64,000 bases of DNA. Source: Asterias amurensis. Its lineage: Eukaryota. Of the stretch, positions 1 through 64,000 are shown piece after piece (position 1 is the first letter of the stretch; every line of letters starts with the position of its first letter). Below the pieces are notes generated by a model. That model made no database searches. It saw only the letters and a list, made by a program, of their open reading frames with translations, and was not told where the DNA came from. The stretch spans positions 18,173,185 through 18,237,184 of the forward strand of contig NC_092661.1 of assembly GCF_032118995.1 (NCBI RefSeq). The letters are read 5' to 3'. The position numbers were made by a program, and so were the translations under genes.

Positions 1-197
1 TGTAAATCATGCCTTGTAAATATGACCACTTTTATCCTTGGTGAGAAATTAAAGGTGCTAACTGTCTTGTGCTAAATCAGAACAAAAAGCAAGTGTTTTG
101 TTTGGTAGGTTCATACATGCAGTTAATTTGTTTTAAGTTCAAGATGTTTTGTTGCACCCTTCATGTTTGGGGTTAAATTACCAAGCAGTATAGAGCG

Positions 198-586
198 TTA
201 AAGGGAGCGGACACAATTGGTAATTACTCAAAATAATTGTTAGCACAAAAACTTACTTGGTAACGAGCAATGTAGAGCTGCTGATAGCATAAAACATTGT
301 GAGAAACGGCTCCCTCAGAAGTAACGTGTTTCGAGAAAGAAATAATTTTCCACGAATTTGATTATGAGACCTCAGAATTCGATTTTGAGGTCCCGAAATC
401 AAGCATCTGAAAGCACACAATCTTGTATTACAAGGGTGTTTTTTTTTCTTCCAATTTTATCGCACATCTTCGACGACCAATTGAGCTCGAATGTTCACAT
501 GGTTTGTTATTTTGTGCATATGTTGAGATACACCAAGTGAGATTACTGGTCTTCAACAATTACCAAACGTGTCCAGTGCCTTTAAG
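198..586 (+). mobile_element. MITE family A (about 380-400 bp). Its terminal inverted repeats read CTTAAAGGCAsTGGACACnnTTGGTAATT.
   Basis: The two ends (TTAAAGGGAGCGGACACAATTGGTAATTAC and its reverse complement CAATTACCAAACGTGTCCAGTGCCTTTAAG) are inverted copies of each other. The same element occurs eight times in the window. Confidence 0.75.
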
Positions 587-989
587 TCAAGTGACACAAC
601 ACTAAATGTTTATTTGAAGAACAATTGTTTTCTAATTAACTTAAAATTATACTGATTTAGCTTCACTAATCACCCATGGTCCTAAAAGAGTATGTGAACC
701 ATTTTGATATAGGTCCTACTACATTAAAAGCAGCCTTTTCCTCAATTTAATAGGGTGAATGTGTGCCTGGTAAGTGGTAACAAGAGGCTAGTTTGAATCC
801 TAAACTTAAAAAAAGTTACAATTACATGTACAATGTACATAATTGTGTTTGATGAACACACTGCATAGCTTATAGTTTTAGGTAGGAGAGTGCCCTGGCA
901 ATTCAACGGCGCGCACAAGGGATTTTCTACCCCCTGGTAATCCAATGGTGTTACTGTTTGTTTACGATATGCAAAACTTTGTGCACCCT

Positions 990-1312
990 GGCCAATCACT
1001 TGTTCTCATTTTTCTGACGTCCTGCCCCTTTCGACAATACACCAATGTGATTGGCCAACACGAAATTGACAACAAAATGTAGCTTGAGGCTTGCCGGTCT
1101 TAGTCTGGTGCCAATAACCTCTCCCCTAATTTTCCATGCGTTATAACCATGAGAGTCGGGGCATCTGGTAGCAGGACATGTGCGTACGCGGCCTTTCTGA
1201 ATCTTCTGTACAACCACGAGTCGTGTCCAAATCTTCGTCAGAAATATCAAAAAGCATCATGCAAAATAATAAATGTACCTCAAAACTGACGAAACAACAA
1301 TGAAAGGTAAGT
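990..1312 (+). promoter_or_regulatory. Promoter-like cluster followed by a minimal first coding exon of an unidentified plus-strand gene. The cluster has three CCAAT motifs (one inverted), a CRE-like TGACGTC and a TATAA box. The exon reads ATG AAA G|gtaagt.
   Basis: A CCAAT sits at 992-996 (gccaatcac) and another at 1042-1046. An inverted CCAAT (gattgg) is at 1049-1054. TGACGTC is at 1014-1020 and TATAA at 1142-1146. ACAACAATGAAAG at 1294-1306 is followed immediately by the consensus donor gtaagt at 1307-1312. Confidence 0.3.
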
Positions 1313-2475
1313 TTTCATGCATCCATTTTGTGTAGAACTACAAATTAGTTCAGTCTGGAAAATGAGTTATCTACCAAAAGGGTGTTTTGAAATTGTCACC
1401 TTTTCCAAACGTCTGCCCATCATTGTCATATCATGGTAATTTATTCCTCCATGGTCATATCGTTTTCCAGTTTGTTAACGAAAAAAAAAACAAGTTTGGT
1501 ACTATAAGAAAGGTTATCTCAAACGTAATCTATTGTAGTAAAATCAATCATTTATTTTAAAAGGTTGCGGAAATATTATATTTTAATGTATTTTTGTACT
1601 TGGTTTTTGTCTGTCAGACCATTCTCAAAATCATATCAATTGTCAAACAAATGTCCCCATATGGACAGCTTCAATACACGTAAGTCCATAGTCTGCCAAA
1701 ATATCTGTCAGGACCCCCTCCTCTAAATCTTAAATGCGCAGCTATGAGCAGCTACCTAAGCAAAGAAATTGAGGTTTTTTGATGTAAATTTATGTGTAAA
1801 ACCTCAACTTTTTGTAACAAAATAAAATGAACGATATCAAAACAGTATAAAATATCAATCAATTTCTATCAACTTTGGAACCTATCAATTCCTCAGACCT
1901 TTCTCTACTCAAATATCAACATATCCCACGTGACCTTAGGCTATCAAGGCCACAAGAGGGCTCACTTAAAAAAAAAAAAAACATTTTCGACACAAAATCG
2001 ATTGAGTTTTCCCGCGACCAAAAATGGGCTCTCTGTTACGCGCTAATTTTCTTATTTTCAACTCTGTGTTTTTCGTTTAAAATTCCAATCAATCGAGAAA
2101 AAACTGCTTAATTGTGAAACTAAATGTCTTCAGCTAACCACAGATGATTTTGTACATCAAAATTCGCACTTAAATGATGTCATTTGCTTTGGGTGAATTT
2201 TCACAAGCACTTTTCGTGTACAAACAGATATAAATCACGATTGAAGCCTTTCCGTCGACCTCCCTACATCATATGCTGTTACACAAAAGTGCAAGTGTAA
2301 CTAATGCAATGTGTCGACCTAGCCATAGAGTAAGGACCAAAGGTCTTTGCTCTATGACCTAACCAACCGTAACGTACATGTACGCATTATTTATTTATGC
2401 CATTGAGTAGAAACCATAGTATAGTGCACAGCACCAAGTGAACGGTAATTTTTCTTGCAGCCCTTTTGTAACACT

Positions 2476-3372
2476 GATAAGCGATAGACGTAGACTTGAT
2501 TCAAGTCCCATTCTCGTGTGAGAGGTCCCTAAGCATATCATGGCAACTTACTATCAAACAAACCGTAGCATACAGTACAGTGCGCGCTCGCCAACAAATT
2601 GTGGTCACGAGAATGGGACTTAACGAGGTCGTTTCTTACTCTGCACGTCGTTATTGGAAAATCTCCCCACCCAAATGGGGAGATGTACAAAACCAATGGG
2701 AGCGTGGAAGCGCTGCCCAGCCGGTAAAATATTCATTATACTCTGTAAGGAAAAGTTTCCGTATGGCGCCACCACTTTTTCATTCAAAATAAAATAATAT
2801 AGTATCTAATTTACCTGATTGATATATCCCTTTTTGTAAAAATGAGTGAAAAAGTGGTGGCGCCATACGGAAAGTTATCCCTCTGCTACATCACAGTTAC
2901 AGTGCAAGACATTGTAAGGCACGCGTCTAGACGTGGGGCGGGCAAACTCATCAGCAGGCAGGGGGGTGTCGGTATTTATACATGTAAGTCGTTGAATTGC
3001 ACTTCCCAAAATTCAAATTAACCAAACCGACCCTAACGTATGTTACAACGTATCAACTTAAATTCAATGAACATTTAGTGCTTTCTTTTTTATAATTAAT
3101 TGGTTATTTAAAAATTTATTTCAATCGTCAACTAAGTACTTAACCCACAAAAATAACAAATGAAATAGTCTTCTTTTTGAGTTCGTTTGATTGGTCAACA
3201 CGTAACACGCATCTGCTACATATTCATATATGAATACATTTACATATCAGGCTACTGCGACATCGTCAAGTCCCTGTCCCGCGTGCGGAACAGGTTTGGG
3301 AATGCAGAGCATCACAAAGCAGTAGTTTTCTGGCGGTGGCACGGGATTGGGACTTGAGTCAAGTCTACGATA
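2476..3372. mobile_element. Element of about 900 bp bounded by terminal inverted repeats (CGATAGACGTAGACTTGATTCAAGTCCCATTC), with a hairpin MITE nested inside at 2750-2880.
   Basis: The left end GCGATAGACGTAGACTTGATTCAAGTCCCATTCTCG at 2476 matches the right end CGGGATTGGGACTTGAGTCAAGTCTACGATAGACGG at 3337-3372 in reverse complement. Confidence 0.6.
2750..2880. mobile_element. Hairpin MITE (AAAAGTTTCCGTATGGCGCCACCACTTTTTCA ... inverted)
   Basis: It is a near-perfect 130-bp palindrome. A second copy lies at 44740-44888. Confidence 0.75.
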
Positions 3373-3959
3373 GACGGAAACAACAGGTCAACGCGTACCT
3401 AATTAATTCAATTCGTACTTAACTGATCATGCTCGGGTCTCGTGGGGGGGAGGCATTGCTCCAAAAGGGGGGGGGGGGCTAGGGAAATGAGTCTGTGTGG
3501 GGGGGGGTCATGAATGCTTTAATTGGATGGTTACGATGCAGGTTATGATTTTTTCGCAGATTGAGATCTATTCAGGACACATTTGGTTTGTACCAAAAAT
3601 GCATTTCCCTTTTCGAGGGGAACACCTGGGGGGGGGGGTGGGGAACGTGCTCGCTCTGGTCTATAGCAATTTCTTAAATAAGGTCGGTACATCGGGAATT
3701 TTGTTTACTTTTTTATTTTTCTAAGTTTGACAAGTGTCAACATTTCACTAATCTCTCATCTTTAATCAGAAATTGTAAGTTTACCTCTGTAATCAATCAG
3801 TCATATAAGAAACTTCATTATTTTTCAAAGATTTTACAACCGACTCAATTTTAGACCCAAACAATGACCCAAGTCTGATAAAAACGCCAGACTTATATCC
3901 CTTGTATTGTTTTCAGATTTTGACCCAAACTTGTTTAGTTTTGCAATTTTTATTCACAT

Positions 3960-5640
3960 TTTGGAGGCACCCAATGAAACTGTTTCATTTATTTCAGATA
4001 ATTAATGTTGTCTATTTATTATGTTTTCCTGCAGTATGGTACAGCTTCCAGTGATAACCAATAAGAGTTCCAGCTCCCATCTCAAAAGTAATCTTTTAAA
4101 AGGTATGTACAAGATAAGTGTTAAGACAGGTGCAGCGATTATTCTGTAGTGTCACAAATTTTGTGATTCTGGTGGTCTTTATGCTAAGAATCAAATAAGG
4201 TTTAACAATTAGTACAATTGGCTAAAATAAAACGTTAAATACTGATATGCTTTGAATCAAGATAAGGTAGAACATTTGAATTGATGAATAAAAAATTTAC
4301 AAATTTAATTAAAATATTGGACTTACCCATTGTTTTTTTTTAATTTTTCCCCAAAAGTGATTAAAAAAATGCTGGACTTGTGATTTTGTTAATAATTGTA
4401 TAACTAAACATAGACTTAAGTTTAATTAAAATGTTTTACCCAAATTTTATTAAAATGCTGGACTTGCTTGCCCTTTGTAAGATGTGATGTGTGGTGTGTG
4501 TAGCATCCTGCTCATCTCAAGTACCCACTTGTTTCGACAAGCCTACCCTTTGAAAATTTGATTAAAATGCTGGACTCTCCTCTAGTCTTGTGCTGTTTTC
4601 AATAAAATGCTGAGTTAAGGTCTACCAGTGGTAAATTTTTGTTTAAATTGACCCAAGTTTGATACTTACTGTTGTCATGGAGTACATGTATCCATGTGTA
4701 TAGTTTTGTGTTTTCCTGCAGTATGGTTTGTTGGCTTTCGGTGAAATCACCCATCTTCCAAGGATGAGTTCCAGTGCCCATCTCAAAAGCCATCGTTTAA
4801 AAGGTATGTTCAAGAAAGGCCCAAGTGTTTAATGTTAAGCCAAGGAGCAGAGTTTGTTCTTAACTTCACATTTTGTGATTCTTATGGTCTTTATGCTTAA
4901 AATCAAGTATTGTTTAACAACTGGTACAATTGGCTAAAATAAAACTTCAAATACTGATAGGCTTTGAATCCATATTTGTTTCATATTTTCAGGATTTTCT
5001 TTACACTTCTTGTTCGGTTTAATTTACGTCAAATATCAACAGTGTTACCCAAATCCAATTTTAGGCAACTAGCCCCATACCACACTGGTTAACGGTTCAC
5101 TGTTGGATGTTTAGATCCCCGTTACGTGGAAGATTGATCTTGGCATATAATTCCCAAGAAAGAACATTTTAGTGGTGACAAAACTCTCTGTGAACCACTC
5201 GGAGAAATTGACAATTTTTGACTCAATTATGGTTTACAAATTCTACCAATTTGGTTTAAATATTTGAGTTACTCCTTGTGATTTTTGTTCAATCTTACCC
5301 AAACTTTTCGACCAAAATTTGATTAAAATGCTGAACTCGGGCCTATCCAATGGGGCTTTTTTTTTTAATTAACAAAAAGTTTGATTAAATTGCAGAACCG
5401 AAGCCAGCCCTACCCCTTGTATTTTTTGCAATTTTCGATCCAAATTTTGGAGGCACTCAATATAACTGATATGTGTCATTCAGATAAGTCCTTGTCCTCA
5501 AGAACATGTATTCATGTGTATTTTTGTGTGTTTTCCTGCAGTGTGGTACGGATTCCAGTGAGATCACCCATCTACCTAGAATAAGAGTTCCAACGCCCAT
5601 ATCAAAAGTAGTCTTTTATGCAGAAGATGAGTGTTTAATA
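3960..5640 (+). repeat. Tandem segmental repeat of about 700-800 bp, in 3 copies. Each copy carries a pseudo-exon flanked by splice sites (ttttcctgcag|TRTGGT...AAAAG|gtatgt) and degenerate ATTAAAATGCTGGACT submotifs.
   Basis: The pseudo-exons lie at 4033-4097, 4727-4801 and 5537-5600. The flanking sequence gtatgtNcaag...tgtgattctNNtggtctttatgct...aattggctaaaataaaac is conserved between copies. No reading frame is conserved across the copies. Confidence 0.6.
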
Positions 5641-5802
5641 GTTAAGACAAAGTGAAATACCGATGGGAAATCAATCAAAACATCCATGGGTAACGAGCGA
5701 TAAAGAAAAAGGCAATTCCTAACTTTGAAGGAGCTTGGACACATGAGACCAAGCCATGTGGAACTTGTACTTCCTGCTAGGGTCACAACATGTTGTTGAT
5801 CT

Positions 5803-6138
5803 TAAAGGAACATGTTGCCTTGGTTTGGTCGAGTTAAAGCGTTTAAAAAAGTTTGTATTGTTATGAAATTGTTATGATTAGAAAGAGTTTTTAAAAGTTA
5901 TGATCCACTCAAATATGCCTCGAAATTGCGTGGTTTTTCCTTTTAACTTGCAAACTGACAAGGTCGGCCATTATAGAGTCAAAAGTCAAAACCTTGACTC
6001 CACAAAATGGCGTGTCGTGTTAAATTCACGATGTATAAGGAAAACCATTCAATTTCGAGGCATATTTGTGTGAATCATTATATTATACTTTTCATAGACC
6101 AACTTGCCCAATCCAAGGCAACGTGTCCCTTTAAAGGT
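5803..6138. mobile_element. Palindromic MITE family E (TIR AAAGGAACAYGTTGCCTTGGWTYGGTCGAG)
   Basis: It runs from CTTAAAGGAACATGTTGCCTTGGTTTGGTCGAG to CCAATCCAAGGCAACGTGTCCCTTTAAAG. The second copy, at 56976-57379, is longer. Confidence 0.7.
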
Positions 6139-6231
6139 GCATCAGGCTCTCCTTAGGGAGATGGTTCTGGCATATTACCACAAATGGCAAACGGAAATAG
6201 TCCCTGTAAAGTGAGGAGTAGAGGACTGCCC

Positions 6232-6473
6232 TGGGTCCAATTTCATAGAGCTGCTAAGCACAAAATTTGCTAAGCAAAAAATTTCTTCCTTGATAAAAAC
6301 AGGGTTACCAACCAAATTTCTACGTGATTTTCAGGATAAGCAAACAACAGCTGAATACCAGTAAATAAGCAATAAGCAACAAAAAGAAAATTGGTTGGTA
6401 ATCCTGTTTTTATCAAGGAGGAAATTTTATGCTAAGCAATTTTGCGTGCTTAGCAGCTCTATGAAATTGGGCC
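6232..6473. mobile_element. MITE family C (about 240 bp). Its terminal inverted repeats read GGCCCAATTTCATAGAGCTGCTTAGCA.
   Basis: It runs from GGGTCCAATTTCATAGAGCTGCTAAGCAC to GTGCTTAGCAGCTCTATGAAATTGGGCC, and the internal stem is also palindromic. Confidence 0.8.
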
Positions 6474-6839
6474 ATAGTAATTGGGGTGGCTGACTAAACT
6501 CTTCCGAAATGGAGGCGCAATGACCTTGACGATCTCTGAGTATGTGATGGGGCTGGTGCTAAGACTAACCTTACCAGAATAAAATTAGGAAATTTATACA
6601 CACAATCAGGACAACACTAAACATTATTTTGTTCCTATGTTTCTTGTTTATTTAATGATCAGATTTACAGTTAATGTTGAAAAGAGTGGATGCAGAATAA
6701 ATCACAATTAATACAGATTAAATTAAACAGAACTTTGTTTATTTGTGTCCGAGTTTGTATTTGAAGTAATAGTACAAAATTACTAGTTAATAAAAAAATC
6801 CTTAATTTATGAAATAGATAAATGCCAAAATGTTTGCTC

Positions 6840-9060
6840 AAAAAGGCCCATTTTTAAATTTTGGGCCAAAAATAGAATGGTCCGAAATCACTCAAAAGGA
6901 AGAACAAGTTTAACCCCTTGCGGTTTTTTTCACTAAAAATTTTTGCTCAAAAAGGCCCATTTTTAAAATTTGACCCCAAACTAGAGTGGTCCAAAATCAC
7001 TCAAAAGAACAAGTTTAACCCCTTGCAGTTTTTTTCGCTCAAAATCTTGGCACAAAAAGGCCCATTTTTAAAATTTGGGCCAAAAATAGAATGGTCCGAA
7101 ATCACTCAAAAGAACAAGTTTAACCCCTTGCAGTTTTTTTCACTCAAAATCTTGGCTCAAAAAGGCCCTTTTTTAAAATTTGGGCCAAAAATAGAATGGT
7201 CCGAATCACTCGAAAGAACAAGTTAAACCCCTTGCAGTTTTTTTCACTCAAAATCTTGGCTCAAAAAGGCCCATTTTTAAAATTTGGGCCAAAAATAGAA
7301 TGGTCCGAAATCACTCGAAAGAACAAGTTTAACCCCTTGCAGTTTTTTTCGCTCAAAATCTTGGCTCAAAAAGGCCCGTTTTTAAAATTTGGCCCCAAAA
7401 ATAGAATGGTCCGAAATCACTCAAAAGAACAAGTTTAACCCCTTGCAGTTTTTTTCACTCAAAATCTTGGCTCAAAAAGGCCCATTTTTAAAATTTGGGC
7501 CAAAAATAGAATGGTCCCAAATCAGTCGAAAGAACAAGTTTAACCCCTTGCAGTTTTTTTCACTCAAAATCTTGGCTCAAAAAGGCCCATTTTTAAAATT
7601 TGACCCCAAACTAGAGTGGTCCGAAATCACTCAAAAGAACAAGTTTAACCCCTTGCAGTTTTTTTCACTCAAAATCTTGGCTCAAAAAGGCCCATTTTTA
7701 AAATTTGGGCCAAAAAAAAAATGGTCCGAAATCACTCGAAAGAACAAGTTTAACCCCTTGCAGTTTTTTTCGCTCAAAATCTTGGCTCAAAAAGGCCCAT
7801 TTTTAAAATTTGGCCCCAAAAATAGAATGGTCCGAAATCACTCAAAAGAACAAGTTTAACCCCTTGCAGTTTTTTTCACTCAAAATCTTCGCTCAAAAAG
7901 GCCCATTTTTAAAATTTGGGCCAAAAATAGAATGGTCCCAAATCAGTCGAAAGAACAAGTTTAACCCCTTGCAGTTTTTTTCGCACAAAATCTTGGCTCA
8001 AAAAGGCCCATTTTTAAAATTTGACCCCAAACTAGAGTGGTCCGAGAAATCACTCAAAAGAACAAGTTTAACCCCTTGCAGTTTTTTTCACTCAAAATCT
8101 TGGCACAAAAAGGCCCATTTTTAAAATTTGACCCCAAACTAGAGTGGTCCGAAATCACTCAAAAGAACAAGTTTAACCCCTTGCAGTTTTTTTCGCTCAA
8201 AATCTTGGCTCAAAAAGGCCCATTTTTAAAAATTTTGCCCCAAAAATAGAATGGTCCGAAATCACTCGAAAGAACAAGTTTAACCCCTTGCAGTTTTTTT
8301 CGCTCAAAATCTTGGCTCAAAAAGGCCCATTTTTAAAATTTGGGCCAAAAATAGAATGGTCCCAAATCACTCGAAAGAACAAGTTTAACCCCTTGCAGTT
8401 TTTTTCACTCAAAATCTTGGCACAAAAAGGCCCATTTTTAAAATTTGACCCCAAACTAGAGTGGTCCGAAATCACTCAAAAGAACAAGTTTAACCCCTTG
8501 CAGTTTTTTTCACTCAAAATCTTGGCTCAAAAAGGCCCATTTTTAAAATTGTGGCCAAAAATAGAATGGTCCGAAATCACTCAAAAGAACAAGTTTAACC
8601 CCTTGCAGTTTTTTTTGCACAAAATCTTGGCTCAAAAAAGCCCGTTTTTAAAATTTGGCCCCAAAAATAGAATGGTCCGAAATCACTCGAAAGAACAAGT
8701 TTAACCCCTTGCAGTTTTTTTCGCTCAAAATCTTGGCACAAAAAGGCCCATTTTTAAAATTTGACCCCAAACTAGAGTGGTCCGAAATCACTCAAAAGAA
8801 CAAGTTTAACCCCTTGCAGTTTTTTTTCACTCAAAATCTTGACTCAAAAAGGCCCATTTTTAAAATTTTGGCCAAAAATAGAATGGTCCGAAATCACTCA
8901 AAAGAACAAGTTTTGGCCCTTGCAGTTTTTTTCGCTCAAAATCTTGGCTCAAAAAGGCCCATTTTTAAAATGTGGCCCAAAAATAGAATGGTCCGAAATC
9001 ACTCAAAAGAACAAGTTTATCCCCTTGCAGTTTTTTTGCTCCAATTCTTGGCTCAAAAAG
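6840..9060. repeat. Satellite array with a 105-bp unit, in about 21 tandem copies. Two alternating unit subtypes are present (..TTTGGGCCAAAAATAGAATGG.. and ..TTTGACCCCAAACTAGAGTGG..).
   Basis: The motif AAAGGCCCATTTTTAAAATTTG recurs with a 105-bp period, for example at 6951 and 7056. Copies are near-identical. The 102-158 aa ORFs the track lists between 6918 and 9131 are periodic translations of this array. Confidence 0.9.
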
Positions 9061-9999
9061 GTCCAACTTTGGCAAAAAATATAACAGAACGGTTCAAAAA
9101 TGCTGAATCCAACAATACAAGTTATTGTTAACTAAAAGTTTTTGTAACCAAACATTTTAGCAAAATGTTTCCCCACAAACAGGTTTAGTATCACCTAAAT
9201 TCAATTAGCTTCAATTACTCCAAGACAAGTATTCCTTAGAAGCTGCATATGTGGTGCTTACCACTGTGTTGACAAGGCTGCGTTCTCTAGGATTGCTTTA
9301 CAGATTGATGTCCAGTTAATCAATGCTCAACATGGTTTCATGAGTGGGTTTCTGTAACAGCAGACAAAAATACAAGAAAAATGAATACCAGGTTAATTCT
9401 GATTCTGAATAATAACGTAATACATGTCACTCACAGCAAAACCCAATGTCATGTTCCTGCTTACCATGGGAGTACATGCTTACAGCCTGCTGTAAATGTG
9501 TCAATCTATGACCTGAACACACAAACAAGTACTGCTACAACTATCCCACAAACCAGAATAACAGAATCTGAAAGCACTTTAAATAATAACTGAAGCAGAT
9601 TCTAATTGAAAGACCCACTTTGGTCCCAAGGGTTCAATTCCTACTGTGTACAGTTTTAAGATTTCCTTTGAACATTCTAATGATTGATTGAAATTAAAAC
9701 CAAAGAACAAGAAAAATAGTTGGTGGTTGAGTGGAATGAAGCTCATGATTGTCGATATTATCCTGGGTTGTGGGGTCAACTCACATCATGTGTTATTTAT
9801 GCTGTATTGCCTAATGGTTAATTTTCTTACACCTGGGGTTCACACAGGCAGACGATATTAGCTAATAAAGAAGAGTTGGAGGTGCTGAGTATTAAAATAA
9901 ATTGTGACTGTGGCTCTTTGCTTTTCCGTTAATAATAATAATAACATCAAAGTCTCATATAGCACACGTATCTACCAAACAAGGTACTCGAGGCGCTGA

Positions 10000-11030
10000 G
10001 TATATACAAACTTTTTCTTTTTCATTGCCTGTGTCTATTCGAAGGATTTTAATAAATGAAGATGCAAGTTTCTTAAGAAGAGTTGGTGGTCCAGTGGAAG
10101 GACTCATTGACTCCAGATGCTATGGTCTTGGGTTCAATTCCCACTGTGTGATTTTACAAAGTAACTTTTTCTTTTTCATTGACTTTGTCCATTCTAAGGG
10201 TTTTAATAAACGTCAGATGCAAGTTTCTTAAGAAGAGTTGGTGGTCCAGTGGAAGGACTCATTGACTCCAGATGCTATGGTCTTGGGTTCAATTCCCACT
10301 GTGTGATTTTACCAAGTAACTTTTTCTTTTTCATTGACTTTGTCCATTCTAAGGGTTTTAATAAACGTCAGATGCAAGTTCTTAAGAAGAGTTGGTGGTC
10401 CAGTGGAAGGACTCATTGACTTTAGGCACTATGGTCCTGGGTTCATTTCCCCTTGTGTTTTCTTTTTCTTTTCAGTGCATGTGTCCATTCTAAGGGTTTT
10501 AATTAATGTCAGATGCAAGTTTCTTAAGAGGAGTTTGTGGTCCAGTGGAAGGACTCAGTGACTCCAGATGCTGTGGTCCTGGGTTCAATTCCCACTCTGT
10601 TCCTTTTCTTTTTCATTGCCTGTGTCCATTTTAAGGGTTTTAATTGATGTCAGATGAAAGTTACTTAAGAGGAGTTTGTGGTCCAGTGGAAGGACTCAGT
10701 GACTCTGGGCGCTATGGTCCTGGGTTCAATTCCCACTCTGTTCCTTTTCTTTTTCATTACCTGTGTCCATTCTAAGGGTTTTAATTAACGTCAGATGCAA
10801 GTTTCTTAAGAGGAGTTTGTGGTCCAGTGGAAGGACTCACTTACTCCAGATGCTGTGGTCCTGGGTTCGATTCCCACTCTGTTCCTTTTCTTTTTCATTG
10901 CCTGTGTCCATTCTAAGGGTTTTAATTAACGTCAGATGCAAGTTTCTTAAGAGGAGTTGGTGGTCCAGTGGAAGGACTCAGTGACTCCGGGCGCTATGGT
11001 CCTGGGTTCAATTCCCACAGTGTGTAACTC
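10000..11030. repeat. Satellite array with a unit of about 157 bp, in about 6.5 copies. Each unit carries a tRNA-like B-box/T-arm motif (GGTCCAGTGGAAGGACTCA ... GGGTTCAATTCCCAC).
   Basis: The direct repeat GTGGTCCAGTGGAAGGACTCATTGACTCCAGATGCTATGGTCTTGGGTTCAATTCCCACTGTGTG recurs at 10085, 10240, 10390, 10540, 10690, 10830 and 10960. Confidence 0.85.
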
Positions 11031-11109
11031 TGGCCTTTTTTAATAAAAACAAATTTATTTTTAAAATGCAAATTTTAGCAAAAGTAGGTTTTTCTTTTTC
11101 TTATTCTAG

Positions 11110-11215
11110 TTTCCTAAGCACGGACCTCAGGTTCGGCGTACACGCACAGGATTTGAACCGGGGTTAGTCGCTTCCTAACGCATGGTCTAACCAGTTGAGC
11201 AATCGGGTCCCCCCG
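11110..11215 (-). repeat. Degenerate tRNA-like segment (SINE head or tRNA pseudogene) between two satellite arrays.
   Basis: The minus-strand read GCTCAACTGGTTAGACCATGCG...CCCCGGTTCAAATCCTGTG shows D-arm-like and T-arm-like motifs, but the stems do not pair properly. It is not a functional tRNA. Confidence 0.3.
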
Positions 11216-11394
11216 TTAAAATGTGTTCGATTCTAATATATAAAGAATAAATTTGTACTTAAACATTTTTTCACACTTGGCTCAGTGCATTAAGTATACA
11301 GCAGGCACAGGAGTATAATTATTAGGTATTGAGACTAGACACTGTAAGGCCTATGGGGGAAGTTTGTAGTTTGTAAATTTCAAGGTAACCAACA

Positions 11395-11995
11395 GGGTGA
11401 AAAGACTGCAGACTTTGGATGGGGACTAGGTAGTGTCTTCTATGGGGAAGTTTGTACTTGTTAAATTTCACTCATTCAGCTCAATAGTAAGTAATGGGAT
11501 AAGATGACTGGATATTGGATGGGGTTTGGGTAGTGTCTTCTAAGGGGAAGTTTGTACTTGGTAAATTTCACTCATTCAGCTCAATAGTAAGTAATGGGAT
11601 GAAGTGACTGGACATTGGATGAGGTTTGGGTAGTGTCTTCTAAGGGGAAGTTTGTACTTGGTAAATTTCACTCATTCAGCTCAATAGTAAGTAATGGGAT
11701 GAAGTGACTGGACATTGGATGAGGTTTGGGTAGTGTCTTCTAAGGGGAAGTTTGTACTTGGTAAATTTCACTCATTCAGCTCAATAGTAAGTAATGGGAT
11801 GAAGTGACTGGACATTGGATGGGGTTTGGGTAGTGTCTTCTAAGGGGAAGTTTGTACTTGGTAAATTTCACTCATTCAGTTCAATAGTAAGTAATGGGAT
11901 GAAGTGACTGGATATTGGATGGGGTTTTGGGTAGTGTCTTCTAAGGGGAAGTTTGTACTTGGATGTGGACTAGGTAGTGTTTTCTAAGGGTTAGG
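11395..11995. repeat. Satellite array with a 100-bp unit, in about 5.5 copies.
   Basis: GGGTTTGGGTAGTGTCTTCTAAGGGGAAGTTTGTACTTGGTAAATTTCACTCATTCAGCTCAATAGTAAGTAATGGGATGAAGTGACTGGACATTGGATG repeats with a 100-bp period (at 11521, 11621, 11721 and 11821). Confidence 0.85.
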
Positions 11996-12279
11996 GGAAC
12001 TTAGTAATTGGTAAATTTTACTCACTCAGTTCAAAAGGGAATAAGTGAGACGCTTGGACATAGGATGGGGGTAGGGGTAGGCTTAGAGTTTGTATTTATA
12101 GTACCTCAGCTTAATATAATTAGATACTGTAGTTCTAGACAAGTTGACCATGGACACAGGCAGCTAAACTATTCTAGTAGACTTTGACACCAGGTACATA
12201 TATAAGAAAAAGTATGGTTGTTTATTTTACAAACATATTAAACAAATTAAAATTGCAATGAGTGATAAATAAAGGTCCT

Positions 12280-12642
12280 CTTAAAGACACTGGACACCTT
12301 TCGTAATTGTCAAAGACCAGTCTTCCCACTTGGTGTATCTCAACATGCATAAAATAACAAACCTGAGCAAGTTTGAGCTCAATTGGTCGTCGAAGTTGCG
12401 AGATGATAATGAATGAAAAAAACGCCCTTGTCACACAGAGTTGTGTACTTTTAGATTGATTTCGAGGTCTCGAAATCAAATTTGTGGAAAAATACTTCTT
12501 TCTCAAAAATTCTGTTCCTTCAGAGGGAGCCATTTCTCACAATGTTTTATACTATCAACAGCTCTCCATTACTCGTTACCAAGTAAGGTTTTATGCTAAT
12601 AATTATAATGAGTAATTACCAATAGTGTCCAATGCCTTTAAG
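12280..12642 (-). mobile_element. MITE family A copy
   Basis: Same terminal inverted repeats and internal sequence (..GAGAAACGGCTCCCTC..GTGTGACAAGGG..) as the copy at 198-586. The ORF at 12222..12533 lies inside it. Confidence 0.75.
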
Positions 12643-14084
12643 TAGATGTGATAATGGATACATTTAGGCATGTAATTGCGGTAATACTTATTATTGCAGA
12701 AAAATGAAATTTTCTGTCCCGCATGCCTAAATACCGTCCCTATAGTCCATAGTGATAAAAATGGAGATTGCTGCTATTTTTCAAAATGCTATTTTGGGGG
12801 TCTGCTTACCATTTTGAAAGTGTTTTCATTATACTACAACTATTTTATATAACAAACTGGTATTTTATTAAATTTTCAAAATTGTATAAGTAGTATAGAA
12901 CTAGTCTGAACTAGATTTGTTCAGACCACCCAAGTCAACACCTTTCAAAACATTTTCAGACATTTATTTATATAAATGTTCTAGAACAAAATGGTTTGTA
13001 AATACATTGTGGCCCTGTCCTTTTGTGTTCCATGTACTACTATAACAACACTGACAATTATGGATGACCAACCCCCTGATAACATTAGTCTTACCAGCTC
13101 TTGAGATGATTTGAGTCAACAATAGTCAGGCGATCAGCTTTCTGAAGAAAACAAACCAGATGGACATAATTTATTAATATCAGGCCTCACAGAACTCAGG
13201 AAATTTTTGAAAGGCAGAGTTAATCTCAACCTTAAAATAATTATTATTTTTTTTTTTGGCTAATTAAAAAAAACTAATAAAATGACAAGGGTTGCACTTA
13301 AAAAATAAAATTTTAAAGGTTAATTTTGTTATGATTTGTCAAAATGAAAAATATTTGAGTTCAATAAAAGTATGTCAGCTGTGTCCTTTTTAATTTGTCC
13401 ACAAAATTAATAAACCTGTGCCAATCTCCCCGCCAAAGAGATTAAGCTTAGAAAAAAATCCTAATTATTTGTCAAGCAAATCTTACATAGCTCAGTATCC
13501 TCAACCAAAATTAAAAGCCTTTTAAAGATATTTATTTTATGAGCTTTAGGCTATCAAAAACAAAATTCAAAGCCTTAAATGATGTTTTAATTCAAGTCTT
13601 ACCTCTTGCAATCTGAAGCAGGGCTGATATTCTTTGATTGGTTAACATTTCCAACAAGGTATTTCTGAAGTGCAATGAACATAGTGTTACTTATGAAAAA
13701 TAATACCCACACAAAAAGCTAAAAGTTTGTAGTCCATGTGTTGAATTATCAACAATCAAATGTCCAGGTAATTTTTATCTAAGTGACCTTGTCTTTCCCT
13801 TGCTTTCTGCAAGCTGTAAATTGATTCATATCACAATCCCAGGTCTTTAACATAAATATTGTCCTTTTTATTGTTCAAATTTGGCAAATCTGGTTGCTAG
13901 TTTCATAGGAATGGCTGAATTGCAGAAATATTCCATCCGAGTGTTAGCACAAGAGACGGTTGCAATTACTGCGACCCTGTTTTAAGGTGTTTAACAAAAT
14001 TCCACTGTGAGGGAGATAAATACTGGCAGGATTTAAGACATGAGAGATAAGGGTGTCTAGACTGGTCAATGGGCCATTTTTTTA

Positions 14085-14350
14085 ACGCGTGAGGGCGCTC
14101 TCAATCACTTCTGGGGGTATATTCATTCATACCCAAAAATGTTGTTAAAGATTGGAACACATTACCACCACAGACATCTAAACCATCACAGACAATAAGA
14201 CTTTTAAAGGAGCCGTTATAATCCAACTCTAAAGCAAATTGAAACTAGGGCGCAACAAAAGTGACAGGACGCCTATTAATCTGTGCAGGGCGGGCGCGTT
14301 TACCCCTGGAAGTGATAAAAATACTATGTATAGCGCCCACTCGCACGGTC
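14085..14350. mobile_element. Foldback or MITE-like element (TIR CGTGMGRGKGCGCT..ATCACTTCYRGGGGTA)
   Basis: GCGTGAGGGCGCTCTCAATCACTTCTGGGGGTA at about 14090 pairs in reverse complement with TACCCCTGGAAGTGATAAAAATACTATGTATAGCGCCCACTCGCACG at about 14296. Confidence 0.5.
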
Positions 14351-16320
14351 AAAAATAAGGCGCATTAAGTCAAGTAATTTGATGAGCAGTGACACTTCCA
14401 ATGTAATGCCTGGTTGTTTTCTTACAATGAAAAGTTGTTTTACCTTTGATCAGTAGACTGTATCTATCTGTAATTCCAGCTCCTCAGAATGTGATGCTTT
14501 GCCATTCAGACCAAGTTGCATTATCTATAAAAGATTATACAAATAGAATTATGACTACCTTATTCTCTCTCTAAACAATTGCACTGTCTGTGAGACAAAG
14601 AGATTCAAATTCATGAAGAGTTTCTTTCCACACAGAGATAATTATACACTGCTTTTTCTAGGGAGTGACACAAGAAATATTTTCTCAAAATAAGATGTTT
14701 TTCTTATTTCAAGAATACCACTTTTAGCAGTTTAGGCAGTGAAATACCAGACATAGAACTTTATTGTCAGGTAAGGCTTCCTGAAAACAAAACTCTGCAT
14801 AAGTTGTTTCCCGGTTTTCTACTAAACTGAAAAAAGAAGAAATCAGCATAAATTATTCAGGAGACGAAGGCAACACAATGCAATTCAAAAAATAATTGTT
14901 ATGTTTCCAGTTTAGTTTGTATCTCTGAAAGTGGTCGATTGCTTGCATGTGTGCAACAATGAAACTTGAATAAAATTTAAGGGGCCACAGAAGGGGGGGG
15001 AGGGTTGATTTCTGACCAATTTAAAATTGTGCATTTCTCTTAAACTAGAAGCCCCTTTTCAATGCTCCACAGATCACAATTAGATTTAAAAAATTAAGAT
15101 TATCTGATTTGAGTTTAAAAACATGTCTCATGTGTAAATAGAATCAAATAAAACCCAAAGAAACTATCATAAACAAATTTTTACTCTCTGGTGATTTTAA
15201 TAGAAAAAAAATCAAAATATCAAGGCCCCCCCCCCCGCCATTCAGTATGTAACTGCAAGCGAGGTAAAACTAAAAAAGAGTTGTTCTTGGTTCTTAATTC
15301 TTTCTGTAGTTGATGTACACAGTACGTAGAGTCCAGGGTCCAACAATTTGCCAGAAGGATTTTAGACTTGTCAGTGACTTTTAAAGCATGGAGGGTGCCA
15401 AAGAATGCAAAGCGGTGTGCCAGGTTTGTTTTTTAAAATGTTGTAGAACAATGGGAAAAGAGATAAGGTGATTTGGGACAAGGAGGAGTCATCAATACTC
15501 TGCACTAAAAAAAAAAAAAAATGTCACATGAAAGGTATTGCTCATCAACAGAAAACTAATTTACCTTTGTATTGACTGACTACTGTCTTGGGAGGTTATG
15601 CTGTTTTCCTGCCTTTGACTAAGCTGTACAATAACTTATTGTGAGGAACCAGATTGGAATGATGAATGTTTGTTGCTGTATAGGCAGATGGAGGTTGACA
15701 CCAATGAGGAACCATCTAATACAAACAAATGATTTATGCAAACAATTAATGTTTAACTTTTTAGACCAAACACTATAGTCAGCCCAACATACAGATAGAA
15801 ATGATGTATGTATTGTAAACAGAAATCAGTTTAGAACCATTTCTTGTGGTTGTTTTAAACAAATGCAATGTTTTAATTAATCAACAGAAGAAAACTTGGT
15901 AAATGACCAAGGGCTAACTAAAGGAAAACATTTGATGGCAGAGTTGGGAGAAAAACCCATAAGAAATTATTGCTCAACATGGTGAACGGAACAGACAGGT
16001 TCACATGAAGGCTAGATTCAAAATAAGAGACAAGTTCCCGAGTCCTGACAACATTCATTTTTAATTAATCAAACCACAAGACATCTTGGCTTGTTAGGAT
16101 AAGTTTACTGGCCCCAACACTGAAACCACTGGCCTCGTGGCCTGCAGTCCAGTGTATAATGTGTGTCCTGAATGGTGGTGTGATCCAGTTGCAGGGCAGC
16201 AACTTTCCTTATACTGGACAAAATACTAAAATTTCCCTTTTGTTGTACATGTAAATAACACAAGATATTATCTACTCTAGCTCACAAAGTTGTGTTGAGG
16301 TTCATTAAAAACACACAATA

Positions 16321-16730
16321 GTTTGTTTAAAGCCATTGGACACTTTCGATAAACAGTATTGTCCAAAGGCCCACACTTCGTGTATCACAACTGATATAAA
16401 AAAAATAACAAACATGTGAAAATTTAGGCTCAATCGGTCAACGGAGTCGGGAGAAAATAACGGGGAAAACCCACCCTTGTTTCCGCACGTTTCGCCGTGT
16501 CATGACATGTGTTTGAAATAAATCCGTAATTCTCGACGAGAATTGAATGATATTTTTTTTTACTGTTTTCTCGAAAGTAAAGCATTTCATGGAATAATAT
16601 TTCAAGAGAAGTCTTTCACCATTACCTTCTGTAAACCATGTTAGTTATCTGTAAATCTGAGAACTGTTTTTTTTTTTTGTGCCGAAAGTGTATAATGGCA
16701 TTAAAGAACGGTGTGTTTAAATATTATAAT
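16321..16730 (+). mobile_element. MITE family B, related to family A. Its terminal inverted repeats read TTAAAGCCATTGGACACTTTCG / CGAAAGTGTATAATGGCATTAAAG.
   Basis: Terminal inverted repeats are present. The internal sequence is shared with the copy at 36838-37215 (..CGGAGTCGGGAGAAAATAACGG..CGCACGTTTCGCCGTGTCATGACATG..). Confidence 0.7.
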
Positions 16731-18139
16731 TTCTTACATTTTCTCTCTCCCGCCTGTTAATGTCAATCCCCCTCATGAGATGAGGTGAAAAGGATTCTAC
16801 TGAATTATCAGGAAACATCTCGGTGACCATGGTGGCATGAAAAGCCAATATGTATCAGCTGTAAAATATAATAAAAAACAAGTCATTGTCATAAATTTAT
16901 TGAAAACAATTGAATGCCACCTGAAAAGGAAGAGAGACAGACATTGTTCACTCTTTAAAAAATACAACAGTTGTTTGACCAATTTTGAATTCACATTGTT
17001 TTTTATCGCAAGTCTCTTTGATATCTTAATTTTTTTTAAACATAAATTAGTAAGTCGCAAATTTTGAAGGGGAGAAGTTTTTAAAAGCGTTTTTCACCAG
17101 AAATTTCTTTTAAAAGTGATGATCAATAATCGCAAGCAAACTTTAGAAAATTTGATGAAGTTTGGCACCTTAATTGTGGTTTGTTGGTTTATTGGAACTT
17201 ATTCTGCATGAAATTAGCTTGAGAAGTAATTTATTTACGTGTGATCATGGAGGTAGAACTACCTCCATGGTGTGATTAACTTATTGCAAAGTTAAAGTGA
17301 TCCAGCTGGTAAATGATCCCGAACTGGCATGACTGGTCAAATGACATACCATTCAAAACAAAGTCAGTTTTGACTCCTGTTAATGTCTTAATGTCAAATA
17401 ACATGAGCCTAAAAGAACGTCTATTTCTGTAACTGTATAACGGTTGAGCCGGCAAAAAATGTCTAAAGTCTCGATTTTAGAAACTGAAAAAAGATGCCAA
17501 CAAACAATTTTAGTCAAACTTTAACTGCATGCCATCCACCGCTTAGCCCGCTGAAACCCATTTCCCTCACCCCGGCCATGCCGGTGGGCGGAGAAAATGA
17601 AACAAATTTGTTTTAAAAAAGGAGAACATTTTTGCCTCAAACTCCTATTACTATTAGAGAGCACTGTCGACATTGATTACGCCGTGCAACTAAATAGGCA
17701 TCTAAAGCTTAGGTGCATAGTGTAATTTTATCCAAATAAATTCAATCAATCAATAAATAGTAATACATCGTTTAACTTTCTGTACCCAGAGGCTAAGCCA
17801 AGAGGCTAGTTTGTTTATTTTGGAACAGCAGAGAGCAGAGAGTGTGACATTTTTGTCTAAACCAATCTTCCGTCTTCAGGGCGAATTATTGTTCAAAATG
17901 ACCAGGAATTGACAAAGAAAGAAGGTATTTTTACTCACCAATTAAAATAACTTCCGTTTTCCAACTTTGCGTCGATGAATTTGTGGATGTATTTTGATTT
18001 AGATAACTATACGACTTCAAAGAACCAAGATTTGTAAATGGCCGCCAGGCCCGCCCAGGCACCAGCCCAATCGACGGACAAGCCGCGCCGCCTCACGTGG
18101 TGGTGGTAGAACCCGACCTCGGAACCGGTTTAAGGCAGT

Positions 18140-18545
18140 GCACTGGCTACTCTAGGCCGGACTACACATGCGCACAGCCATCGGCTTCCAAAATAAGTGC
18201 GAAACTGAGAAAGTGTCGTCTGCTCGAGAGTTGTGTGTTTCGGAGAAAGTTATTAATATTATGACTTAGGCCTAGCCTACATCTCATAATTATGACGGCT
18301 TTGTATAAGTAATAATTATACATACATAGGCCTATCTCATAAATATGATATGTGTCACAAGTCACAAGTTATAATTGTGAGGTATATCAATAATCATGAG
18401 ATGTATAAGTCATAATACATGTAGTTTTCTTTGTCAATGTCCCTACTGCTTCCGAAACACAGACGACACCTTCTCACTTTAGCACTTACTTTAGAAAGGT
18501 AGTCCGACCCAACCCTAAATAGTAAAGCTAAGTCATAATTATGAC
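18140..18545. mobile_element. Foldback element directly downstream of a GC-rich CpG island
   Basis: The left arm at 18150-18260 (..CTTCCAAAATAAGTGCGAAACTGAGAAAGTGTCGTCTGCTCGAGAGTTGTGTGTTTCGGAGAAAG..) is an inverted copy of the right arm at 18440-18545 (..CTTCCGAAACACAGACGACACCTTCTCACTTTAGCACTTACTTTAGAAAGG..). Confidence 0.55.
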
Positions 18546-19873
18546 ATTCCTTTTTTATCTCTCTCTCTGTTTCCCTATAATGCTTCCATAGTAAACACTT
18601 CCAAAATTTAATTTATTTACAATTTAAAAGCGAATTGTTTTTGTACAAAATACAATTTAATCGTTTATGAAAGGGGGGGGGGGTTGTAATCTTAAAACAA
18701 AGTTAAAAATGTAAAAGAGAAATAGAAATTTAGTGATGGTGGGACACATTTCTTTATAGTATACTTGCACAATTGGTACAATCCTAAAGAAATTATTCAA
18801 TATCACTACACATAAACTTTGTTCCCCTCTGTAAAAATAATAAATATTCAATTCTTTATACCATACAGTTTTGAGTATCTCTGTTCCGTATTGAACACCC
18901 CAAACATGATTGTTGCAACCAGTACTACAAAAACTAAAAATACATTTAAAAACAAGAATGGACGGATTTTAGACTATCGCAATTTAGCACATTTCAATTC
19001 ATATTGAACACAAACTTGATCATTTCAAGCAGTACTTAAAATTATAATGTGATCTTGAAGTCTTTGTAACATACAGTCTTGAAAAACCAGGAAACATTCT
19101 TGGACTTTTTTATTGGTACAGAAAATCACTTTTGAGTAGTGTTGGTCCTGGAAAGAACTTAAAAATGACAACTCAATCAGGTCGATCAGTGTTTTATGAT
19201 CATCTTCAGGACCAACACTACTCAAAACTCCAAGAGATTTTCTCATGTTGTATACAGCAAACCTATTATTGTATTATGGAAAGACAATTGTATATACAAA
19301 ATAACATTTTAATTAATACTGATTAACAACAAGGCCTCAGTTAGTTAAACACACACAACCCACACTCTACATGTGGTTTTTGTCACGATAATGGTATACA
19401 AAAGATAAAGGCAAGTTAGAAAAAGTATATGACAAAATAATTAGGGTGAATTTCTAAATAAGTAGTTTGCTCAGAGAGTGAGACCAAATCCAGTCAACAT
19501 TTTTAAACGGTGCAGAAACATTGAACAGGTAATTAAAATAATCCCAAGAATATTTTATTGTTTACTGGAAACGGTCCATTTCCAGATGCATTGTTCCTGC
19601 TAGTGAAGCCCATGCATGCATGGTATATGATACTTATACAACTTCATTGACCCTGTGACGTGAAGATAATATTTGTGAAAGAAAAAAAATAGTGTAAAGC
19701 AACGACAACATTTTATATACAACAAACAATGTATTTTTGTCTAAGAATTCTTGACTTTTACCTGATAATTATTCCCCTACAAAAAAATCAAGATAAAATT
19801 ATTAACATGATTCCCTTTACAACAAGCTAGTATTACACTGAATTGTAAAAAATAAATGGCTGCTCATTTCCTG

Positions 19874-20115
19874 GGGCCAATTTCATAGAGCTGCTTAAGC
19901 AAAAAAATCTGCTTAAGCACGAAAATAGCTGTCTTATTTTACACATGTTACTGGCCAAAATTTCATGCCATGTACATTGCTTGAGACTGGTATTTAGCTG
20001 TTGTTTACTTAGCATAACAATTGAGTGGGGTCTTGGCCGATAATCGGACTTTACTAAGCAAGGAATTTTTTGCTTAAGCAAAAAATTTTGCTTAAGCAGC
20101 TCTATGAAGTTGGGC
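19874..20115. mobile_element. MITE family C copy
   Basis: It runs from GGGGCCAATTTCATAGAGCTGCTTAAGC to GCTTAAGCAGCTCTATGAAGTTGGGC. The ORF at 19833..20183 lies inside it. Confidence 0.75.
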
Positions 20116-20931
20116 ACAGTACACAACAAAATTATGCTTACCAGAATAAAAATGGCTGCCAAAATTGCATTTTGCATGTTCATCTATGACTGATCTTTTC
20201 TCGTTTTGTTTTAAGGCAATATTTTCTTATTAATAAGCTCAAACAAATTGGGCGAAGCTGATCTCATGTCAAGACAATTGGGTACTTAGAACAGTGGCTT
20301 ACATATTCCTACATTTTTGACAAGTACCAATACCTTACTGAAAATATATTCAAAATACTTTATCATTAATACATTAACATTAAACACCTGTACATTTCAA
20401 TATTCCCTGATCATTGTCATCATGATTAATTCAAAACCAAGTAAATGTACACAAGAAGCCATAGCACACAGGAAAGAAAGCAGAGCAAATCATAAACTGT
20501 ACAAAACAATAAGTAAAAAACAAGCCACTATGATCAATATTAAATACTTAATAAATAATGTAAGTGCACTTATAATGTCATTTATTAAACTTGAGTGACA
20601 ACACTTTGGTATTTCTTTCATTTTTTACATTACAAATAAATATTTATGTATCAATACAAGTAGTAGATGATTAATGCCCAAAATACAACTTGGGGTGAAT
20701 TGCAATATTATGAATGGGAACTAGCTTGACATTTTCTGACAATATAAGCGGTGGAAATTTGTTCAACTGCAAGAGAAGAGGAGCTCTTTGAGCTAATAAA
20801 GAGTACAATCTAAAGCACTGCCATTTGCTTCAATCATAAAAGGTAATTCAGAATCTTTAAAGAGATTGTACTTTTAGACAACAAAGTAAATTTGACATGG
20901 AAATTTGAGTGGAAAACATTTTTGTGTTGAC

Positions 20932-21609
20932 TTATTTGTAATAATTATTTCCAACTGCATTATACATCCTGAGGAAGTGGACATAGCCGGTGTCAAACCC
21001 AACCATAGCACTTTGATTATCAGGTGAGAAATCAAAGGATGTCACTTTGGCTAGTGGTAGCATAAAAGTCCCTACAGGTTGATTCAAGCCTACCTTTGAG
21101 GAATGCAATGCACCATCAGAGATGTGATTTGCAATGACTCCTTGTAACTGTTTTAAGAGAGGTTTGTTTGGGTTGATGTAGCCCTGTGCTGGGGCCAGTA
21201 TCCCACTGTAAGACCCAGGCATACTTATCGTCTCCAATGGACCCTCAAGATGCTTGTTGAAGACATCAATGACACCACTAAAGGTTTTCTCCTCAGATTG
21301 TTGACCTTTTCCGCGAAGCATTTGTCTGGTTTTCATGGAGGCATCGGTGCGCCTGCTACATCTCTGATAAAACACCACACATTTATCCATTAAAAATTCA
21401 ACTTGGTGTAATCGACATTCAGAAGTTGGCATATTGAACTTCCTCAGGACGCGTTGGCGGTGGACATCCCATAGTTGGAGCAGTGCTGAGGACCGGTAGA
21501 ATTCCAACTTGTCAAATTTGATAATAGATGCTCTCTTCTGTTCATCAGTCATTTGGAAGGAGAGAGTGACCAGCATAGTGCTTTCTGCATCAAGGGCGGC
21601 AGAAGTAAT
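20932..21609 (-). CDS. NWD-like terminal exon 24 (coding part). The stop codon is at 20934-20932.
   Basis: The acceptor is tctcttccttgccgatag. The translation is ITSAALDAESTMLVTLSFQMTDEQKRASIIKFDKLEFYRSSALLQLWDVHRQRVLRKF...GFDTGYVHFLRMYNAVGNNYYK followed by a stop. The first canonical AATAAA on the minus strand (plus tttatt at 20581-20586) lies about 345 nt downstream. Confidence 0.65.
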   Translation of the reverse strand: MTSAALDAESTMLVTLSFQMTDEQKRASIIKFDKLEFYRSSALLQLWDVHRQRVLRKFNMPTSECRLHQVEFLMDKCVVFYQRCSRRTDASMKTRQMLRGKGQQSEEKTFSGVIDVFNKHLEGPLETISMPGSYSGILAPAQGYINPNKPLLKQLQGVIANHISDGALHSSKVGLNQPVGTFMLPLAKVTSFDFSPDNQSAMVGFDTGYVHFLRMYNAVGNNYYK

Positions 21610-24600
21610 CTATCGGCAAGGAAGAGATGAGAGAAGCAAATCGAACAATGTTCTGTAAGGCAGTTTTCCAAAGTAATGCAAGATCGAATTAGAATGTAAA
21701 CATATGAGAATGAAGTAAATAACTGTTTGAAAAGAAAGAACATTAGAACCATCTCTTCTGGCTCTCAGCTCCCACAATTTGTTTTTCATTGTTCAACCTT
21801 TCTTCATCTTCTTTGTCTTCTAACTATAACACATGCATACATGTATGTTCTGGTAATAAACTCAAGGATGCCTCATAAGTGAACTTAATTACTGTAGCTT
21901 ACAAGCCTGAGGAAACCTGTAGAAAAGGGTGCTTGCTATGTAAACCAGAAACAATGGGTTGAACCCCATCTCCTCCATGATACGCTCTCTGGGTTATTTA
22001 TAAATGTCCCATCCAAAAGATAGAGGAATTATGACATAGCACCTTGATCTAGGACACAAGTTCATTAATGGGGACTCAACCCCACACTCTGCTGATCAAA
22101 TACACCAGAGCTTGAGTCTAGTGCTGTTAAACCTTTGGCATCACAGATCTAACAAACTACTAATTGACAAGGTAGAAACTAATGTAAGCAATGATGTCAT
22201 CCAGGGAAGAAATCACATCAAGATATTGGTCCAACAAAAGAGATGGGAATTATTTTAAAGATCTTTTCACAACCAAGAGTGCGTTTTGGCGACCCCAACC
22301 AAAAACCGTTTCTGACGTCATAACAAATACGGTAACCGAGCTCACAACTCGGTTATCATTCAGTCTGAACGGTAGAACCAACGACCATAACCGAAACAGT
22401 TTTTGGTTGGGGTCGCCAAAACGTACTCCAAGGGTGGTTTCGTACAGCACCCATTGTTGACAACATAGATCTACATGAACATACCAATAAATCTGGACTA
22501 TGTTTGAACTCCTTCACATCTTGGGGATAGTCCTGGATGCCTGGTACGATAAGTGGGTTAAGTTTCCAATCCTGGATGGCCCTTTCTGGCAACACCTCAT
22601 ACAGGTACAGCATGCCTGGACGGTTGGAGGTGGTAAAGCAAGTCAAAAGCGCCTCTCGGAAAATAGTGAAGATGTAGTGTGGGTTCACATAGGGAATCAG
22701 CCTGAGCAGAAAGAAATAATATAATAATAATATAATATCGAAGTCTTATATAATGCACATATCTACCAAACAAGGCGCCGAGTATATACAAACTTTCAGA
22801 AAGATAGGTAACTGCAGTGATGAAGAACAAAAAGAGGAAGAATATTAACTCTTCATCTTGGTTGACTTTACTAAATGCCAAGGTTTTTCAACCATCTGCC
22901 TATTTTTTTCAACAAGAGTTTCACTGAAAAATACGTTTCAAGTTCAAAGTAAATTTTTGGGTGAGCAATTTTTCAAAGCTATGCTCACGATCTTGAAGAA
23001 GTAATGGACAAAAACGGAAGTTTAAAAAATAAATCATTTTGAAAGCTAAACTTGGTGTGAATCCTATCGTAGCCATAACCATCACACTTGCATTATGCTG
23101 ATTCGTAAATCTGAGTTCTCCAAGGCTCTTTAAAAAAAATTGCCTTCAACAAGATCTGTACATAATATCTGCTGCAATGGGCAACCTTCATACATCTGAC
23201 TACCAGCCATTTCTTCTCCCTTAATCTTGGCTTAGTTCCGTTACCTGTGCATTCCTTTGATGACTCTGTTGTTTATTGCAAGACGGGGGCTGTTAATATT
23301 CCAGATGTCAAAATCACTTCCATTACAAGCGCTGGCCACAAAATCATCAGACATACATAACAGTTTCCCAGGTCCTACATGCATAAAAATGAATGAAAAG
23401 AAAACATATTGAATGTATATTTCATCTATAGTTATTATATTGGTTTAGTAGAGCAAAGAAGAGTATTGTCACTTTTCATCAACAATCTGTCAACAATTAT
23501 ACATGTTTACCACAAACATAGGAAGAAACTATCAATAAATAGTGAACTTGTGGGTACAACCATGTGTAAATCTTTTTTGTGGGAGTGTTGGCTCTGAAAA
23601 GTGGAAGTGTCGTGGCCGAGCGGTTAAGAGCACCGAATTCAAACTCTGGTGTTTCTGATCAGCAGAGTGTGGGTTTGAATCCCCAGGCATGACACTCGTG
23701 TCCTTAAGCAAGACACTTAACCATTGCTTCATCCTTCAGATGGGACGTAGAGCCGTTGGTCCCATGTGTTGTGTAATGCATGTAAAAGAACCCAGTGCAC
23801 TTATCGAAAAGAGAAGGGGTTCGCCCCGGTGTTCCTGGGGGTGGCTGCTGAATGCACCGTAGCACCTTGTTAAAACCATTACATGGTGCTAAGGATTAGG
23901 TCTCATAATTTAAAAAACTTTGTCCCACTCACCTTGCAGTAAAAAAATTGGCGCTTTGTATCCTTTGGAAAAGGCGCGTTATAAATCGGTATTGACGTTT
24001 CAAACAGTATAGTCTGCTCGCCTTTTTGATTGAGCCTCAATCTCTATACACAGTATAGTGGGCTTAGCACTTGATCTTAGCTCAAATTATAGCACTGTAT
24101 CGATTTACAACTTCTCTTTTGTATTGTAATACAAATTGTATGTATCAAAAGCTACTCACAAGCTTAGCAATTGACAAAAAAGTCAACTCATTTCTGAACA
24201 AAAATTTGAGCAGTTATTGTTCATTTAATAATGAGGAAAGATTAGACAAGATAACCTCAAATGTAGACTTACTGCAAGATTCTCCAGATCGTAGTTGGAG
24301 TACTACATCAGGTGGTGTTTTAGTGACGCTCCACAACCAGTGGTCCTCATTTTGTTCACATGAAGTCACAGCATGACGACCATCTGATGAATACACACAG
24401 CTCTGTACAGGCCCATCATGATTCTATAGAAAACAAGATTAAAGCAGAACATTGAATGAACAACGAAATAGATTCATTATGCTGATTGTGCATTCATTAC
24501 ACTACCAATCAAACTGCAGGCAAGCTCATACATGTACATTATCCAGGGATGTGGTAGGCTATTGTAAAAAAAACGTGAACTATGAGCGCAAGAGAGAAAT

Positions 24601-27600
24601 CTTGCGAGCCCAAAAACTTGCGGGTACGAAGCCTGCTTGCATACATTTGTCTTTGGGTTTGAAAGTCCTACTCTGCAACCTGGGGGATCTTGATGGTTTT
24701 ATCATCATTTTCTTATGAATTTGATCCAAGTAATAAAACACAATTAACTTTTTGATTAATTATTTTTATTCTATTTTTTATTTATTTATTTAATTATTTT
24801 ACTTTATTTTTCCATAATTATTATCGATTATTTTCATTTCCATCCCAACCAGGCACATTTCTTACCAGATCTTTATCAGTGACGCTTCCAGTCATATTAG
24901 CTGTGTCCCAGATCCTAACAGATTTGTCTTGACTCCCTGTAGCAAGCAACAAATCGTCACTCATCGTCTCTCCAAAGTCTGCTGATAAGACAGGCCCGAT
25001 GTGGCCCTGTAACAAGCACCATTCCACGGTAGGGTAGAGACGAAGTACCTTCAGAAAATACCAAGAAGATTTGTTCAATAGAAAGAAAATCAAACATACA
25101 GTTTATACAAAGAAGTAGTCTGTAACATTTTTGCTCAAATATAATAATAATAATAATGATTACATTTATATAGCGCTTTATACCAAAAATAAGTTTCTAA
25201 GCGCTATTAAATATAGCTTCTCATCATACCGATAAGGGACCAAACAAATTTGCTCCTTTTAGACTTGGTTTGTAGGATTTGAAACTTTGCATGGTGGAAA
25301 TACAATATGGAAATGTTTGCGGTAACACCATGTTACTGCAAACCTTTCCAGACTTGGTTTGGTCACATCAATTTGTTTTGAATTTAATTGGGAAAAGCAC
25401 AGCCAGACTCCAACACAAAATATTAAGAAGGTTACTAACTAATATTTGATCACAAATAAAGTCAAACTATATGTCATTGATCGAGCTGTGTGTTAGCCTA
25501 ATAAGGCTTCACAAAAATATCCATCACCAAGGCATTATAACAAAATTAGGATTGCCAAAAATACACGAGTTACACTATTTAACATACCTTTAAATCACTG
25601 TCCCCAACCAAATTAGCAATGAACTCCAAGTTATGAGAGATGACATTATTGGCTCCCTGGCTGTGTAGGGACAATTTGTGGCCCTCAGTTTTGGTCTTGT
25701 TCCCCTTAACAACCCAGCGATATGTGCCGTTTGGAAGAACCCCTAGCAGTTTGCGGCCATCTTGGGAGAAGCGTAGACTGGTGTTGTTCAACTGCCCTTT
25801 AAGATTTTCCGTTTCAAAATGTTTGGTGTCCTATGAATGGGGAAATTGGGAAAAAATTAGATTACATTGAAAACTATTTAAGAAAATATGAAAAAGCTCT
25901 TGATTATTGTCATTACAGAAATAGTGGCCTACAGTAGAATTCTGTTCAGTAAAATATTAAGTTTGCCTTAATATCAAATAGCATTTTTAAGCCACAACAA
26001 AATTTTGAAATTTTTGCATTAATGTTTGGTTCCATCATAGCAATGAAGTAAAGATTAAAAGTGTTGGTAGTTCTTGAGCAAAAAGCGAGGTTCGTCCCAC
26101 ATTCCTAATGTACAATCTTAAACTGAACAAAATGCATAAAACCTTTAAGGACAGCTCATGCGTAAACAAAAAGGCAGTTTAAGTGCAGTATCAGTTTATT
26201 TTCAGCTTTAGCTTTTCAGCAACGAAGGCGATTGCCTCCATGCCCCTTGGTCATTGCCTTGGTGCCCTTAAAATGCTCCAGTACAATCTTTACATAGGGT
26301 GCCCTTTACCAAGGAGAAATGCCTTGGCGCCTTGCCCTTTCAAAAAATAGAGCATACAGGTCTGCTATTAGGATTTAATATTTCAGTGTGTGGAGGATCT
26401 TGTTACTTACTGTCTCCTTGGCAATGTCCCATAGATAAACATCCTTGTAAGCAATGGCTACCATCTTACCACTTGGCATGAAGGTGACTGCTTTTGGGCG
26501 ACACTGTAATTCAAGAAAAATGCATATTAAAACAACATCCAGATATAGCTGCAAGGCAACTCATTCTCTGGGAACCCTCATATGGAGTAGCCTCTCGAGG
26601 TGGTCAGACGCTAACCTACGTGGACCAATTGCGTTGTCATACTGAGCTAACCACTGCAGCTGAGATCAGAACAGCCATGGGAGATTATGAATGGCGTGCT
26701 CCTGTTGCAGTCCGACAAGAGTCGACTTGATGATGATGACATTATAACAAAGGGTGATTTAAGGATTTGCAGGTTTAAAAAATTTTGGTGTATTGTCAGT
26801 AGAACATTCATGCTTCATACTTTAAACCCAGAAATGTTTTACTTAATTAATAAAATAAATTAATTCATATGCAGTTTAACAACGCCCCACCCCCATTATT
26901 TATTAAAATTCTGAAACAAAATTATGTTTTCGAAGTTTGTTTTGTTGTGTGTCCTACAATAAAATTGAAACCATTTTTCATGCATATGAGCGCAGCGAAG
27001 GAGCATGAAATTGTAAATTCAGTTCTACAAAACAACTATCGGACAATAGCAAAAACAAATTAAAAAAAAAACCAACAAAAAAGAAGCTAAATCCAAGCAG
27101 TTCTCTATTATTACAATAATAATAATAAGACATTTGTAAAGCGCCTAATGCAAAAGCCTCTAAGTGCATTAAAGAAACAATAAAATAAACAATTAGAGAA
27201 AGATACAAGATACAAATAGGCAAATTACAAAAAAAGAAGCTTTAAACAAATGAGTTTTCTACAAGGACTTAAAACATTGTAAAGTATTAGCTTGGCGAAT
27301 ATGCACAGGAAGACTATTCCAAAGAAACAAACTCTTTCAAATGAAAATCATGGATGTGATTAATGAGTGGATATAGCAGTAGAGGATTGTTAAGAACTAA
27401 GGAGGGATTAAGTGGAGGGGGGGGGGAGGCCATTACGTACCTTGAGTTCCTTTCTTTGGATCAGCTTTCCATCGTGAGTGCCATAGACATAGAGACGACC
27501 AAAAGTCACTATGTAGATATGTCTGTTAGTCTTTGGTATAAAGACAGTCACTTGGGTGTCGATCTCCAAAGGAATATTAACAGAAAATTTACCTAAAGGA

Positions 27601-30600
27601 ACAAACAAACCATTGAATGAAAACTGTGTAGTTTTGTACTTATTTCTTTCTTTTGTTGCTTTTGTATTTCAAAGTGCTTTGTATAGAATTTGTAAAAAAC
27701 ACTTTATAAGTAAACTTATATGATTATTATATTGTGCATAATGATGGCCTTATTTTCGAACCAAACCAGATCTTCTTCAGAGGCATAAACAAGTACAAAA
27801 AAATACATATCCATTTATAGAAAAAAGAGGGGAAAAGGATTTAAAGGCAGTGGACACTATTGGTAATTACTCAAAATATCTATTAGCATAATACCTTTCT
27901 TGGTGACGAGTAATGGGGAGAGGTTGATGGTATAAAACATTGTGAGAAACGGCTCCCTCTGAAGTGCCATAGTTTTCGAGAAAGTAATTTTCCATGAATT
28001 TGATTTCGAGACCTCAGGTTTAGAACTTGAGGCCTCAAAATCAACCATCTAATCGCACACAACTTTGTGTGACAAGGGTGTTTTTTTTTCATTATTATCT
28101 CGCAAATTCAATGACCGATTGAGCTCAAATTTTCACAGGTTTGTTATTTTATGCATATGTTGAAATACACCAACTGTGAAGGCTAGTTTTTGACAATTAC
28201 CAATAGTGTCCACTGCCTTTAAGAGACGGATCCAGAAAAAAAGGGAAAATTATAGCCAATCAAAGTTTATATTTCAGAAACAATTGGTGGCTATGAACCA
28301 ATAGGAGTGGTGAGGACAAAGGATGTTCAGTATGTTCTATTATTATAATATGCAATATAAAATCTAACCTACATGTGAGCCAACATACCTTTAGCATATC
28401 CTCCCTGTCCGAGTCCCAAGAGTTTTACTCCAGTCTTTTCTAGAACAGCCAACCAATAACAATGACCTGCAAACTCCATCTTGATTGGCTCACCTTCAAC
28501 TGTTACTTCTAGGGCTCCACTTGCAACCTGAAATAACACAACCTCTTTTATTAAAATGAGCGTACTGAATGAGTCGTTGAAAGTTAAACGACGTGGTTAT
28601 GACTATGACTGACAGGCTATTTGTTTTCCCAATAAGCCATTTGCGAGTAAGATTTGAATAATGTCTGGTACATTGACTTGCTTAGTCGCAATGTATTGCT
28701 TACATTTGGATTCCTCAGACTATAGAGACAGTTGCTGTGTCAAATGGTTCGGCGCAAGCTTTTTGTATAGCAACCTCCAGATGAGCAAACCCTGGTGTAC
28801 CATTGAGCCATACACATCCATTCAAAATTGTGTGTGGGTGTAACACATGGGTGTAACTAAGCAAAAGTTTGCTCCTAATCATGTGTCATAGTAACTGTCT
28901 TGATAGTCTGAGGATAGGAATTGAAATTTAAGTGGTAACTTGTGATCAAGCACATCATTGTACCAGACAATATTAAAATCTTACACGCAAATAGCTTAAA
29001 GATATACGAGTTAACATAATTGATAATGTCTACTTGCATGCTAGTTCAAAGCAATGCAGATGAATCAATTGTAGAATATTATTTTTGCAACACATTAGAT
29101 CCTGTTGAAATGTTTTGTGATCTTTAGGCTGCTCTTAAATGAAAAGAGTAGAGCATTCATTTAAATGGAGTGTCCAAAGAAACACTCCTTTTGAAAAGAT
29201 CAATAATTTTAAGTAAAAATGGAGCATGATTTCATGAATATAAGATTCAGTGTTTCCTTGTTCACATTTTAAACTTTGCTTTTCCCTAATACTTTCAAAC
29301 ACTCTCTGTTTTATGATATTGTGTAGTTTCTTACCCGCCAAACTCTGATGGTGTTATCTTGGCAGAAAGTTGCCAAATACTTGCAATTCTTGGAGAATTG
29401 ACACAGGGCAACAGGAGCTGTATGGGTCAATGTCATGATCTCTGCCCCGTGACACTGCTCCTTGGACAAGTCTAACCAAGTAAACACTGGGGACAAATTG
29501 GGATAGATAACAAAATGAGAAAATAGAATTAGCTGCTGCAAACAACTTACCAACCAAGAGGACCGAAGGTATAAATGCAAAAATAGTGGAATGGCCTGAA
29601 GTTGACCCCTGCAGAGTCTTCTCCAGAGAAAGACTCTGCTAGGGTCAAAACAGTGTTCGAAACGTCAGGCCATTAACTATTTTTTGATTTGGACAACTTA
29701 CTGACAGTGAAGAGAATCTATTACTTTTGTATTGTAAATAAAAAGAAATAATAATAATTAAGGCGTAAATAAAAAGTAATAATAATAATAAAGATGTTTA
29801 ATGAGCACAAAACTAGGTGTTCAAGGCGCAGTAAAAAAAACAAAAAAACACACAAAAAAACTCACTGTTTTTTCCATGTACAGTCAGATAGTCCTTGGCA
29901 TATGCAGAGCAAGACGATGAATCAGGTTCGTTTAATGCTTGTTGACAAATCAGCTGTGGGTATTTCTGGATCATAGAAGCATTGGAACGTACCATGCGGT
30001 AAAAGTCCTTCAATTTACCGCCAAACTCACACTTATCAGCAGCCTGCAGAATACAGAAAGCAAATCTAGTTGTTTGAAACTTTTCTAAAACACTCAAAGA
30101 ATACCCATATACACCGCAACGTGTTAGTACTGTATACTAAGTACTTTCCTGAGCTCTGTGAAAATAACCACAGGCATATTACTCAGGTGGCATATTACTC
30201 ACAGGTATATTATTTATCCCTGATGCAACATTCCATCTACTTAATTGTTTCTTTTATGGGTAATGTTAGCACAAGAAAATGTTAAACTATTAAAAGTTTA
30301 CAACTTTGAGAAGCATGAATTGTAACATGGAGAAAACTGTTGAGTACTGTTTTAAAATATAGGCATAGATGTAAATCAATGAATGTCGATGGAATACGCT
30401 CCAGAAGGCAAGCATATTTTAACAATAATACTCCCAAACTATTAAATTAAAAAAAGCGAATAAAGAAATCACAAACATTCTGTACTGCTACAGGAACCAA
30501 GCAATATAATTTTGCATAAATAGCAGACACAGGTTTTGTCTATCATTTGTTGGACATAAGGAAGCTGCAAAATTAACCCATCTGCATAAGCTGTATTGAC

Positions 30601-33600
30601 TCATTTCACCTGACGTCATCATCAGAATAATCTGTGATGCGGCATACTGGTCACTGTGCGTTATTCAGTGAAGTGCGCATTTTAGGCGATGCTGCGTTTA
30701 CACGTAAACGCATTGCCAACCAAAATGGTGAGCGTGGCACAGTCGCCGCGTGTGACATGCGTGCAAGAGGTCAATATGGAAAGTACTTACCTCAGCCAAC
30801 TCTAGAAGAAGTTTATAAATACGTCCAGTCCTGCACTTAGCCTCCAGCCATGGTATTGAACACATTTCCTGTAGTATGAGTTAGACAGCATAAGGGACAA
30901 TATTTAAAAAACAATATTCCTCCATGAAAACTCAAGCACCCCTTGCTGAAACCTGCAGGTGATGAAGATCTAGTCAGCTGTAGACATTGTGGCCTTGACT
31001 ATTCAACAAGAAAACAGTTTGAAAGAAACAACAACAGCTACTAAAACTGCCACATCATTGTACAGGGTATAAATAAGTTAATACTGTAAATAAAAGACCA
31101 TTTAAGTTTTAAGTTTTATAAAGCAAAATAAAGAAGAAAAACCCCAAACGATAGCCACTAAAAGACAAGTCATACTTTGCATCATTGTACATGATTTAAT
31201 TCATTTAAATCCTTTATACAAATAGAAAATTAAGACTTGTCTTTTGGTTTACACTTGTATTGTAATATCACTTCATTAAATGCGTTAAAAATAACCCTTT
31301 CCTTTTTAAATCATGCATCTAAATAAAAAATAGAACAAACAGGACAACATCAGAGAGATTTCTCACCCTATCTGCATCTTCCCACAAATTTCCACGGATG
31401 ATGTGGCGTGGTAGCTCAGTTAGTTTCCTAAGGTTCCAGTGTATCTTCTTAGGAGACTTTGAGGTCTTGAGACTATCAATGTCTGCCACAGAGTTATGAC
31501 GTGTTGCTGATCCTGAACTTATCACCAAGGGTTGAGACTGAACACCACGATGGGTCACTGCCATGTTACCTGAACCTTTCTCCCGGTAGGGCTTTGGGGT
31601 ATCAGCCCACCTGTAAGAAGTAAAGACCACTTATTAAGAGACTGAACACCACGGTGGGTCACTGCCATGTTACCTGAACCTTTCTCCCGGTAGGGCTTTG
31701 GGGTATTAGCCCACCTGTAAGAAGTAACAATATTTATTAGCCCTGCATGTCAAAACAGTCATGATGATTTGCAGTCATTAATAACTGCCACAGTTGCGGT
31801 GCAAACCCCATAGTTGTTTTTTTGAAGGACTAGTCTGTTCATCTGCTTTGATTAGGCCATGTTTGAATGGGTAGCCAAGGCTACTATATAAGTTGGTTGT
31901 GTGGTTGCCCAGGTTGTACACTCCCAAGGAAGCTGAGAATGATTAAAGGAATGTTATTGGCCCAATGGCACTAATGTAAAGCGCATGGAAATGGTTATTT
32001 TGAAATACACTATAAGAACTTGTTATTATTATTACGTTATGATACGTTGAAGTATAGGATGTCCTTTGCAACAGTCGTAGCCATAGCCAAAGCTGCCAAT
32101 TTGGATACGGCTTGAGATCGAAAGACAAAGGATGATAAAGGTTTCTTTAGTTGTCGCTAAATGCCTACCTTCCAAGGAAGTACATAGCAAGAGCTTGGTG
32201 TAATAGTGCTGCTGAATCACTCAGATATAGCTGCCGAGCTTTCTCATAGAAGAGTCTGTGATACCAACGGTAGACCACAACATTATCCACACCTCCTTCC
32301 ACTAAGTAGTCACCTTTAGACGGGAAATACAAGAACAATCCTTAAAGACACTGAACACTATTTATTGGTAATTACTCAAAATGATTGTTAACATCTTTAC
32401 TTGGTAACGAGCAACCGAGAGCTGTTGATAGCATAAAACATTGTGAGGAACGGCTCCCTCTGAAGTTTTGGACCTTAAAGTTCTGGAACAAAGAATTCTG
32501 GGTCCGAAAGCCCAGATTGAACTGGTTATAAAAGAATTTTGAAAAGCACTATTTCTGATAATGCGATTCAAGTTAAAGCAAAATTTCATGAAGCAAGTCA
32601 AATAGATCATTTAACTCACCTAAGTCTAGTCGCAGTCTAGTCCACAGCAGAGGAGGCAATCGTCTGATTGGTGGGATATGAAACTCAAAGACGTCATCCA
32701 GGACTACGTCATCACATGACAGCACGTCAATCAGTTCATTGGCTGACAGCCCTGTGGCAGATGCAGTAAGGTAGCCCAAAGCATGGCGTACAAATATCTC
32801 ACCGTGCTTCACCTCTAGCCTGTGGAAAATAAAACAAGCAATGATGGTGAAATCATCTTCACATAGAAGTAACAACTTACATTGTATAATGGTAAAAGAA
32901 GAAAAAACTATCAACCTCTCGTTGAGCATGTTCGATGGACATTTGTAACTGTCAAAATGCAATTTTATGGTAATTTTTTAAAGAAAACAACCTAAAACAG
33001 GGATATTGAACAGTTTACTTTTGCTTTATCACTTACAAACAAAAGCAGGTTTTTATAGGGTGGTCGCAAAACATTGATAATTCTTTAGAACAACAAAACC
33101 AAAAAAAAAGACATACTCGTTGAAAAGCTGTTCAATAAGTCCTGGTGTGCTATCAGCAAGTTTGCATTCTTTCAGCGGTGTGTACGACTTCCACTTCTTT
33201 GCAATGTCACAAGCCAAACGCATGAAGAGGGGTGTTGGAGTTTCGTCATGGTGGGCATGCAGCACAATTTGCTTCTGGTCCGGGGTTAGACTCCTGCCTG
33301 ATTTACTTAACATTAAATCAATGATATTATGCTGGTCTTGCTCATCAAGTCTCACAATCTCAAAGTAGGAATCCTCATTCTACAGATTAGACAGAAGCAA
33401 ACATAACAAAGGAACAGCATTACTAGGCAATCTAGGGCATTGGATTCAAGTTCTGCAGCCAATTTTACGTAACGCTAGGATTAATCGAGTAACCCGTCCT
33501 AACTTAGGATGGGTTCAATGGATACGGAACTTAACTTGTCCCAAGTCCTAAGATTAATCCCAAGTTAGGAAGCGTTTGGTGAAATCGACGGCTGGTGCTG

Positions 33601-36600
33601 TCAGCGTAAGACTTCAGGGTTCTAGTCATGACGCACGTGTCCTTAGTAAGACAATCAATCATGAACGCTTGGACCTTCGAATAGAAGCTAAACTGTAGGT
33701 CCTATGTTTTATTTATAACATAAAAAAGGACCCAGTGATAATAATAAAAATAATAATAGTGGCTTCTTATATAGCGCACATATCCATTACTCAGTGACGC
33801 TCAGTGCATCTACTGTTAAGAGTAGCACTTACTGTTAAGAGAAGGGGCTTGCCTCAATTGCACGCAAGTATTATATAAATGGGTCTCGTAATACAAAAAC
33901 TGAGATGCCCGCAGTTAAAGAGCTACACAAGAACTGAGTGTTATTATTACCATTGACAGAAACAACCCTACCATAGCATAATCTTGTCCAACATACCTTC
34001 ACTAAATTTCTCATTGCAGAAAGGGCACCCCCAGCATTGGGTCGTATAGTAACGATGAGATGAACATGTTTTGGGAGCACAGGACAAAGCCAATGGAGGT
34101 CACGACCTTCATTCTCATTGGTCAGCTGATCCAGCGAATCAAGGAAGATCACTACAAAAAAAATACAAAGACATCACTTTTGTTTAATATCAAATGCAGG
34201 AATTTTGAGGGCATATCAATCTTGAAATCATCAACATATTTGTCCAGCTGGGCATCTTGTATGTACTTTCAGCTTTTATACCTTTATATAGAGTATTGTG
34301 GCTTGTACTATTTTTTGTACTATTATGGTAATTTTATGTAATTTTTGTAAATTTGATGTAAAGGCCGAAAAGAATTTCCATTCATGAATAATAAAGTGAA
34401 ACTGAACTTAATGTATTGCACTTCACTATAAATCTGATAAGAATACAATATACATGAAAATCTTCAATATTTTATCATCTGTCTAGCTTAATGTTCTGCT
34501 GAAATTACGAGTGATTCAAAAGTACTAATAAAACCAGCTCAGTCAACATCACAATCTTAAAAAAAAATGTTTTCGCGTGTCAACAAATTAACTTCAGTTG
34601 GACATCAGTTGTCTTGCTGAATCTGCACACTGTCCACCAAGTATCTTGTTTATTCATGCATTAAAGCAAATGCATGACACTAGTCAAGTTTAATAGATGT
34701 TTGGACTTACTGATAGGTTTCTCTGCAGAAGCTTTGCCGAGCAGCTCCACAAATCTTCTTGTGAGTAGTTTGTACTCTGTTGGCACTTTAGAAAGGTCAA
34801 GATTCAAGCAGTAACTCAGCTGGAAATAGAAAAAGATGAAATCAAAATCAAGTATTGACCCCTTGCACGCACGTCACACTGTGCCACGCTCACCATTTTG
34901 GTGGTCAATGGGTTTACATGTAAACGCTGCGTCGCCTAAAATGCGCACTTCACTGAATAACGCAAAGTGGCATTGACCTCCAAAATGGCGCATCCAAGAT
35001 TATTCTGATGACAGCAGGTGAATTGGGTCAATAGCAATATTTTTTTGATCATTTCTTGTGTGTTCAATCGGACAGGTATATATTTTGTTGTCAAGGCTGG
35101 TTAAAGGGTTAATACTTGAGCCTAAGCAAAAAAGCAAGGCCATAGGTTTAATCATAGTGCTAAACTTACCTGTAAGCAGATGAAGTAGAGTAGATCTCTA
35201 ATGTTGGAGGAGTTTGGTGTGATAGCAATGAAGCGCATGACATGGATTGGTCTAAGAAATAATAATAAAATAATTGGAAATAATTATTTTAATTTTTATT
35301 CAGTTAGTTTAATTGGGAAAGCAGGATTTATAAAAAATATAGAGGGACATCATTTGCCCAAGATTTTTCACCGTAAACTTAAATGAACATTACAGAATAG
35401 GCAAGAAAAAACAACTCTAAGATCACAGATTTACATAAAACTTACAGAGTCCCTTGAAATATTTCCGTCTTAAATGTCATATTTGATGAGAATTTAAAAA
35501 AACAAATTTACAATGTACAATTTGGAGTTTATCACTCAGTGTTTCATTTTTAAAATTTGTTTTAGTCATCCGGTAGTCATGTAAAATGTGTCATCGTTCT
35601 TTTTCTCGTGACCCAGATGGCCGATTGATCTCAAACTTCCACAGGTTTGTCAGTTTATGTATATGGTGGATTACATAAAGTGCTAACACTGCCAGCAACT
35701 GTTTTGGTAGCGAAAGCCAATTCTGTAGTGTTCCTTTAACAGTCCAAATATTTTCTTAGGGAAACGAGCTGCAAAAACAGTATCAAATTCAACCTATGTC
35801 AATTAGTGAATTAGTGACAGAATACAAATCATTAATTAAACTGAATGAAAACTATTTCTAACTGAATGATAATAATAAGCACTGTAGAAAGCAACAAAGA
35901 AATAAACATTGTTGTAAATTAAAATAGAAATGAGTTTTTAACATGGCTTTGAAGAATTCAAGAGATGATGCCAGACCAGTGGATGTGAGAAGGAAAAATG
36001 TTAGTGCACCGACTGTGAAGCTTGTTAGCCATACTGGATATAAGTGTGGGGTGCAGCAGACCAGCACAAATCACAAATCCCTAATTGTTTAGACCTACCT
36101 TCCAACATTACAGCCTTCCCATGAATCAAGAGACTGACTAATCACTTTGGCTAGCAGTGATGTCTTGCCACATCCACCACAACCATGAACCACAAATGGC
36201 TATAAAACACAAACAAAAAATTACATTTGTCAGAAATTACTAAGTATATTTCATCTGAATTTGATCATGGAGAAGTTACCTGGGCAGTTGCTATCAGCAG
36301 GCAAATTAAAGTGTCAACAATTGAATTAGTAATATCTAAAAAATATACGTAACTTTTAAAATTGTGCAGTAAAAAGAGAATATTTTCAAAGAGAAAGATT
36401 TTGAGACTTTTTTGGGATGATACGGACAACATTATTCTCTATACTGGGCCTTTTACTCAAAGACTACTTCTGTGGATTATCCAGCCATAGAGAGAAAGGC
36501 CTCAAAGACTGGGTCTATGAGAAAGACGGACTGGATCCTTTCTCTATGATACAGCCATGCACAAAACAAAACTCTATCAAACTGTTTTCACCTGGAAAAA

Positions 36601-39600
36601 TGAAACCATATTGCCCAATACATAATAATAGGTTCTTGTAAGCACCTTATAACATCCCTAGGTATCAAAGCGCTCACTATTTGTTTTTCAACAAGATAAG
36701 CAGAGCTGTATTTTGAAGACCCACGTATGTAGCAGCTTCTATTGGTTTACAATATGCTGTGGCGCTTTCAGCAGCTACTGTAAGCAACACGGGGGCAAAC
36801 CCCTTCTCTTGACGATAAGAGTAACTGAGTTCTCTTAAAGCCATTGGACCCTTTCGGTAAACAGTGTTTTCCAAGGCCCACACTTTGTGTACCACAACTT
36901 CTACATCAAATAACAAACCTGTGAAAATTTAGGCTCAATCGGTCATTGGAGTCGGGAGAAAACAACGGAAAAACCCACCCTTGTTTCCGCGCGTTTCGCC
37001 GTGTCATGACATGAGTTTTAAAAAAATCCGTAATTCTCGTTAACGAGAATTTATATTGTTTTGCTGTTTTCTCAAAAAGTAAAGCATTTCATGGAGTATT
37101 ATTTCAAGAGAAGTCTTTCACCATTGCCTTCTGTAAACCCTGTAAGTTATTTGTAAATCTGTGAACTTTTATTTTTTTTTTCTGAACCGAAAGGGTCCAA
37201 TGGCTTTAAGTGCATTACACATCAGAAGGGACCTACGGCTATACGCCCCATCTTAAGGATGAAACAGTAATGGTGCAGTGTCTTGCTTCAGGACACCAGT
37301 GTCAAGGCCAAGGCTCGAACCCAGAGTCTGCTGATCAGAAACACCAGGGCTCGAGTCTGGTACGCTTGAAGGCTCAGCCAAAAGAGTAATATTTGAAACT
37401 TTATAGTTACACATCAGGTGAATTATGAACTTACCCTTAATCCATGTGGTAGTTTCAAATAAGCACTAATGCCCCTGATGAGGTTCTCTCGTCCAGCAAA
37501 CAGGTCTGCTCTCTCACGGCAGAATATGCTATGACTAATTACCTCTGAGAACAGAGGGTTATCCATTGAACTCATCAAAGATAAGGCACCTGTGCAAGGG
37601 GTCAGAAACAACAGCCAAATTAAACAACTGTAGATCTCTTCTTTTTTTGTCAAGGAAAATGAAATCTGTTGATAATCAAAGCTTCTCCAACAGTAATACT
37701 GCTGTAAAATATTGGAATGTATTTGTTAAAAGGACAACAAGTTGTGATGCTATATAACCAGGGATGTAAATAGGCTATTGAAAAAAAAAAAACATGAACT
37801 ATGAGCGCAAAACGTGAAAGCTTCGAGCACAACACTTGCATATTCTCATTGTTTGACCCATGTGAAAGCCGCCTACGAGTAGAGTCACATTGGGTTCCAT
37901 GAAGGAGATTGATCTTACCTTTGTGGACGGATTTCACAAGATAATCACAGAAATTATCCAGGAAACTTTTCAGCTTTTCTCTATTTTGACTATCGTTGTA
38001 CATGGCATCACTATCTGGGTAAAACCGGAGACTGTACCTGAAAAGACAAATTTTAAAAACGTGGTGTGAATAGGTACAGGGAGTCTCCCATAACCTTTTA
38101 AGAAGCTCACACCCAAAAAGAGTTGATAGTGGCTTCTTATATATAGCGCGCATATTCCTCACTCAGTGACGCTCAAGGCGCTTGAACACACAGTTTTTTC
38201 CTGCAAGGTATGTGGGACTACACTTGAACTATGAGTTTTACTCTTTTTACATGTTGTGGCCCAATATGCTGCCAATTAAACCATGAACACCGGGGCAAAC
38301 CCCTTCTCTTTTCGTTAAGTGCACTGGGTTCTTTTACGTGTGTTACAAAACACACAAAACCAACAGCTCTGCGCCTCATCCGAAGGACGAAGCAATGGTT
38401 AAGTGTCTTGCTTATGGACACAAGTGTCACGGCTTGGGATTCGAACCTACACTCTGCTGATCAGAAACATCAGAGTTTGAATTTGGTGATCTTAAATACT
38501 CGGTCACGACACTTCCACATTACACACACCACACATTAAAAAACTTTTTTGTTCTCCTTCTTTTATCACAGAGAAGTTTTGAAATATCTTTGTGGTATAT
38601 AGGATTTGAGGCATTGCATGGTGAAGTATCAATGTATATTTCGTTTGCGGTAACACCATGTGTGTATCTACTTGCCAGGTAGAGTTTGTTCTTAGAGAAC
38701 TGTCTTGCTTTATTCTACTGCCACGGAGTAGATAATCGGAGGTTCGGGATACTTCTCAGTTCTGAAAAGAACTGTCCTGCTTTTTAACTATTACCAGGGT
38801 GGATGGTATAGAAAATAGACTGGACTATTACTTTAGCTTATAGAATCGTAATTAACTGTACTGCCGCGGAGTCAGTTCTGAATTGGTCTCAATTTTCGAC
38901 TAGCTTGCTCTAGTCATCGTCATCTTTGTGGTCTCACCACATACTCACTTCTGAATTCGATCTGAACTTATGGTGTCACTGATGTTTGTCATGAGATTCT
39001 CAAGTTTCGTCTGAGCCTCGTTGTCCAACTGCCCGTCTGCCTGATCAATGTAGTACTGAGTCCCCGCATTCTTCAAGTCAAAGTTGGTGAAATTCCTCTT
39101 GAAAAAATGAAAACGGTTGTGGTCCGTCTCATGATTCCCCTCGATTGCCTCGGCGATTTCACCCTCTGTTATCGAGCGTAAGATTTCCTCTTTGATTTTG
39201 GGGTTTAAAGACATGTTCTTGACGGCAGCAAAGATGGCACTTCGCATTGTTGTGAATAAAGCCCACCAATCGTCTCTCTGTTTAGCATCATTTTTCTGGT
39301 TGGGAAATTTCCACGTGATGGGCTGCAGTACATATTCTGCTTCTGTAAAGTTAATTTTGAAGATAGGAAAACAATGAGAAAATGTAGAATGAGAGCAGTA
39401 TGTTAGTTTTGCAATGAAGATATCCACCACCTTATTAAGGTGCTTCTAACAAGATGATCCTGTAATAGAGAACTTTGTATCCAAAGGAACATAGCCACTT
39501 TTGTTGAGTTAAAAGTTCTTGCGTTATCAATTAATAAACCACAAGGAAGGACTAAGTAAATTTAAAATAATTTGGGGTTGAACAAAGAAAATTTTAATAG

Positions 39601-40274
39601 GGTGGGATTAGAACCAGCAACCTCCGGCACATTCAACTGGATGTCTATGGTTCTAGTCAATTTTTCTTTGTTCAACCCCCAAATCATAATAAGGGAATCA
39701 ATGTGTGGTGAAGAGGTTTTCAACTAGTGGTTTAATCCCAACGAGGCCTGGTTCTTGATAATTTTACCGAGACGAAGTGAAGGTAAATCTATGAACATTT
39801 TCTTTACATGCCTGCGTGAAATTTCTTACTGATAGAATTTGTGTCCAGAAGAAACCATTGTCTGATGTGTTTCAGTGCTTCTCCTTGCTGTTTGTCTGTA
39901 TCAGCCTTTTGTCGCATGTATTCAATCAATGGCTCTAGTATAACTTGTGGGATACGATACTGGATTGGACGGAAACCATATTTCTGACCGAGGATACACA
40001 CAAAAAACGGTCCAACTGAGTTTTCCCTGCGTGAATAAAGACAAAAACAAAATAATATCAAAATTCAATTCAATTCAATTCAATTCAATTCAATTCAATT
40101 CAAGAATACATTTGTTTCCATACTCTCATAAAAGAATAACAACAGTTACATGTATTACGGAGTAAAGCAAAACATTTCTTTAAGTAAGAGTAAACATGAA
40201 TAAATAAATAGAGTACGGGCCGCTTTGGTAAGCATAAGCTTGTTAACAACAGCCAGACAAGAAAACGAGACAAC

Positions 40275-40306
<32 letters not shown>

Positions 40307-41747
40307 AAGGACAGATGAACATAATACATGACACAACAAATTCATAATAGAAGCGACAAGCTGGCAGAACAGTTTAAGCTGAAAATAAATAAGACAAGTG
40401 AAATGTAGACTACAAGCAACAGAGGAAGCAGTTAAAGATTTGAAGCCATGACATTCCACAATCAATTTGTACTAATTTACTTCAGATGCAAGAATTTCTA
40501 TTTAACTAATTTTTAATTTTGGGATGAGAACAATAAAGCAAGAGAAAAAGTCCTGATTTATCAGAAAGACTTTTTGGTCTGATATGAATGCAAGCACTGC
40601 GTAAGAAATGAGTGTCATTTATGAGGGTTGACTCTTTGTAGAGCACCCAAATTTGATTTACTTTTGCAAGCAGAAAATGCTACTCATAAAATATGTATCA
40701 TGGACTTTAAAATACAAGGATACATAAATTCTTATTATGTATTTGTGTCCAGTCAATTCTTAAACCAGCTTAGCCCATTTCCCAAAGATAAGTCCATCGT
40801 AATCCTAAAGAGTTGCAAAGTCTACTGTACTCAAATAGTTGCACCACAACATATTTCAAATGACATTGTTCCTTTTAACCTTGCAAAAATTGTTAAATGG
40901 CTTCACATTTCAATCCTAGAAGATTCTTTTTTAATGAATACAATTATTTAGCCTTATAAAAAGATTCTGCTAGAGTAAAAATTGTGATATCATTACAATT
41001 CAATAGATGTTAAATTGCCTGTGTTTTTTTCACAGACCTCTAATAAGTACTGAGAATACAGTGCTAACAAACATTGGTGTACGTGATGGGTAAAACCCAA
41101 ATGAACACCATTACAACTGTGTTGCATTCATACTATAGGTCGTTTTGGTTAGTAAGTAGTTTGCAATAGCTAATATTTGTTTCTTCCTTTTATCTTTGAT
41201 TACCTGCATCTAGCTACCTCCTCTAGACATATATCACTGGCCATGTGAGCATCACACACTGTCTGTCGTATACCCCATCTCATGTCTACAGCATTGAACT
41301 CCATCCCAATCTGCCGTGTGTAATCTCTAACATAGGGGTACACATCCTCCATCAGAAGGTTCCTCTCCAGCTTCATGTCAGTGAAAGTAGAACTGATGAA
41401 GACCCAGACCTCACGGGCGTTTCTTTTGAGGTGTGCTGGTGCAACTTCCCCACGCATGGCTGAGAGAAACTCCGCCGAAGCCTCCTTGTCATTCATAGCA
41501 TCTTGAACTCTCTCACGTTCTATTTCAAATTTATCTCTCGCTTCATTGAGGATTGTTTTCCATGGTTCCCGTTCCCTGCGGTCGGTATTCCAGAGTCGGT
41601 TTCCTGATCCGCCTTGCATGCGAATCATAGCAATGTGGGACAATTTCATGGGTTTTAATTTTTGCCATGTTTTGAACTTGCGATTTCCTGCAGGAAGAGT
41701 CAGGCCACTTTGACCCATTGTCCCTGCACCGTTACCCATTTTGGTGT
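20932..41747 (-). CDS. Gene span of a NACHT and WD40 repeat protein (NWD1/NWD2-like, STAND NTPase with a DUF4062-like N-terminus). It has 24 coding exons. A putative noncoding first exon lies upstream near 42407-42440.
   Basis: Exon 1 translation contains VWVFISSTFTDMKLERNLLMEDVYPYVRDYTRQIGMEFNAVDMRWGIRQ (DUF4062-like), as found at the N-terminus of NWD proteins. The Walker A motif GCGGCGKTSLL sits in exon 6. The motifs ILGQKYGFRPIP, VIFLDSLDQL and LAMYFLG resemble conserved NWD segments. The C-terminal exons carry WD40-type motifs (TIRVWR, SQDKSVRIWD). Every junction has an AG acceptor and a GT donor, phases are consistent, and the total coding sequence is 5016 nt (1671 aa). Confidence 0.8.
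22485..22701 (-). CDS. NWD-like exon 23
   Basis: The acceptor is tatttctttctgctcag. The translation is RLIPYVNPHYIFTIFREALLTCFTTSNRPGMLYLYEVLPERAIQDWKLNPLIVPGIQDYPQDVKEFKHSPDLL. The donor is TTATTG|gtatgt. Confidence 0.6.
23244..23373 (-). CDS. NWD-like exon 22
   Basis: The acceptor is tttttatgcatgtag. The translation is RPGKLLCMSDDFVASACNGSDFDIWNINSPRLAINNRVIKGMH. The donor is CACAG|gtaacg. Confidence 0.55.
23601..23950 (+). mobile_element. tRNA-derived SINE with an A-box (GTGGCCGAGCGGTTAAGAGCAC) and a B-box (GGGTTTGAATCCCC), in NWD intron 21. The 3-prime end is uncertain.
   Basis: GTCGTGGCCGAGCGGTTAAGAGCACCGAATTC...AGCAGAGTGTGGGTTTGAATCCCCAGGCATGACACTCGTGTCCTTAAGCAAGACACTTAACC is read here. 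Related fragments lie at 22055-22135, 36755-36835, 37215-37375 and 38225-38520. Confidence 0.65.
24273..24423 (-). CDS. NWD-like exon 21 (WD40)
   Basis: The acceptor is tcttgttttctatag. The translation is NHDGPVQSCVYSSDGRHAVTSCEQNEDHWLWSVTKTPPDVVLQLRSGESC. The donor is TTGCA|gtaagt. Confidence 0.6.
24866..25048 (-). CDS. NWD-like exon 20 (WD40)
   Basis: The acceptor is tattttctgaag. The translation is VLRLYPTVEWCLLQGHIGPVLSADFGETMSDDLLLATGSQDKSVRIWDTANMTGSVTDKDL. The donor is GATCTG|gtaaga. Confidence 0.65.
25588..25830 (-). CDS. NWD-like exon 19
   Basis: The acceptor is tttcccaatttccccattcatag. The translation is DTKHFETENLKGQLNNTSLRFSQDGRKLLGVLPNGTYRWVVKGNKTKTEGHKLSLHSQGANNVISHNLEFIANLVGDSDLK. 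The donor is TTAAAG|gtatgt. Confidence 0.65.
26411..26503 (-). CDS. NWD-like exon 18 (WD40)
   Basis: The acceptor is tttcttgaattacag. The translation is CRPKAVTFMPSGKMVAIAYKDVYLWDIAKET. The donor is GAGACA|gtaagt. Confidence 0.6.
27441..27592 (-). CDS. NWD-like exon 17 (WD40)
   Basis: The acceptor is tttgttcctttag. The translation is GKFSVNIPLEIDTQVTVFIPKTNRHIYIVTFGRLYVYGTHDGKLIQRKELK. The donor is CTCAAG|gtacgt. Confidence 0.65.
27841..28223 (+). mobile_element. MITE family A copy, in NWD intron 16
   Basis: It runs from TTAAAGGCAGTGGACACTATTGGTAATTACTC to GGTAATTACCAATAGTGTCCACTGCCTTTAAG. Confidence 0.8.
28389..28527 (-). CDS. NWD-like exon 16 (WD40)
   Basis: The acceptor is tgttatttcag. 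The translation is VASGALEVTVEGEPIKMEFAGHCYWLAVLEKTGVKLLGLGQGGYAK. The donor is CTAAAG|gtatgt. Confidence 0.6.
29335..29486 (-). CDS. NWD-like exon 15 (WD40)
   Basis: The acceptor is tcccaatttgtccccag. The translation is MFTWLDLSKEQCHGAEIMTLTHTAPVALCQFSKNCKYLATFCQDNTIRVWR. The donor is TGGCGG|gtaaga. Confidence 0.7.
29866..30043 (-). CDS. NWD-like exon 14
   Basis: The acceptor is tgtattctgcag. The translation is AADKCEFGGKLKDFYRMVRSNASMIQKYPQLICQQALNEPDSSSCSAYAKDYLTVHGKN. The donor is AACA|gtgagt. Confidence 0.55.
31366..31609 (-). CDS. NWD-like exon 13
   Basis: The acceptor is cttcttacag. The translation is RWADTPKPYREKGSGNMAVTHRGVQSQPLVISSGSATRHNSVADIDSLKTSKSPKKIHWNLRKLTELPRHIIRGNLWEDADR. 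The donor is GATAGG|gtgaga. A tandem duplicate of the acceptor plus the start of this exon sits in the upstream intron (see findings). Confidence 0.65.
31533..31727. repeat. Tandem duplication of 90/91 bp (two copies with a 14-bp spacer). It covers the acceptor and the first 76 nt of NWD exon 13.
   Basis: Copy A (31533-31622) carries the real acceptor and exon start. Copy B (31637-31727) is 97% identical, with one A-to-G and one C-to-T substitution and a 1-nt indel, and lies in the upstream intron. Confidence 0.85.
32169..32313 (-). CDS. NWD-like exon 12
   Basis: The acceptor is tcccgtctaaag. The translation is GDYLVEGGVDNVVVYRWYHRLFYEKARQLYLSDSAALLHQALAMYFLG. The donor is GGAAG|gtaggc. Confidence 0.6.
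32341..32480 (+). mobile_element. MITE family A copy truncated at its 5-prime end, in NWD intron 11
   Basis: CTTAAAGACACTGAACACTATTTATTGGTAATTACTCAAAATGATTG ... GAGGAACGGCTCCCTCTGAAG is present, but the right half is missing. Confidence 0.6.
32619..32818 (-). CDS. NWD-like exon 11
   Basis: The acceptor is ttttattttccacag. The translation is ELEVKHGEIFVRHALGYLTASATGLSANELIDVLSCDDVVLDDVFEFHIPPIRRLPPLLWTRLRLDL. The donor is CTTAG|gtgagt. Confidence 0.7.
33117..33379 (-). CDS. NWD-like exon 10
   Basis: The acceptor is ctaatctgtag. The translation is NEDSYFEIVRLDEQDQHNIIDLMLSKSGRSLTPDQKQIVLHAHHDETPTPLFMRLACDIAKKWKSYTPLKECKLADSTPGLIEQLFN. The donor is AACGA|gtatgt. Confidence 0.65.
33470..33592. 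mobile_element. MITE family G (AGGATTAATC..CCTAACTTAGGATGGGTTC..GGAACTTAAC..CCTAAGTCCTAAGATTAATCC..GGTGAAATCGAC), in NWD intron 9
   Basis: Copies at 48575-48745 and 63503-63675 share the body and the CGATTTCAC ... GTGAAATCG terminal inverted repeats. Confidence 0.6.
33997..34151 (-). CDS. NWD-like exon 9 (Walker B region)
   Basis: The acceptor is ttttttgtag. The translation is MIFLDSLDQLTNENEGRDLHWLCPVLPKHVHLIVTIRPNAGGALSAMRNLVK. The donor is GTGAAG|gtatgt. Confidence 0.7.
34711..34819 (-). CDS. NWD-like exon 8
   Basis: The acceptor is tctatttccag. The translation is LSYCLNLDLSKVPTEYKLLTRRFVELLGKASAEKPI. The donor is ATCA|gtaagt. Confidence 0.6.
35170..35251 (-). CDS. NWD-like exon 7
   Basis: The acceptor is tatttcttag. 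The translation is RPIHVMRFIAITPNSSNIRDLLYFICLQ. The donor is TTACAG|gtaagt. Confidence 0.65.
36099..36199 (-). CDS. NWD-like exon 6 (NACHT P-loop)
   Basis: The acceptor is gttttatag. The translation is PFVVHGCGGCGKTSLLAKVISQSLDSWEGCNVG, which contains a Walker A motif (GxxxxGKT). The donor is GGAAG|gtaggt. Confidence 0.8.
36838..37215 (+). mobile_element. MITE family B copy, in the NWD intron between exons 5 and 6
   Basis: It runs from TTAAAGCCATTGGACCCTTTCGG to CCGAAAGGGTCCAATGGCTTTAAG. Confidence 0.7.
37435..37589 (-). CDS. NWD-like exon 5
   Basis: The acceptor is cttgcacag. The translation is GALSLMSSMDNPLFSEVISHSIFCRERADLFAGRENLIRGISAYLKLPHGLR. The donor is AAGG|gtaagt. Confidence 0.7.
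37919..38037 (-). CDS. NWD-like exon 4
   Basis: The acceptor is tcttttcag. The translation is KYSLRFYPDSDAMYNDSQNREKLKSFLDNFCDYLVKSVHK. The donor is AAAG|gtaaga. The 170-aa ORF at 37650..38162 in the track is this exon fused to open intronic frame. Confidence 0.65.
38225..38520 (-). mobile_element. tRNA-derived SINE copy (same family as 23601), in the NWD intron between exons 3 and 4
   Basis: This is the reverse complement of the 23601 element (..GGTTAAGTGTCTTGCTTATGGACACAAGTGTCACGGCTTGGGATTCGAACCTACACTCTGCTGATCAGAAAC..). The ORF at 38231..38539 lies inside it. Confidence 0.65.
38601..38930. mobile_element. Family F MITE reduced to its left half. It ends about 19 bp from the donor of NWD exon 3.
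   Basis: It begins GGATTTGAGGCATTGCATGGTGAAGTATCAATGTATATTTCGTTTGCGGTAACACCATGTGTGTATCTACTTGCCAGGTAGAGTTTGTTC, but the right-hand inverted repeat is absent. Confidence 0.6.
38949..39342 (-). CDS. NWD-like exon 3
   Basis: The acceptor is ctttacag. The translation is KAEYVLQPITWKFPNQKNDAKQRDDWWALF...FKRNFTNFDLKNAGTQYYIDQADGQLDNEAQTKLENLMTNISDTISSDRIQ. The donor is CAGAA|gtgagt. Confidence 0.65.
39830..40026 (-). CDS. NWD-like exon 2
   Basis: The acceptor is ttcacgcag. The translation is (R)ENSVGPFFVCILGQKYGFRPIQYRIPQVILEPLIEYMRQKADTDKQQGEALKHIRQWFLLDTNSI. The donor is TCA|gtaaga. Confidence 0.7.
40066..40100. repeat. (CAATT)n microsatellite in NWD intron 1
   Basis: ttcaattcaattcaattcaattcaattcaattcaattcaag. 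Confidence 0.9.
40272..40310. repeat. (CAGA)n microsatellite in NWD intron 1
   Basis: cagacagacagacagacagacagacagacaaaaag. Confidence 0.9.
41204..41739 (-). CDS. NWD-like exon 1 (coding part). The exon probably begins at the acceptor at 41747.
   Basis: The ATG at 41739-41737 has the context ACACCAATGG. It translates as MGNGAGTMGQSGLTLPAGNRKFKTW...VWVFISSTFTDMKLERNLL...MRWGIRQTVCDAHMASDICLEEVARC. The donor is GATGCAG|gtaatc at 41203. Confidence 0.7.
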
Positions 41748-42369
41748 CTAAAATAATAAAATGTATCCACAAAAATAAAAAATTTGAGGGGGAGTAGTTA
41801 CTCAGGTTACATTTTTCTTTCAAGATGTTTTCGCTCCAATGTTGAACACAAAATTGAAGCAGTTATTATTCCAGCTGGTAAAAACAAAAGGGCAAAAGGT
41901 AAAAGATACGAGTAAACTTCATACAAATTTTCACAAATCAGGACATCTAGTGTGCATTAGTTGGGGGCCAAAAGGACAGAAGACGCCAAATACAAAATTT
42001 TGCCAACTGGTAAATTTCTCAAGTTGCAAAGAGAAATGCTTACAAATAAATAATAATATTAATCCAAGCGCAGTCATTTCTTCCTAATGAGTAATGCTGT
42101 GCAAAAATTATTAAGTACATTGTACGATCAAACAATTGTATGACGGCGTTTGTAGTGAAACCAATATAAGAAGGGTGGGGGGGGGGGGGGGTTGTTTTTT
42201 GTCCCTTCATATTTATGAGACAAAAAACCCAAAACAAGAGGTGTTCCGAGCCTTAACACCTAAAATAAGAAAATACCAGAATCAAAATGAGAATAAAGTT
42301 TATGTTAAACCTGATTTAAGATGTGAACAAACACTACAAAAGGTTCATTTCATTTGTCGTATAGACCTT

Positions 42370-42530
42370 AAATGCACATGACGTCATTTCAGTAGGGCGC
42401 CCTCACCTAGAGGTCAAAAGTAGGTTGTTCATTGGCCAATTAGTGTGCGCCGCGCGTACAAATGTGTGCGTTTCCGATTGTTTCGTCACCGTTTTTCCAC
42501 TAAGATGGCCGCTGGATGACGTCAATACAT
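42370..42530 (-). promoter_or_regulatory. Putative core promoter and 5-prime noncoding exon of the NWD-like gene. It carries two perfect CRE palindromes (TGACGTCA), a palindromic double CCAAT box (ATTGGCCAAT) and a CpG-rich stretch (GCGCCGCGCG). A GT donor follows on the minus strand.
   Basis: TGACGTCA occurs at 42379-42386 and at 42517-42524. ATTGGCCAAT is at 42441-42450. Reading the minus strand, CCTCTAG|gtgagg places a donor at 42406/42405, which pairs with the acceptor ttattttag|ACACCAAAATGG at 41749/41748. This would give a noncoding exon 1 of roughly 42407-42440. Confidence 0.4.
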
Positions 42531-42983
42531 AAGGTCTATTGGTTTAGTGATTCAGTACACAACAAAGTTGTACGATTTTATCAGACTCAAAGTCAACACA
42601 CAGTGAGCTGAACAACACAAAACCACGATACTTGTCCAGTTGCGAATTTACTGAATCAATGGTAAAAACACTGGCATGAGCATGTGGTCCAGTGTTAAGC
42701 CCTGAGTGTTCAACCAAGTTCTAGAAGTTGTTCCTACCTAAAAATTGTCATCGCAGCAGTTTAACTTGCCGTTACTGGTCTTTAAAAGTATTGTATATGT
42801 AGCATTTGAACCTTGAACCTAAAGGATCGCATATCAGACCATGGAGCTATTTTATAGCTCCATGATCAGACCTGCAACTGCCTCTAAACAACCTTTTAAG
42901 TAATGCCCAGACTACTGCAGTGTTGTTATATTTATTTAGTCTGGTACTTGAGTGAGATCAAACAAGAATCATGTACTCAGAAG

Positions 42984-43345
42984 CTTAAAGGGAAGGTACA
43001 CGTTTGGTTATTACTCAAAACAAATATTAACTTTTAAACCGACTTGATAAAAACATTGTGAGAAACGGCTCCCTCAGAACACCTCCATGCTCTGAAGTAG
43101 CGTAGATTTTGAGAGAGGTAATTTCTCACTAAAATATTAAAAGACTTCCAGCCAGAAGTCTTTTATTCCTATCTGAAAGCACACAAATTCGTTCAACAAG
43201 GGGTCATTTCTTGCATCATTTTCTCGCAACTTCGGTGACCAATTGAGTTCAAATTTTTACAGGCTTGTTATTTCATGCTTGTTGGGATACACCAAGTGAG
43301 AAGACTGGTCTTTGACAATTACCAAACATGTTCAGTGCCTTTAAT
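42984..43345 (+). mobile_element. MITE family A copy
   Basis: It runs from CTTAAAGGGAAGGTACACGTTTGGTTATTACTC to CAATTACCAAACATGTTCAGTGCCTTTAA. Confidence 0.75.
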
Positions 43346-43823
43346 AGTATCTGCAGCCAACTTTTATTGCCGAGAATAAAAACCCTTATCAAATATACTA
43401 CAAATAATTTTGACAAGATTTGATTGACAAGAATAACCCATAGGTAGTACAATAAAGATTTAATCTTTTTTAGAGCTCAGTTTCAATATGTTTGTAGCCT
43501 AATATTTTGATAAGATTTTTTGTGAATTTTAATAATTTATTCAAGATCTCATATTATAAATGCAAATAATGTTGGCCAAACAAGAAAAAGTAAACGTGTC
43601 CTCTTGTCCGTTTCGATTACTAAGTAAATAATCTGAATTTGTGAACTGTGTAGCTGTGAGAGTCATACACGTACATGTAGCTCTTGACGTCCCTGAGACA
43701 TAAGAGCAATGCTTAATACGGTACAAGACAATCCCAAAACAAGACCGGTCCCTTCAGCTGGAAAATTATGCAACAGGATTTGCAAACTTTGAACTCTATA
43801 ATGTAATGAGCTTTTCTGTTATT

Positions 43824-43861
<38 letters not shown>

Positions 43862-44019
43862 TGGGGGGGGGGGGGCTAAGTTTTACGATGTTTCTACCAT
43901 TGTTGTGTGATAGTGACTGACTGTACAACTATATTTTAACTGTTGAAAATGTTGAACATTTAATGGTCAGCCGCAGCTCTTTACTTTGAGAGAGCGATTA
44001 CGACAACCTATGGTTAGGC

Positions 44020-44457
44020 CAAATAAAAAAAATACCAGTTGATCGTCCCCGTGCGCTTCCTTTTTTGGGGCCGCATGCTTTTTTTCGATTTTTGTAAAAA
44101 AAATAAAAAAATATTTTTTTTTTTTTTTAATCCATCTTTTCAAAAGGACTGAACTAGGAGCTTTCCCCAAATTTAACGTGATGCTGTCGAACACTTGTAA
44201 TAAAACAATCTTAGGGAATGCCTACCAGCAAATCTTGTCAGTGTTATATCCGACCTTGTTAGTGTTAGTGTTAAAACAGGTGGTCGTCATGATGCAACTT
44301 AAAGGTATAAAATAAGTTTTAGAATTGATGGCCTTTTTTATTTGAAATACTAAGCGCCCATCTTGAATTTGTTTTAGTAAATAGTAAATAATAAGGCCCT
44401 CATCCTCCTCTTTCATGAAAAATCCGGACGATCAACTGGTATTTTTTTTTATTTGGC
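44020..44457. mobile_element. Foldback element. Its terminal inverted repeats read GGCCAAATAAAAAAAATACCAGTTGATCGTCC.
   Basis: The terminus at 44020-44051 matches GGACGATCAACTGGTATTTTTTTTTATTTGGCC at 44425-44457 in reverse complement. Confidence 0.6.
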
Positions 44458-44739
44458 CTTATGTTATCCTTGCTTTTGATTGCCTGACAGAGATAACAAC
44501 GGATTATAAATATCAGGAAGTGAAGTACGATTACATTTAATATTATAGTAGGCTCATCTAACATGAAAAAGAAACCTACTGAAGGCCTGTTGTAAATGTA
44601 AAACATGGAAAGAGACTCAAGCAGGTCAAACAGAGTGTCGGTCTGAATTATAATAGTTGGCAGAAAAACTTTCCGTATCCTGCCACCACATTTTCATTAG
44701 TTTAAACAAATAAAATAGCCTATATGAGATTTCGATACT

Positions 44740-44888
44740 CCTTTTTGTAAAAGGGGAAAAGTTTTCGTATGGCGCCACCACTTTTTCATTCGATATGAAA
44801 TAATATAGTATTTAATTTACCTCAATGAGATATCCCTTTCTGTAAAAGTGAGTGAAAAAGTGGTGGCGCCATACGGAAAGTTATCCCT
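44740..44888. mobile_element. Hairpin MITE copy
   Basis: It runs from AAAAGTTTTCGTATGGCGCCACCACTTTTTCATTCG to GAAAAAGTGGTGGCGCCATACGGAAAGTT. Confidence 0.75.
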
Positions 44889-47800
44889 ACGAAGACATCA
44901 TTGCAACGAATTAGAAATCCACATTTATTTTGAAAGTTTAGTTGAGAAAGATAGTAGTGTACACAAATTTGACTGAATTTTAGCTTTGAAAATACTTAAT
45001 CCATTTGGCTAGCAATTGTGAATCATTGGCCAGGCCAGGCAATATAATAAAATGAAATTTACCTCGTCTACGGCAGTGCTTGGGCCTTGGTCATTATTCA
45101 TATGAATCAATTAATTAAGCATGATAACAGAAAGCGCGGAGTACAAACTAATTAATTGCTATGTCATTTCTGTCAATCCATTCCATGTTTATTTGTTGAA
45201 TCCACTGGTTGCCAATGTGCAATTTCCGCTACGCACTGCACTGTGCCGGCCGGAGATTTGTGCCCTGCTCTGCACGTCAAATTTTATTGCACGTTTTTTT
45301 AACACGTTAAATGATCACAAGCTACATGACGGATGTTCTCCAAACATTCAGGATGCTTGGCTTTATAAATCTCTTTGGCAATGAAAGGAAAATTAGTCCA
45401 ACTAATAAAATATTAAACACACATGCATACCTCACCAAATCAAGCTCAGCTTTGCCATTGATCCATGATGCCCGTGCAGAAAAAGACAGTAGACAAAATG
45501 CCGTCTCTATGATAGCGGTCACAGGTCAAACCTTGTAAACAACAGCAACGGAGAACTGCGCGTGCGCCAATCAATTAGCACCCCCCCCCCCCCTCAAAAG
45601 GGGGCGGGGTGGGAGGAGTGAGTTTTGGTGTTTTTTTTTTTTTTTTTTTGGGGGGGGGGTGCAGAGTGTGCGATGTAAATATAATTTTGTCAAGATAGCT
45701 TAAGCTTTTTTATGTATTCGCCGAGGATCTTATAAAAGTGGAGCTGATCAAAGGTTTAAGTGGAGCTGATCACAGGTTTAAGTGAAGTTACGTTTATTTT
45801 CTGTTTTATGGGCATACCTATAATATGATGTTTTATAAAACACAGGTGGACCGCATATTGAAGGATTATCTTGTGCAGACCCCAAACCCCCTAAAAATAT
45901 CAAATGAATAAATGATGCTAATCAATCATATATAATGATTGTCACTCCATTTTATTCTTTATTGCAATTCCAATTCAGGGAAATATAGTTTTTCACAAAA
46001 AAATGTTCTAAATATTCAATCATCTAAACTGAATAAAAATAAATTGAAATAAAGCAGAAAAACTTATTTTTATACCACTCTGAAATGTTCATTTCAAATA
46101 TTCAAAGTTTGGAGAAATAAGAAATAAAATCCATACGGTGAAATGAACATTTCAGACACTCAGCAATATGCAATTTGACAAAAATTTAAGAATTTTTAAA
46201 ATCGTCTGTCTTAAAGTTTCAAAAATGCAATCTCCACAATGGATCTCAAGTACTGTTAATTAGAACAGACTAATTACTTCTAATTAATTAAAAAGAATAA
46301 CCTACACAGAACATTTCATGCATTTTACACCACATAATTTACATATTTTTTGTGAAGAATAGGACAGGATTTGTCAGTTTGACTTTTGCTGTGTGTCATA
46401 ATTTTAATTATTTAAAAATACACGAAAGCCAACCTTTAGTGATTAACAAAATAATCCAAACTTTGAATTTCGCTAAAAATTTAAAACAAGTCTTGCCATG
46501 AATTCGATGGTGTTTTAAAAAGTTATATCAAAATGAGCTACGGCAGTTTGACAGCACAAGATGTAATAAAATGGTGCATATAATTTGGCATTGCAAAAAG
46601 AAACATGTCTTGGCAATAAGTTTGAAGCTTTCAGCAAGCAAGAATTAACTGCAATTGAAAAGGGATCGTTTATTATGGCTTCACATTCCACAAAACAAAT
46701 TGTTGTGACATTTTGTTGTCCTTTTTCAGAAATTTGCAAAAAAGTAAAGATTTCAAATTGTTTAATTTCACTTGATTCCTAGGGCAATACCAAATGTAAT
46801 TTGTTTCAATAAATAAAATTGTGCCATGAGATTAAATGCAAAACTCAACTTAACAATGTGAACAAAAGTTAAAACAATGCAGAAACAAAGGTTTTATTTC
46901 ATTGTTTTGTCTTTCACTCGAACGAAAAAGTTTAAAACCAAGGTAGGATTTCATTACCTTGAAAGTATTTAAACAATTTAAACACAGAATTAACACTATG
47001 TCTTCTTTTATGAAATTGTGAAAAAGTAAGATACAAAAGTTCTTTCATTTATTAATGCTAAGCCATTTGTATCATCATTTTTTCACAACTTCAATTCAAG
47101 AAAAAAAGAAAAATCAACAAATTTGTGTTTAGTGTAAGGAAATAAAATATAGATACCTGTATTTATCCCCTTTTCTTGATGTAAATAATCAAACCAAACG
47201 CCAAATAAACAATGAAAATATGAGTGATGCAAATTTTTCAAAATGGTCAAAAGTGATCAAAAACTCCAAAAACGGAGAGAAAAGTTTAACTTAGGGCAAG
47301 TTCAATTAGCGACCATTAATTGTCAACCACTAGCCAATGTTTCATGGTAACCTATGCATTAAACACATCCTTGGTACCAGGAAAATCTCTCAATGGTGGA
47401 CAATAGTCAGTTTATGTAGTCCCTTGATTGAACTAGCTTTTAACTGTCGAGGCAAAACATACCACATGACTTCACCTAGTGCAGTGTGTTTCTGTGGAGA
47501 AGAAAAAGGGAACCTTATTGTGACAATCTGCAAAACTAAACTAAAAACCCAAAACAAGCACACCGGCCCCTTAGCTTCATCAAAAACAATTCAAGTGGTT
47601 CCATTTGTTTTGTTTCACTGACAAGTTTTTAGTAAGTTTTAAAAGCAAGCAAAAGTAAACCAATCTTAAGTACTGACTCTACCAATATTAAAATGTAAAA
47701 CTGACAAATGAAAATATGTATTTGTTCACAATTAGTATTTTTTTTTTAGAAGTTAGATAAAAATTAGTCACTTAGTTACAACAATGTTTATTTATTAAGG

Positions 47801-48029
47801 TTTTTTTTATAGTTTTGTTTTTGTTTACATAGTACAGTGGTAGTGCATTTTGATTTTGTTGTTTTTGTAAAATTCTTGAATACTTAATAATGATTATCTT
47901 TAGGGGAAAGAAATAGAAAAGGAAACACAATATGCAAATGTGATGATGAATAGTTATTGTAATGGAATCAATATCTAAACACTCATTATCATAAACAGGT
48001 CTGGCACATTTTGTTGTTGTGAGCCTTAA

Positions 48030-48230
48030 GGCCGAGTCACACTGCAGCAATAACGAGAACGATAATGATAACAATCACGACGCACAGAGAACGCATTGTA
48101 TTGGTTGAAATGCTCCACGCGGAATACACACATGCTCATTCAACCACTAGAATGCGTTCTCTTTGCATCGTTATCGTTTTCGTTAACGTTCTGGTTATCG
48201 CTGCAGTGGGACTGGGCCTTTATACACTAA
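48030..48230. mobile_element. Long near-perfect hairpin MITE with arms of about 95 bp
   Basis: CTGCAGCAATAACGAGAACGATAATGATAACAATCACGACGCACAGAGAACGCATTG ... CAATGCGTTCTCTTTGCATCGTTATCGTTTTCGTTAACGTTCTGGTTATCGCTGCAG. Confidence 0.7.
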
Positions 48231-48574
48231 ACTAAATTTTGTTCAATTTTTCTTTTCTTTTAGCATAGTATTATGTTTCAAACAATTATATCAATACGTT
48301 GCAAAGTAAAAATACATGTATTGCATTTGTTTTAAATAAAAAAGGTGTACCACCTTGATAGTATTATTTTAAACACCTAAAACGTTAACTTCACAACAAT
48401 ATGGCTCCTTTGAACTTCAAGAAAAGCTGTGATTGTCAGAATTACTTTTTGATAATTTAAGGAGTTGCAATGAAAGAAAAGGGATTATTTTCTTTGAATG
48501 TGTTATTATAATTAGTATACAACCCTATCAATGGTAGATAACTTCATGGATATGACTGACTTAGACTTCCAGCA

Positions 48575-48745
48575 GCCGATTTCACGAAATGCTAGGATTA
48601 ATCCTATCTCGAATTAGGACGAGTGACTCGTCCTAACTTAGGATGGGTTCCATGCGTCCTAACGTCTATGGTTACGGAACTTAACTCATCCTAAGTCCTA
48701 AGATTAATACCTAGTTAGGAAGAGTTTGGTGAAATCGACAGCGGG
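48575..48745. mobile_element. MITE family G copy
   Basis: It runs from GCCGATTTCACGAAATGCTAGGATTAATCC to GTTAGGAAGAGTTTGGTGAAATCGACAGCGG. Confidence 0.65.
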
Positions 48746-49879
48746 ACGAGGTTGCTCCTCATGATAAGTCCAAGGATTAAAAAATTGAATAGAATTGTTT
48801 TGCCAACGCCCTCCCAATATGGTACTCTTAATTTTGAACAATACATTATTTTTTTTCATGATAATGTTTTTTTCTTCTAAATAGAATTCAAGTTTGAAAA
48901 CACAAATATCACAAGATAAAAATCCATACACAGTAAATTGTAAACTCCTGCATAACGGAAATAAATTTTTGCATAAACGTGTCATAGTTTTAAAATGTTT
49001 TTATACAGTATTGTTTACAGCCTACTCTATAACTCTACAATATTTATTCTATTTCAGAAAGCTAGGCAATAAATAGAACAGAACTTTTCTTTAAAATAAT
49101 CTTACATGAATCAGGGAGAAAACATTCTAATTCCCAAGTCTGTGAAATATAAAAGAAGTTTTTTTTTTGCTTGTTACATTCAACGTGCAATCAGAAAAGA
49201 ATTGTTAATTTATTCTCCGAAAAAAATCACAATTTCACAGTAAAATTCTATCTTTTAAAATTTATCAGGGAAAGGTTGGTGTTTCCACAAGAGATTTATA
49301 AAAGGTCATTGTTTTGTTTTCATTCTCTTAAATATATGTAAGCAGTATCTTTACTGGAGTTTTCATAGGATACCAAATTCATATAGTACATATTTTAATA
49401 ACAACTATTTTGGTTTTATCTTCACAGCATATAAGTGAAATTGAAACAATCAAAGAAAGTGCAGATAAAAAATTAAAGTCTTTTAATTTCAAAATCTTTA
49501 AGATTTGCATTAATTTTTGGGTTCCTCTTTATTTAGATTATTCAAACACTATTATTCTCCCTTTATATATACTACAAGTGCATTAGAGACACATTGTGGA
49601 GTTTTATAATACTTCATAATTTTCCCCAAACAAATCTTTTCTTCTTACAAAGGGAAGGAAATATCTGCTCTTTGTAAAAGCCATTTTTCTGCATCCTTTT
49701 GAAAGACTCAAAATTTGCTCCCTATGGGATGTTCACACTAGATTGGTATTTTGTTCATTTAGTTATAATAACAAGGTAAAATAAGGGGGCAGGGTCTGAA
49801 AGGGAGGGGGCTTAATTCTCCACCCCTCAAGAAGCATCTGCAGCCAGAATTGATTCCGTTTTTTAACTGTATCCTATCA

Positions 49880-50028
49880 TCAGCCTTGAGCACAGTTTGG
49901 GCATACGATGTCCTGGCCATCCATGACAAAGCACTCGTTGACCAGCGACACTTGGCACTTCTGGCATTGGAAGCAGCTGTTGTGCCAGTTACGATCTTCA
50001 AAGCAGACGTAGGTCGTGCTTCCTTGGC
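49880..50028 (-). CDS. FHL terminal exon 5 (coding part). The stop TGA is at 49882-49880.
   Basis: The acceptor is tgttccttttcttcag. The translation is GQGSTTYVCFEDRNWHNSCFQCQKCQVSLVNECFVMDGQDIVCPNCAQG followed by a stop. Confidence 0.8.
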
Positions 50029-53000
50029 CTGAAGAAAAGGAACATTAACTTTTCTTAGTTATTGTTACGCAATGTCCCCTCGACACTCAATACAGAATTT
50101 ATTCCTACTTCAGACAATAAGCAAAGAAGTCCGACCCCAGAGGCACAATTGACAAAACAACTGAGTTTAAATCTCTCATTAGAGGGCCACCAGCAGGAGT
50201 AGGAGAGGCATGCAAGTCAAAAATAGAACGCGTGGGAAAAATTTTCACAATTTGTTCTTCACTATGATTCTGCGTCTATTCAAGTTTATCTCTCCCAAAA
50301 ATCAAGTCATTTCAAAACAAATCCGTGAATTGTGTTTTCGCAACCACCACACTTCACCAATGGCATTAAAAGATTCACAAATTTAATTTCCTTCTATGGC
50401 CAAATAAATATTTGTGGGCATCTTGTTATAACTTCTTCATATTCTATGCCACTTATATAAAAGGGAATCATGGCACACAGATCGTATCGCATAATCTGAT
50501 TGGTGCCCACTGTTGCCCAGTCGCGTTTAGGAAATGAGACACTCGACTCAGTATGAAAGTCAGAAATACATACAGCCTTCTTGATTATAAGCACAGGAAA
50601 GCTTGCTCATTGTTAACGATTCAACAGCAACTATAAAACTCCATTTCATCACATACATCGGGGGATGCAGAGGAGGAAGGGATGATAGCAAGAAATACCA
50701 TAATCACAGAGACTCTCAAATTGTAGGGTGAAATCGAAGACCTTTACTTTTACCATCAGTTAGGTCAAAGAGCACACACAGTTTTAGTGCTAGGGAAAAC
50801 TCTGAAAGGTGTCATTAAGTTTAATTTATGACTAATTTTTGGTTTGACATTTCATAAAACTGTCATTGAGTAGGTCACCTTAAGGCATCTTAGTAGGTCA
50901 TCTTAAACCTCAAAACCTACTTGTTCAGTCAGTCCCGTCACTAATCCGTTGTTGTTTTGTTTTTCTTGTTTCTTTGCATTGTTCTTCTTTATTGTTCAGC
51001 ACTTTTGATCTTTGATAAAGGCGCTATATAAGACATCCCTCCCCTTTTTTGAGGGGGGGGGGGGGGTTCATGCCCCTGTATCTGCCTCCAAATACAGAAA
51101 AGAGTTTTACAGTTAAAGTTAGCTTCACGACAGCAGTTATTGCTGTGAGGTAAGACAACAGTGGAACAGTGATTAAGTACAATTCACAGTGTGTCAACTT
51201 GACCATTCAGAATAGAGAACTTCTTCAATACAAAGACACAAGGCAGGCATGGTGTAGAGGTGCATCCATAGAGCGTTAAAGACACTGGACACTATTGGTA
51301 ATTGTCAAAGACAAGTCTTCTCACTTGGTGTATCTCAACATAAGCATAAAATAACAAGCCTGTGAAAATTTGGGCTCAATTGGTCATCAAAGTTGCGAGA
51401 AAATTATGAAAGAAAAAACACCCTCATAAGACAAATTTGTGTGCTTTCAGATAGGAATAAAAGATTTCCAGCAAGAAGTCTTTTAATATTTTAGTGATAA
51501 ATTACCTCTTTTCAAAAACTACGTTACTTCAGAGGGAGTCGTTTCCCACAATGTTTTATACTATCAACAGCTCTCCAATGTTCATTACCAAGTCAGTTTT
51601 TAAGCTAATATTTGTTTTGAGTAATTACCAAAGGTGTACCTTCCCTTTAAAACCACATTCAAAATACACTAGATTGTGATCGGTATGCTTGACAAACAAT
51701 GTTTGGCTCCAAGAAAACATACACAATTTACAATCTTCCCGTCTTGTATGCAAATGCACTCTGTGCCCAAAGAGCAAAGTATAGTTTTGAACTTGTGTTT
51801 AACTGAGGGCAGTTTTGGGGGGTTTCTATGAATTGACACTGTGAATCAGTGGAAATACAATGCTGATTTCGTTTAAGTCCCAACACCCTCCCACTGAAAA
51901 GAAAACAAGAGTTAAAACTTTAAGGAAAACATGCCTTAATTTTCTTGATGACTAAAGTACAATGTGTGGTCCAAATAATATTCACTAGTGCATAAGCTTC
52001 ACAGTGTGGCTACAATACTAAATGCATTTATTTGTTTGGATTAACTAGTGACTAATGAAGTTAAAACTCAATGATGATGTGGTGAAAACAGTGACAAGGT
52101 TGTTTAACAACTACGACATAAAATATACAACATGGTGTAACTATAACCACTACTAATGGTGTTGATGCATGCAGAGCTGGGGTTAGACCATCACTGCACG
52201 ATAAACAAAGCCATTCCATTTTAATCCTTAAGCCCAGTGAGATGTTCATACAATTTGATTATGGATCTCTTAAAAGTATCATACTCATCAAACTGAAGGT
52301 AATCTTTTTCTGAAGCATTAACAAAGCAACATGAGCGTTTAGTTTTTAGGCAAAGTTGATCAGACTCAAACTGCTGTTCTGATATGTTACTCAGTTACAA
52401 CATTTTTTACCTTTTATTTCTCACTGCATTTTCCCACAACAAAACATAAATTTACAAATGTTATTTGAGTAATGTTTTTTTTTAAAGGGCTGGATTAAAA
52501 GGGTTTGAAGCATTTACTGAGCTGACCAAACAAAACAGAGGAGATTATCTATTAGAATACAATGGCTTGTTGTGCATTTGTGGCATAAAAATGACAGTCC
52601 TTCTTACCAGTATTGGCGCCAGGGGGAGTCGGCCCGCCAACTGAAGAAAAATTGGGAAAATTTTAGGTTGGACATGCAACATGCACATACAACAAGACTC
52701 GATGAATGAATGAATGAATGAATGAACTGCCAGAATGTAGCAAAGTTGCACTTTTTCACAGAACTTAAAGGTTGTCTCCCATCTAGCTTTTGTTTTTTAA
52801 GGTTATGTCATGGCGGGAAACTAAGCAAACCGTGATAATAAATTTAAACCCAAGTCATCATCTTGTCCTTTAAGATGGAAGACAACCTAACAAAGATCTT
52901 TATCAGAGATGTCTCAAAGAAGTGATTATTATTACTCAGACACAAAAGTGTAAACCAAAAATCCAGGATATAAGATTTGATAATACTAGAGAGAACAGAT

Positions 53001-56000
53001 AACCAATGCTCTTTACAGATGCTTAACATTTAAATGTTAGCTATAATTGGTAACATCTCTGACATACACAAGTACATCTTATGAACATTCCGATGATGAT
53101 GTAGACAAGATGAAACACTTTTCTGATATTTGTTCACATCATTATAAACTGTAATATCTATGGCCACATTTTATCACTGAATACTAAATTTGTAGTGAAC
53201 AAACTGTGATTAAAAGTTGATTTTGCTTTGTTTCTCACTTTTTACATGCTTTTAGTGTTGATGACCAGCCGGTTAGCTATCCCGCAAAAAGCTTATTCTG
53301 CTTCAAAGGGACTAAACTGCAACTAGATATATCACATATAGGATTTGAGGCATTGCATGGTGAGGTATCAATATATATTTGGTTTGCGGTAACACCATGT
53401 GTGTATCTACTTGCCAGGTAGAGTTTGTTCAGTCTCCTGACGATGACTAGAGCAAGCTAGTCGAAACGTTGAGACCAACCCAAGAACTGACTCCGCGGTA
53501 GTACAGTTAATACGATCCTATAAGCTAAAGTAGTAGTCCAGTCTATTTCTATACCATCCGCCTTGGTAATAGTTAATAAGCAGGACAGTTCTTTTCAGAA
53601 CTGAGAAGTCTCCCTAACACCCGAACAATCTACTCCGCGGTAGTAGAATTAAGCAAGACAGTTCTCTAAGAACAAACTCTACCTGGCAAGTAGATACACA
53701 CATGGTGTTACCGCAAACCAAATATATACATAGATATATCACCTTTAACAAATCTACAAAAGTTTTTTATTTTTCCCCTCTAGGTCTGGGTATTACCCGC
53801 AATATGCGGGGATATGACAACAAAATATGTTACCCTCAATCCTTTAAAATTAGTTTTAAAAGTCAAAAGGAAATTTGTTTTAGGTAGGGAAACCTTAAGA
53901 ACCTAAAAAGCGAATTTGTAAACAAAGAGACAAGAAATGGGAACACCAAGGGAAGGGGCACTGAACTATAAGACTATCAACCCGGCTGGTACCGTAGGTC
54001 TTATTCAAGATGTTCCACAAGTGGCTGAGAGAAATACAAATAGATGTTGGACAACAAGAGAATGACACATGGAAAAGAAAAGGTTGAGATACATGAAGTA
54101 GGAAATACAGATATATCCTTGAGAGATAATGATAGATGCAGATGAAGAAACAGAAAAAGTGAAAAGGAAAACAAACATCAGTGGAAGGGGAACATTAAAG
54201 TTATGAGGCGGGAGTCTGCGAGAAGGCCTTCAGTAAGTTTAGATTCCCTCTTGGAGTTCATTGTGTAAATATTTATTGTTATCCCTCAATCCTACACTTT
54301 TTAGCTCCACCTCAACTTACCAACAATAGGCTTTTGGCATGCTGAACACCTGCGTGCAAACTTCTCCCCGTAGCAATCAGCACAGTAGCGTTTCTCATCC
54401 CGCAGTGTGAAGCGTTGATTCCACAGGGACTTTGAGCAGCCTGAGCAGCAGAAACAATCCCTGTGCCATGGCTTCTTCTGATAGGAGAGACCTCCACTTG
54501 AGATGATCTGAGAGAAAGTGGTAGGTAACTCATCAATTTAAAATTGTTCCTATAACTAATTAGCTGTGGCCAATTAGTGGTCGGTCCAGCACATCATTCC
54601 TGAGTTGCGATGGTTTAGTTAATAAAAAGTGGATTCGAATTTGAATCCTGACCTATCTGGTCTTGGCACTTGATCAGCATGCAGTCTTAACAATGGACCA
54701 CTGGCCAAATGCTAGTTAAAATGCATGAAGACCAGTCAAAATTCTCTCCAACTGATCTGACTGGTATGGTAAGTACAGTATTAAAAAAGCATCCGTATTT
54801 AATATAACAAACGACATGTAAAAAAGCTAGCAGACTAATAAAATGACAGGCTAACTCTGCTCAATTTCATATAGAGCTGCTTAGCACAAACATTTGCTTA
54901 GCATGAAATTTCTTCCTTGATAAAAACAGGATTACCAACTAAATTTCCATTTGTTGCACATTGCTTGTTACTGGTATTCAGCTATGGTTTGCTTATCGTG
55001 AAAATCATGTGGAAATTTGGTTGGTAATCCTGTTTTTATCAAGGAAGAAATTTCATGCTAAGCAAATTTTTGTTCTTAGCAGCTCTATGAAATTGGGCCC
55101 TGGTCACTCTAGTTGGTCACAGAAAAGGTTATGGGCAAACCCTGTTAATCCTTCTTAATGCAAGGCAACAAATAATTAGCTACAAGTGAGGCTCTCTCAG
55201 ACCAGACACTAGGTGGCAGCAGATAAACCAGTTAGTTTTACTTTGATGTGTTTCAGTGATTTAAACATGTCCTACCTCTCCACAGCCAGTGCACTTAATA
55301 CCAAAGGTGTCCTCATAGCATTTTGTGCAGTAGACTGAAGACTCCTTGGGTACAAAGCTGCCTGTACCAATCTGTTTCTCACAGACTTTACAACGGAAGC
55401 ACTTGTCATGCCATTCTTTGCCTTGGAAGCCGAGTCTTGTCACACCTGGTTCAGAAAAATAAGGGTAATGTCAGTCTTGAACAAGAAATTAACATTCAGG
55501 AAACTTATGTAGGCCTAACACATGCAGAACATGAGAATTACAGGGGATAGAATTTGTACACTTTCTTATTACAATTTCTCTCCAGGCTTCTTAGTTAAAG
55601 ACAATGGACACTATTGGTAATTGTCAAAGACCAGTCTTCTCACTTGGTGTATCTCAACATCTGCATAAAATAACAAACCTGTGAAAATTTTATCTTAATT
55701 GGTCGTCGGAGTTGCGAGATAACTATGAAAGACAAAAACACCCTTGTCACACGCTTTCATATGCTTGATTTCGAGACCTCAAATTCTTAACTTGAGGTCT
55801 TTAAATCAAACTCATGGAAAATCACTTCTTTCTCGAAAACTAAGTAACTTCAGAGGGAGCCGTTTCTCACAATGTTTTATACTACCAACCTCTCCCCATT
55901 ACTCGTTAGCAAGTGAGGTTTTACGCTGATAACTATTTTGAGTAATTACCAATAGTGTCAACTGCCTTTAAAATGTTGGGAATGGTACCAAAAGACACAA

Positions 56001-58758
56001 ATGAAGTTTATGGACTATCTGGAATGTTAACAACTATTTTGATTTAACTTTTTTAAGACCGAAAAAAAAAAAAAACTTTTAAAAGAATTCAAAGATCGGA
56101 AGAGTAAAAAAAAAAAAATCTTCTTTAGAATTGCCATAATCAAATTTGCATTGATTGGTATTCCATGCTAATATTAATAATTAAACAAGAATAATTTCCA
56201 TTTATTAATGGTTACAGCCAGTGAGAGTAAAAGGCAGGACGAGGGGCCATACCAGGTTTGAGGATCTCCCCACAGGCCTGGCATTTGTTGGCCAGATGTT
56301 TCTCATAGCAGCTAGAGCAGCACATCTTGCTGTCCCAGTTACCGAAAGCTTTATCGGCCAGGGATTCCTTGCAGAAATGGCACGTGTAACGAGCCTCAAA
56401 GCAGGTTTCATGGTAATGCTGATTCTTGAAGGAAAGATCCTATCAAACAGAAAGAAAGAAACAAATTTCATCAATATGGAAAGGTTTGCGGTAACACCAT
56501 GTTATGACTATGACTATGAGTTGGGGTGGTTCTGAAACGAACCGTTGGTTTAACTCAACGTTTCAATCAGTAATTTCATCAACATCAAGATAATGTAAGT
56601 GTTCCATTCGACATTTATTTTACAAAGGTAATGCTATGATATCTTGTAGTTTTGTTGACGGCCCAAAAATATGTGTGTATATAGCTGACATTACCTGTAA
56701 CTTATTCAGATAAGAAATCATTTATTACACTTTTGTTGACGCAAATAAATAGTAAGTGGCCTGACGTTTTGACTTTAGCAGAGTCTTTCTCCAAGGCTAA
56801 ATGACAACACAACAAACATGAACAGGTAACTAAGTATGTACATTTTATTTGTTTTTTTTTGTGTCCTTCTTTTTACAATTTCACAAGCAAAAACACCTTA
56901 AGTTCCCTGATCAGCCAGTTGAAGTATTACTATACAGAGCTCTTACATTTTGACCACTTTTTTGTTTCAATCAAAGTTGAAGGAACACGTTGCCTTGGAT
57001 CGGTCGAGTTGGTCTTTGAAAAGTGTTTGTAACCGTTTTTTTTTATAAAATGCATATGGTTATAAAGATGCTTTAAAAGTAGAATACAATGATCCACACA
57101 CATTTGCCTCGAAATTGCGTGGTTTTCCTTTTACTTTGCGAACTAACACGGTCGTAACTAACACGGTCGGCCATTTATGGGAGTCAAAATTTTGACTCCC
57201 ATAAATGGCCGACTGTGTTTGTCGACGAGGTAAAAGGAAAACCACGCAATTCGAGTGATACTTGGATCATTATATTCTACTTTTAAAATATCTTTCTAAT
57301 CATATGCATTTATTAACAAACGGTTGCAAATGCTTTTCAAAGACCAGCTCGACCGATCCAAGGCAACCTTTTCCTTTAATGTACTCTGCCGCTGTGTACC
57401 ATTAAGCTCATCAGGAAATCTATAACTATAACTCACAATCACATCATCTGATTTGTCTTGGGGGATGGAAGCTTAAAATAGAGTTTGTTGGGTCGCTTTT
57501 ACAGTTTTTAGTATAGTTACTACTGATTTCCCATGGTATATCCACTGTCAAGGAAGGCAGTACTGTAGACTACATGTTCTTTTATTTAATATGAACAATA
57601 ACCGTCTGTGCGCCTTAGGGATAGAATTATGGATTGGTGACGTAAGCATCGATGAAAGAGACAAGTTTGAACTGCACTCCGTGGACCTGGCACGCTTTCC
57701 ATTGAATAATGGGATTTTTGGTTTTGTTTTACAAATGTAATTACTTCCTCAGTAACCAATACAATTAGAACTTTGACCATGGGGGGATTTTCTTCTTTTA
57801 TTTTTTGGAGGGAGATTAAAATTCAGTTGCACAAGTGGTGCTTTTTTACTCCAAATCAAACTAAAAGTATTTCCTTGTTTCATACTAAAACTTTAATGAG
57901 CTCTCATATTTGTTATCAGTCGCAGAAGGTTAGTTCTAAACCTATAGAATTGTTTTTAACTTTGACTCCATGTCAAGGTGAGTTAAAATATTTCTTTCAC
58001 ATATTCCAAAATATTTCTGTATCATTGTGAACCCTCTGCAGCTATGATTCTTGGGGGAAAATAAATGCCGATTGTCATTGAATGCAAGAAAAATAACATT
58101 TAGTTTACTACATCTTGGTGTATACACACTTTCACTCATTCTCATTGTTCCTTTTATATTTTAAATAAACCTACATCAATAAACTATCAAGTGATATCCA
58201 GAAACACTATTTAAGGTTGTCAAAATTGTCATGTATAATTTCAAAAGTTTGAAACTTTTCTATGTTTTCTCTGTATGAGTTCCATAGAGTTATATATAAA
58301 AACTAGAGGGCGCATGAGTGATGCTTCGTGCACAAACGCCACAGGACCGCAAGATGACAAGCGCGTCATTCTGCACGCGCAATGAATAAGAAATACACAT
58401 TTGAGTTTTTTTTATTGAACGCTCAAGCGATGCTGTTTGTTCAACTTACAAAATGGCCACACAAACACAGCTGTGAGATAGCTGTTTTGTCAACTTAGAA
58501 AATGGCCGCCTGCTTGCATACTGGGGCGCGTATTACAGGCCAGTGCGCACTCTAGTTCTTATATATAACTCTATGATGAGTTCTCACCTTAGAATCATGT
58601 CCAATCTTCTGATTGCATTCGGCACAAGTGTTGGCAAACAGGTCATTGTAGCATGGGATACAGTGAGGGTTATTCTCCCTTAGGATGTAACTCATTCCAC
58701 TCAGTGACTTGTCACAGTGGAAGCAGCAGAAGTGCCCGGGATGGAAAGACCCGTCCAT
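49880..58758 (-). CDS. Gene span of a four-and-a-half LIM domains protein (FHL family). It has 5 coding exons and encodes 287 aa.
   Basis: The spliced translation has an N-terminal half LIM domain plus four full LIM domains: CCFHCDKSL...CIPCYNDLFANTCAECNQKIGHDSK, YHETCFEARYTCHFCKESL...CSSCYEKHLANKCQACGE, WHDKCFRCKVCEKQIGTGSFVPKESSVYCTKCYEDTFGIKCTGCGE, WHRDCFCCSGCSKSLWNQRFTLRDEKRYCADCYGEKFARRCSACQKPI and WHNSCFQCQKCQVSLVNECFVMDGQDIVCPNCAQG. This collinear arrangement matches vertebrate FHL1/2/3. All junctions are AG/GT and the phases are consistent. Confidence 0.85.
51276..51652 (-). mobile_element. MITE family A copy
   Basis: It runs from GTTAAAGACACTGGACACTATTGGTAATTG to GTAATTACCAAAGGTGTACCTTCCCTTTAA. 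Confidence 0.75.
52696..52728. repeat. (GAAT)n microsatellite
   Basis: cgatgaatgaatgaatgaatgaatgaactg. Confidence 0.9.
53340..53720. mobile_element. Palindromic MITE family F (TIR GGATTTGAGGCATTGCATGGTGAGGTATCAATATATATTTGGTTTGCGGTAACACCATGTGTGTATCTACTTGCCAGGTAGAGTTTGTTC)
   Basis: The terminal inverted repeats are about 90 bp long and flank a central segment. This copy is complete. Confidence 0.75.
54321..54507 (-). CDS. FHL exon 4
   Basis: The acceptor is ccactttctctcag. The translation is IISSGGLSYQKKPWHRDCFCCSGCSKSLWNQRFTLRDEKRYCADCYGEKFARRCSACQKPIV. The donor is GTTG|gtaagt. Confidence 0.8.
54856..55100. mobile_element. MITE family C copy, in FHL intron 3
   Basis: It runs from CTCAATTTCATATAGAGCTGCTTAGCAC to GTTCTTAGCAGCTCTATGAAATTGGGCCC. 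Confidence 0.75.
55276..55445 (-). CDS. FHL exon 3
   Basis: The acceptor is atttttctgaaccag. The translation is GVTRLGFQGKEWHDKCFRCKVCEKQIGTGSFVPKESSVYCTKCYEDTFGIKCTGCGE. The donor is GGAGAG|gtagga. Confidence 0.8.
55594..55972 (-). mobile_element. MITE family A copy, in FHL intron 2
   Basis: It runs from GTTAAAGACAATGGACACTATTGGTAATTG to GTAATTACCAATAGTGTCAACTGCCTTTAA. Confidence 0.75.
56253..56439 (-). CDS. FHL exon 2
   Basis: The acceptor is tttctgtttgatag. The translation is DLSFKNQHYHETCFEARYTCHFCKESLADKAFGNWDSKMCCSSCYEKHLANKCQACGEILKP. The donor is CCTG|gtatgg. Confidence 0.8.
56976..57379. mobile_element. Palindromic MITE family E copy, in FHL intron 1. Its centre is a near-perfect hairpin GGCCATTTATGGGAGTCAAAATTTTGACTCCCATAAATGGCC.
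   Basis: It runs from AAAGTTGAAGGAACACGTTGCCTTGGATCGGTCGAG to CTCGACCGATCCAAGGCAACCTTTTCCTTTAA. Confidence 0.75.
58283..58575. mobile_element. MITE (TIR GAGTTATATATAARAACTAGAGKGCGCA) in FHL intron 1, starting about 12 bp after the exon 1 donor
   Basis: GAGTTATATATAAAAACTAGAGGGCGCATGAGTG at 58283-58316 pairs in reverse complement with CAGTGCGCACTCTAGTTCTTATATATAACTC at 58541-58571. Confidence 0.6.
58588..58758 (-). CDS. FHL exon 1 (coding part). The exon begins at an acceptor about 30 nt upstream of the ATG, so at least one noncoding exon lies upstream.
   Basis: The ATG at 58758-58756 sits in the strong context CGCGCCATGG. The translation is MDGSFHPGHFCCFHCDKSLSGMSYILRENNPHCIPCYNDLFANTCAECNQKIGHDSK. 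The donor is CTAAG|gtgaga. The upstream acceptor is catcctacag, near 58789. Confidence 0.8.
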
Positions 58759-61700
58759 GGCGCGAACGTACTCTTGAGAAAAGATCAGCTGTAGGATGAA
58801 CAGAAAGTGACTGATAAATTATCCAAGTATTTAAATTCAATAGATGTTAAATTTGCATTCGAACCCTCAACTTTTGCAATTATAAAATTGGTCAGACACT
58901 ACTCTAGAGTTGCAAAGGTCTTGGGTTTGAATCCCACCCGAGTAATATGACTGTGATTTTTTTTCCACAGAAATCGGGAAAGTATACAGTGCCAACACAC
59001 ATCGGTGTAAGGATAAAACAAAAAATTAATATTTAGACGCAGCATTAAGGTGCAGGAAAAGAATGGTCTCATAAAACTCCCAGGTTATGAGTTTTGAGTT
59101 GAAACAATGTTCTTCGATATGAAGAGCCAAGTCACACTAAGAAACCAACATCAGGAAATAGTTATAAAGCCCTTCAATAAACCCTGTACCTGCCAAGGTT
59201 CAAGTTCCCAGTAGTACATGACTTTAGGGAGCTTCCCTTAAGAAATACCATTAAAGGGCAGAAAGGACATCCTTACTGAATGAAATTGAAAATTTGTGAT
59301 CTTTTACCCATATTTTCTGTTATATTTAACTATATTTTACCATAAACATTTTATCAAATGAATTAAAACATAAGATGAGGTAAATTTTATGTCAGCAGAG
59401 TCGCAACATTTAAATGGAGTAGAATCTTTATTAGCAGCCTGGTTTCTGCAAGTTAATCTTGATTCCTTTAAAAGTTTGGATAAAAGGGTTTTCTTACCAA
59501 CATCCAAAGACTAATCTTTGCCCTTTGATAGTAATATAAAAGTCACATAGTAAAAACTTGATATATCTTGATGCACCCCTTTATAGAATGTGGGACCAGG
59601 TGCTGTGACTTATCTCAAATTATCCCTGGTGTTAGAAGTATTAAGAGTTATAACACATGAACTGGATGGCTCAAGGTTCTCACATTGACAAGGTGAGGCG
59701 GCTTCTCAAAATGTTAATGCATAATTTGTTTAAGCAATATGTGGTTTACTGTAACAAAATCTTGACAAGATGGCAGCTTTTAATTTATGGACGGTTTTAA
59801 ATATTTAAAACTGGTGGAACAGAGTAGATTTTTTGTTCTTAGTTGAAGAGTGTCAAGACCACAAACTTGGGGGTTTGAATTAAAGGTGTTTGGATAATTT
59901 GGGGATGCAGTTAAAATGTTTGTATACATACTCCAAAAAATATAGCCCATCATCGACAATTACAACAGTTCTTTTAAAAATATCATTTCAAATGTTGGCC
60001 ATACAAAAACCAGAAAAAACCATGGTTCTTCCAACTAAAAAGGTCAGAACATCAACAGAATTTTCCAGCATCAATGTTCCTTGCAAACATCAGTCTTTTA
60101 AAATAATTTTTTAATTGAACAAGGTATTTTTGAACAGCTATTCCTACCCTCATTTTTCATGACTTTAGGTGATGCAGTAATGCAGTTTTTACAATATACA
60201 TATGTTTGGTATTTGTCTCAATTCCCTTGTGAGCCAAGCTTCACATCTGGCACTCACACTTTTCAGTCAATGAACATGGCTGGTTGTGGGCCAGCGAAAA
60301 GTTAAGCCAAAGGGGGAAAATGTCCCTGTACATGGTGTTGCCGCCAGCTCAGTGTGATGCTGGAGCAGACATTTAAAGGGATGGTACAACATCAGCAATC
60401 AAATACATTGTTTAAAAGTTTATATATGTTTCTTGGTTGGAATGAATTTTTACTTAAAAAAAAAAATACATAATGTACCTTTAATTGGATTTTAACCTAC
60501 AAGGTGAGTTTAAGGTTAAATTTAGAACACAAATAGCACACACAATTTGCATGGATAAATCAAACCAATGGGCTATGTTCAGGGTTTCGGGCAAACAACA
60601 GCCCAGCAAATCCAATGATTCACAGTTGGTAAGCACTGTCCATGTGAACAAACTTGTACATGTATAGACATTACGATTGTCGTATATACGACTGGGATCC
60701 CAGCCAAGTTTCGATTCTCAAGTACAAAAATAAACAACCATGTTAGTATATAAGTTGAAACCAGTTGAAATATGTTTTCCCATTCATGGTGATCTTTTTT
60801 TGTTTTTATAAAGTGCTCATTTTGTGTAGATACTTGGAAATAAAAACTTGAAGCTTGCGGCAGATAACAAACAAGATAAAGCAGATATTCATTAACAAAA
60901 AAGCACCTTTCACTTTTGTTTCTCATCGTTTATGCCACACTCAAGACAAGAAATTGTTCCCTGTATTTAATAAGATACAGCAATGACTTCCAATGTCTAC
61001 ACCACACCTCCAAACAGACTATCCTAAGGCAAAATTTACCCCCAAAAATGATAACTTATCCTTTGTGCTCACACCCACCCCCACTATAGACAGACCCTCA
61101 GCAGTTTATCACAATCACGTCAGAGAAATTGAAAAGGGTAAGCTTATGGGGAGATAGCCAGACCAGGGGACACCAACTACATCCCAAAGCTATCCCCTAT
61201 CCATACACACTTTGGAACCTTACATAAGATTACAATTTCTTTACTTTTCAAAAAAATATATGATTGAGACAGAAATGTAAACACACATACCTTTCAATCA
61301 GAAACAAATTGAGATGCACTAATAAAAACCTCATGACCAATCAATGTTTTGCATGGGAGTACAATGGACAGAAATAATAAATCATCAATATTTCAGTTCA
61401 GTTAATCAATAGACATACTTTGCACCAGGAATAAATAATAAGTATGTCCTTAAATAAATAAAATCCATCCATTGGTCTGTTGGTAAAAAACTCATATGCT
61501 AGAAAGTAACACCATAAACTAGATCAACAGCTGGGATCCCTTTTCAGCATCACTGATTTGGAAATTATTTCAATGTCACGATTTAACAACCCTGGAGAAA
61601 ATAGCTTAAATAGGTTCTTGTTCCATTTTTAAATACCACCATCGGCTCGAGTTTGTTTTGAAAACCTGAGTAGTTACCTCTGTGTTCAATAAGATCTAAA

Positions 61701-63502
61701 GATGTGATCATTCTATGTGTTTTTCTTCTTACAAGAAAGCAAAATTAGATTCTTGATTATACACAAATTTGTTACTTGTTTTTCAATGGCACAACACTTA
61801 ATCAATCCAAAATGTTAGTTTAAAGATAGGCCTATGTTATAAAAAAAAAAAATGGGAAAAAAAATGGAATGACATTCACTTAGGTTTTGTGAGTTACTTT
61901 TGCTCATGAGAAGGGTTATTTTTATAGCTTCACAAGATCGATTCTCTCTGTCATTTTTTATAGCTTCACAAGATCGATTCTCTCTGTCATAGACAGGAAA
62001 CAATTATTTCAACAAAAAGATTTATACATTGAAGAGAAGCAAACAATTAATCAATACAACATAAAGCTCTGCCCATAGTTTGGGTAAAACACTCAATTTG
62101 CATGTAGGTAAATGAGCCAGTGACATGAATCCCCAATGAGTGAAACCAGGTTCAACCTGTGTTATGGTTACTTTGTATTCCTACCTATGAAACAATACAA
62201 AAACCCAATCTTAACACTACTGACCTTGAGTTTCAGGTCAAGGGCTGTCTAGACAAACTGTGGTTTAAAAGTGCACTCGTGACCTTTAAGTCATTTCACT
62301 GTTTGCCTTGCACAGGAGGTATCGTTCTAACATGAAATATCCCTAATTAGGAACCACTAATACCCCCTTTCAGACTAAATCATCCCAACAGCGTACAAAT
62401 ATATACCCCAATAGGGATATCTCATATTGTGACAGTTGTGTCAACTTTTCAAAGCTGTACAAATATTTATAAATTTGTGCAGTTTCATATAAAACCTATA
62501 TTGATTAGTTTTCTAATAAATAACAATAAAAACATTCTATTTACAGATGGCATTCATTCATCCAAACAACTCAAATATTCATTTTGATATTCGGGGGAAT
62601 TTTATTTGAAACCCCAAGGACCAACTGCTACCGTTGTTTTTTTAACATATGGGTTTAATATTTCCCAAAAAGGTGAGATATCAGAAAGGTCCACACAAAG
62701 CCTAAGATGGCAATTGACTACTGCAGAATCAAATGTCATAAGATATTTTAATCAAAATATATATATTTTTTGTGCTAAATTCTTTTATCTACAATTAAAC
62801 ATTCCATACCTGAAGGACCCTAGAAGAATTTGTTTCAAACAAACTACCCACCAGTTATGGATGAAATCAGATCCATCTGTAAATCACTCAACGACCCTTT
62901 AACCACAGAACATTGCAAATTCAGGGCAACAGTATGAGTCCTAGGTTTGAAGAACACATTACATAGTTATTTACTCTACGGCATTCAGTGCGAAGTGAAA
63001 AGATATGTCTGAAATTTAAATGATGCAATTTTTTTTTTTCTTTGTGGTGTTGAAAACGAGAGCTGTTGGTGGTCTTGAAAATATCATTAAAACACATGTC
63101 GTTTTGGAAGTATTAGCTGCATACTTGAATTAAACCATTCCTAGAACTTCCTCAACTCCATGAGGAGCAACTTTTAATTAGTGCTGTGAAGGAATTAAAA
63201 CACCATCCTTTCTCAGTCTAAAGGCCCTGTCACACCATGGCGTATCGCCTGAACGTATGCCAACGTATGCGAAATATCGTTGGTGTACGCTGATATAAGT
63301 TTCGGGTAAGTTGGGGATACGTCATTCACGTTAAGAGCACGCTGGGATACGCTGTTAAAATTGTGAACACATCGAGCCCGCCGAATTGTTTTGATCATGT
63401 TCAAAATTTCTCGGCGTACTGAACGTGTGCTTCATACGTTCTGCATAAGTTCCCCGTAAGTTCAAGGTACGATAGACATACGTTGCCAACATATACTGCC
63501 CA

Positions 63503-63675
63503 GCCGTCGATTTCACCAAACTTTTCCTAACTTAGGATTAATCTTAGGACTTAGGACGGGTTCAGTTCCGTATCCAAGTACGTAGGACGAATTGAACCCA
63601 TCCTAAGTTAGGACAGGTTGCTCGTCCTAACTCGAGTTAGGATTAATCCTAGCGTTTCGTGATATCGGCCGCTGC
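63503..63675. mobile_element. MITE family G copy in the opposite orientation
   Basis: It runs from CCGTCGATTTCACCAAACTTTTCCTAACTTAGGATTAATC to GGATTAATCCTAGCGTTTCGTGATATCGGC. Confidence 0.65.
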
Positions 63676-64000
63676 ATGGTCAAGTTTCAAACATAACTTG
63701 GCCTTAAGAAATCAAGTCCATTCAACCACAAAGCAAAATTCCTTTGTGCAAAGCTGTGTGTAAAATCTACCAATGCCTTGTTTCCAGTTTGTACATCCCA
63801 TGTCACTGTCACTAGCTCATTTGGATGAATAGAAATTGTGCTTTCTTAAATATTACCCTTGACAAAATGTTTCCCAGATCTACAAACTGAGCTCATCATA
63901 CAATGGCGTTATGCTACATTCTACCATAGCTCCATAGCTCTGTCCTTACTCTATGATTCTACTACATAGCTTTGACATATTTAGGATGTCCACCATCTGT

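What the first reader, a model, noticed from the sequence alone, without database searches (positions are those of the whole stretch)
990..1312. Plus-strand promoter-like module (CCAAT x3, TGACGTC, TATAA) feeding a minimal ATG-AAA-G|gtaagt first exon of an unidentified gene
Three CCAAT motifs in mixed orientation and one CRE-like site lie within 65 bp at 992-1054. A TATAA follows at 1142. About 150 bp further on, ACAACAATGAAAG is followed directly by a perfect gtaagt donor (1307-1312). Many animal genes have this kind of short Met-Lys first coding exon. The remaining exons could not be identified in the repeat-rich 1.3-20 kb region.
Basis: inference. Interest (0 to 1): 0.5.

Follow-up and report, generated by a model that had tools for sequence, protein, structure and literature searches.

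The report
Possible promoter and short first exon
A 320-base stretch has the sequence signs of an ordinary animal gene promoter followed by a textbook splice site, in a combination rarer than chance, but no gene could be attached to it and the proposed two-codon coding start is not supported.

Summary
The two best CCAAT boxes are the same perfect NF-Y decamer (GGCCAATCAC) in opposite orientations (990-999, 1047-1056).

The CCAAT cluster alone is not beyond chance (P=0.95 for 3 in 65 bp somewhere in 64 kb), and TATAA is common. The combination of cluster, CRE-like 7-mer and a correctly oriented consensus splice donor within 500 bp never occurred in 902 simulated windows.

Other support:
- The stretch is single copy in the window.
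- It sits in a small patch that has kept its CpGs (o/e 0.86, against 0.3-0.5 around it).
- It uses the same motifs as the putative promoter of the neighbouring NWD1-like gene.

The "ATG-AAA-G coding exon" is not supported:
- Three or four ATGs lie upstream of ATG 1300, including a 41-codon ORF that ends on it.
- No reading-frame-preserving exon chain exceeds 79 junk-like codons.
- Pfam and PDB searches found no coding exon on either strand between 0.6 and 20.6 kb.

Best reading (about 0.4): an ordinary NF-Y/CRE-type RNA polymerase II promoter with a short, probably non-coding, first exon. Chance or transposon-derived sequence (about 0.33) is not excluded. Interest is low.

The parts
901..1320 (.). 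Small patch that has kept its CpGs and contains the whole module
   Evidence: 17 CpG, CpG o/e 0.86, GC 44%. The left flank 587-900 has no CpG at all, and most of the window is at o/e 0.3-0.5.
942..946 (+). CCAAT with weak flanks
   Evidence: Does not fit RRCCAATSR.
990..999 (+). GGCCAATCAC, a perfect NF-Y-type CCAAT box
   Evidence: Matches RRCCAATSR. One of 15 such sites in the window.
1015..1021 (.). TGACGTC, a CRE-like site (7 of 8 bases of TGACGTCA)
   Evidence: Only 7 distinct 7-of-8 or full CRE sites occur in the window; two full ones lie in the putative promoter of the NWD1-like gene.
1042..1046 (+). CCAAT with weak flanks
1047..1056 (-). GTGATTGGCC, the same perfect NF-Y decamer inverted; TGATTGGCCAA (1048-1058) is Y-box-like
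   Evidence: The Y-box consensus CTGATTGGCCAA is quoted in PMC11532169.
1111..1115 (+). CCAAT with weak flanks, about 60 bp upstream of the start site predicted from the TATAA
1142..1146 (+). TATAA (context TATAACCA), a weak TATA-like element
   Evidence: TATAA occurs 120 times on this strand, so it adds no evidence.
1178..1303 (+). Upstream ORF of 41 codons (ATG 1178, in-frame ATG 1259) whose stop TGA 1301-1303 overlaps ATG 1300
   Evidence: Frame translation. Argues against ATG 1300 being the start codon.
1268..1273 (+). AATAAA hexamer inside the putative first exon
   Evidence: Read directly from the sequence.
1273..1306 (+). End of the putative first exon: in-frame ATG 1273 (MYLKTDETTMK-G) and ATG 1300 (MK-G)
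   Evidence: No coding continuation was found.
1304..1312 (+). Consensus U2-type 5' splice site AAG|GTAAGT
   Evidence: The only MAG|GTAAGT on the + strand. Scores 7.6 bits, fifth best of 3612 GT on this strand.
1618..1679 (+). Speculative second exon: acceptor ttggtttttgtctgtcag|AC, 62 nt open in the required phase, donor CAC|GTAAGT
   Evidence: Acceptor ranks 16th of 1090. The continuation is not protein-like. Weak.

Best explanation
The stretch at about 940-1312 is an ordinary RNA polymerase II promoter of the CCAAT-box (NF-Y) plus CRE type. It lies in a small unmethylated (CpG-retaining) patch of an otherwise CpG-depleted animal genome.

Transcription would start on the + strand somewhere around 1110-1190 and produce a short first exon spliced at the consensus donor 1306|1307. 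That exon is most likely non-coding: either a 5'UTR exon or the first exon of a lineage-specific or non-coding transcript. ATG-AAA-G is then incidental.

Shown: the motifs, their joint rarity, single-copy status within the window, CpG retention, and the strength and orientation of the donor.

Inferred: transcription, start site, use of the donor, and the non-coding nature of the exon.
For: - Two identical perfect NF-Y decamers lie in opposite orientation 57 bp apart, with a CRE-like 7-mer between them.
- The composite of CCAAT cluster, CRE 7-mer and an oriented consensus donor within 500 bp occurred in 0 of 902 simulated windows. Cluster plus CRE alone had P=0.0055.
- The donor AAG|GTAAGT is the only one of its kind on the + strand. 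It is by far the best donor downstream of the module, and the minus strand offers none within 1-1300 except inside a SINE.
- CpG o/e is 0.86 in 901-1320, against 0.0 in 587-900 and 0.3-0.5 elsewhere.
- There is no second copy of 850-1400 in the window. Nothing from 597-2480 appears in 13 related metagenome contigs that share many of the window's other repeats.
- The putative promoter of the neighbouring NWD1-like gene (42.37-42.56 kb, minus strand) has CCAAT, GGCCAAT and two TGACGTCA, followed by what looks like a short non-coding first exon with donor TAG|GTGAGG.
- Evidence that the exon is non-coding: upstream ATGs at 1149, 1178, 1259 and 1273 and no coding continuation.
Against: - The CCAAT cluster alone is expected by chance (P=0.95).
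- TATAA is frequent, and here it is a poor TATA box (TATAACCA).
- The composite test was defined after the fact.
- Consensus donors do arise by chance here. The other two + strand MAG|GTRAGT sites (57975, 60501) lie antisense within or beside a minus-strand LIM gene.
- CpG-rich patches in this window are not always promoters. 2490-3367 is an element with terminal inverted repeats, and 56977-57379 is a foldback.
- No downstream exon, poly(A) site or orthologous sequence could be tied to the module.
- The perfect CCAAT boxes would lie at about -120 and -180 from a TATA-predicted start, further than the usual -60 to -100 (general knowledge).
- No expression data are available.
Confidence: 0.4

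Rival explanations
1. Non-functional sequence. The motifs and the donor are a chance co-occurrence, or the remnant of a low-copy transposable element that carried its own promoter-like signals. The stretch would lie in an intergenic desert or in the long first intron of a minus-strand gene that starts at the 17.8-18.4 kb CpG island.
For: - Each element alone is unremarkable.
- About one consensus donor per strand is expected by chance, and two others on this strand are evidently non-functional.
- Other CpG-rich patches here are transposable elements.
- 1-20.6 kb has no recognisable coding exon on either strand.
- The 18-kb island has CCAAT, ETS-like, E-box and GC-box motifs and a minus-facing donor at 17938. 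The finding could therefore lie antisense in that transcript's intron.
Against: - The joint occurrence was never seen in 902 simulations.
- No second copy exists in the window or in about 25 kb of related metagenome contigs that carry many of the window's repeats.
- CpG retention begins sharply at 901.
- No terminal repeats or direct-repeat partner were found for 600-2480.
Confidence: 0.33
2. The module is a real regulatory element, but not for the proposed exon. It could be a bidirectional or minus-strand promoter whose gene lies left of the window start. It could also be an enhancer or alternative promoter serving a transcript defined elsewhere, for example the 18-kb island transcript.
For: - The two perfect NF-Y sites are in opposite orientations, and CCAAT boxes are typical of bidirectional promoters (general knowledge).
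- Only about 900 bp of sequence exists to the left, so a minus-strand gene cannot be excluded.
- CpG retention.
Against: - The only minus-strand donor candidate in 1-1300 lies inside a SINE.
- No coding ORF was found on the minus strand at 600-1300.
- The best splice signal by far points rightwards.
Confidence: 0.15
3. One reading: a protein-coding gene whose first coding exon is just ATG-AAA-G (or ATG 1273, MYLKTDETTMK-G), spliced in phase 1 to coding exons hidden in 1.3-20 kb.
For: - A at -3 before ATG 1300, and a perfect donor 7 nt later.
- A phase-compatible candidate second exon at 1618-1679 with a GTAAGT donor.
- Short first coding exons are common in animal genes (general knowledge).
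Against: - A 41-codon upstream ORF (1178-1303, with an in-frame ATG at 1259) overlaps ATG 1300, and a further ATG lies at 1149.
- Enumeration of frame-preserving exon chains gave at most 79 codons, all repeat-derived or not protein-like.
- No Pfam family and no PDB homologue was found in any + strand ORF of 30 aa or more between 1311 and 20600, while a spiked-in WD40 exon was recovered.
- Codon-usage scoring found nothing outside CpG-rich or transposon patches.
Confidence: 0.08

Closest known systems
NF-Y-dependent CCAAT-box promoters, including the Y-box (CTGATTGGCCAA) of MHC class II promoters
   Same: Two sites fit the full NF-Y consensus RRCCAATSR. One is 11 of 12 bases of the Y-box. Several CCAAT boxes lie close together upstream of a putative start site.
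   Different: Spacing between the perfect sites is 57 bp, and they lie about -120 and -180 from the TATA-predicted start, rather than the usual -60 to -100. Neither binding nor a start site is shown.
CRE/ATF-site promoters (TGACGTCA)
   Same: TGACGTC lies between the CCAAT boxes. Full CREs flank the putative promoter of the neighbouring NWD1-like gene in the same window.
   Different: Only 7 of 8 bases of the palindrome match (TGACGTCC).
Putative promoter and non-coding first exon of the NWD1-like gene in this window (42.37-42.56 kb, minus strand)
   Same: The same motifs (CCAAT, GGCCAAT, CRE) within about 180 bp, moderate CpG retention, and a short first exon ending at a good donor.
   Different: That module sits in front of a recognisable gene (DUF4062, HTH_NWD1, WD40). 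The finding has no identifiable downstream gene.
Retroelement LTR promoters (CCAAT, TATA, AATAAA, downstream splice donor)
   Same: The same order of signals: CCAAT, TATAA, AATAAA (1268), donor (1307).
   Different: There is no second LTR copy in the window and no terminal repeats. Only about 17 nt separate the expected poly(A) site from the donor, which leaves no room for U5 and a primer-binding site.

Membership tests
NF-Y / CCAAT-box Pol II promoter | CCAAT pentamer with NF-Y flanks (RRCCAATSR) | tested here: met
   Sites at 990-998 (+) and 1048-1056 (-), among 15 such sites in the window.
NF-Y / CCAAT-box Pol II promoter | CCAAT box positioned about -60 to -100 from a mapped transcription start | not testable with these tools
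   No start-site data. Relative to a TATA-predicted start near 1172, the perfect boxes are at about -120 and -180. Only the weak CCAAT at 1111 is near -60.
NF-Y / CCAAT-box Pol II promoter | Motif cluster denser than chance | tested here: not met
   Three in 65 bp has P=0.95 and five in 175 bp has P=0.28 per 64-kb window. Only the composite with CRE and donor is rare.
TATA-box core promoter | TATAWAWR consensus 25-35 bp upstream of the start site | tested here: inconclusive
   The sequence is TATAACCA, which mismatches at positions 6-7. TATAA occurs 120 times on the + strand. The start site is unknown.
CRE (cAMP response element) | Palindromic TGACGTCA, or at least the half-site TGACG | tested here: inconclusive
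   TGACGTCC has the half-site but only 7 of 8 bases of the palindrome.
CpG-island-type promoter | Local CpG o/e well above the genome background over at least 200 bp | tested here: met
   901-1320 has o/e 0.86 and GC 44%, against 0.50 for the whole window. Caveat: two other CpG-rich patches in the window are transposable elements.
U2-type GT-AG intron, 5' splice site | Match to MAG|GTRAGT | tested here: met
   AAG|GTAAGT at 1304-1312, unique on the + strand.
U2-type GT-AG intron, 5' splice site | A partner acceptor and downstream exon; junction reads | tested here: inconclusive
   A candidate acceptor exists at 1617|1618, among others, but none leads to a credible exon chain. Junction reads cannot be tested.
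Protein-coding first exon | The start codon is the first usable AUG, and the reading frame continues into downstream coding exons with protein-like or homologous sequence | tested here: not met
   Upstream ATGs at 1149, 1178, 1259 and 1273. The longest chain is 79 codons of junk-like sequence. No Pfam or PDB hit.
Dispersed repeat / transposable element | Additional copies elsewhere | tested here: not met
   No copy in the window or in 13 related metagenome contigs. An exact 21-mer scan of JGI metagenomes found none. Genome-wide copy number cannot be tested here.

The most novel reading that the evidence does not exclude
The module drives a lineage-specific spliced transcript whose only product is the 41-codon ORF at 1178-1303 (MCVRGLSESSVQPRVVSKSSSEISKSIMQNNKCTSKLTKQQ), a micropeptide. 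Its stop codon overlaps ATG 1300 in an ATGA arrangement three bases before the splice donor. Alternatively, the transcript is a non-coding RNA running convergent to a transcript from the 18-kb CpG island.
Probability: 0.08. Interest if true: 0.3.

Novelty: new member of a known kind. Interest (0 to 1): 0.15.

Why it matters
If real, this is one more unannotated promoter and first exon in a marine animal genome. That would help annotation of this locus: it would mark the 5' end of a transcript in a 20-kb stretch that otherwise looks empty. It would not change any concept.

The more general lesson is methodological. CCAAT/TATA motif clusters are not evidence on their own in AT-rich genomes. In this genome, retained CpGs mark young transposable elements as well as likely promoters.

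Tried and rejected
- **Large protein database, concatenated ORFs of 600-20900, + and - strands.** No hits, but the negatives are unreliable. One included ORF (2481-2789) has hits down to 1e-17 when searched alone.
- **Finding the species or an orthologous locus.** The best match to NWD1 exon 1 is only 79% identical. Cluster look-up gave no names. An exact look-up of the ORF at 996-1250(-) found nothing on record. A related 10-kb contig (L001) aligns only in NWD1 exons, and its 1.9 kb upstream lacks the promoter motifs.
- **Exact 21-mer from the module in JGI metagenomes.** No hit. A SINE control found only 9 contigs, so coverage of this lineage is too low for the negative to say much.
- **Rfam and tRNA scan.** Nothing was found in the module.
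- **Codon-usage scoring trained on NWD1 exons.** It mostly tracks GC content, and nothing convincing appeared in 1.3-17 kb.
- **Broad CpG island at 0.9-3.7 kb extending into intron 1.** Rejected: 2490-3367 is a transposable element with terminal inverted repeats and copies elsewhere.
- **Plus-strand exons beyond the NWD1 gene.** Rejected: 49.9-58.8 kb holds a minus-strand FHL-like LIM gene.
- **LTR hypothesis.** No second copy was found, and the geometry does not fit.

Full report
**Context.** The window is AT-rich (36% GC) and strongly CpG-depleted (CpG o/e 0.50), so it comes from an animal genome.

It carries two recognisable genes, both on the minus strand:
- An NWD1-like gene with DUF4062, an NWD1-type winged helix and WD40 repeats, at about 20.9-42.5 kb.
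- A four-and-a-half-LIM (FHL-like) gene with exons at 58.8, 56.4, 55.4, 54.5 and 50.0 kb.

The species is not in the protein collection. The best match to NWD1 exon 1 is 79% identical. Copies of its SINE and other repeats occur in marine metagenome contigs.

**Observation.**
- CCAAT also occurs at 942 and 1111.
- The two best boxes are the same decamer, GGCCAATCAC, at 990-999 and inverted at 1047-1056. Both fit the NF-Y consensus RRCCAATSR.
- The inverted box is 11 of 12 bases of the classical Y-box CTGATTGGCCAA (PMC11532169).
- ATGs lie at 1149, 1178, 1259 and 1273, and an AATAAA at 1268-1273.

**Statistics.**
- The CCAAT cluster alone means nothing. Three CCAAT/ATTGG within 65 bp occur somewhere in 95% of Markov-1 simulated windows, and five within 175 bp in 28%.
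- TATAA occurs 120 times on the strand, and here it reads TATAACCA, a poor TATA box.
- The donor AAG|GTAAGT is the only MAG|GTAAGT on the + strand. About one MAG|GTRAGT per strand is expected by chance.
- The other two + strand MAG|GTRAGT sites (57975, 60501) lie antisense within or beside the LIM gene, so chance sites do occur.
- The combination is rare (902 simulated windows):

| Combination | Result |
|---|---|
| CCAAT cluster + CRE 7-mer | P = 0.0055 |
| CCAAT cluster + oriented consensus donor within 500 bp | P = 0.045 |
| All three | 0 of 902 |

The composite was defined after the fact. I treat it as moderate evidence, not strong evidence.

**Independent support.**
- 850-1400 is single copy in the window.
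- Nothing from 597-2480 appears in 13 related metagenome contigs (about 25 kb) that share many of the window's other repeats.
- CpG retention switches on sharply. 587-900 has no CpG, while 901-1320 has 17 (o/e 0.86). Most of the window is at 0.3-0.5.
- To the left of the module, the minus strand has no usable donor.
- The region just upstream of the NWD1-like gene (42.37-42.56 kb, minus strand) has CCAAT, GGCCAAT, two full TGACGTCA and a YY1-like GCCATCTT. These are followed by what looks like a short non-coding first exon ending at TAG|GTGAGG. The motifs in the finding are therefore the ones seen at a likely real promoter in this genome.

**Caveats on that support.** I first read 0.9-3.7 kb as one broad CpG island. 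This is wrong.
- 2490-3367 is an element with 30-nt terminal inverted repeats.
- It has homologous copies in metagenome scaffolds, including a short form that joins 2491-2606 directly to 3284-3367.
- The CpG-rich patch at 57 kb is a 400-bp foldback.

CpG-rich patches here can therefore be young transposable elements. Only the 420-bp patch around the module counts in its favour.

**Is the exon coding?**
- A start site placed by the TATAA (about 1172) or by the CCAAT boxes (about 1110-1190) puts ATG 1178 and ATG 1259 in the leader. Both are in one frame, a 41-codon ORF that stops at TGA 1301-1303 and overlaps ATG 1300. The in-frame ATG 1273 also lies in the leader.
- Without splicing, ATG 1300 gives only MKGKFSCIHFV*.
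- I enumerated all frame-preserving exon chains from ATG 1300. The limits were acceptor at least 1.3 bits, donor at least 2.5 bits, introns 70-6000 nt and up to six further exons. The search gave 74 chains. The longest has 79 codons, and all are built from repeat copies or sequence that is not protein-like.
- The nearest coherent piece is a 62-nt exon at 1618-1679, with a good acceptor, the correct phase and a CAC|GTAAGT donor. Its continuation is not convincing.
- No + strand ORF of 30 aa or more between 1311 and 20600 matches Pfam or any PDB sequence. A WD40 exon spiked into the same concatenated query was recovered.
- The minus strand is equally empty.
- The two big-database searches with concatenated ORFs also found nothing. 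I discount them because they missed an ORF that has hits at 1e-17 when searched alone.

**Interpretation.** Estimated probabilities, by inference:

| Reading | Probability |
|---|---|
| Ordinary NF-Y/CRE-type Pol II promoter in a small unmethylated patch; short first exon spliced at 1306\|1307; exon non-coding (5'UTR exon, or first exon of a lineage-specific or non-coding transcript) | about 0.4 |
| Chance co-occurrence, or remnant of a low-copy transposable element, possibly antisense in the first intron of a minus-strand transcript from the 17.8-18.4 kb CpG island | about 0.33 |
| Real regulatory element serving another transcript or the other strand | about 0.15 |

The 17.8-18.4 kb island has CCAAT, ETS-like, E-box and GC-box motifs and a minus-facing donor at 17938.

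**Comparison with known systems.** The closest known things are:
- CCAAT/Y-box promoters bound by NF-Y.
- CRE-containing promoters.
- The putative promoter of the neighbouring NWD1-like gene in this window.

Membership in the class of active promoters needs a mapped start site and transcripts, which these tools cannot supply. An LTR reading fits the order of signals (CCAAT, TATA, AATAAA, donor). It fails on copy number and on geometry.

**Verdict.** Nothing here departs from textbook promoter architecture, so interest is low. RNA-seq or CAGE mapping, a genome-wide copy count, and alignment to the related species would settle it.

Noticed in passing
window 20900-42560, minus strand: NWD1-like gene with DUF4062, an NWD1-type winged helix and WD40 repeats. 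Coding exon 1 is at 41200-41748. The putative promoter at 42370-42560 has CCAAT, GGCCAAT, two TGACGTCA and a YY1-like GCCATCTT. A likely non-coding first exon ends at donor 42406. Exons are 76-91% identical at the DNA level to a related ENA contig (L001), while introns do not align.
   Followed up: partly
window 49950-58820, minus strand: Four-and-a-half-LIM (FHL-like) gene. Five LIM-domain exons lie at about 58.8, 56.4, 55.4, 54.5 and 50.0 kb (Pfam LIM and LIM_FHL2-3_N). The CpG-rich patch at 63.0-63.8 kb (o/e 1.05) may be its promoter.
   Followed up: partly
window 17800-18400: Second CpG-retaining patch (o/e 0.95, GC up to 51%). It has CCAAT (17862, 17937, 18067), three CTTCCG (ETS-like on the minus strand), CACGTG and a GC box. 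A minus-facing donor TTG|GTGAGT lies at 17938. It may be a TATA-less promoter of an unidentified minus-strand transcript running towards the finding.
   Followed up: partly
window 2489-3369: Transposable element with 30-nt terminal inverted repeats (2489-2518 / 3340-3369, 90% complementary) and internal copies of the same motif. Related copies, including a short form joining 2491-2606 to 3284-3367, occur in ENA SOLA marine metagenome scaffolds (L002-L005). It is CpG-rich and looks like part of a CpG island.
   Followed up: yes
window 2749-2880: Near-perfect hairpin inside that element: 38-nt arms, 92% complementary, 56-nt loop. RNA fold is -66.7 kcal/mol with z = -13.3. It gives only sub-threshold matches to plant miRNA families in Rfam, so it is a generic long hairpin.
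   Followed up: partly
window 198-586 (also 12280-12641, 27841-28223, 51276-51650, 55595-55971, and partial copies at 32342-32466 and 43050-43344): SINE-like repeat of about 390 bp with at least five full copies in the window (78-80% identical). Copies of 80-93% identity occur in ENA and JGI marine metagenome contigs (L002, L006-L014).
   Followed up: partly
window 6826-9065, 10013-11018, 11411-11962: Three tandem arrays. The first has a 105-bp unit in 21 copies (92% matches), open in one frame over stretches up to 158 codons but with frame breaks between stretches, so it is probably a satellite and not coding. The others have units of 141/423 bp and 100 bp (5.5 copies, 96% matches).
   Followed up: no
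window 56977-57379: A 400-bp foldback palindrome made of nested inverted repeats with its centre at 57189/57190. It is CpG-rich (o/e 0.99). It looks like a CpG island but is a repeat structure.
   Followed up: partly
window 3187-3202 versus 1047-1062: TTGATTGGTCAACACG at 3187 closely resembles GTGATTGGCCAACACG in the finding: an inverted CCAAT followed by CAACACG. The second copy lies inside the transposable element. Significance is unknown.
   Followed up: no
method (versus 50): Concatenating many ORFs with X spacers into one long query for the search for homologous proteins gave a false negative. An ORF with hits down to 1e-17 when searched alone was missed. The same trick worked with phmmer against PDB, where a spiked-in control was recovered.
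   Followed up: yes

Follow-up and report, generated by a model that had tools for sequence, protein, structure and literature searches.

The minus strand of the window, a 64,000-nucleotide stretch of Asterias amurensis contig NC_092661.1, very probably carries an intact, single-copy protein-coding gene, whose 1697-aa product is, judged from its sequence, a STAND NTPase of the NWD/TEP1 class. Splice-aware reconstruction yields 25 coding exons running from 41739 down to 20932; phases are consistent across the 24 internal boundaries, all 48 splice dinucleotides are AG/GT, and the coding sequence (5094 nt including the stop) has its sole stop at the end and no frameshift. Homologous proteins gave collinear minus-strand tblastn matches from 41739 to 22473, and the GC content is 44.9% in the exons versus 35.5% in the introns; chance would by no means produce such an exon chain. 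Taken as a whole, an intact gene of this class combined with the TIR-like effector mechanism proposed below is likely the best explanation. The gene belongs to a widespread animal family, in which it is an ordinary member: a survey of metazoan genomes found this family in ~88% of them (10.64898/2026.09.04.749371), and the locus therefore contributes one more member and no new principle.

The class assignment comes from a Pfam run on the spliced protein with curated cut-offs, which recovered DUF4062 (PF13271, 35.8 bits, cut-off 24.7, aa 113-197) on the N-terminal side of NACHT (PF05729, 29.7 bits, cut-off 26.7, domain start at aa 467), HTH_NWD1 (PF25469, 54.6 bits, cut-off 27, aa 695-806) on its C-terminal side, as well as nSTAND1 (30.6 bits, cut-off 27.1) and WD40 (PF00400, 57.4 bits, cut-off 27). 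Partial matches to beta-propeller families extend across aa 985-1390, and a weak match to the APAF1_C helical domain (18.8 bits) falls below its cut-off. The Walker A (GCGGCGKTS) and Walker B (IFLDSLD) motifs occupy aa 473-481 and 566-572. The predicted order, from the N- to the C-terminus, would be a leader of ~110 aa, DUF4062 (NIR/TeTIR, ~108-430), NACHT (467-640), an NWD1-type winged helix (695-806), a helical domain and, from ~985 to the end, WD40 beta-propellers with a conserved C-terminal region. A preliminary description had proposed a NACHT-WD40 protein with a DUF4062-like N-terminus and had staked it on significant NACHT and WD40 matches in a spliced translation free of in-frame stops: these two domains and DUF4062 score above the Pfam cut-offs and no in-frame stop was found, and the proposal therefore holds.

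The protein looks most similar to NWD2 by sequence, a label that has indirect support from the NCBI names of the best matches and from a complete first beta-strand that has no counterpart in human NWD1; it may be an NWD2 orthologue or represent an NWD gene that predates the duplication. In blastp searches it aligned collinearly with the Apostichopus japonicus 'NWD2' (45% identity over 1183 aa) and with a Branchiostoma floridae protein (36% over 1177 aa). The second alignment begins at residue 528 and runs to the C-terminus, reaching also that of the amphioxus protein, and both are free of large gaps at the predicted exon junctions; mollusc 'NWD1-like' proteins reached 30-32% identity. The protein searches returned no relative above ~45% identity and no vertebrate NWD1 or NWD2 sequence. 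The best database relatives being annotated as NWD2-like or NWD1-like, the NWD1/NWD2-like identity first suggested for the gene is supported. The DUF4062/TeTIR-NACHT-winged helix-WD40 order is that of vertebrate NWD2 (KIAA1239) and of the invertebrate NWD2-like proteins of A. japonicus, Lytechinus pictus and B. floridae (C3ZM62). The Asterias protein also shares with NWD2 the complete first beta-strand and a long TeTIR with a large insertion (~330 aa in human NWD2, ~108-430 here), and with the deuterostome homologues an MGxxxS/G N-terminus. Vertebrate NWD1 and Caenorhabditis elegans QUI-1 belong to the same family and show the same domain order. However, the TeTIR of human NWD1 is reported to be N-terminally truncated and to lack a beta-strand (10.64898/2026.09.21.753143), whereas the Asterias protein has this first strand (VWVFISSTF) and the ~110-aa leader.

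The preliminary description also called NWD proteins poorly characterised, which is partly outdated because 2026 preprints identified the DUF4062 N-terminus, renamed NIR or TeTIR, as a TIR-like NADase domain that needs a catalytic Glu (10.64898/2026.05.01.722283; 10.64898/2026.09.04.749371; 10.64898/2026.09.21.753143). According to these preprints, human TEP1 is an active NADase; NWD1 and NWD2 showed weak activity or none. In a phmmer search, the N-terminal region of the Asterias protein matched the structure of the human TEP1 TeTIR (11gz_A, E=5e-11), and an HMM of TEP1-like sequences matched residues 108-206 (E=1e-24). The same HMM gave a second, collinear match at residues 294-326, where SITEGEI stands opposite SVTELEI; this match is weak alone (conditional E=0.033) and the mapping of the E306 segment onto TEP1 rests on collinearity and family-wide invariance. 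With TEP1 numbered as the 11gz_A chain position + 893 (anchors F902 and C959), E1008 is the second Glu of SVTEMEV, and the F902, C959, RWG and E1008 of TEP1 correspond to F114, C171, RWG153-155 and E306, so that the catalytic signature is complete. Across 32 aligned homologues spanning animals, choanoflagellates, fungi and bacteria, F114, S116-D121, E125, R126, R153-W154-G155, C171, T303 and E306 do not vary. The domain has a TIR-like (flavodoxin-type) fold as judged from the structure of a homologue, not of the Asterias protein itself; a Foldseek search against the PDB gave no significant match. The N-terminal domain is TIR-like and possibly NAD-cleaving, but conserved catalytic residues do not prove activity, given the weak or absent activity of the nearest characterised relatives, human NWD1 and NWD2. 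TEP1 (vault/telomerase protein 1; PDB 11gz) further resembles the Asterias protein in having its TIR-like domain directly upstream of NACHT and WD40 repeats at the C-terminus. In contrast to TEP1, the Asterias protein has neither a TROVE nor a vWA region and its TeTIR has ~88 additional aa inserted after the YG strand and before the catalytic SxTExE motif; moreover, TEP1 is a proven NADase, whereas the Asterias protein is a putative one.

By analogy with APAF-1, TEP1 and the bacterial Avs-NIR systems, a mechanism may be suggested in which the WD40 region would keep the protein autoinhibited until a ligand binds, NACHT would then swap its nucleotide and oligomerise, and oligomerisation would juxtapose the N-terminal TIR-like domains, leading to NAD+ hydrolysis and/or partner recruitment. 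This NADase-effector mechanism is a tentative proposal, possible rather than probable. APAF-1 and the plant TNL receptors serve as working analogies: they share an N-terminal effector, a central NTPase/oligomerisation module and a C-terminal repeat sensor, and the effector of TNLs is also of TIR type. The Asterias protein differs from them in having NACHT instead of NB-ARC and a TeTIR instead of a CARD or a canonical TIR, and its sensor would be made of WD40 repeats where TNLs have LRRs. The MGNGAGT N-terminus is a predicted N-myristoylation site and the closest homologues likewise begin with MG(N/T/S/C)xxxS. We infer NADase activity, the ligand, membrane anchoring and the biological role from analogy rather than from demonstration, and we consider it rather unlikely that the protein is specifically an N-myristoylated, membrane-anchored and ligand-activated NADase that would cleave NAD+ in an E306-dependent manner for cell death or immune signalling. 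If it were, it would be to animals what TNL receptors are to plants and Avs-NIR systems to bacteria; the ancestral NWD protein would have been an enzyme, and a derived loss or the requirement for an activator would explain why mammalian NWD1 and NWD2 are weakly active.

Many animal TIR domains are adaptors and not enzymes, and it is a serious possibility that the TIR-like domain is non-enzymatic in vivo, the protein acting as an ATP-driven scaffold like vertebrate NWD1, which binds Paics through its DUF4062 region and organises purinosomes, or C. elegans QUI-1, on which sensory neurons depend for their function. Full-length human NWD1 and NWD2 showed no NAD+ hydrolysis (10.64898/2026.05.01.722283; 10.64898/2026.09.04.749371), the N-terminal region of mouse Nwd1 binds Paics (PMC7186558), and QUI-1, the worm NWD1 orthologue, works in the ASH/ADL neurons (PMC8871372). 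While these findings fit a scaffold, the invariance of F114, RWG, C171 and E306 over the 32 homologues is the pattern expected from purifying selection on an active site, the isolated domain of NWD2 displays a weak, Glu-type NADase activity (10.64898/2026.09.21.753143) and the first beta-strand is retained, unlike in human NWD1. As regards the NADase-effector mechanism, this study provides a clean and complete invertebrate NWD2-type STAND gene model that keeps every active-site residue of a TIR-like NADase together with the strand lost in human NWD1, and full-length invertebrate members are reasonable candidates to ask whether NWD proteins are activatable NADases.

All coding exons lie on the minus strand and, unless stated otherwise, were placed by tblastn and splice-aware reconstruction. 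Exon 1 (41204-41739, 536 nt), also covered by the Pfam DUF4062 and 11gz_A matches, encodes the MGNGAGT N-terminus, the leader and the first part of the DUF4062/TeTIR domain with F114, RWG153-155 and C171. Exon 2 (39830-40026, 197 nt) has a junction spacing equal to the family consensus and encodes ILGQKYGFRPIQ, which the preliminary description had given as ILGQKYGFRPIP with one mistyped residue. Exon 3 (38949-39342, 394 nt), further based on the homologue alignment, contains the TeTIR insertion and SITEGEI with the candidate catalytic residue E306. It is followed by exon 4 (37919-38037, 119 nt) and exon 5 (37435-37589, 155 nt), for which a strong donor (AGG/GTAAGT) with the spacing of the family consensus was picked. 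Exon 6 (36099-36199, 101 nt), supported by Pfam, holds Walker A with K479, where GCGGCGKTSLL had been correctly located, and exon 7 spans 35170-35251 (82 nt). The alignment with amphioxus additionally supports exons 8 (34711-34819, 109 nt), 9 (33997-34151, 155 nt), 10 (33117-33379, 263 nt), 12 (32169-32313, 145 nt), 13 (31367-31610, 244 nt) and 15 (29866-30043, 178 nt). In exon 9, the Walker B segment (IFLDSLDQL) had been read as VIFLDSLDQL, which is present in the genomic reading frame but becomes MIFLDSLDQL in the spliced protein. The exon-13 acceptor is part of a 104-bp tandem duplication. The most conserved exon, with 86% identity to the sea-cucumber protein, is exon 11 (32620-32819, 200 nt), where Pfam matches the HTH_NWD1 winged helix. 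The first WD40 repeat (TIRVWR, Pfam) lies in exon 16 (29335-29486, 152 nt), and exons 17 (28389-28527, 139 nt), 18 (27441-27592, 152 nt) and 19 (26411-26503, 93 nt) follow. Exons 20 (25588-25830, 243 nt) and 24 (22485-22701, 217 nt) were found by tblastn, reconstruction and the amphioxus alignment, the latter two also defining exons 21 (24866-25048, 183 nt, WD40 repeat LATGSQDKSVRIWD), 22 (24273-24423, 151 nt), 23 (23245-23374, 130 nt) and 25 (20932-21609, 678 nt, the last three being the stop codon at 20934-20932). The motifs VWVFISSTFTDMKLERNLLMEDVYPYVRDY, MRWGIRQ, TIRVWR and LATGSQDKSVRIWD, all quoted previously, are present in the spliced protein.

The previously proposed chain of 24 exons, 5016 nt and 1671 aa had the minus-strand course, the AG/GT sites and the phases right but left out exon 14 (30791-30868, 78 nt, phase 0/0, 26 aa EMCSIPWLEAKCRTGRIYKLLLELAE), identified here by tblastn, its splice sites and the amphioxus alignment. 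This omission accounts exactly for the difference (5094-78=5016 nt; 1697-26=1671 aa) and, the exon being 78 nt long with phase 0/0, it keeps the frame. It is improbable that exon 14 behaves as a cassette and that a 1671-aa protein is genuinely made as the main or an alternative isoform: skipping would indeed preserve the frame and the acceptor (ACAG/GA) is of moderate strength (score 1.2), but the donor (GAG/GTAAGT) is strong, and the exon is present in the homologues, where it aligns with amphioxus VMCSIPWMEAKCRTGRVYELTSELSQ and ranks with the most conserved parts of the protein (58-67% tblastn identity with echinoderm and amphioxus proteins), within the conserved helical domain that leads from the winged helix to the WD40 region. 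There is very little chance that the 25-exon locus is instead an assembly chimera, or a pseudogene that is decaying or not expressed, with an ORF kept by chance: its introns are rich in transposable elements and the exon-13 acceptor is duplicated, but the 5094-nt coding sequence is free of stops and frameshifts, every splice dinucleotide is canonical, all family-invariant residues are retained and the exons are untouched by repeats.

At the 3' end of the gene, the reconstruction stops exactly at 20932, as initially described, and the first AATAAA, a candidate poly(A) signal, lies 346 nt past the stop (20581-20586). Coding starts at the ATG at 41739. The upper bound had been set at 42530, which is not coding and falls within a promoter-like stretch (42408-42540, minus strand). 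This stretch has CCAAT boxes, GCGGCCATCTT, two TGACGTCA sites and a part with CpG, and ends at a donor-like CTCTAG/GTGAGG. Just 5' of the ATG stands an acceptor-like ttattattttag/ACACCAAAATG. The stretch, read directly from the sequence, is a putative promoter, and a non-coding first exon is probably located near 42.4-42.5 kb, upstream of coding exon 1.

The introns contain 15 repeat segments (3310 bp in 14 different introns), consistent with the earlier count of at least nine intronic insertions, and none overlaps an exon: the SINEs and MITEs are passengers that disrupt no exon and constitute a typical intronic load. The SINEs and MITEs reported initially are both recovered. The SINE family is tRNA-derived, with A (TGGCCGAGCGGTTAAG) and B (GGGTTCGAATCCC) boxes in its consensus, and has four intronic copies (73-86% identity): one on the plus strand in intron 22 (23595-23891) and three on the minus strand (38281-38524, ~37211-37380 and a fragment at 22043-22130). 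Neither ARAGORN nor Rfam called these copies as tRNA. A MITE of ~390 bp on the plus strand of intron 17 (27837-28226), bounded by 28-bp terminal inverted repeats (TTAAAGGCAGTGGACACTATTGGTAATT), belongs to a family with five full copies in the window and partial relatives at 32341-32467 and 35617-35675. Another MITE, of 377 bp, lies in intron 5 (36834-37210) where it adjoins a SINE copy; its 25-bp terminal inverted repeats (CTTAAAGCCATTGGACCCTTTCGGT) are perfect, and a second copy lies at 16327-16704. Both MITE types have TTAA on either side, as might be left by a target-site duplication of the piggyBac type. The introns further contain a palindromic foldback element in intron 16 (28633-28998, arms of 83 and 52 nt) and a repeat of ~185 bp in intron 14 (30594-30776), 15 nt past exon 14, which has weak terminal inverted repeats and an inverted copy in intron 7 (34853-35033). 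Finally, a foldback-type repeat in intron 3 (38597-38922) matches positions 53336-53743 in both orientations.

The minus strand of the window carries an intact NWD2-like gene that is a member of a known, widespread family; its full-length product with a complete TIR-like NADase signature is of some interest, if not surprising. Fragments of open reading frame on this strand match the Pfam families DUF4062, HTH_NWD1 and WD40, and a protein search with a rough concatenate of them retrieved 37 homologues, the best of them being an 'NWD2' from Apostichopus japonicus (42% identity), a DUF4062 protein of Branchiostoma floridae (37%) and NWD1-like proteins of Mya arenaria (32%). When the homologues were compared with the window by tblastn, their minus-strand matches formed a strictly collinear ladder from 41739 to 22473. 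We listed all GT/GC donors and AG acceptors suiting each pair of adjacent coding blocks and ranked them by splice consensus and by the similarity of the junction peptide to eight homologues; the last five exons were handled ab initio. The reconstruction has 25 coding exons with consistent phases, AG at 24 of 24 acceptors and GT at 24 of 24 donors, and its coding sequence of 5094 nt (1697 amino acids) has a sole stop at 20934-20932. GC content is 44.9% in exons versus 35.5% in introns. By blastp, the spliced protein is 45% identical to the sea-cucumber (A. japonicus) protein over 1183 residues and 36% identical to the amphioxus protein over 1177, reaching the amphioxus C-terminus, and large indels are absent at the junctions of the model, save for segments missing in the amphioxus annotation itself. 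With the C-terminal 819 residues as query, a Strongylocentrotus purpuratus fragment was found (44% identity, 61% coverage), the other matches being generic WD40 proteins only.

The splice choice favoured strong canonical sites that preserve the residue spacing of the family, and a GC donor at 37465, an acceptor at 30007 and the donor/acceptor pair 34054/33373 were dropped on this ground. The boundary of intron 12 and exon 13 (31367-31610) carries a 104-bp tandem duplication (31534-31727; 90 nt at 98% identity), which appears recent and places a copy of the exon-13 acceptor (acttcttacag|GTGGGCT), with the first 77 nt of that exon, into intron 12. The upstream acceptor copy (exon start 31714) was rejected because it reads into a stop codon; it is thus a decoy that could give nonsense transcripts.

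The preliminary description, made from sequence, had proposed a chain of 24 exons (5016 nt, 1671 amino acids) spanning 20932-42530. Its observation and interpretation are essentially correct: the tblastn ladder and the splice-site reconstruction recover the collinear chain, with no in-frame stop before the terminal one, and NACHT, DUF4062 and WD40 all exceed their Pfam cut-offs on the spliced translation. The count and the length, on the other hand, fall short by one 78-nt exon. Removing exon 14 (30868-30791, phase 0/0, 26 amino acids) from our model returns exactly those three figures, and exon 13 had almost certainly been joined straight to exon 15. Exon 14 is genuine: an ACAG|GA acceptor and a GAG|GTAAGT donor flank it, its tblastn matches are 58-67% identical, and its peptide EMCSIPWLEAKCRTGRIYKLLLELAE aligns to amphioxus VMCSIPWMEAKCRTGRVYELTSELSQ. 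It may have been overlooked because an intronic repeat (30594-30776) lies only 15 nt away. The motifs quoted at that stage are likewise present in the spliced protein, with two small exceptions: the residues given as GFRPIP read GFRPIQ (a mistyped residue), and VIFLDSLDQL reads MIFLDSLDQL.

The domain order, scored by Pfam on the full spliced protein against the cut-off of each model, is that of the NWD architecture: DUF4062 at residues 113-197 (35.8 bits, cut-off 24.7), nSTAND1 at 438-659 (30.6, cut-off 27.1) and NACHT at 467-640 (29.7, cut-off 26.7), then HTH_NWD1 at 695-806 (54.6, cut-off 27), a weak APAF1_C helical match at 885-976 (18.8, under its cut-off of 22.8) and WD40 repeats (57.4, cut-off 27; best repeat 1002-1035), with partial beta-propeller matches also covering about 985-1390. 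Both Walker motifs are intact, A as GCGGCGKTS (K479) and B as IFLDSLD.

Three 2026 preprints show DUF4062, now called NIR or TeTIR, to be a TIR-like NADase and an effector in several anti-phage systems of bacteria; the activity of human TEP1 requires E1008, human NWD1, NWD2 and NPHP3 were inactive at full length, the isolated NWD2 domain was weakly active and human NWD1 lacks the first beta-strand (10.64898/2026.05.01.722283; 10.64898/2026.09.04.749371; 10.64898/2026.09.21.753143). The N-terminus of the Asterias protein matches the solved TEP1 domain (PDB 11gz_A) by phmmer at E=5e-11, but in this search against PDB the alignment stops short of the catalytic motif, with the insertion described below kept or removed, and E1008 was therefore mapped indirectly, through a spanning bacterial/TEP1-like sequence and a profile search. 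The TEP1 numbering offset is set at 893 by two independent anchors, F902 (chain residue 9) and C959 (chain residue 66), and a bacterial-type DUF4062 sequence aligned through chain residue 149 places E1008 at the second Glu of SVTEMEV. A profile of TEP1-like sequences matches the protein at 108-206 (E=1e-24) and, collinearly though weakly, at 294-326 (conditional E=0.033), aligning its SITEGEI to SVTELEI. The equivalents of the TEP1 signature are thus F114, R153-W154-G155, C171 and E306. Between the parts of this signature lies an insertion of ~88 residues, in agreement with the long TeTIR published for NWD2. The search with the TEP1 fragment returned short exon-sized fragments only, and no vertebrate TEP1 or NWD protein at full length. 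The structure was modelled for a sea-urchin homologue in place of the spliced Asterias protein.

By analogy with APAF-1, TEP1 and the bacterial Avs-NIR proteins, the WD40 region would act as sensor and autoinhibitor, the NACHT domain would exchange nucleotide and oligomerise, and the TIR-like domains, once clustered, would cleave NAD+ or recruit partners. The main rival explanation is that the protein is purely a scaffold whose TIR-like domain is non-catalytic, and it has precedents in mouse Nwd1, the N-terminal region of which binds Paics (PMC7186558), and in C. elegans QUI-1 (PMC8871372). That mammalian NWD proteins show weak activity also calls for caution. Against a pure scaffold, F114, S116, S117, T118, F119, T120, D121, E125, R126, the RWG motif, C171, E174, C178, G196, T303 and E306 do not vary among 32 aligned homologues, and this invariance of active-site residues favours retained catalysis. 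On balance we regard NAD+ cleavage by the TIR-like domain as a tentative reading, somewhat short of an even chance.

At the 5' end, the ATG lies at 41739, where homologues align starting at their own residue 1, and the earlier upper bound, 42530, lies within promoter-like sequence that holds CCAAT boxes, two TGACGTCA sites, GCGGCCATCTT and, at about 42408, a donor-like CTCTAG|GTGAGG. Together with the sequence directly before the ATG (ttattattttag|ACACCAAAATG), these features make a putative non-coding first exon likely. The protein begins MGNGAGT (41719-41739, minus strand), followed by a leader of ~100 amino acids and the TIR-like domain. The general N-myristoylation consensus is G-{EDRKHPFYW}-x(2)-[STAGCN]-{P}, and it is matched by MGNGAGT and by the starts of the closest homologues, MGTGISK, MGNAASV, MGSAGSI and MGCAASI (among P0001, P0002, P0008 and P0015). 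The N-terminus is conserved in kind, of N-myristoylation type and in some cases also of palmitoylation type, and membrane anchoring of the protein would be a reasonable inference.

Some public models of relatives appear incomplete or misnamed. The amphioxus protein (P0002, B. floridae C3ZM62) lacks the P-loop segment, corresponding to Asterias exons 6-7, and part of exon 18, and a C-terminal sea-urchin fragment (P0158, S. purpuratus XP_011671199.1) is annotated 'WDR5A'.

The gene had also been described as densely invaded by MITEs and SINEs, which holds in substance. Self-comparison of the 64-kb window detected 15 repeated segments in the gene, all 15 intronic and none touching an exon; their 3310 bp (21% of intron length) are a lower bound, since a family is detectable only when a second copy lies in the window. 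One SINE family has copies at 23595-23891, 38281-38524, about 37211-37380 and 22043-22130, with a tRNA-like head (A box TGGCCGAGCGGTTAAG, B box GGGTTCGAATCCC); Rfam at gathering thresholds and ARAGORN gave no matches over the whole window, rRNA and tRNA genes included, so the head was recognised from the copy alignment instead. A 390-bp MITE family with 28-bp terminal inverted repeats is represented by 27837-28226 and four more full copies in the window, and a 377-bp MITE at 36834-37210 has perfect 25-bp terminal inverted repeats; further MITE copies lie at 198-586, 12278-12641, 16327-16704, 51276-51654 and 55595-55972. Foldback elements were found by self-comparison at 28633-28998 and 38597-38922. 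Both MITE families are bounded by TTAA beside related terminal inverted repeats (TTAA-AGGCAGTGGACAC... and TTAA-AGCCATTGGACCC...), an arrangement that points to TTAA target-site duplications of piggyBac type and to one shared superfamily. At about 37211-37380 the SINE copy adjoins the 377-bp MITE (36834-37380 together), and the alignment of this SINE to the other copies breaks at the MITE terminal inverted repeat, as though one of the two elements had inserted into the other to give a nested pair.

The window is AT-rich (about 36% GC) and has the look of nuclear DNA from an invertebrate. Tblastn with the homologues found no second NWD-like sequence in it, and neither plus-strand ORFs nor other ORFs inside the gene had any Pfam match. 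Upstream of the NWD gene and on the same strand, a LIM-domain exon-like ORF (58555-58818, minus; Pfam LIM 48 bits, LIM_FHL2-3_N 44 bits) is probably part of an FHL-type (four-and-a-half-LIM-like) neighbour gene. Self-comparison also revealed large satellite arrays at 6.8-12 kb. The first (6843-9144) is built of a 105-bp unit repeated ~22 times in tandem, the copies being 69-97% identical, with one frame open for up to 175 codons and no credible Pfam match. Beside it, tandem arrays at 10060-11163 (141/155-bp units, ~7 copies) and 11411-12030 (100-bp unit, ~6 copies, 93-95% identical) lie in a region of strong GC skew (+0.22).

What the first reader, a model, noticed from the sequence alone, without database searches (positions are those of the whole stretch)
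31533..31727. Intronic tandem duplication creates a decoy copy of the exon 13 acceptor and exon start, giving a frameshift with a premature stop if used
A 90-bp segment holding the real acceptor (cttcttacag|GTGGGCTGATACC...) and the first 76 nt of NWD exon 13 is duplicated 104 bp upstream on the transcript, with 97% identity and a 1-nt indel. If the upstream acceptor copy were spliced, the read would run through TTAATAAG into the real exon out of frame and hit a stop within about 35 codons. This could be a recent neutral duplication, or a source of NMD-targeted alternative isoforms.
Basis: seen in the sequence. Interest (0 to 1): 0.5.

Follow-up and report, generated by a model that had tools for sequence, protein, structure and literature searches.

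The report
Young duplication copies a splice acceptor
A recent 104-base local duplication in a coral-like NWD1/2 immune-type gene has put a second, equally good copy of one splice acceptor inside the intron; using it would break the reading frame, but this is an ordinary kind of mutation and nothing shows that the copy is used.

Summary
The repeat is real in this assembly. Two 90-nt copies (31534-31623 and 31638-31727) lie 104 nt apart and match at 88/90 positions. There is no indel inside the 90 nt.

On the minus strand each copy carries 13 intron bases (ttacttcttacag) and the first 77 bases of exon 13 of an NWD1/2-like gene (DUF4062, P-loop, HTH_NWD1, WD40). Only the downstream acceptor (exon 31610->31367) gives the conserved protein ...YFLGR|WADTPKPY.... 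The upstream acceptor (first base 31714) adds 104 nt, shifts the frame and reaches TGA at 31557-31555.

Both acceptors are identical from -13 to +77. Each has a TAAT branch-point-like motif at -23/-24, so the upstream copy is a credible competitor.

Loci from three other coral sources keep the same intron position with a single copy, so the duplication is specific to this lineage. It is young: the copies differ at 2/90 positions, against dS 0.36 to the closest relative. The gene is under purifying selection there (dN/dS 0.10).

No RNA data or second assembly of this species could be reached, so neither usage, NMD targeting nor an assembly artefact could be tested.

Verdict: an ordinary recent small duplication across an intron-exon boundary. 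Low interest.

The parts
32169..32313 (-). Exon 12 of the NWD1/2-like gene (145 nt). It encodes (G)DYLVEGGVDNVVVYRWYHRLFYEKARQLYLSDSAALLHQALAMYFLG and ends ...GGAAG|gtaggc.
   Evidence: Coordinates. About 89% identical to L001:245-438.
31611..32168 (-). Intron 12. It is 558 nt when the real acceptor is used and 454 nt if the decoy is used. The homologous intron in L001 is about 171 nt.
31736..31740 (-). Branch-point-like CTAAT. Its A is at 31737, 23 nt upstream of the decoy exon start.
   Evidence: Motif scan; coordinates. Motif match only; no functional evidence.
31638..31727 (-). Upstream (decoy) copy: ttacttcttacag followed by 77 nt identical in order to the start of exon 13. The decoy AG is at 31716-31715 and the first 'exon' base is 31714.
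   Evidence: It aligns to L001:574-663 at 91%.
31668..31676 (-). 5' splice-site-like CAG|GTAACA inside the decoy copy. With the decoy AG it would define a 41-nt out-of-frame mini-exon (31714->31674).
   Evidence: The motif is absent in L001, which has CTGGCAATA.
31624..31637 (-). 14-nt spacer TTAATAAGTGGTCT between the copies. It matches the L001 intron (TCAATAAATGGTCT) at 12/14 and holds the branch-point-like TTAAT (A at 31634, position -24) of the real acceptor.
31534..31623 (-). Downstream copy: the real acceptor (AG at 31612-31611) and the first 77 nt of exon 13.
31367..31610 (-). Exon 13 (244 nt). It encodes (R)WADTPKPYREKGSGNMAVTHRGVQSQPLVISSGSATRHNSVADIDSLKTSKSPKKIHWNLRKLTELPRHIIRGNLWEDADR. 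The donor is AGG|gtgaga.
   Evidence: The protein is 94% identical to P0001.
31555..31557 (-). TGA stop reached in the shifted frame, whether the decoy acceptor is read through or the 41-nt mini-exon is included.
30791..30868 (-). Exon 14 (78 nt, EMCSIPWLEAKCRTGRIYKLLLELAE). Its protein sequence is identical to L001, which shows the gene downstream of the duplication is intact and constrained.

Best explanation
The feature is a real, recent, lineage-specific local duplication of about 104 bp (a 90-nt near-perfect copy and a 14-nt spacer). It straddles the intron 12 / exon 13 boundary of an otherwise intact, selectively constrained NWD1/2-like gene.

Shown: the event lengthened intron 12 and left 77 nt of former exon sequence, with a full acceptor unit (TAAT branch-point-like motif, pyrimidine tract, cAG), inside the intron. 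Only the downstream acceptor at 31611/31610 gives the conserved protein, so it makes the productive mRNA.

Inferred: the upstream copy is a by-product, not an evolved element. Because it is identical from -13 to +77 and has its own branch-point-like motif, it probably competes and takes some share of transcripts. Those transcripts would carry +104 nt (or a 41-nt mini-exon) and a stop 188 nt before the next exon junction. They would most likely be degraded by NMD. The net effect would be neutral to mildly hypomorphic, not regulatory.
For: - The repeat is real and far beyond chance.
- Gene identity and intactness: DUF4062, HTH_NWD1 and WD40 hits; Walker A GCGGCGKTS at about 36184; an NWD2-like best named hit.
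- Exons 12-15 are collinear with L001, and the exon 14 protein is identical to L001.
- dN/dS is 0.10 over 129 codons of exons 12 and 13, with dS 0.36.
- The exon 12/13 junction YFLGR|WADTPKPY matches the homologue P0006, YFQGKWSQTPKPY.
- The same intron position occurs with a single copy in L001, L002/L003 and L004, with no local repeat.
- The copies differ at 2/90 positions, whereas each differs from L001 at 8-10/90. The duplication therefore happened well after that split, at roughly 6% of its depth.
- The consequences of using the decoy are computed.
- The acceptors have 12 vs 13 pyrimidines in -20..-1, and a branch-point-like A at -23 vs -24.
- No RNA structure distinguishes the two sites (z = 0.45).
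- The window resolves a 2.2-kb, 92%-identical satellite and has no N, which suggests a long-read-quality assembly.
Against: - No reads, second assembly or transcript of this species could be reached. The duplication rests on one assembly, and use of the decoy is unobserved.
- The 14 nt in front of the two copies differ at about 5 positions and 1 indel, while the next 90 nt differ at 2. A simple tandem duplication does not predict this. It fits a more complex event, or the joining of two divergent haplotype ends.
- A strongly used decoy would be hard to reconcile with purifying selection on the gene if the allele is fixed.
Confidence: 0.62

Rival explanations
1. Assembly artefact. The true genome has one copy. 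Two contig or haplotype ends that overlap by about 104 nt were joined end to end instead of merged, so the two 'copies' are really two alleles.
For: - The two mismatches (A/G, C/T) and the divergent 14 nt in front of the copies (TAATAAatattg vs TAATAAgtggtct) could be allelic differences between haplotypes.
- A period of about 100 nt is typical of overlap or gap-closing errors (my own knowledge).
- No independent sequence of this species was found to confirm the duplication.
Against: - The window has no N, and it resolves long 92-96%-identical satellite arrays, which suggests long-read contiguity.
- No other duplication of about 100 nt in two copies exists in the 64 kb. The only other two-copy tandems have 31-nt and 36-nt units.
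- The two differences follow the outgroup in an orderly way: the upstream copy carries the L001 state at both.
Confidence: 0.2
2. Functional alternative 3' splice site. The duplicated acceptor is used in a regulated way to make a PTC-containing isoform, which tunes NWD1/2-like expression through NMD (regulated unproductive splicing).
For: - The decoy has a complete acceptor unit, identical to the real one from -13 to +77.
- The stop lies 188 nt upstream of the next exon junction, which fits the usual rule for NMD (the rule is from my own knowledge).
Against: - The decoy is not conserved. It is absent from L001, L002/L003 and L004.
- It is very young (2/90 differences).
- There is no sign of selection on the decoy copy, no distinguishing RNA structure and no expression data.
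Confidence: 0.05
3. Null or strongly hypomorphic allele. The upstream acceptor is closer to the exon-12 donor and would win most of the time, so this haplotype largely inactivates the gene (the start of pseudogenisation, or a deleterious heterozygous allele).
For: - The two acceptors are intrinsically equal.
- With short introns, pairing of a donor with the nearest good acceptor is common (intron definition as reviewed in PMC3488318).
- A BRCA1 partial-exon duplication that duplicated acceptor and donor sites gave transcripts containing the duplicated segment and a premature stop (PMC11839443).
Against: - All neighbouring exons are intact, and the exon 14 protein is identical to L001.
- dN/dS of 0.10 shows long-term constraint.
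- In the F7 IVS7 case, identical duplicated splice sites stay silent beside the authentic one (PMC1557585). Those are 5' sites, however.
Confidence: 0.12

Closest known systems
Human F7 intron 7 37-bp minisatellite spanning the exon 7 / IVS7 boundary (Borensztajn et al. 2006, PMC1557585)
   Same: A tandem repeat whose first unit spans an exon-intron boundary places sequence-identical copies of an authentic splice site inside the intron.
   Different: In F7 the duplicated sites are 5' splice sites in a multi-copy VNTR, and experiments showed them to be functional but silent. Here a 3' splice site is present in two copies, the decoy lies upstream of the real site, and nothing has been tested.
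Intron creation or remodelling by short intragenic tandem duplication (Rogers 1989 model; Hellsten et al. 2011, PMC3265369; Lehmann et al. 2010, PMC2891723)
   Same: A short tandem duplication inside a gene turns former coding sequence into intron while the mRNA can stay unchanged if the right pair of sites is used.
   Different: Those cases create a new intron, or a new intron position, from an AG|GT proto-splice site in an exon. Here an existing intron is only lengthened by 104 nt and its position is unchanged. The Rogers-type rescue path (GT at 31673 to the TTCAG in the real copy) would need a purine-rich, poor acceptor and is unlikely.
Pathogenic small duplications of splice sites in human genes (e.g. 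BRCA1 partial exon 10 duplication, PMC11839443)
   Same: A duplication that includes an acceptor yields transcripts containing the duplicated segment and a premature stop.
   Different: Those are disease alleles with RNA evidence. This is a genome-assembly observation in a cnidarian, with no RNA evidence.
Regulated unproductive splicing (AS-NMD 'poison' sites, e.g. in SR protein genes; my own knowledge)
   Same: An alternative splice choice introduces a premature stop upstream of an exon junction.
   Different: Known poison sites are deeply conserved and regulated. This decoy is absent from all three related sources examined.

Membership tests
NWD1/NWD2-like (NACHT and WD repeat) gene | N-terminal DUF4062 domain | tested here: met
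   PF13271, E = 1.9e-6, 28.4 bits (cut-off 24.7), on the translation of exons 1-3. Homologues with PF13271 are named NWD2-like.
NWD1/NWD2-like (NACHT and WD repeat) gene | P-loop NTPase (NACHT) with a Walker A motif | tested here: inconclusive
   The Walker A motif GCGGCGKTS is on the minus strand at about 36184. The 34-aa exon gives only weak P-loop hits (NB-ARC 17.6 bits, ATPase_2 17.9 bits, both below cut-off). A full NACHT model was not scored on a spliced protein.
NWD1/NWD2-like (NACHT and WD repeat) gene | NWD1-like winged helix-turn-helix domain | tested here: met
   PF25469, E = 7.3e-15, 55.4 bits (cut-off 27), over exons 11-12. Homologues P0002-P0005 carry PF25469.
NWD1/NWD2-like (NACHT and WD repeat) gene | C-terminal WD40 repeats | tested here: met
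   PF00400 at 27.4 bits (cut-off 27) in ORF 29314-29664 and 26.2 bits in ORF 24824-25102.
Simple tandem duplication | Two head-to-tail copies of one unit, the first continuous with the ancestral left flank and the second with the right flank | tested here: inconclusive
   90 of the 104 nt match at 98%. The first 14 nt of the unit match only about 8/14, with 1 indel. It is the downstream 14 nt that resemble the outgroup (12/14). The pattern fits a duplication followed by a second small event, or a duplicative insertion with filler.
Simple tandem duplication | Absent (single copy) in outgroups | tested here: met
   L001, L002/L003 and L004 each have a single copy.
Functional alternative 3' splice site / AS-NMD switch | Acceptor consensus with pyrimidine tract and branch point | tested here: met
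   The two sites are identical from -13 to +77. The decoy has CTAAT with its A at -23 and 12/20 pyrimidines. This is motif-level evidence only; MaxEntScan was not available.
Functional alternative 3' splice site / AS-NMD switch | Junction reads showing that the site is used | not testable with these tools
   No RNA data were available. No spliced protein from a close relative is in the database.
Functional alternative 3' splice site / AS-NMD switch | Evolutionary conservation of the alternative site | tested here: not met
   The decoy is absent from the loci of all three related sources.
Assembly artefact | Single copy in reads or in an independent assembly of the same species | not testable with these tools
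   No sequence of the same species was found: the best relative is 94% identical at the protein level, exact look-ups failed and the metagenome scans gave 0 hits.

The most novel reading that the evidence does not exclude
The duplicated acceptor is fixed in this species and is used in a condition-dependent way, for example on immune or stress challenge. It would shunt transcripts of an NLR-like NWD1/2 gene into NMD. That would make it a very young, duplication-born unproductive-splicing switch in a cnidarian, and a natural test of how the spliceosome chooses between two identical 3' splice sites.
Probability: 0.04. Interest if true: 0.5.

Novelty: new member of a known kind. Interest (0 to 1): 0.15.

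Why it matters
If real, this is a clean natural example of a 3' splice site duplicated with its branch-point region and 77 nt of exon context. It could be used to ask which of two identical acceptors a cnidarian spliceosome picks. It also shows how small duplications move exon sequence into introns. For annotation it is a practical trap, because gene predictors may choose the upstream acceptor and call a truncated or frameshifted NWD model. Beyond that it is an ordinary, probably neutral or mildly deleterious, young mutation. It touches no open question.

Tried and rejected
- Independent copies of the locus. Two metagenome scans, with a 25-mer at the acceptor and a 28-mer at the exon-13 donor, gave 0 hits. 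Exact look-ups of the decoy-frame ORF (37 aa) and the real-exon ORF (103 aa) found nothing on record. Two protein searches found no same-species protein or transcript. Artefact, polymorphism and usage therefore stay untested.
- Dispersed repeat or transposon. The 36-nt core occurs only twice in the window, and intron 12 has no other copy in the window. No terminal inverted repeats were found in the intron. Rejected.
- RNA structure masking one acceptor. A 271-nt fold gave z = 0.45 against shuffles. Rejected.
- In-frame rescue paths. The options were decoy AG read-through (+104), the 41-nt mini-exon (+41), and a 41-nt exon joined to exon 14 (-203). All shift the frame. The Rogers-type removal of exactly 104 nt would need the purine-rich ...GGGAGAAAGGTTCAG as acceptor, in competition with the strong real acceptor 41 nt upstream of it. 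Judged unlikely.
- Pseudogene in this genome. Rejected for the local region: exons 12-15 are open, collinear and conserved, and dN/dS is 0.10. The full gene model was not assembled.
- MaxEntScan scoring. The model tables were not available offline, so only pyrimidine counts and motif positions are reported.
- Literature on duplicated 3' splice sites. Two full-text searches gave only analogies and no direct precedent.

Full report
**1. The observation**

Reading the minus strand of 31200-32100 shows ttacttcttacag|GTGGGCT... twice. The repeat finder reports two 90-nt copies, 31534-31623 and 31638-31727, with 104-nt spacing. TRF reports period 104, 1.9 copies, 97% matches and 0% indels.

A base-by-base comparison gives 88/90 identity. 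The mismatches are 31707 A vs 31603 G and 31654 C vs 31550 T. Each copy holds 13 intron bases and 77 exon bases. A 36-nt core occurs exactly twice in the window, against 0.00 expected from shuffles.

It appears only if the alignment is extended into the preceding 14 nt (cTAATAAatattg- vs tTAATAAgtggtct), where similarity is about 8/14.

**2. The gene**

Minus-strand ORF fragments from about 41.8 kb down to about 20.9 kb carry these features:
- DUF4062 (exons 1-3), HTH_NWD1 (exons 11-12) and WD40 repeats.
- A Walker A motif, GCGGCGKTS, at about 36184.

The best named homologues are "NACHT and WD repeat domain-containing protein 2-like" proteins and a Pocillopora meandrina protein with the NWD1/2 winged-helix domain. 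The window therefore most likely comes from a stony-coral-like cnidarian. The species itself is not in the searchable collections.

**3. Which acceptor is real**

Exon 12 (32313-32169) ends ...TAC TTC CTT GGA AG|gtaggc. Joined to the downstream acceptor (exon 31610-31367), the reading is ...YFLGR WADTPKPYREKGSGNMAVTHRGVQSQPLVISSG...NLWEDADR, followed by the donor AGG|gtgaga.

A distant homologue (P0006, which reads continuously across the junction) has YFQGKWSQTPKPY at the same place. The L001 contig and two more distant coral sources have the intron at the same position.

Joined to the upstream acceptor (first base 31714), the mRNA gains 104 nt. It reads RWANTPKPYREKGSGNMAVTHRGVQSLNKWSLLLTGGLIPQSPTGRKVQVTWQ*, with TGA at 31557-31555, 188 nt before the exon-13 donor.

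Each copy also contains a 5'-site-like CAG|GTAACA 41 nt into the exon part. A 41-nt mini-exon from the decoy copy shifts the frame to the same TGA. No combination of these sites other than the normal one is in frame.

**4. Comparison of the two acceptors**

| Feature | Decoy (upstream) | Real (downstream) |
|---|---|---|
| Positions -13 to +77 | identical | identical |
| Positions -20..-14 | AATATTG | GTGGTCT |
| Pyrimidines in -20..-1 | 12 | 13 |
| Branch-point-like motif | CTAAT, A at -23 | TTAAT, A at -24 |

The local pre-mRNA has no significant structure (z = 0.45). Intrinsically the two sites are about equal. MaxEntScan could not be run.

**5. Related sequences**

- L001 is a 1768-bp Logan contig (SRR26532981), found through protein P0001, which is 94% identical. 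It covers exons 12-15 and is collinear with the window. It has one copy of the acceptor and exon start, and no direct repeat.
- L002/L003 (ENA ERZ26692694) and L004 (Pocillopora meandrina GCA_942486045.1) are more distant. They also have a single ag|GTGGGCGCGGGAAGC and no local repeat.

The duplication is therefore specific to the window's lineage.

Each copy differs from L001 at 8 (upstream) or 10 (downstream) of 90 positions, but the copies differ from each other at only 2. At both of those sites the upstream copy keeps the L001 state. The real exon carries the derived G (Asn->Asp) and T (synonymous).

Over 129 codons of exons 12 and 13, dS is 0.36 and dN/dS is 0.10. The exon 14 protein is identical to L001, with two synonymous changes. 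The gene is thus under purifying selection and locally intact. The duplication is young, at roughly 6% of the divergence from L001, with a wide error because it rests on two substitutions. Those two differences could also be pre-existing allelic differences.

**6. Anatomy of the event**

Homology to L001 runs without a break through 12 of the 14 spacer nucleotides into the downstream copy (L001:562-903 = 31635-31294). The upstream copy matches only from TTACTT onward (L001:574-663 = 31727-31638).

The sequence left of the decoy (catgcagggctaat) is again orthologous to L001 (catacggggcttat). The 8-14 nt directly in front of the decoy (aaatattg) match neither the spacer nor L001 well, although TAATAA is shared.

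Two descriptions fit:
- a 104-nt tandem duplication followed by a small complex change in the upstream unit;
- a duplicative insertion of the 90 nt with a few filler bases about 14 nt upstream of its source, with loss of about 15-19 nt that L001 still has.

I could not resolve this without a closer outgroup.

**7. Artefact?**

No reads or second assembly of this species could be reached:
- Two protein searches gave no same-species hit.
- Two exact ORF look-ups found nothing.
- Two metagenome scans gave 0 hits.

The divergent 14 nt and the two SNP-like differences would also fit two haplotype ends joined end to end.

Against an artefact:
- The window has no N.
- It resolves kilobase satellites of 92-96% identity.
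- It contains no other two-copy duplication of about 100 nt. The only others have a 31-nt and a 36-nt unit.

I put the artefact at about 0.2.

**8. How it most likely works**

Shown:
- The structure of the duplication.
- The frame consequences of each acceptor.
- The equality of the two acceptor signals at motif level.
- The absence of the duplication in relatives.
- The selective constraint on the gene.

Inferred:
- The downstream acceptor makes the productive mRNA.
- The upstream copy is a passive by-product that probably captures some transcripts.
- Those transcripts would carry a stop well upstream of an exon junction and would be removed by NMD. The NMD rule and the presence of NMD factors in cnidarians are from my own knowledge.

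How large that share is cannot be predicted. Intron definition favours the nearer, upstream acceptor (review PMC3488318). The F7 IVS7 example shows that identical duplicated sites can stay completely silent, though those are 5' sites (PMC1557585).

**9. Comparison with what is known**

Short tandem duplications inside genes that convert exon sequence to intron are established (the Rogers model; Hellsten 2011 PMC3265369; Lehmann 2010 PMC2891723). Duplicated acceptors that give PTC transcripts are known in human disease alleles (PMC11839443).

This case is a new instance of that kind, at a 3' splice site in a cnidarian NWD1/2-like gene. It fails the conservation test expected of a regulated AS-NMD switch.

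**10. Verdict**

This is an ordinary young mutation of low interest (0.15). Its practical value is as an annotation trap and as a possible natural test of 3' splice-site choice.

Noticed in passing
window 6826-9065, 10013-11018, 11411-11962: There are three separate minisatellite or satellite arrays: a 105-nt unit x 21 copies at 92% identity, 141/423-nt units, and a 100-nt unit x 5.5 copies at 96%. The first gives long spurious '+' ORFs with the repeated peptide ...KNKFNPLQFFSLKILAQKGPFLKFGPKIEWSEIT....
   Followed up: no
window 54304-58818, minus strand: A second gene lies upstream of the NWD-like gene. At least three exons encode LIM domains with FHL2/3-type N-terminal LIM hits (PF00412 up to 48.6 bits; PF25076 at 44.4 bits). 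It is a four-and-a-half-LIM-like gene.
   Followed up: partly
window 31564-31572 and 31668-31676, minus strand: A 5' splice-site-like CAG|GTAACA sits 41 nt inside exon 13 and inside its duplicate. The relative L001 has CTGGCAATA there, so the motif arose in this lineage before the duplication.
   Followed up: partly
window about 31855-32130 (intron 12): Intron 12 is 558 nt here and about 171 nt in L001. Besides the 104-nt duplication, about 280 nt have no counterpart in L001. This stretch has no other copy in the window and no terminal inverted repeats.
   Followed up: partly
L004 10458-10610 and 11229-11435 (Pocillopora meandrina GCA_942486045.1): The Pocillopora locus homologous to exons 12, 13 and 15 shows in-frame stops in tblastn (GHVV*KWYHRLF, VSD*PLVLSN, ELVP*LCLNEPD). 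The annotated protein P0002 stops at ...AADGHVV. This copy may be a pseudogene or a truncated paralogue.
   Followed up: no
window 29734-29793 and 61919-61990: Two other small two-copy tandem duplications are present: a 31-nt unit at 93% identity just downstream of exon 15, and a 36-nt unit at 100%. Small local duplications therefore recur in this genome region.
   Followed up: no
L002 vs L003 (ENA ERZ26692694, contigs ctg14304 and ctg14355): Two contigs of one assembly, each over 400 kb, carry the same NWD-like locus with identical called proteins and the same neighbouring 7TM GPCR gene. Coordinates are offset by about 8-24 bp. They are probably two haplotypes, or a recent segmental duplication.
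   Followed up: no
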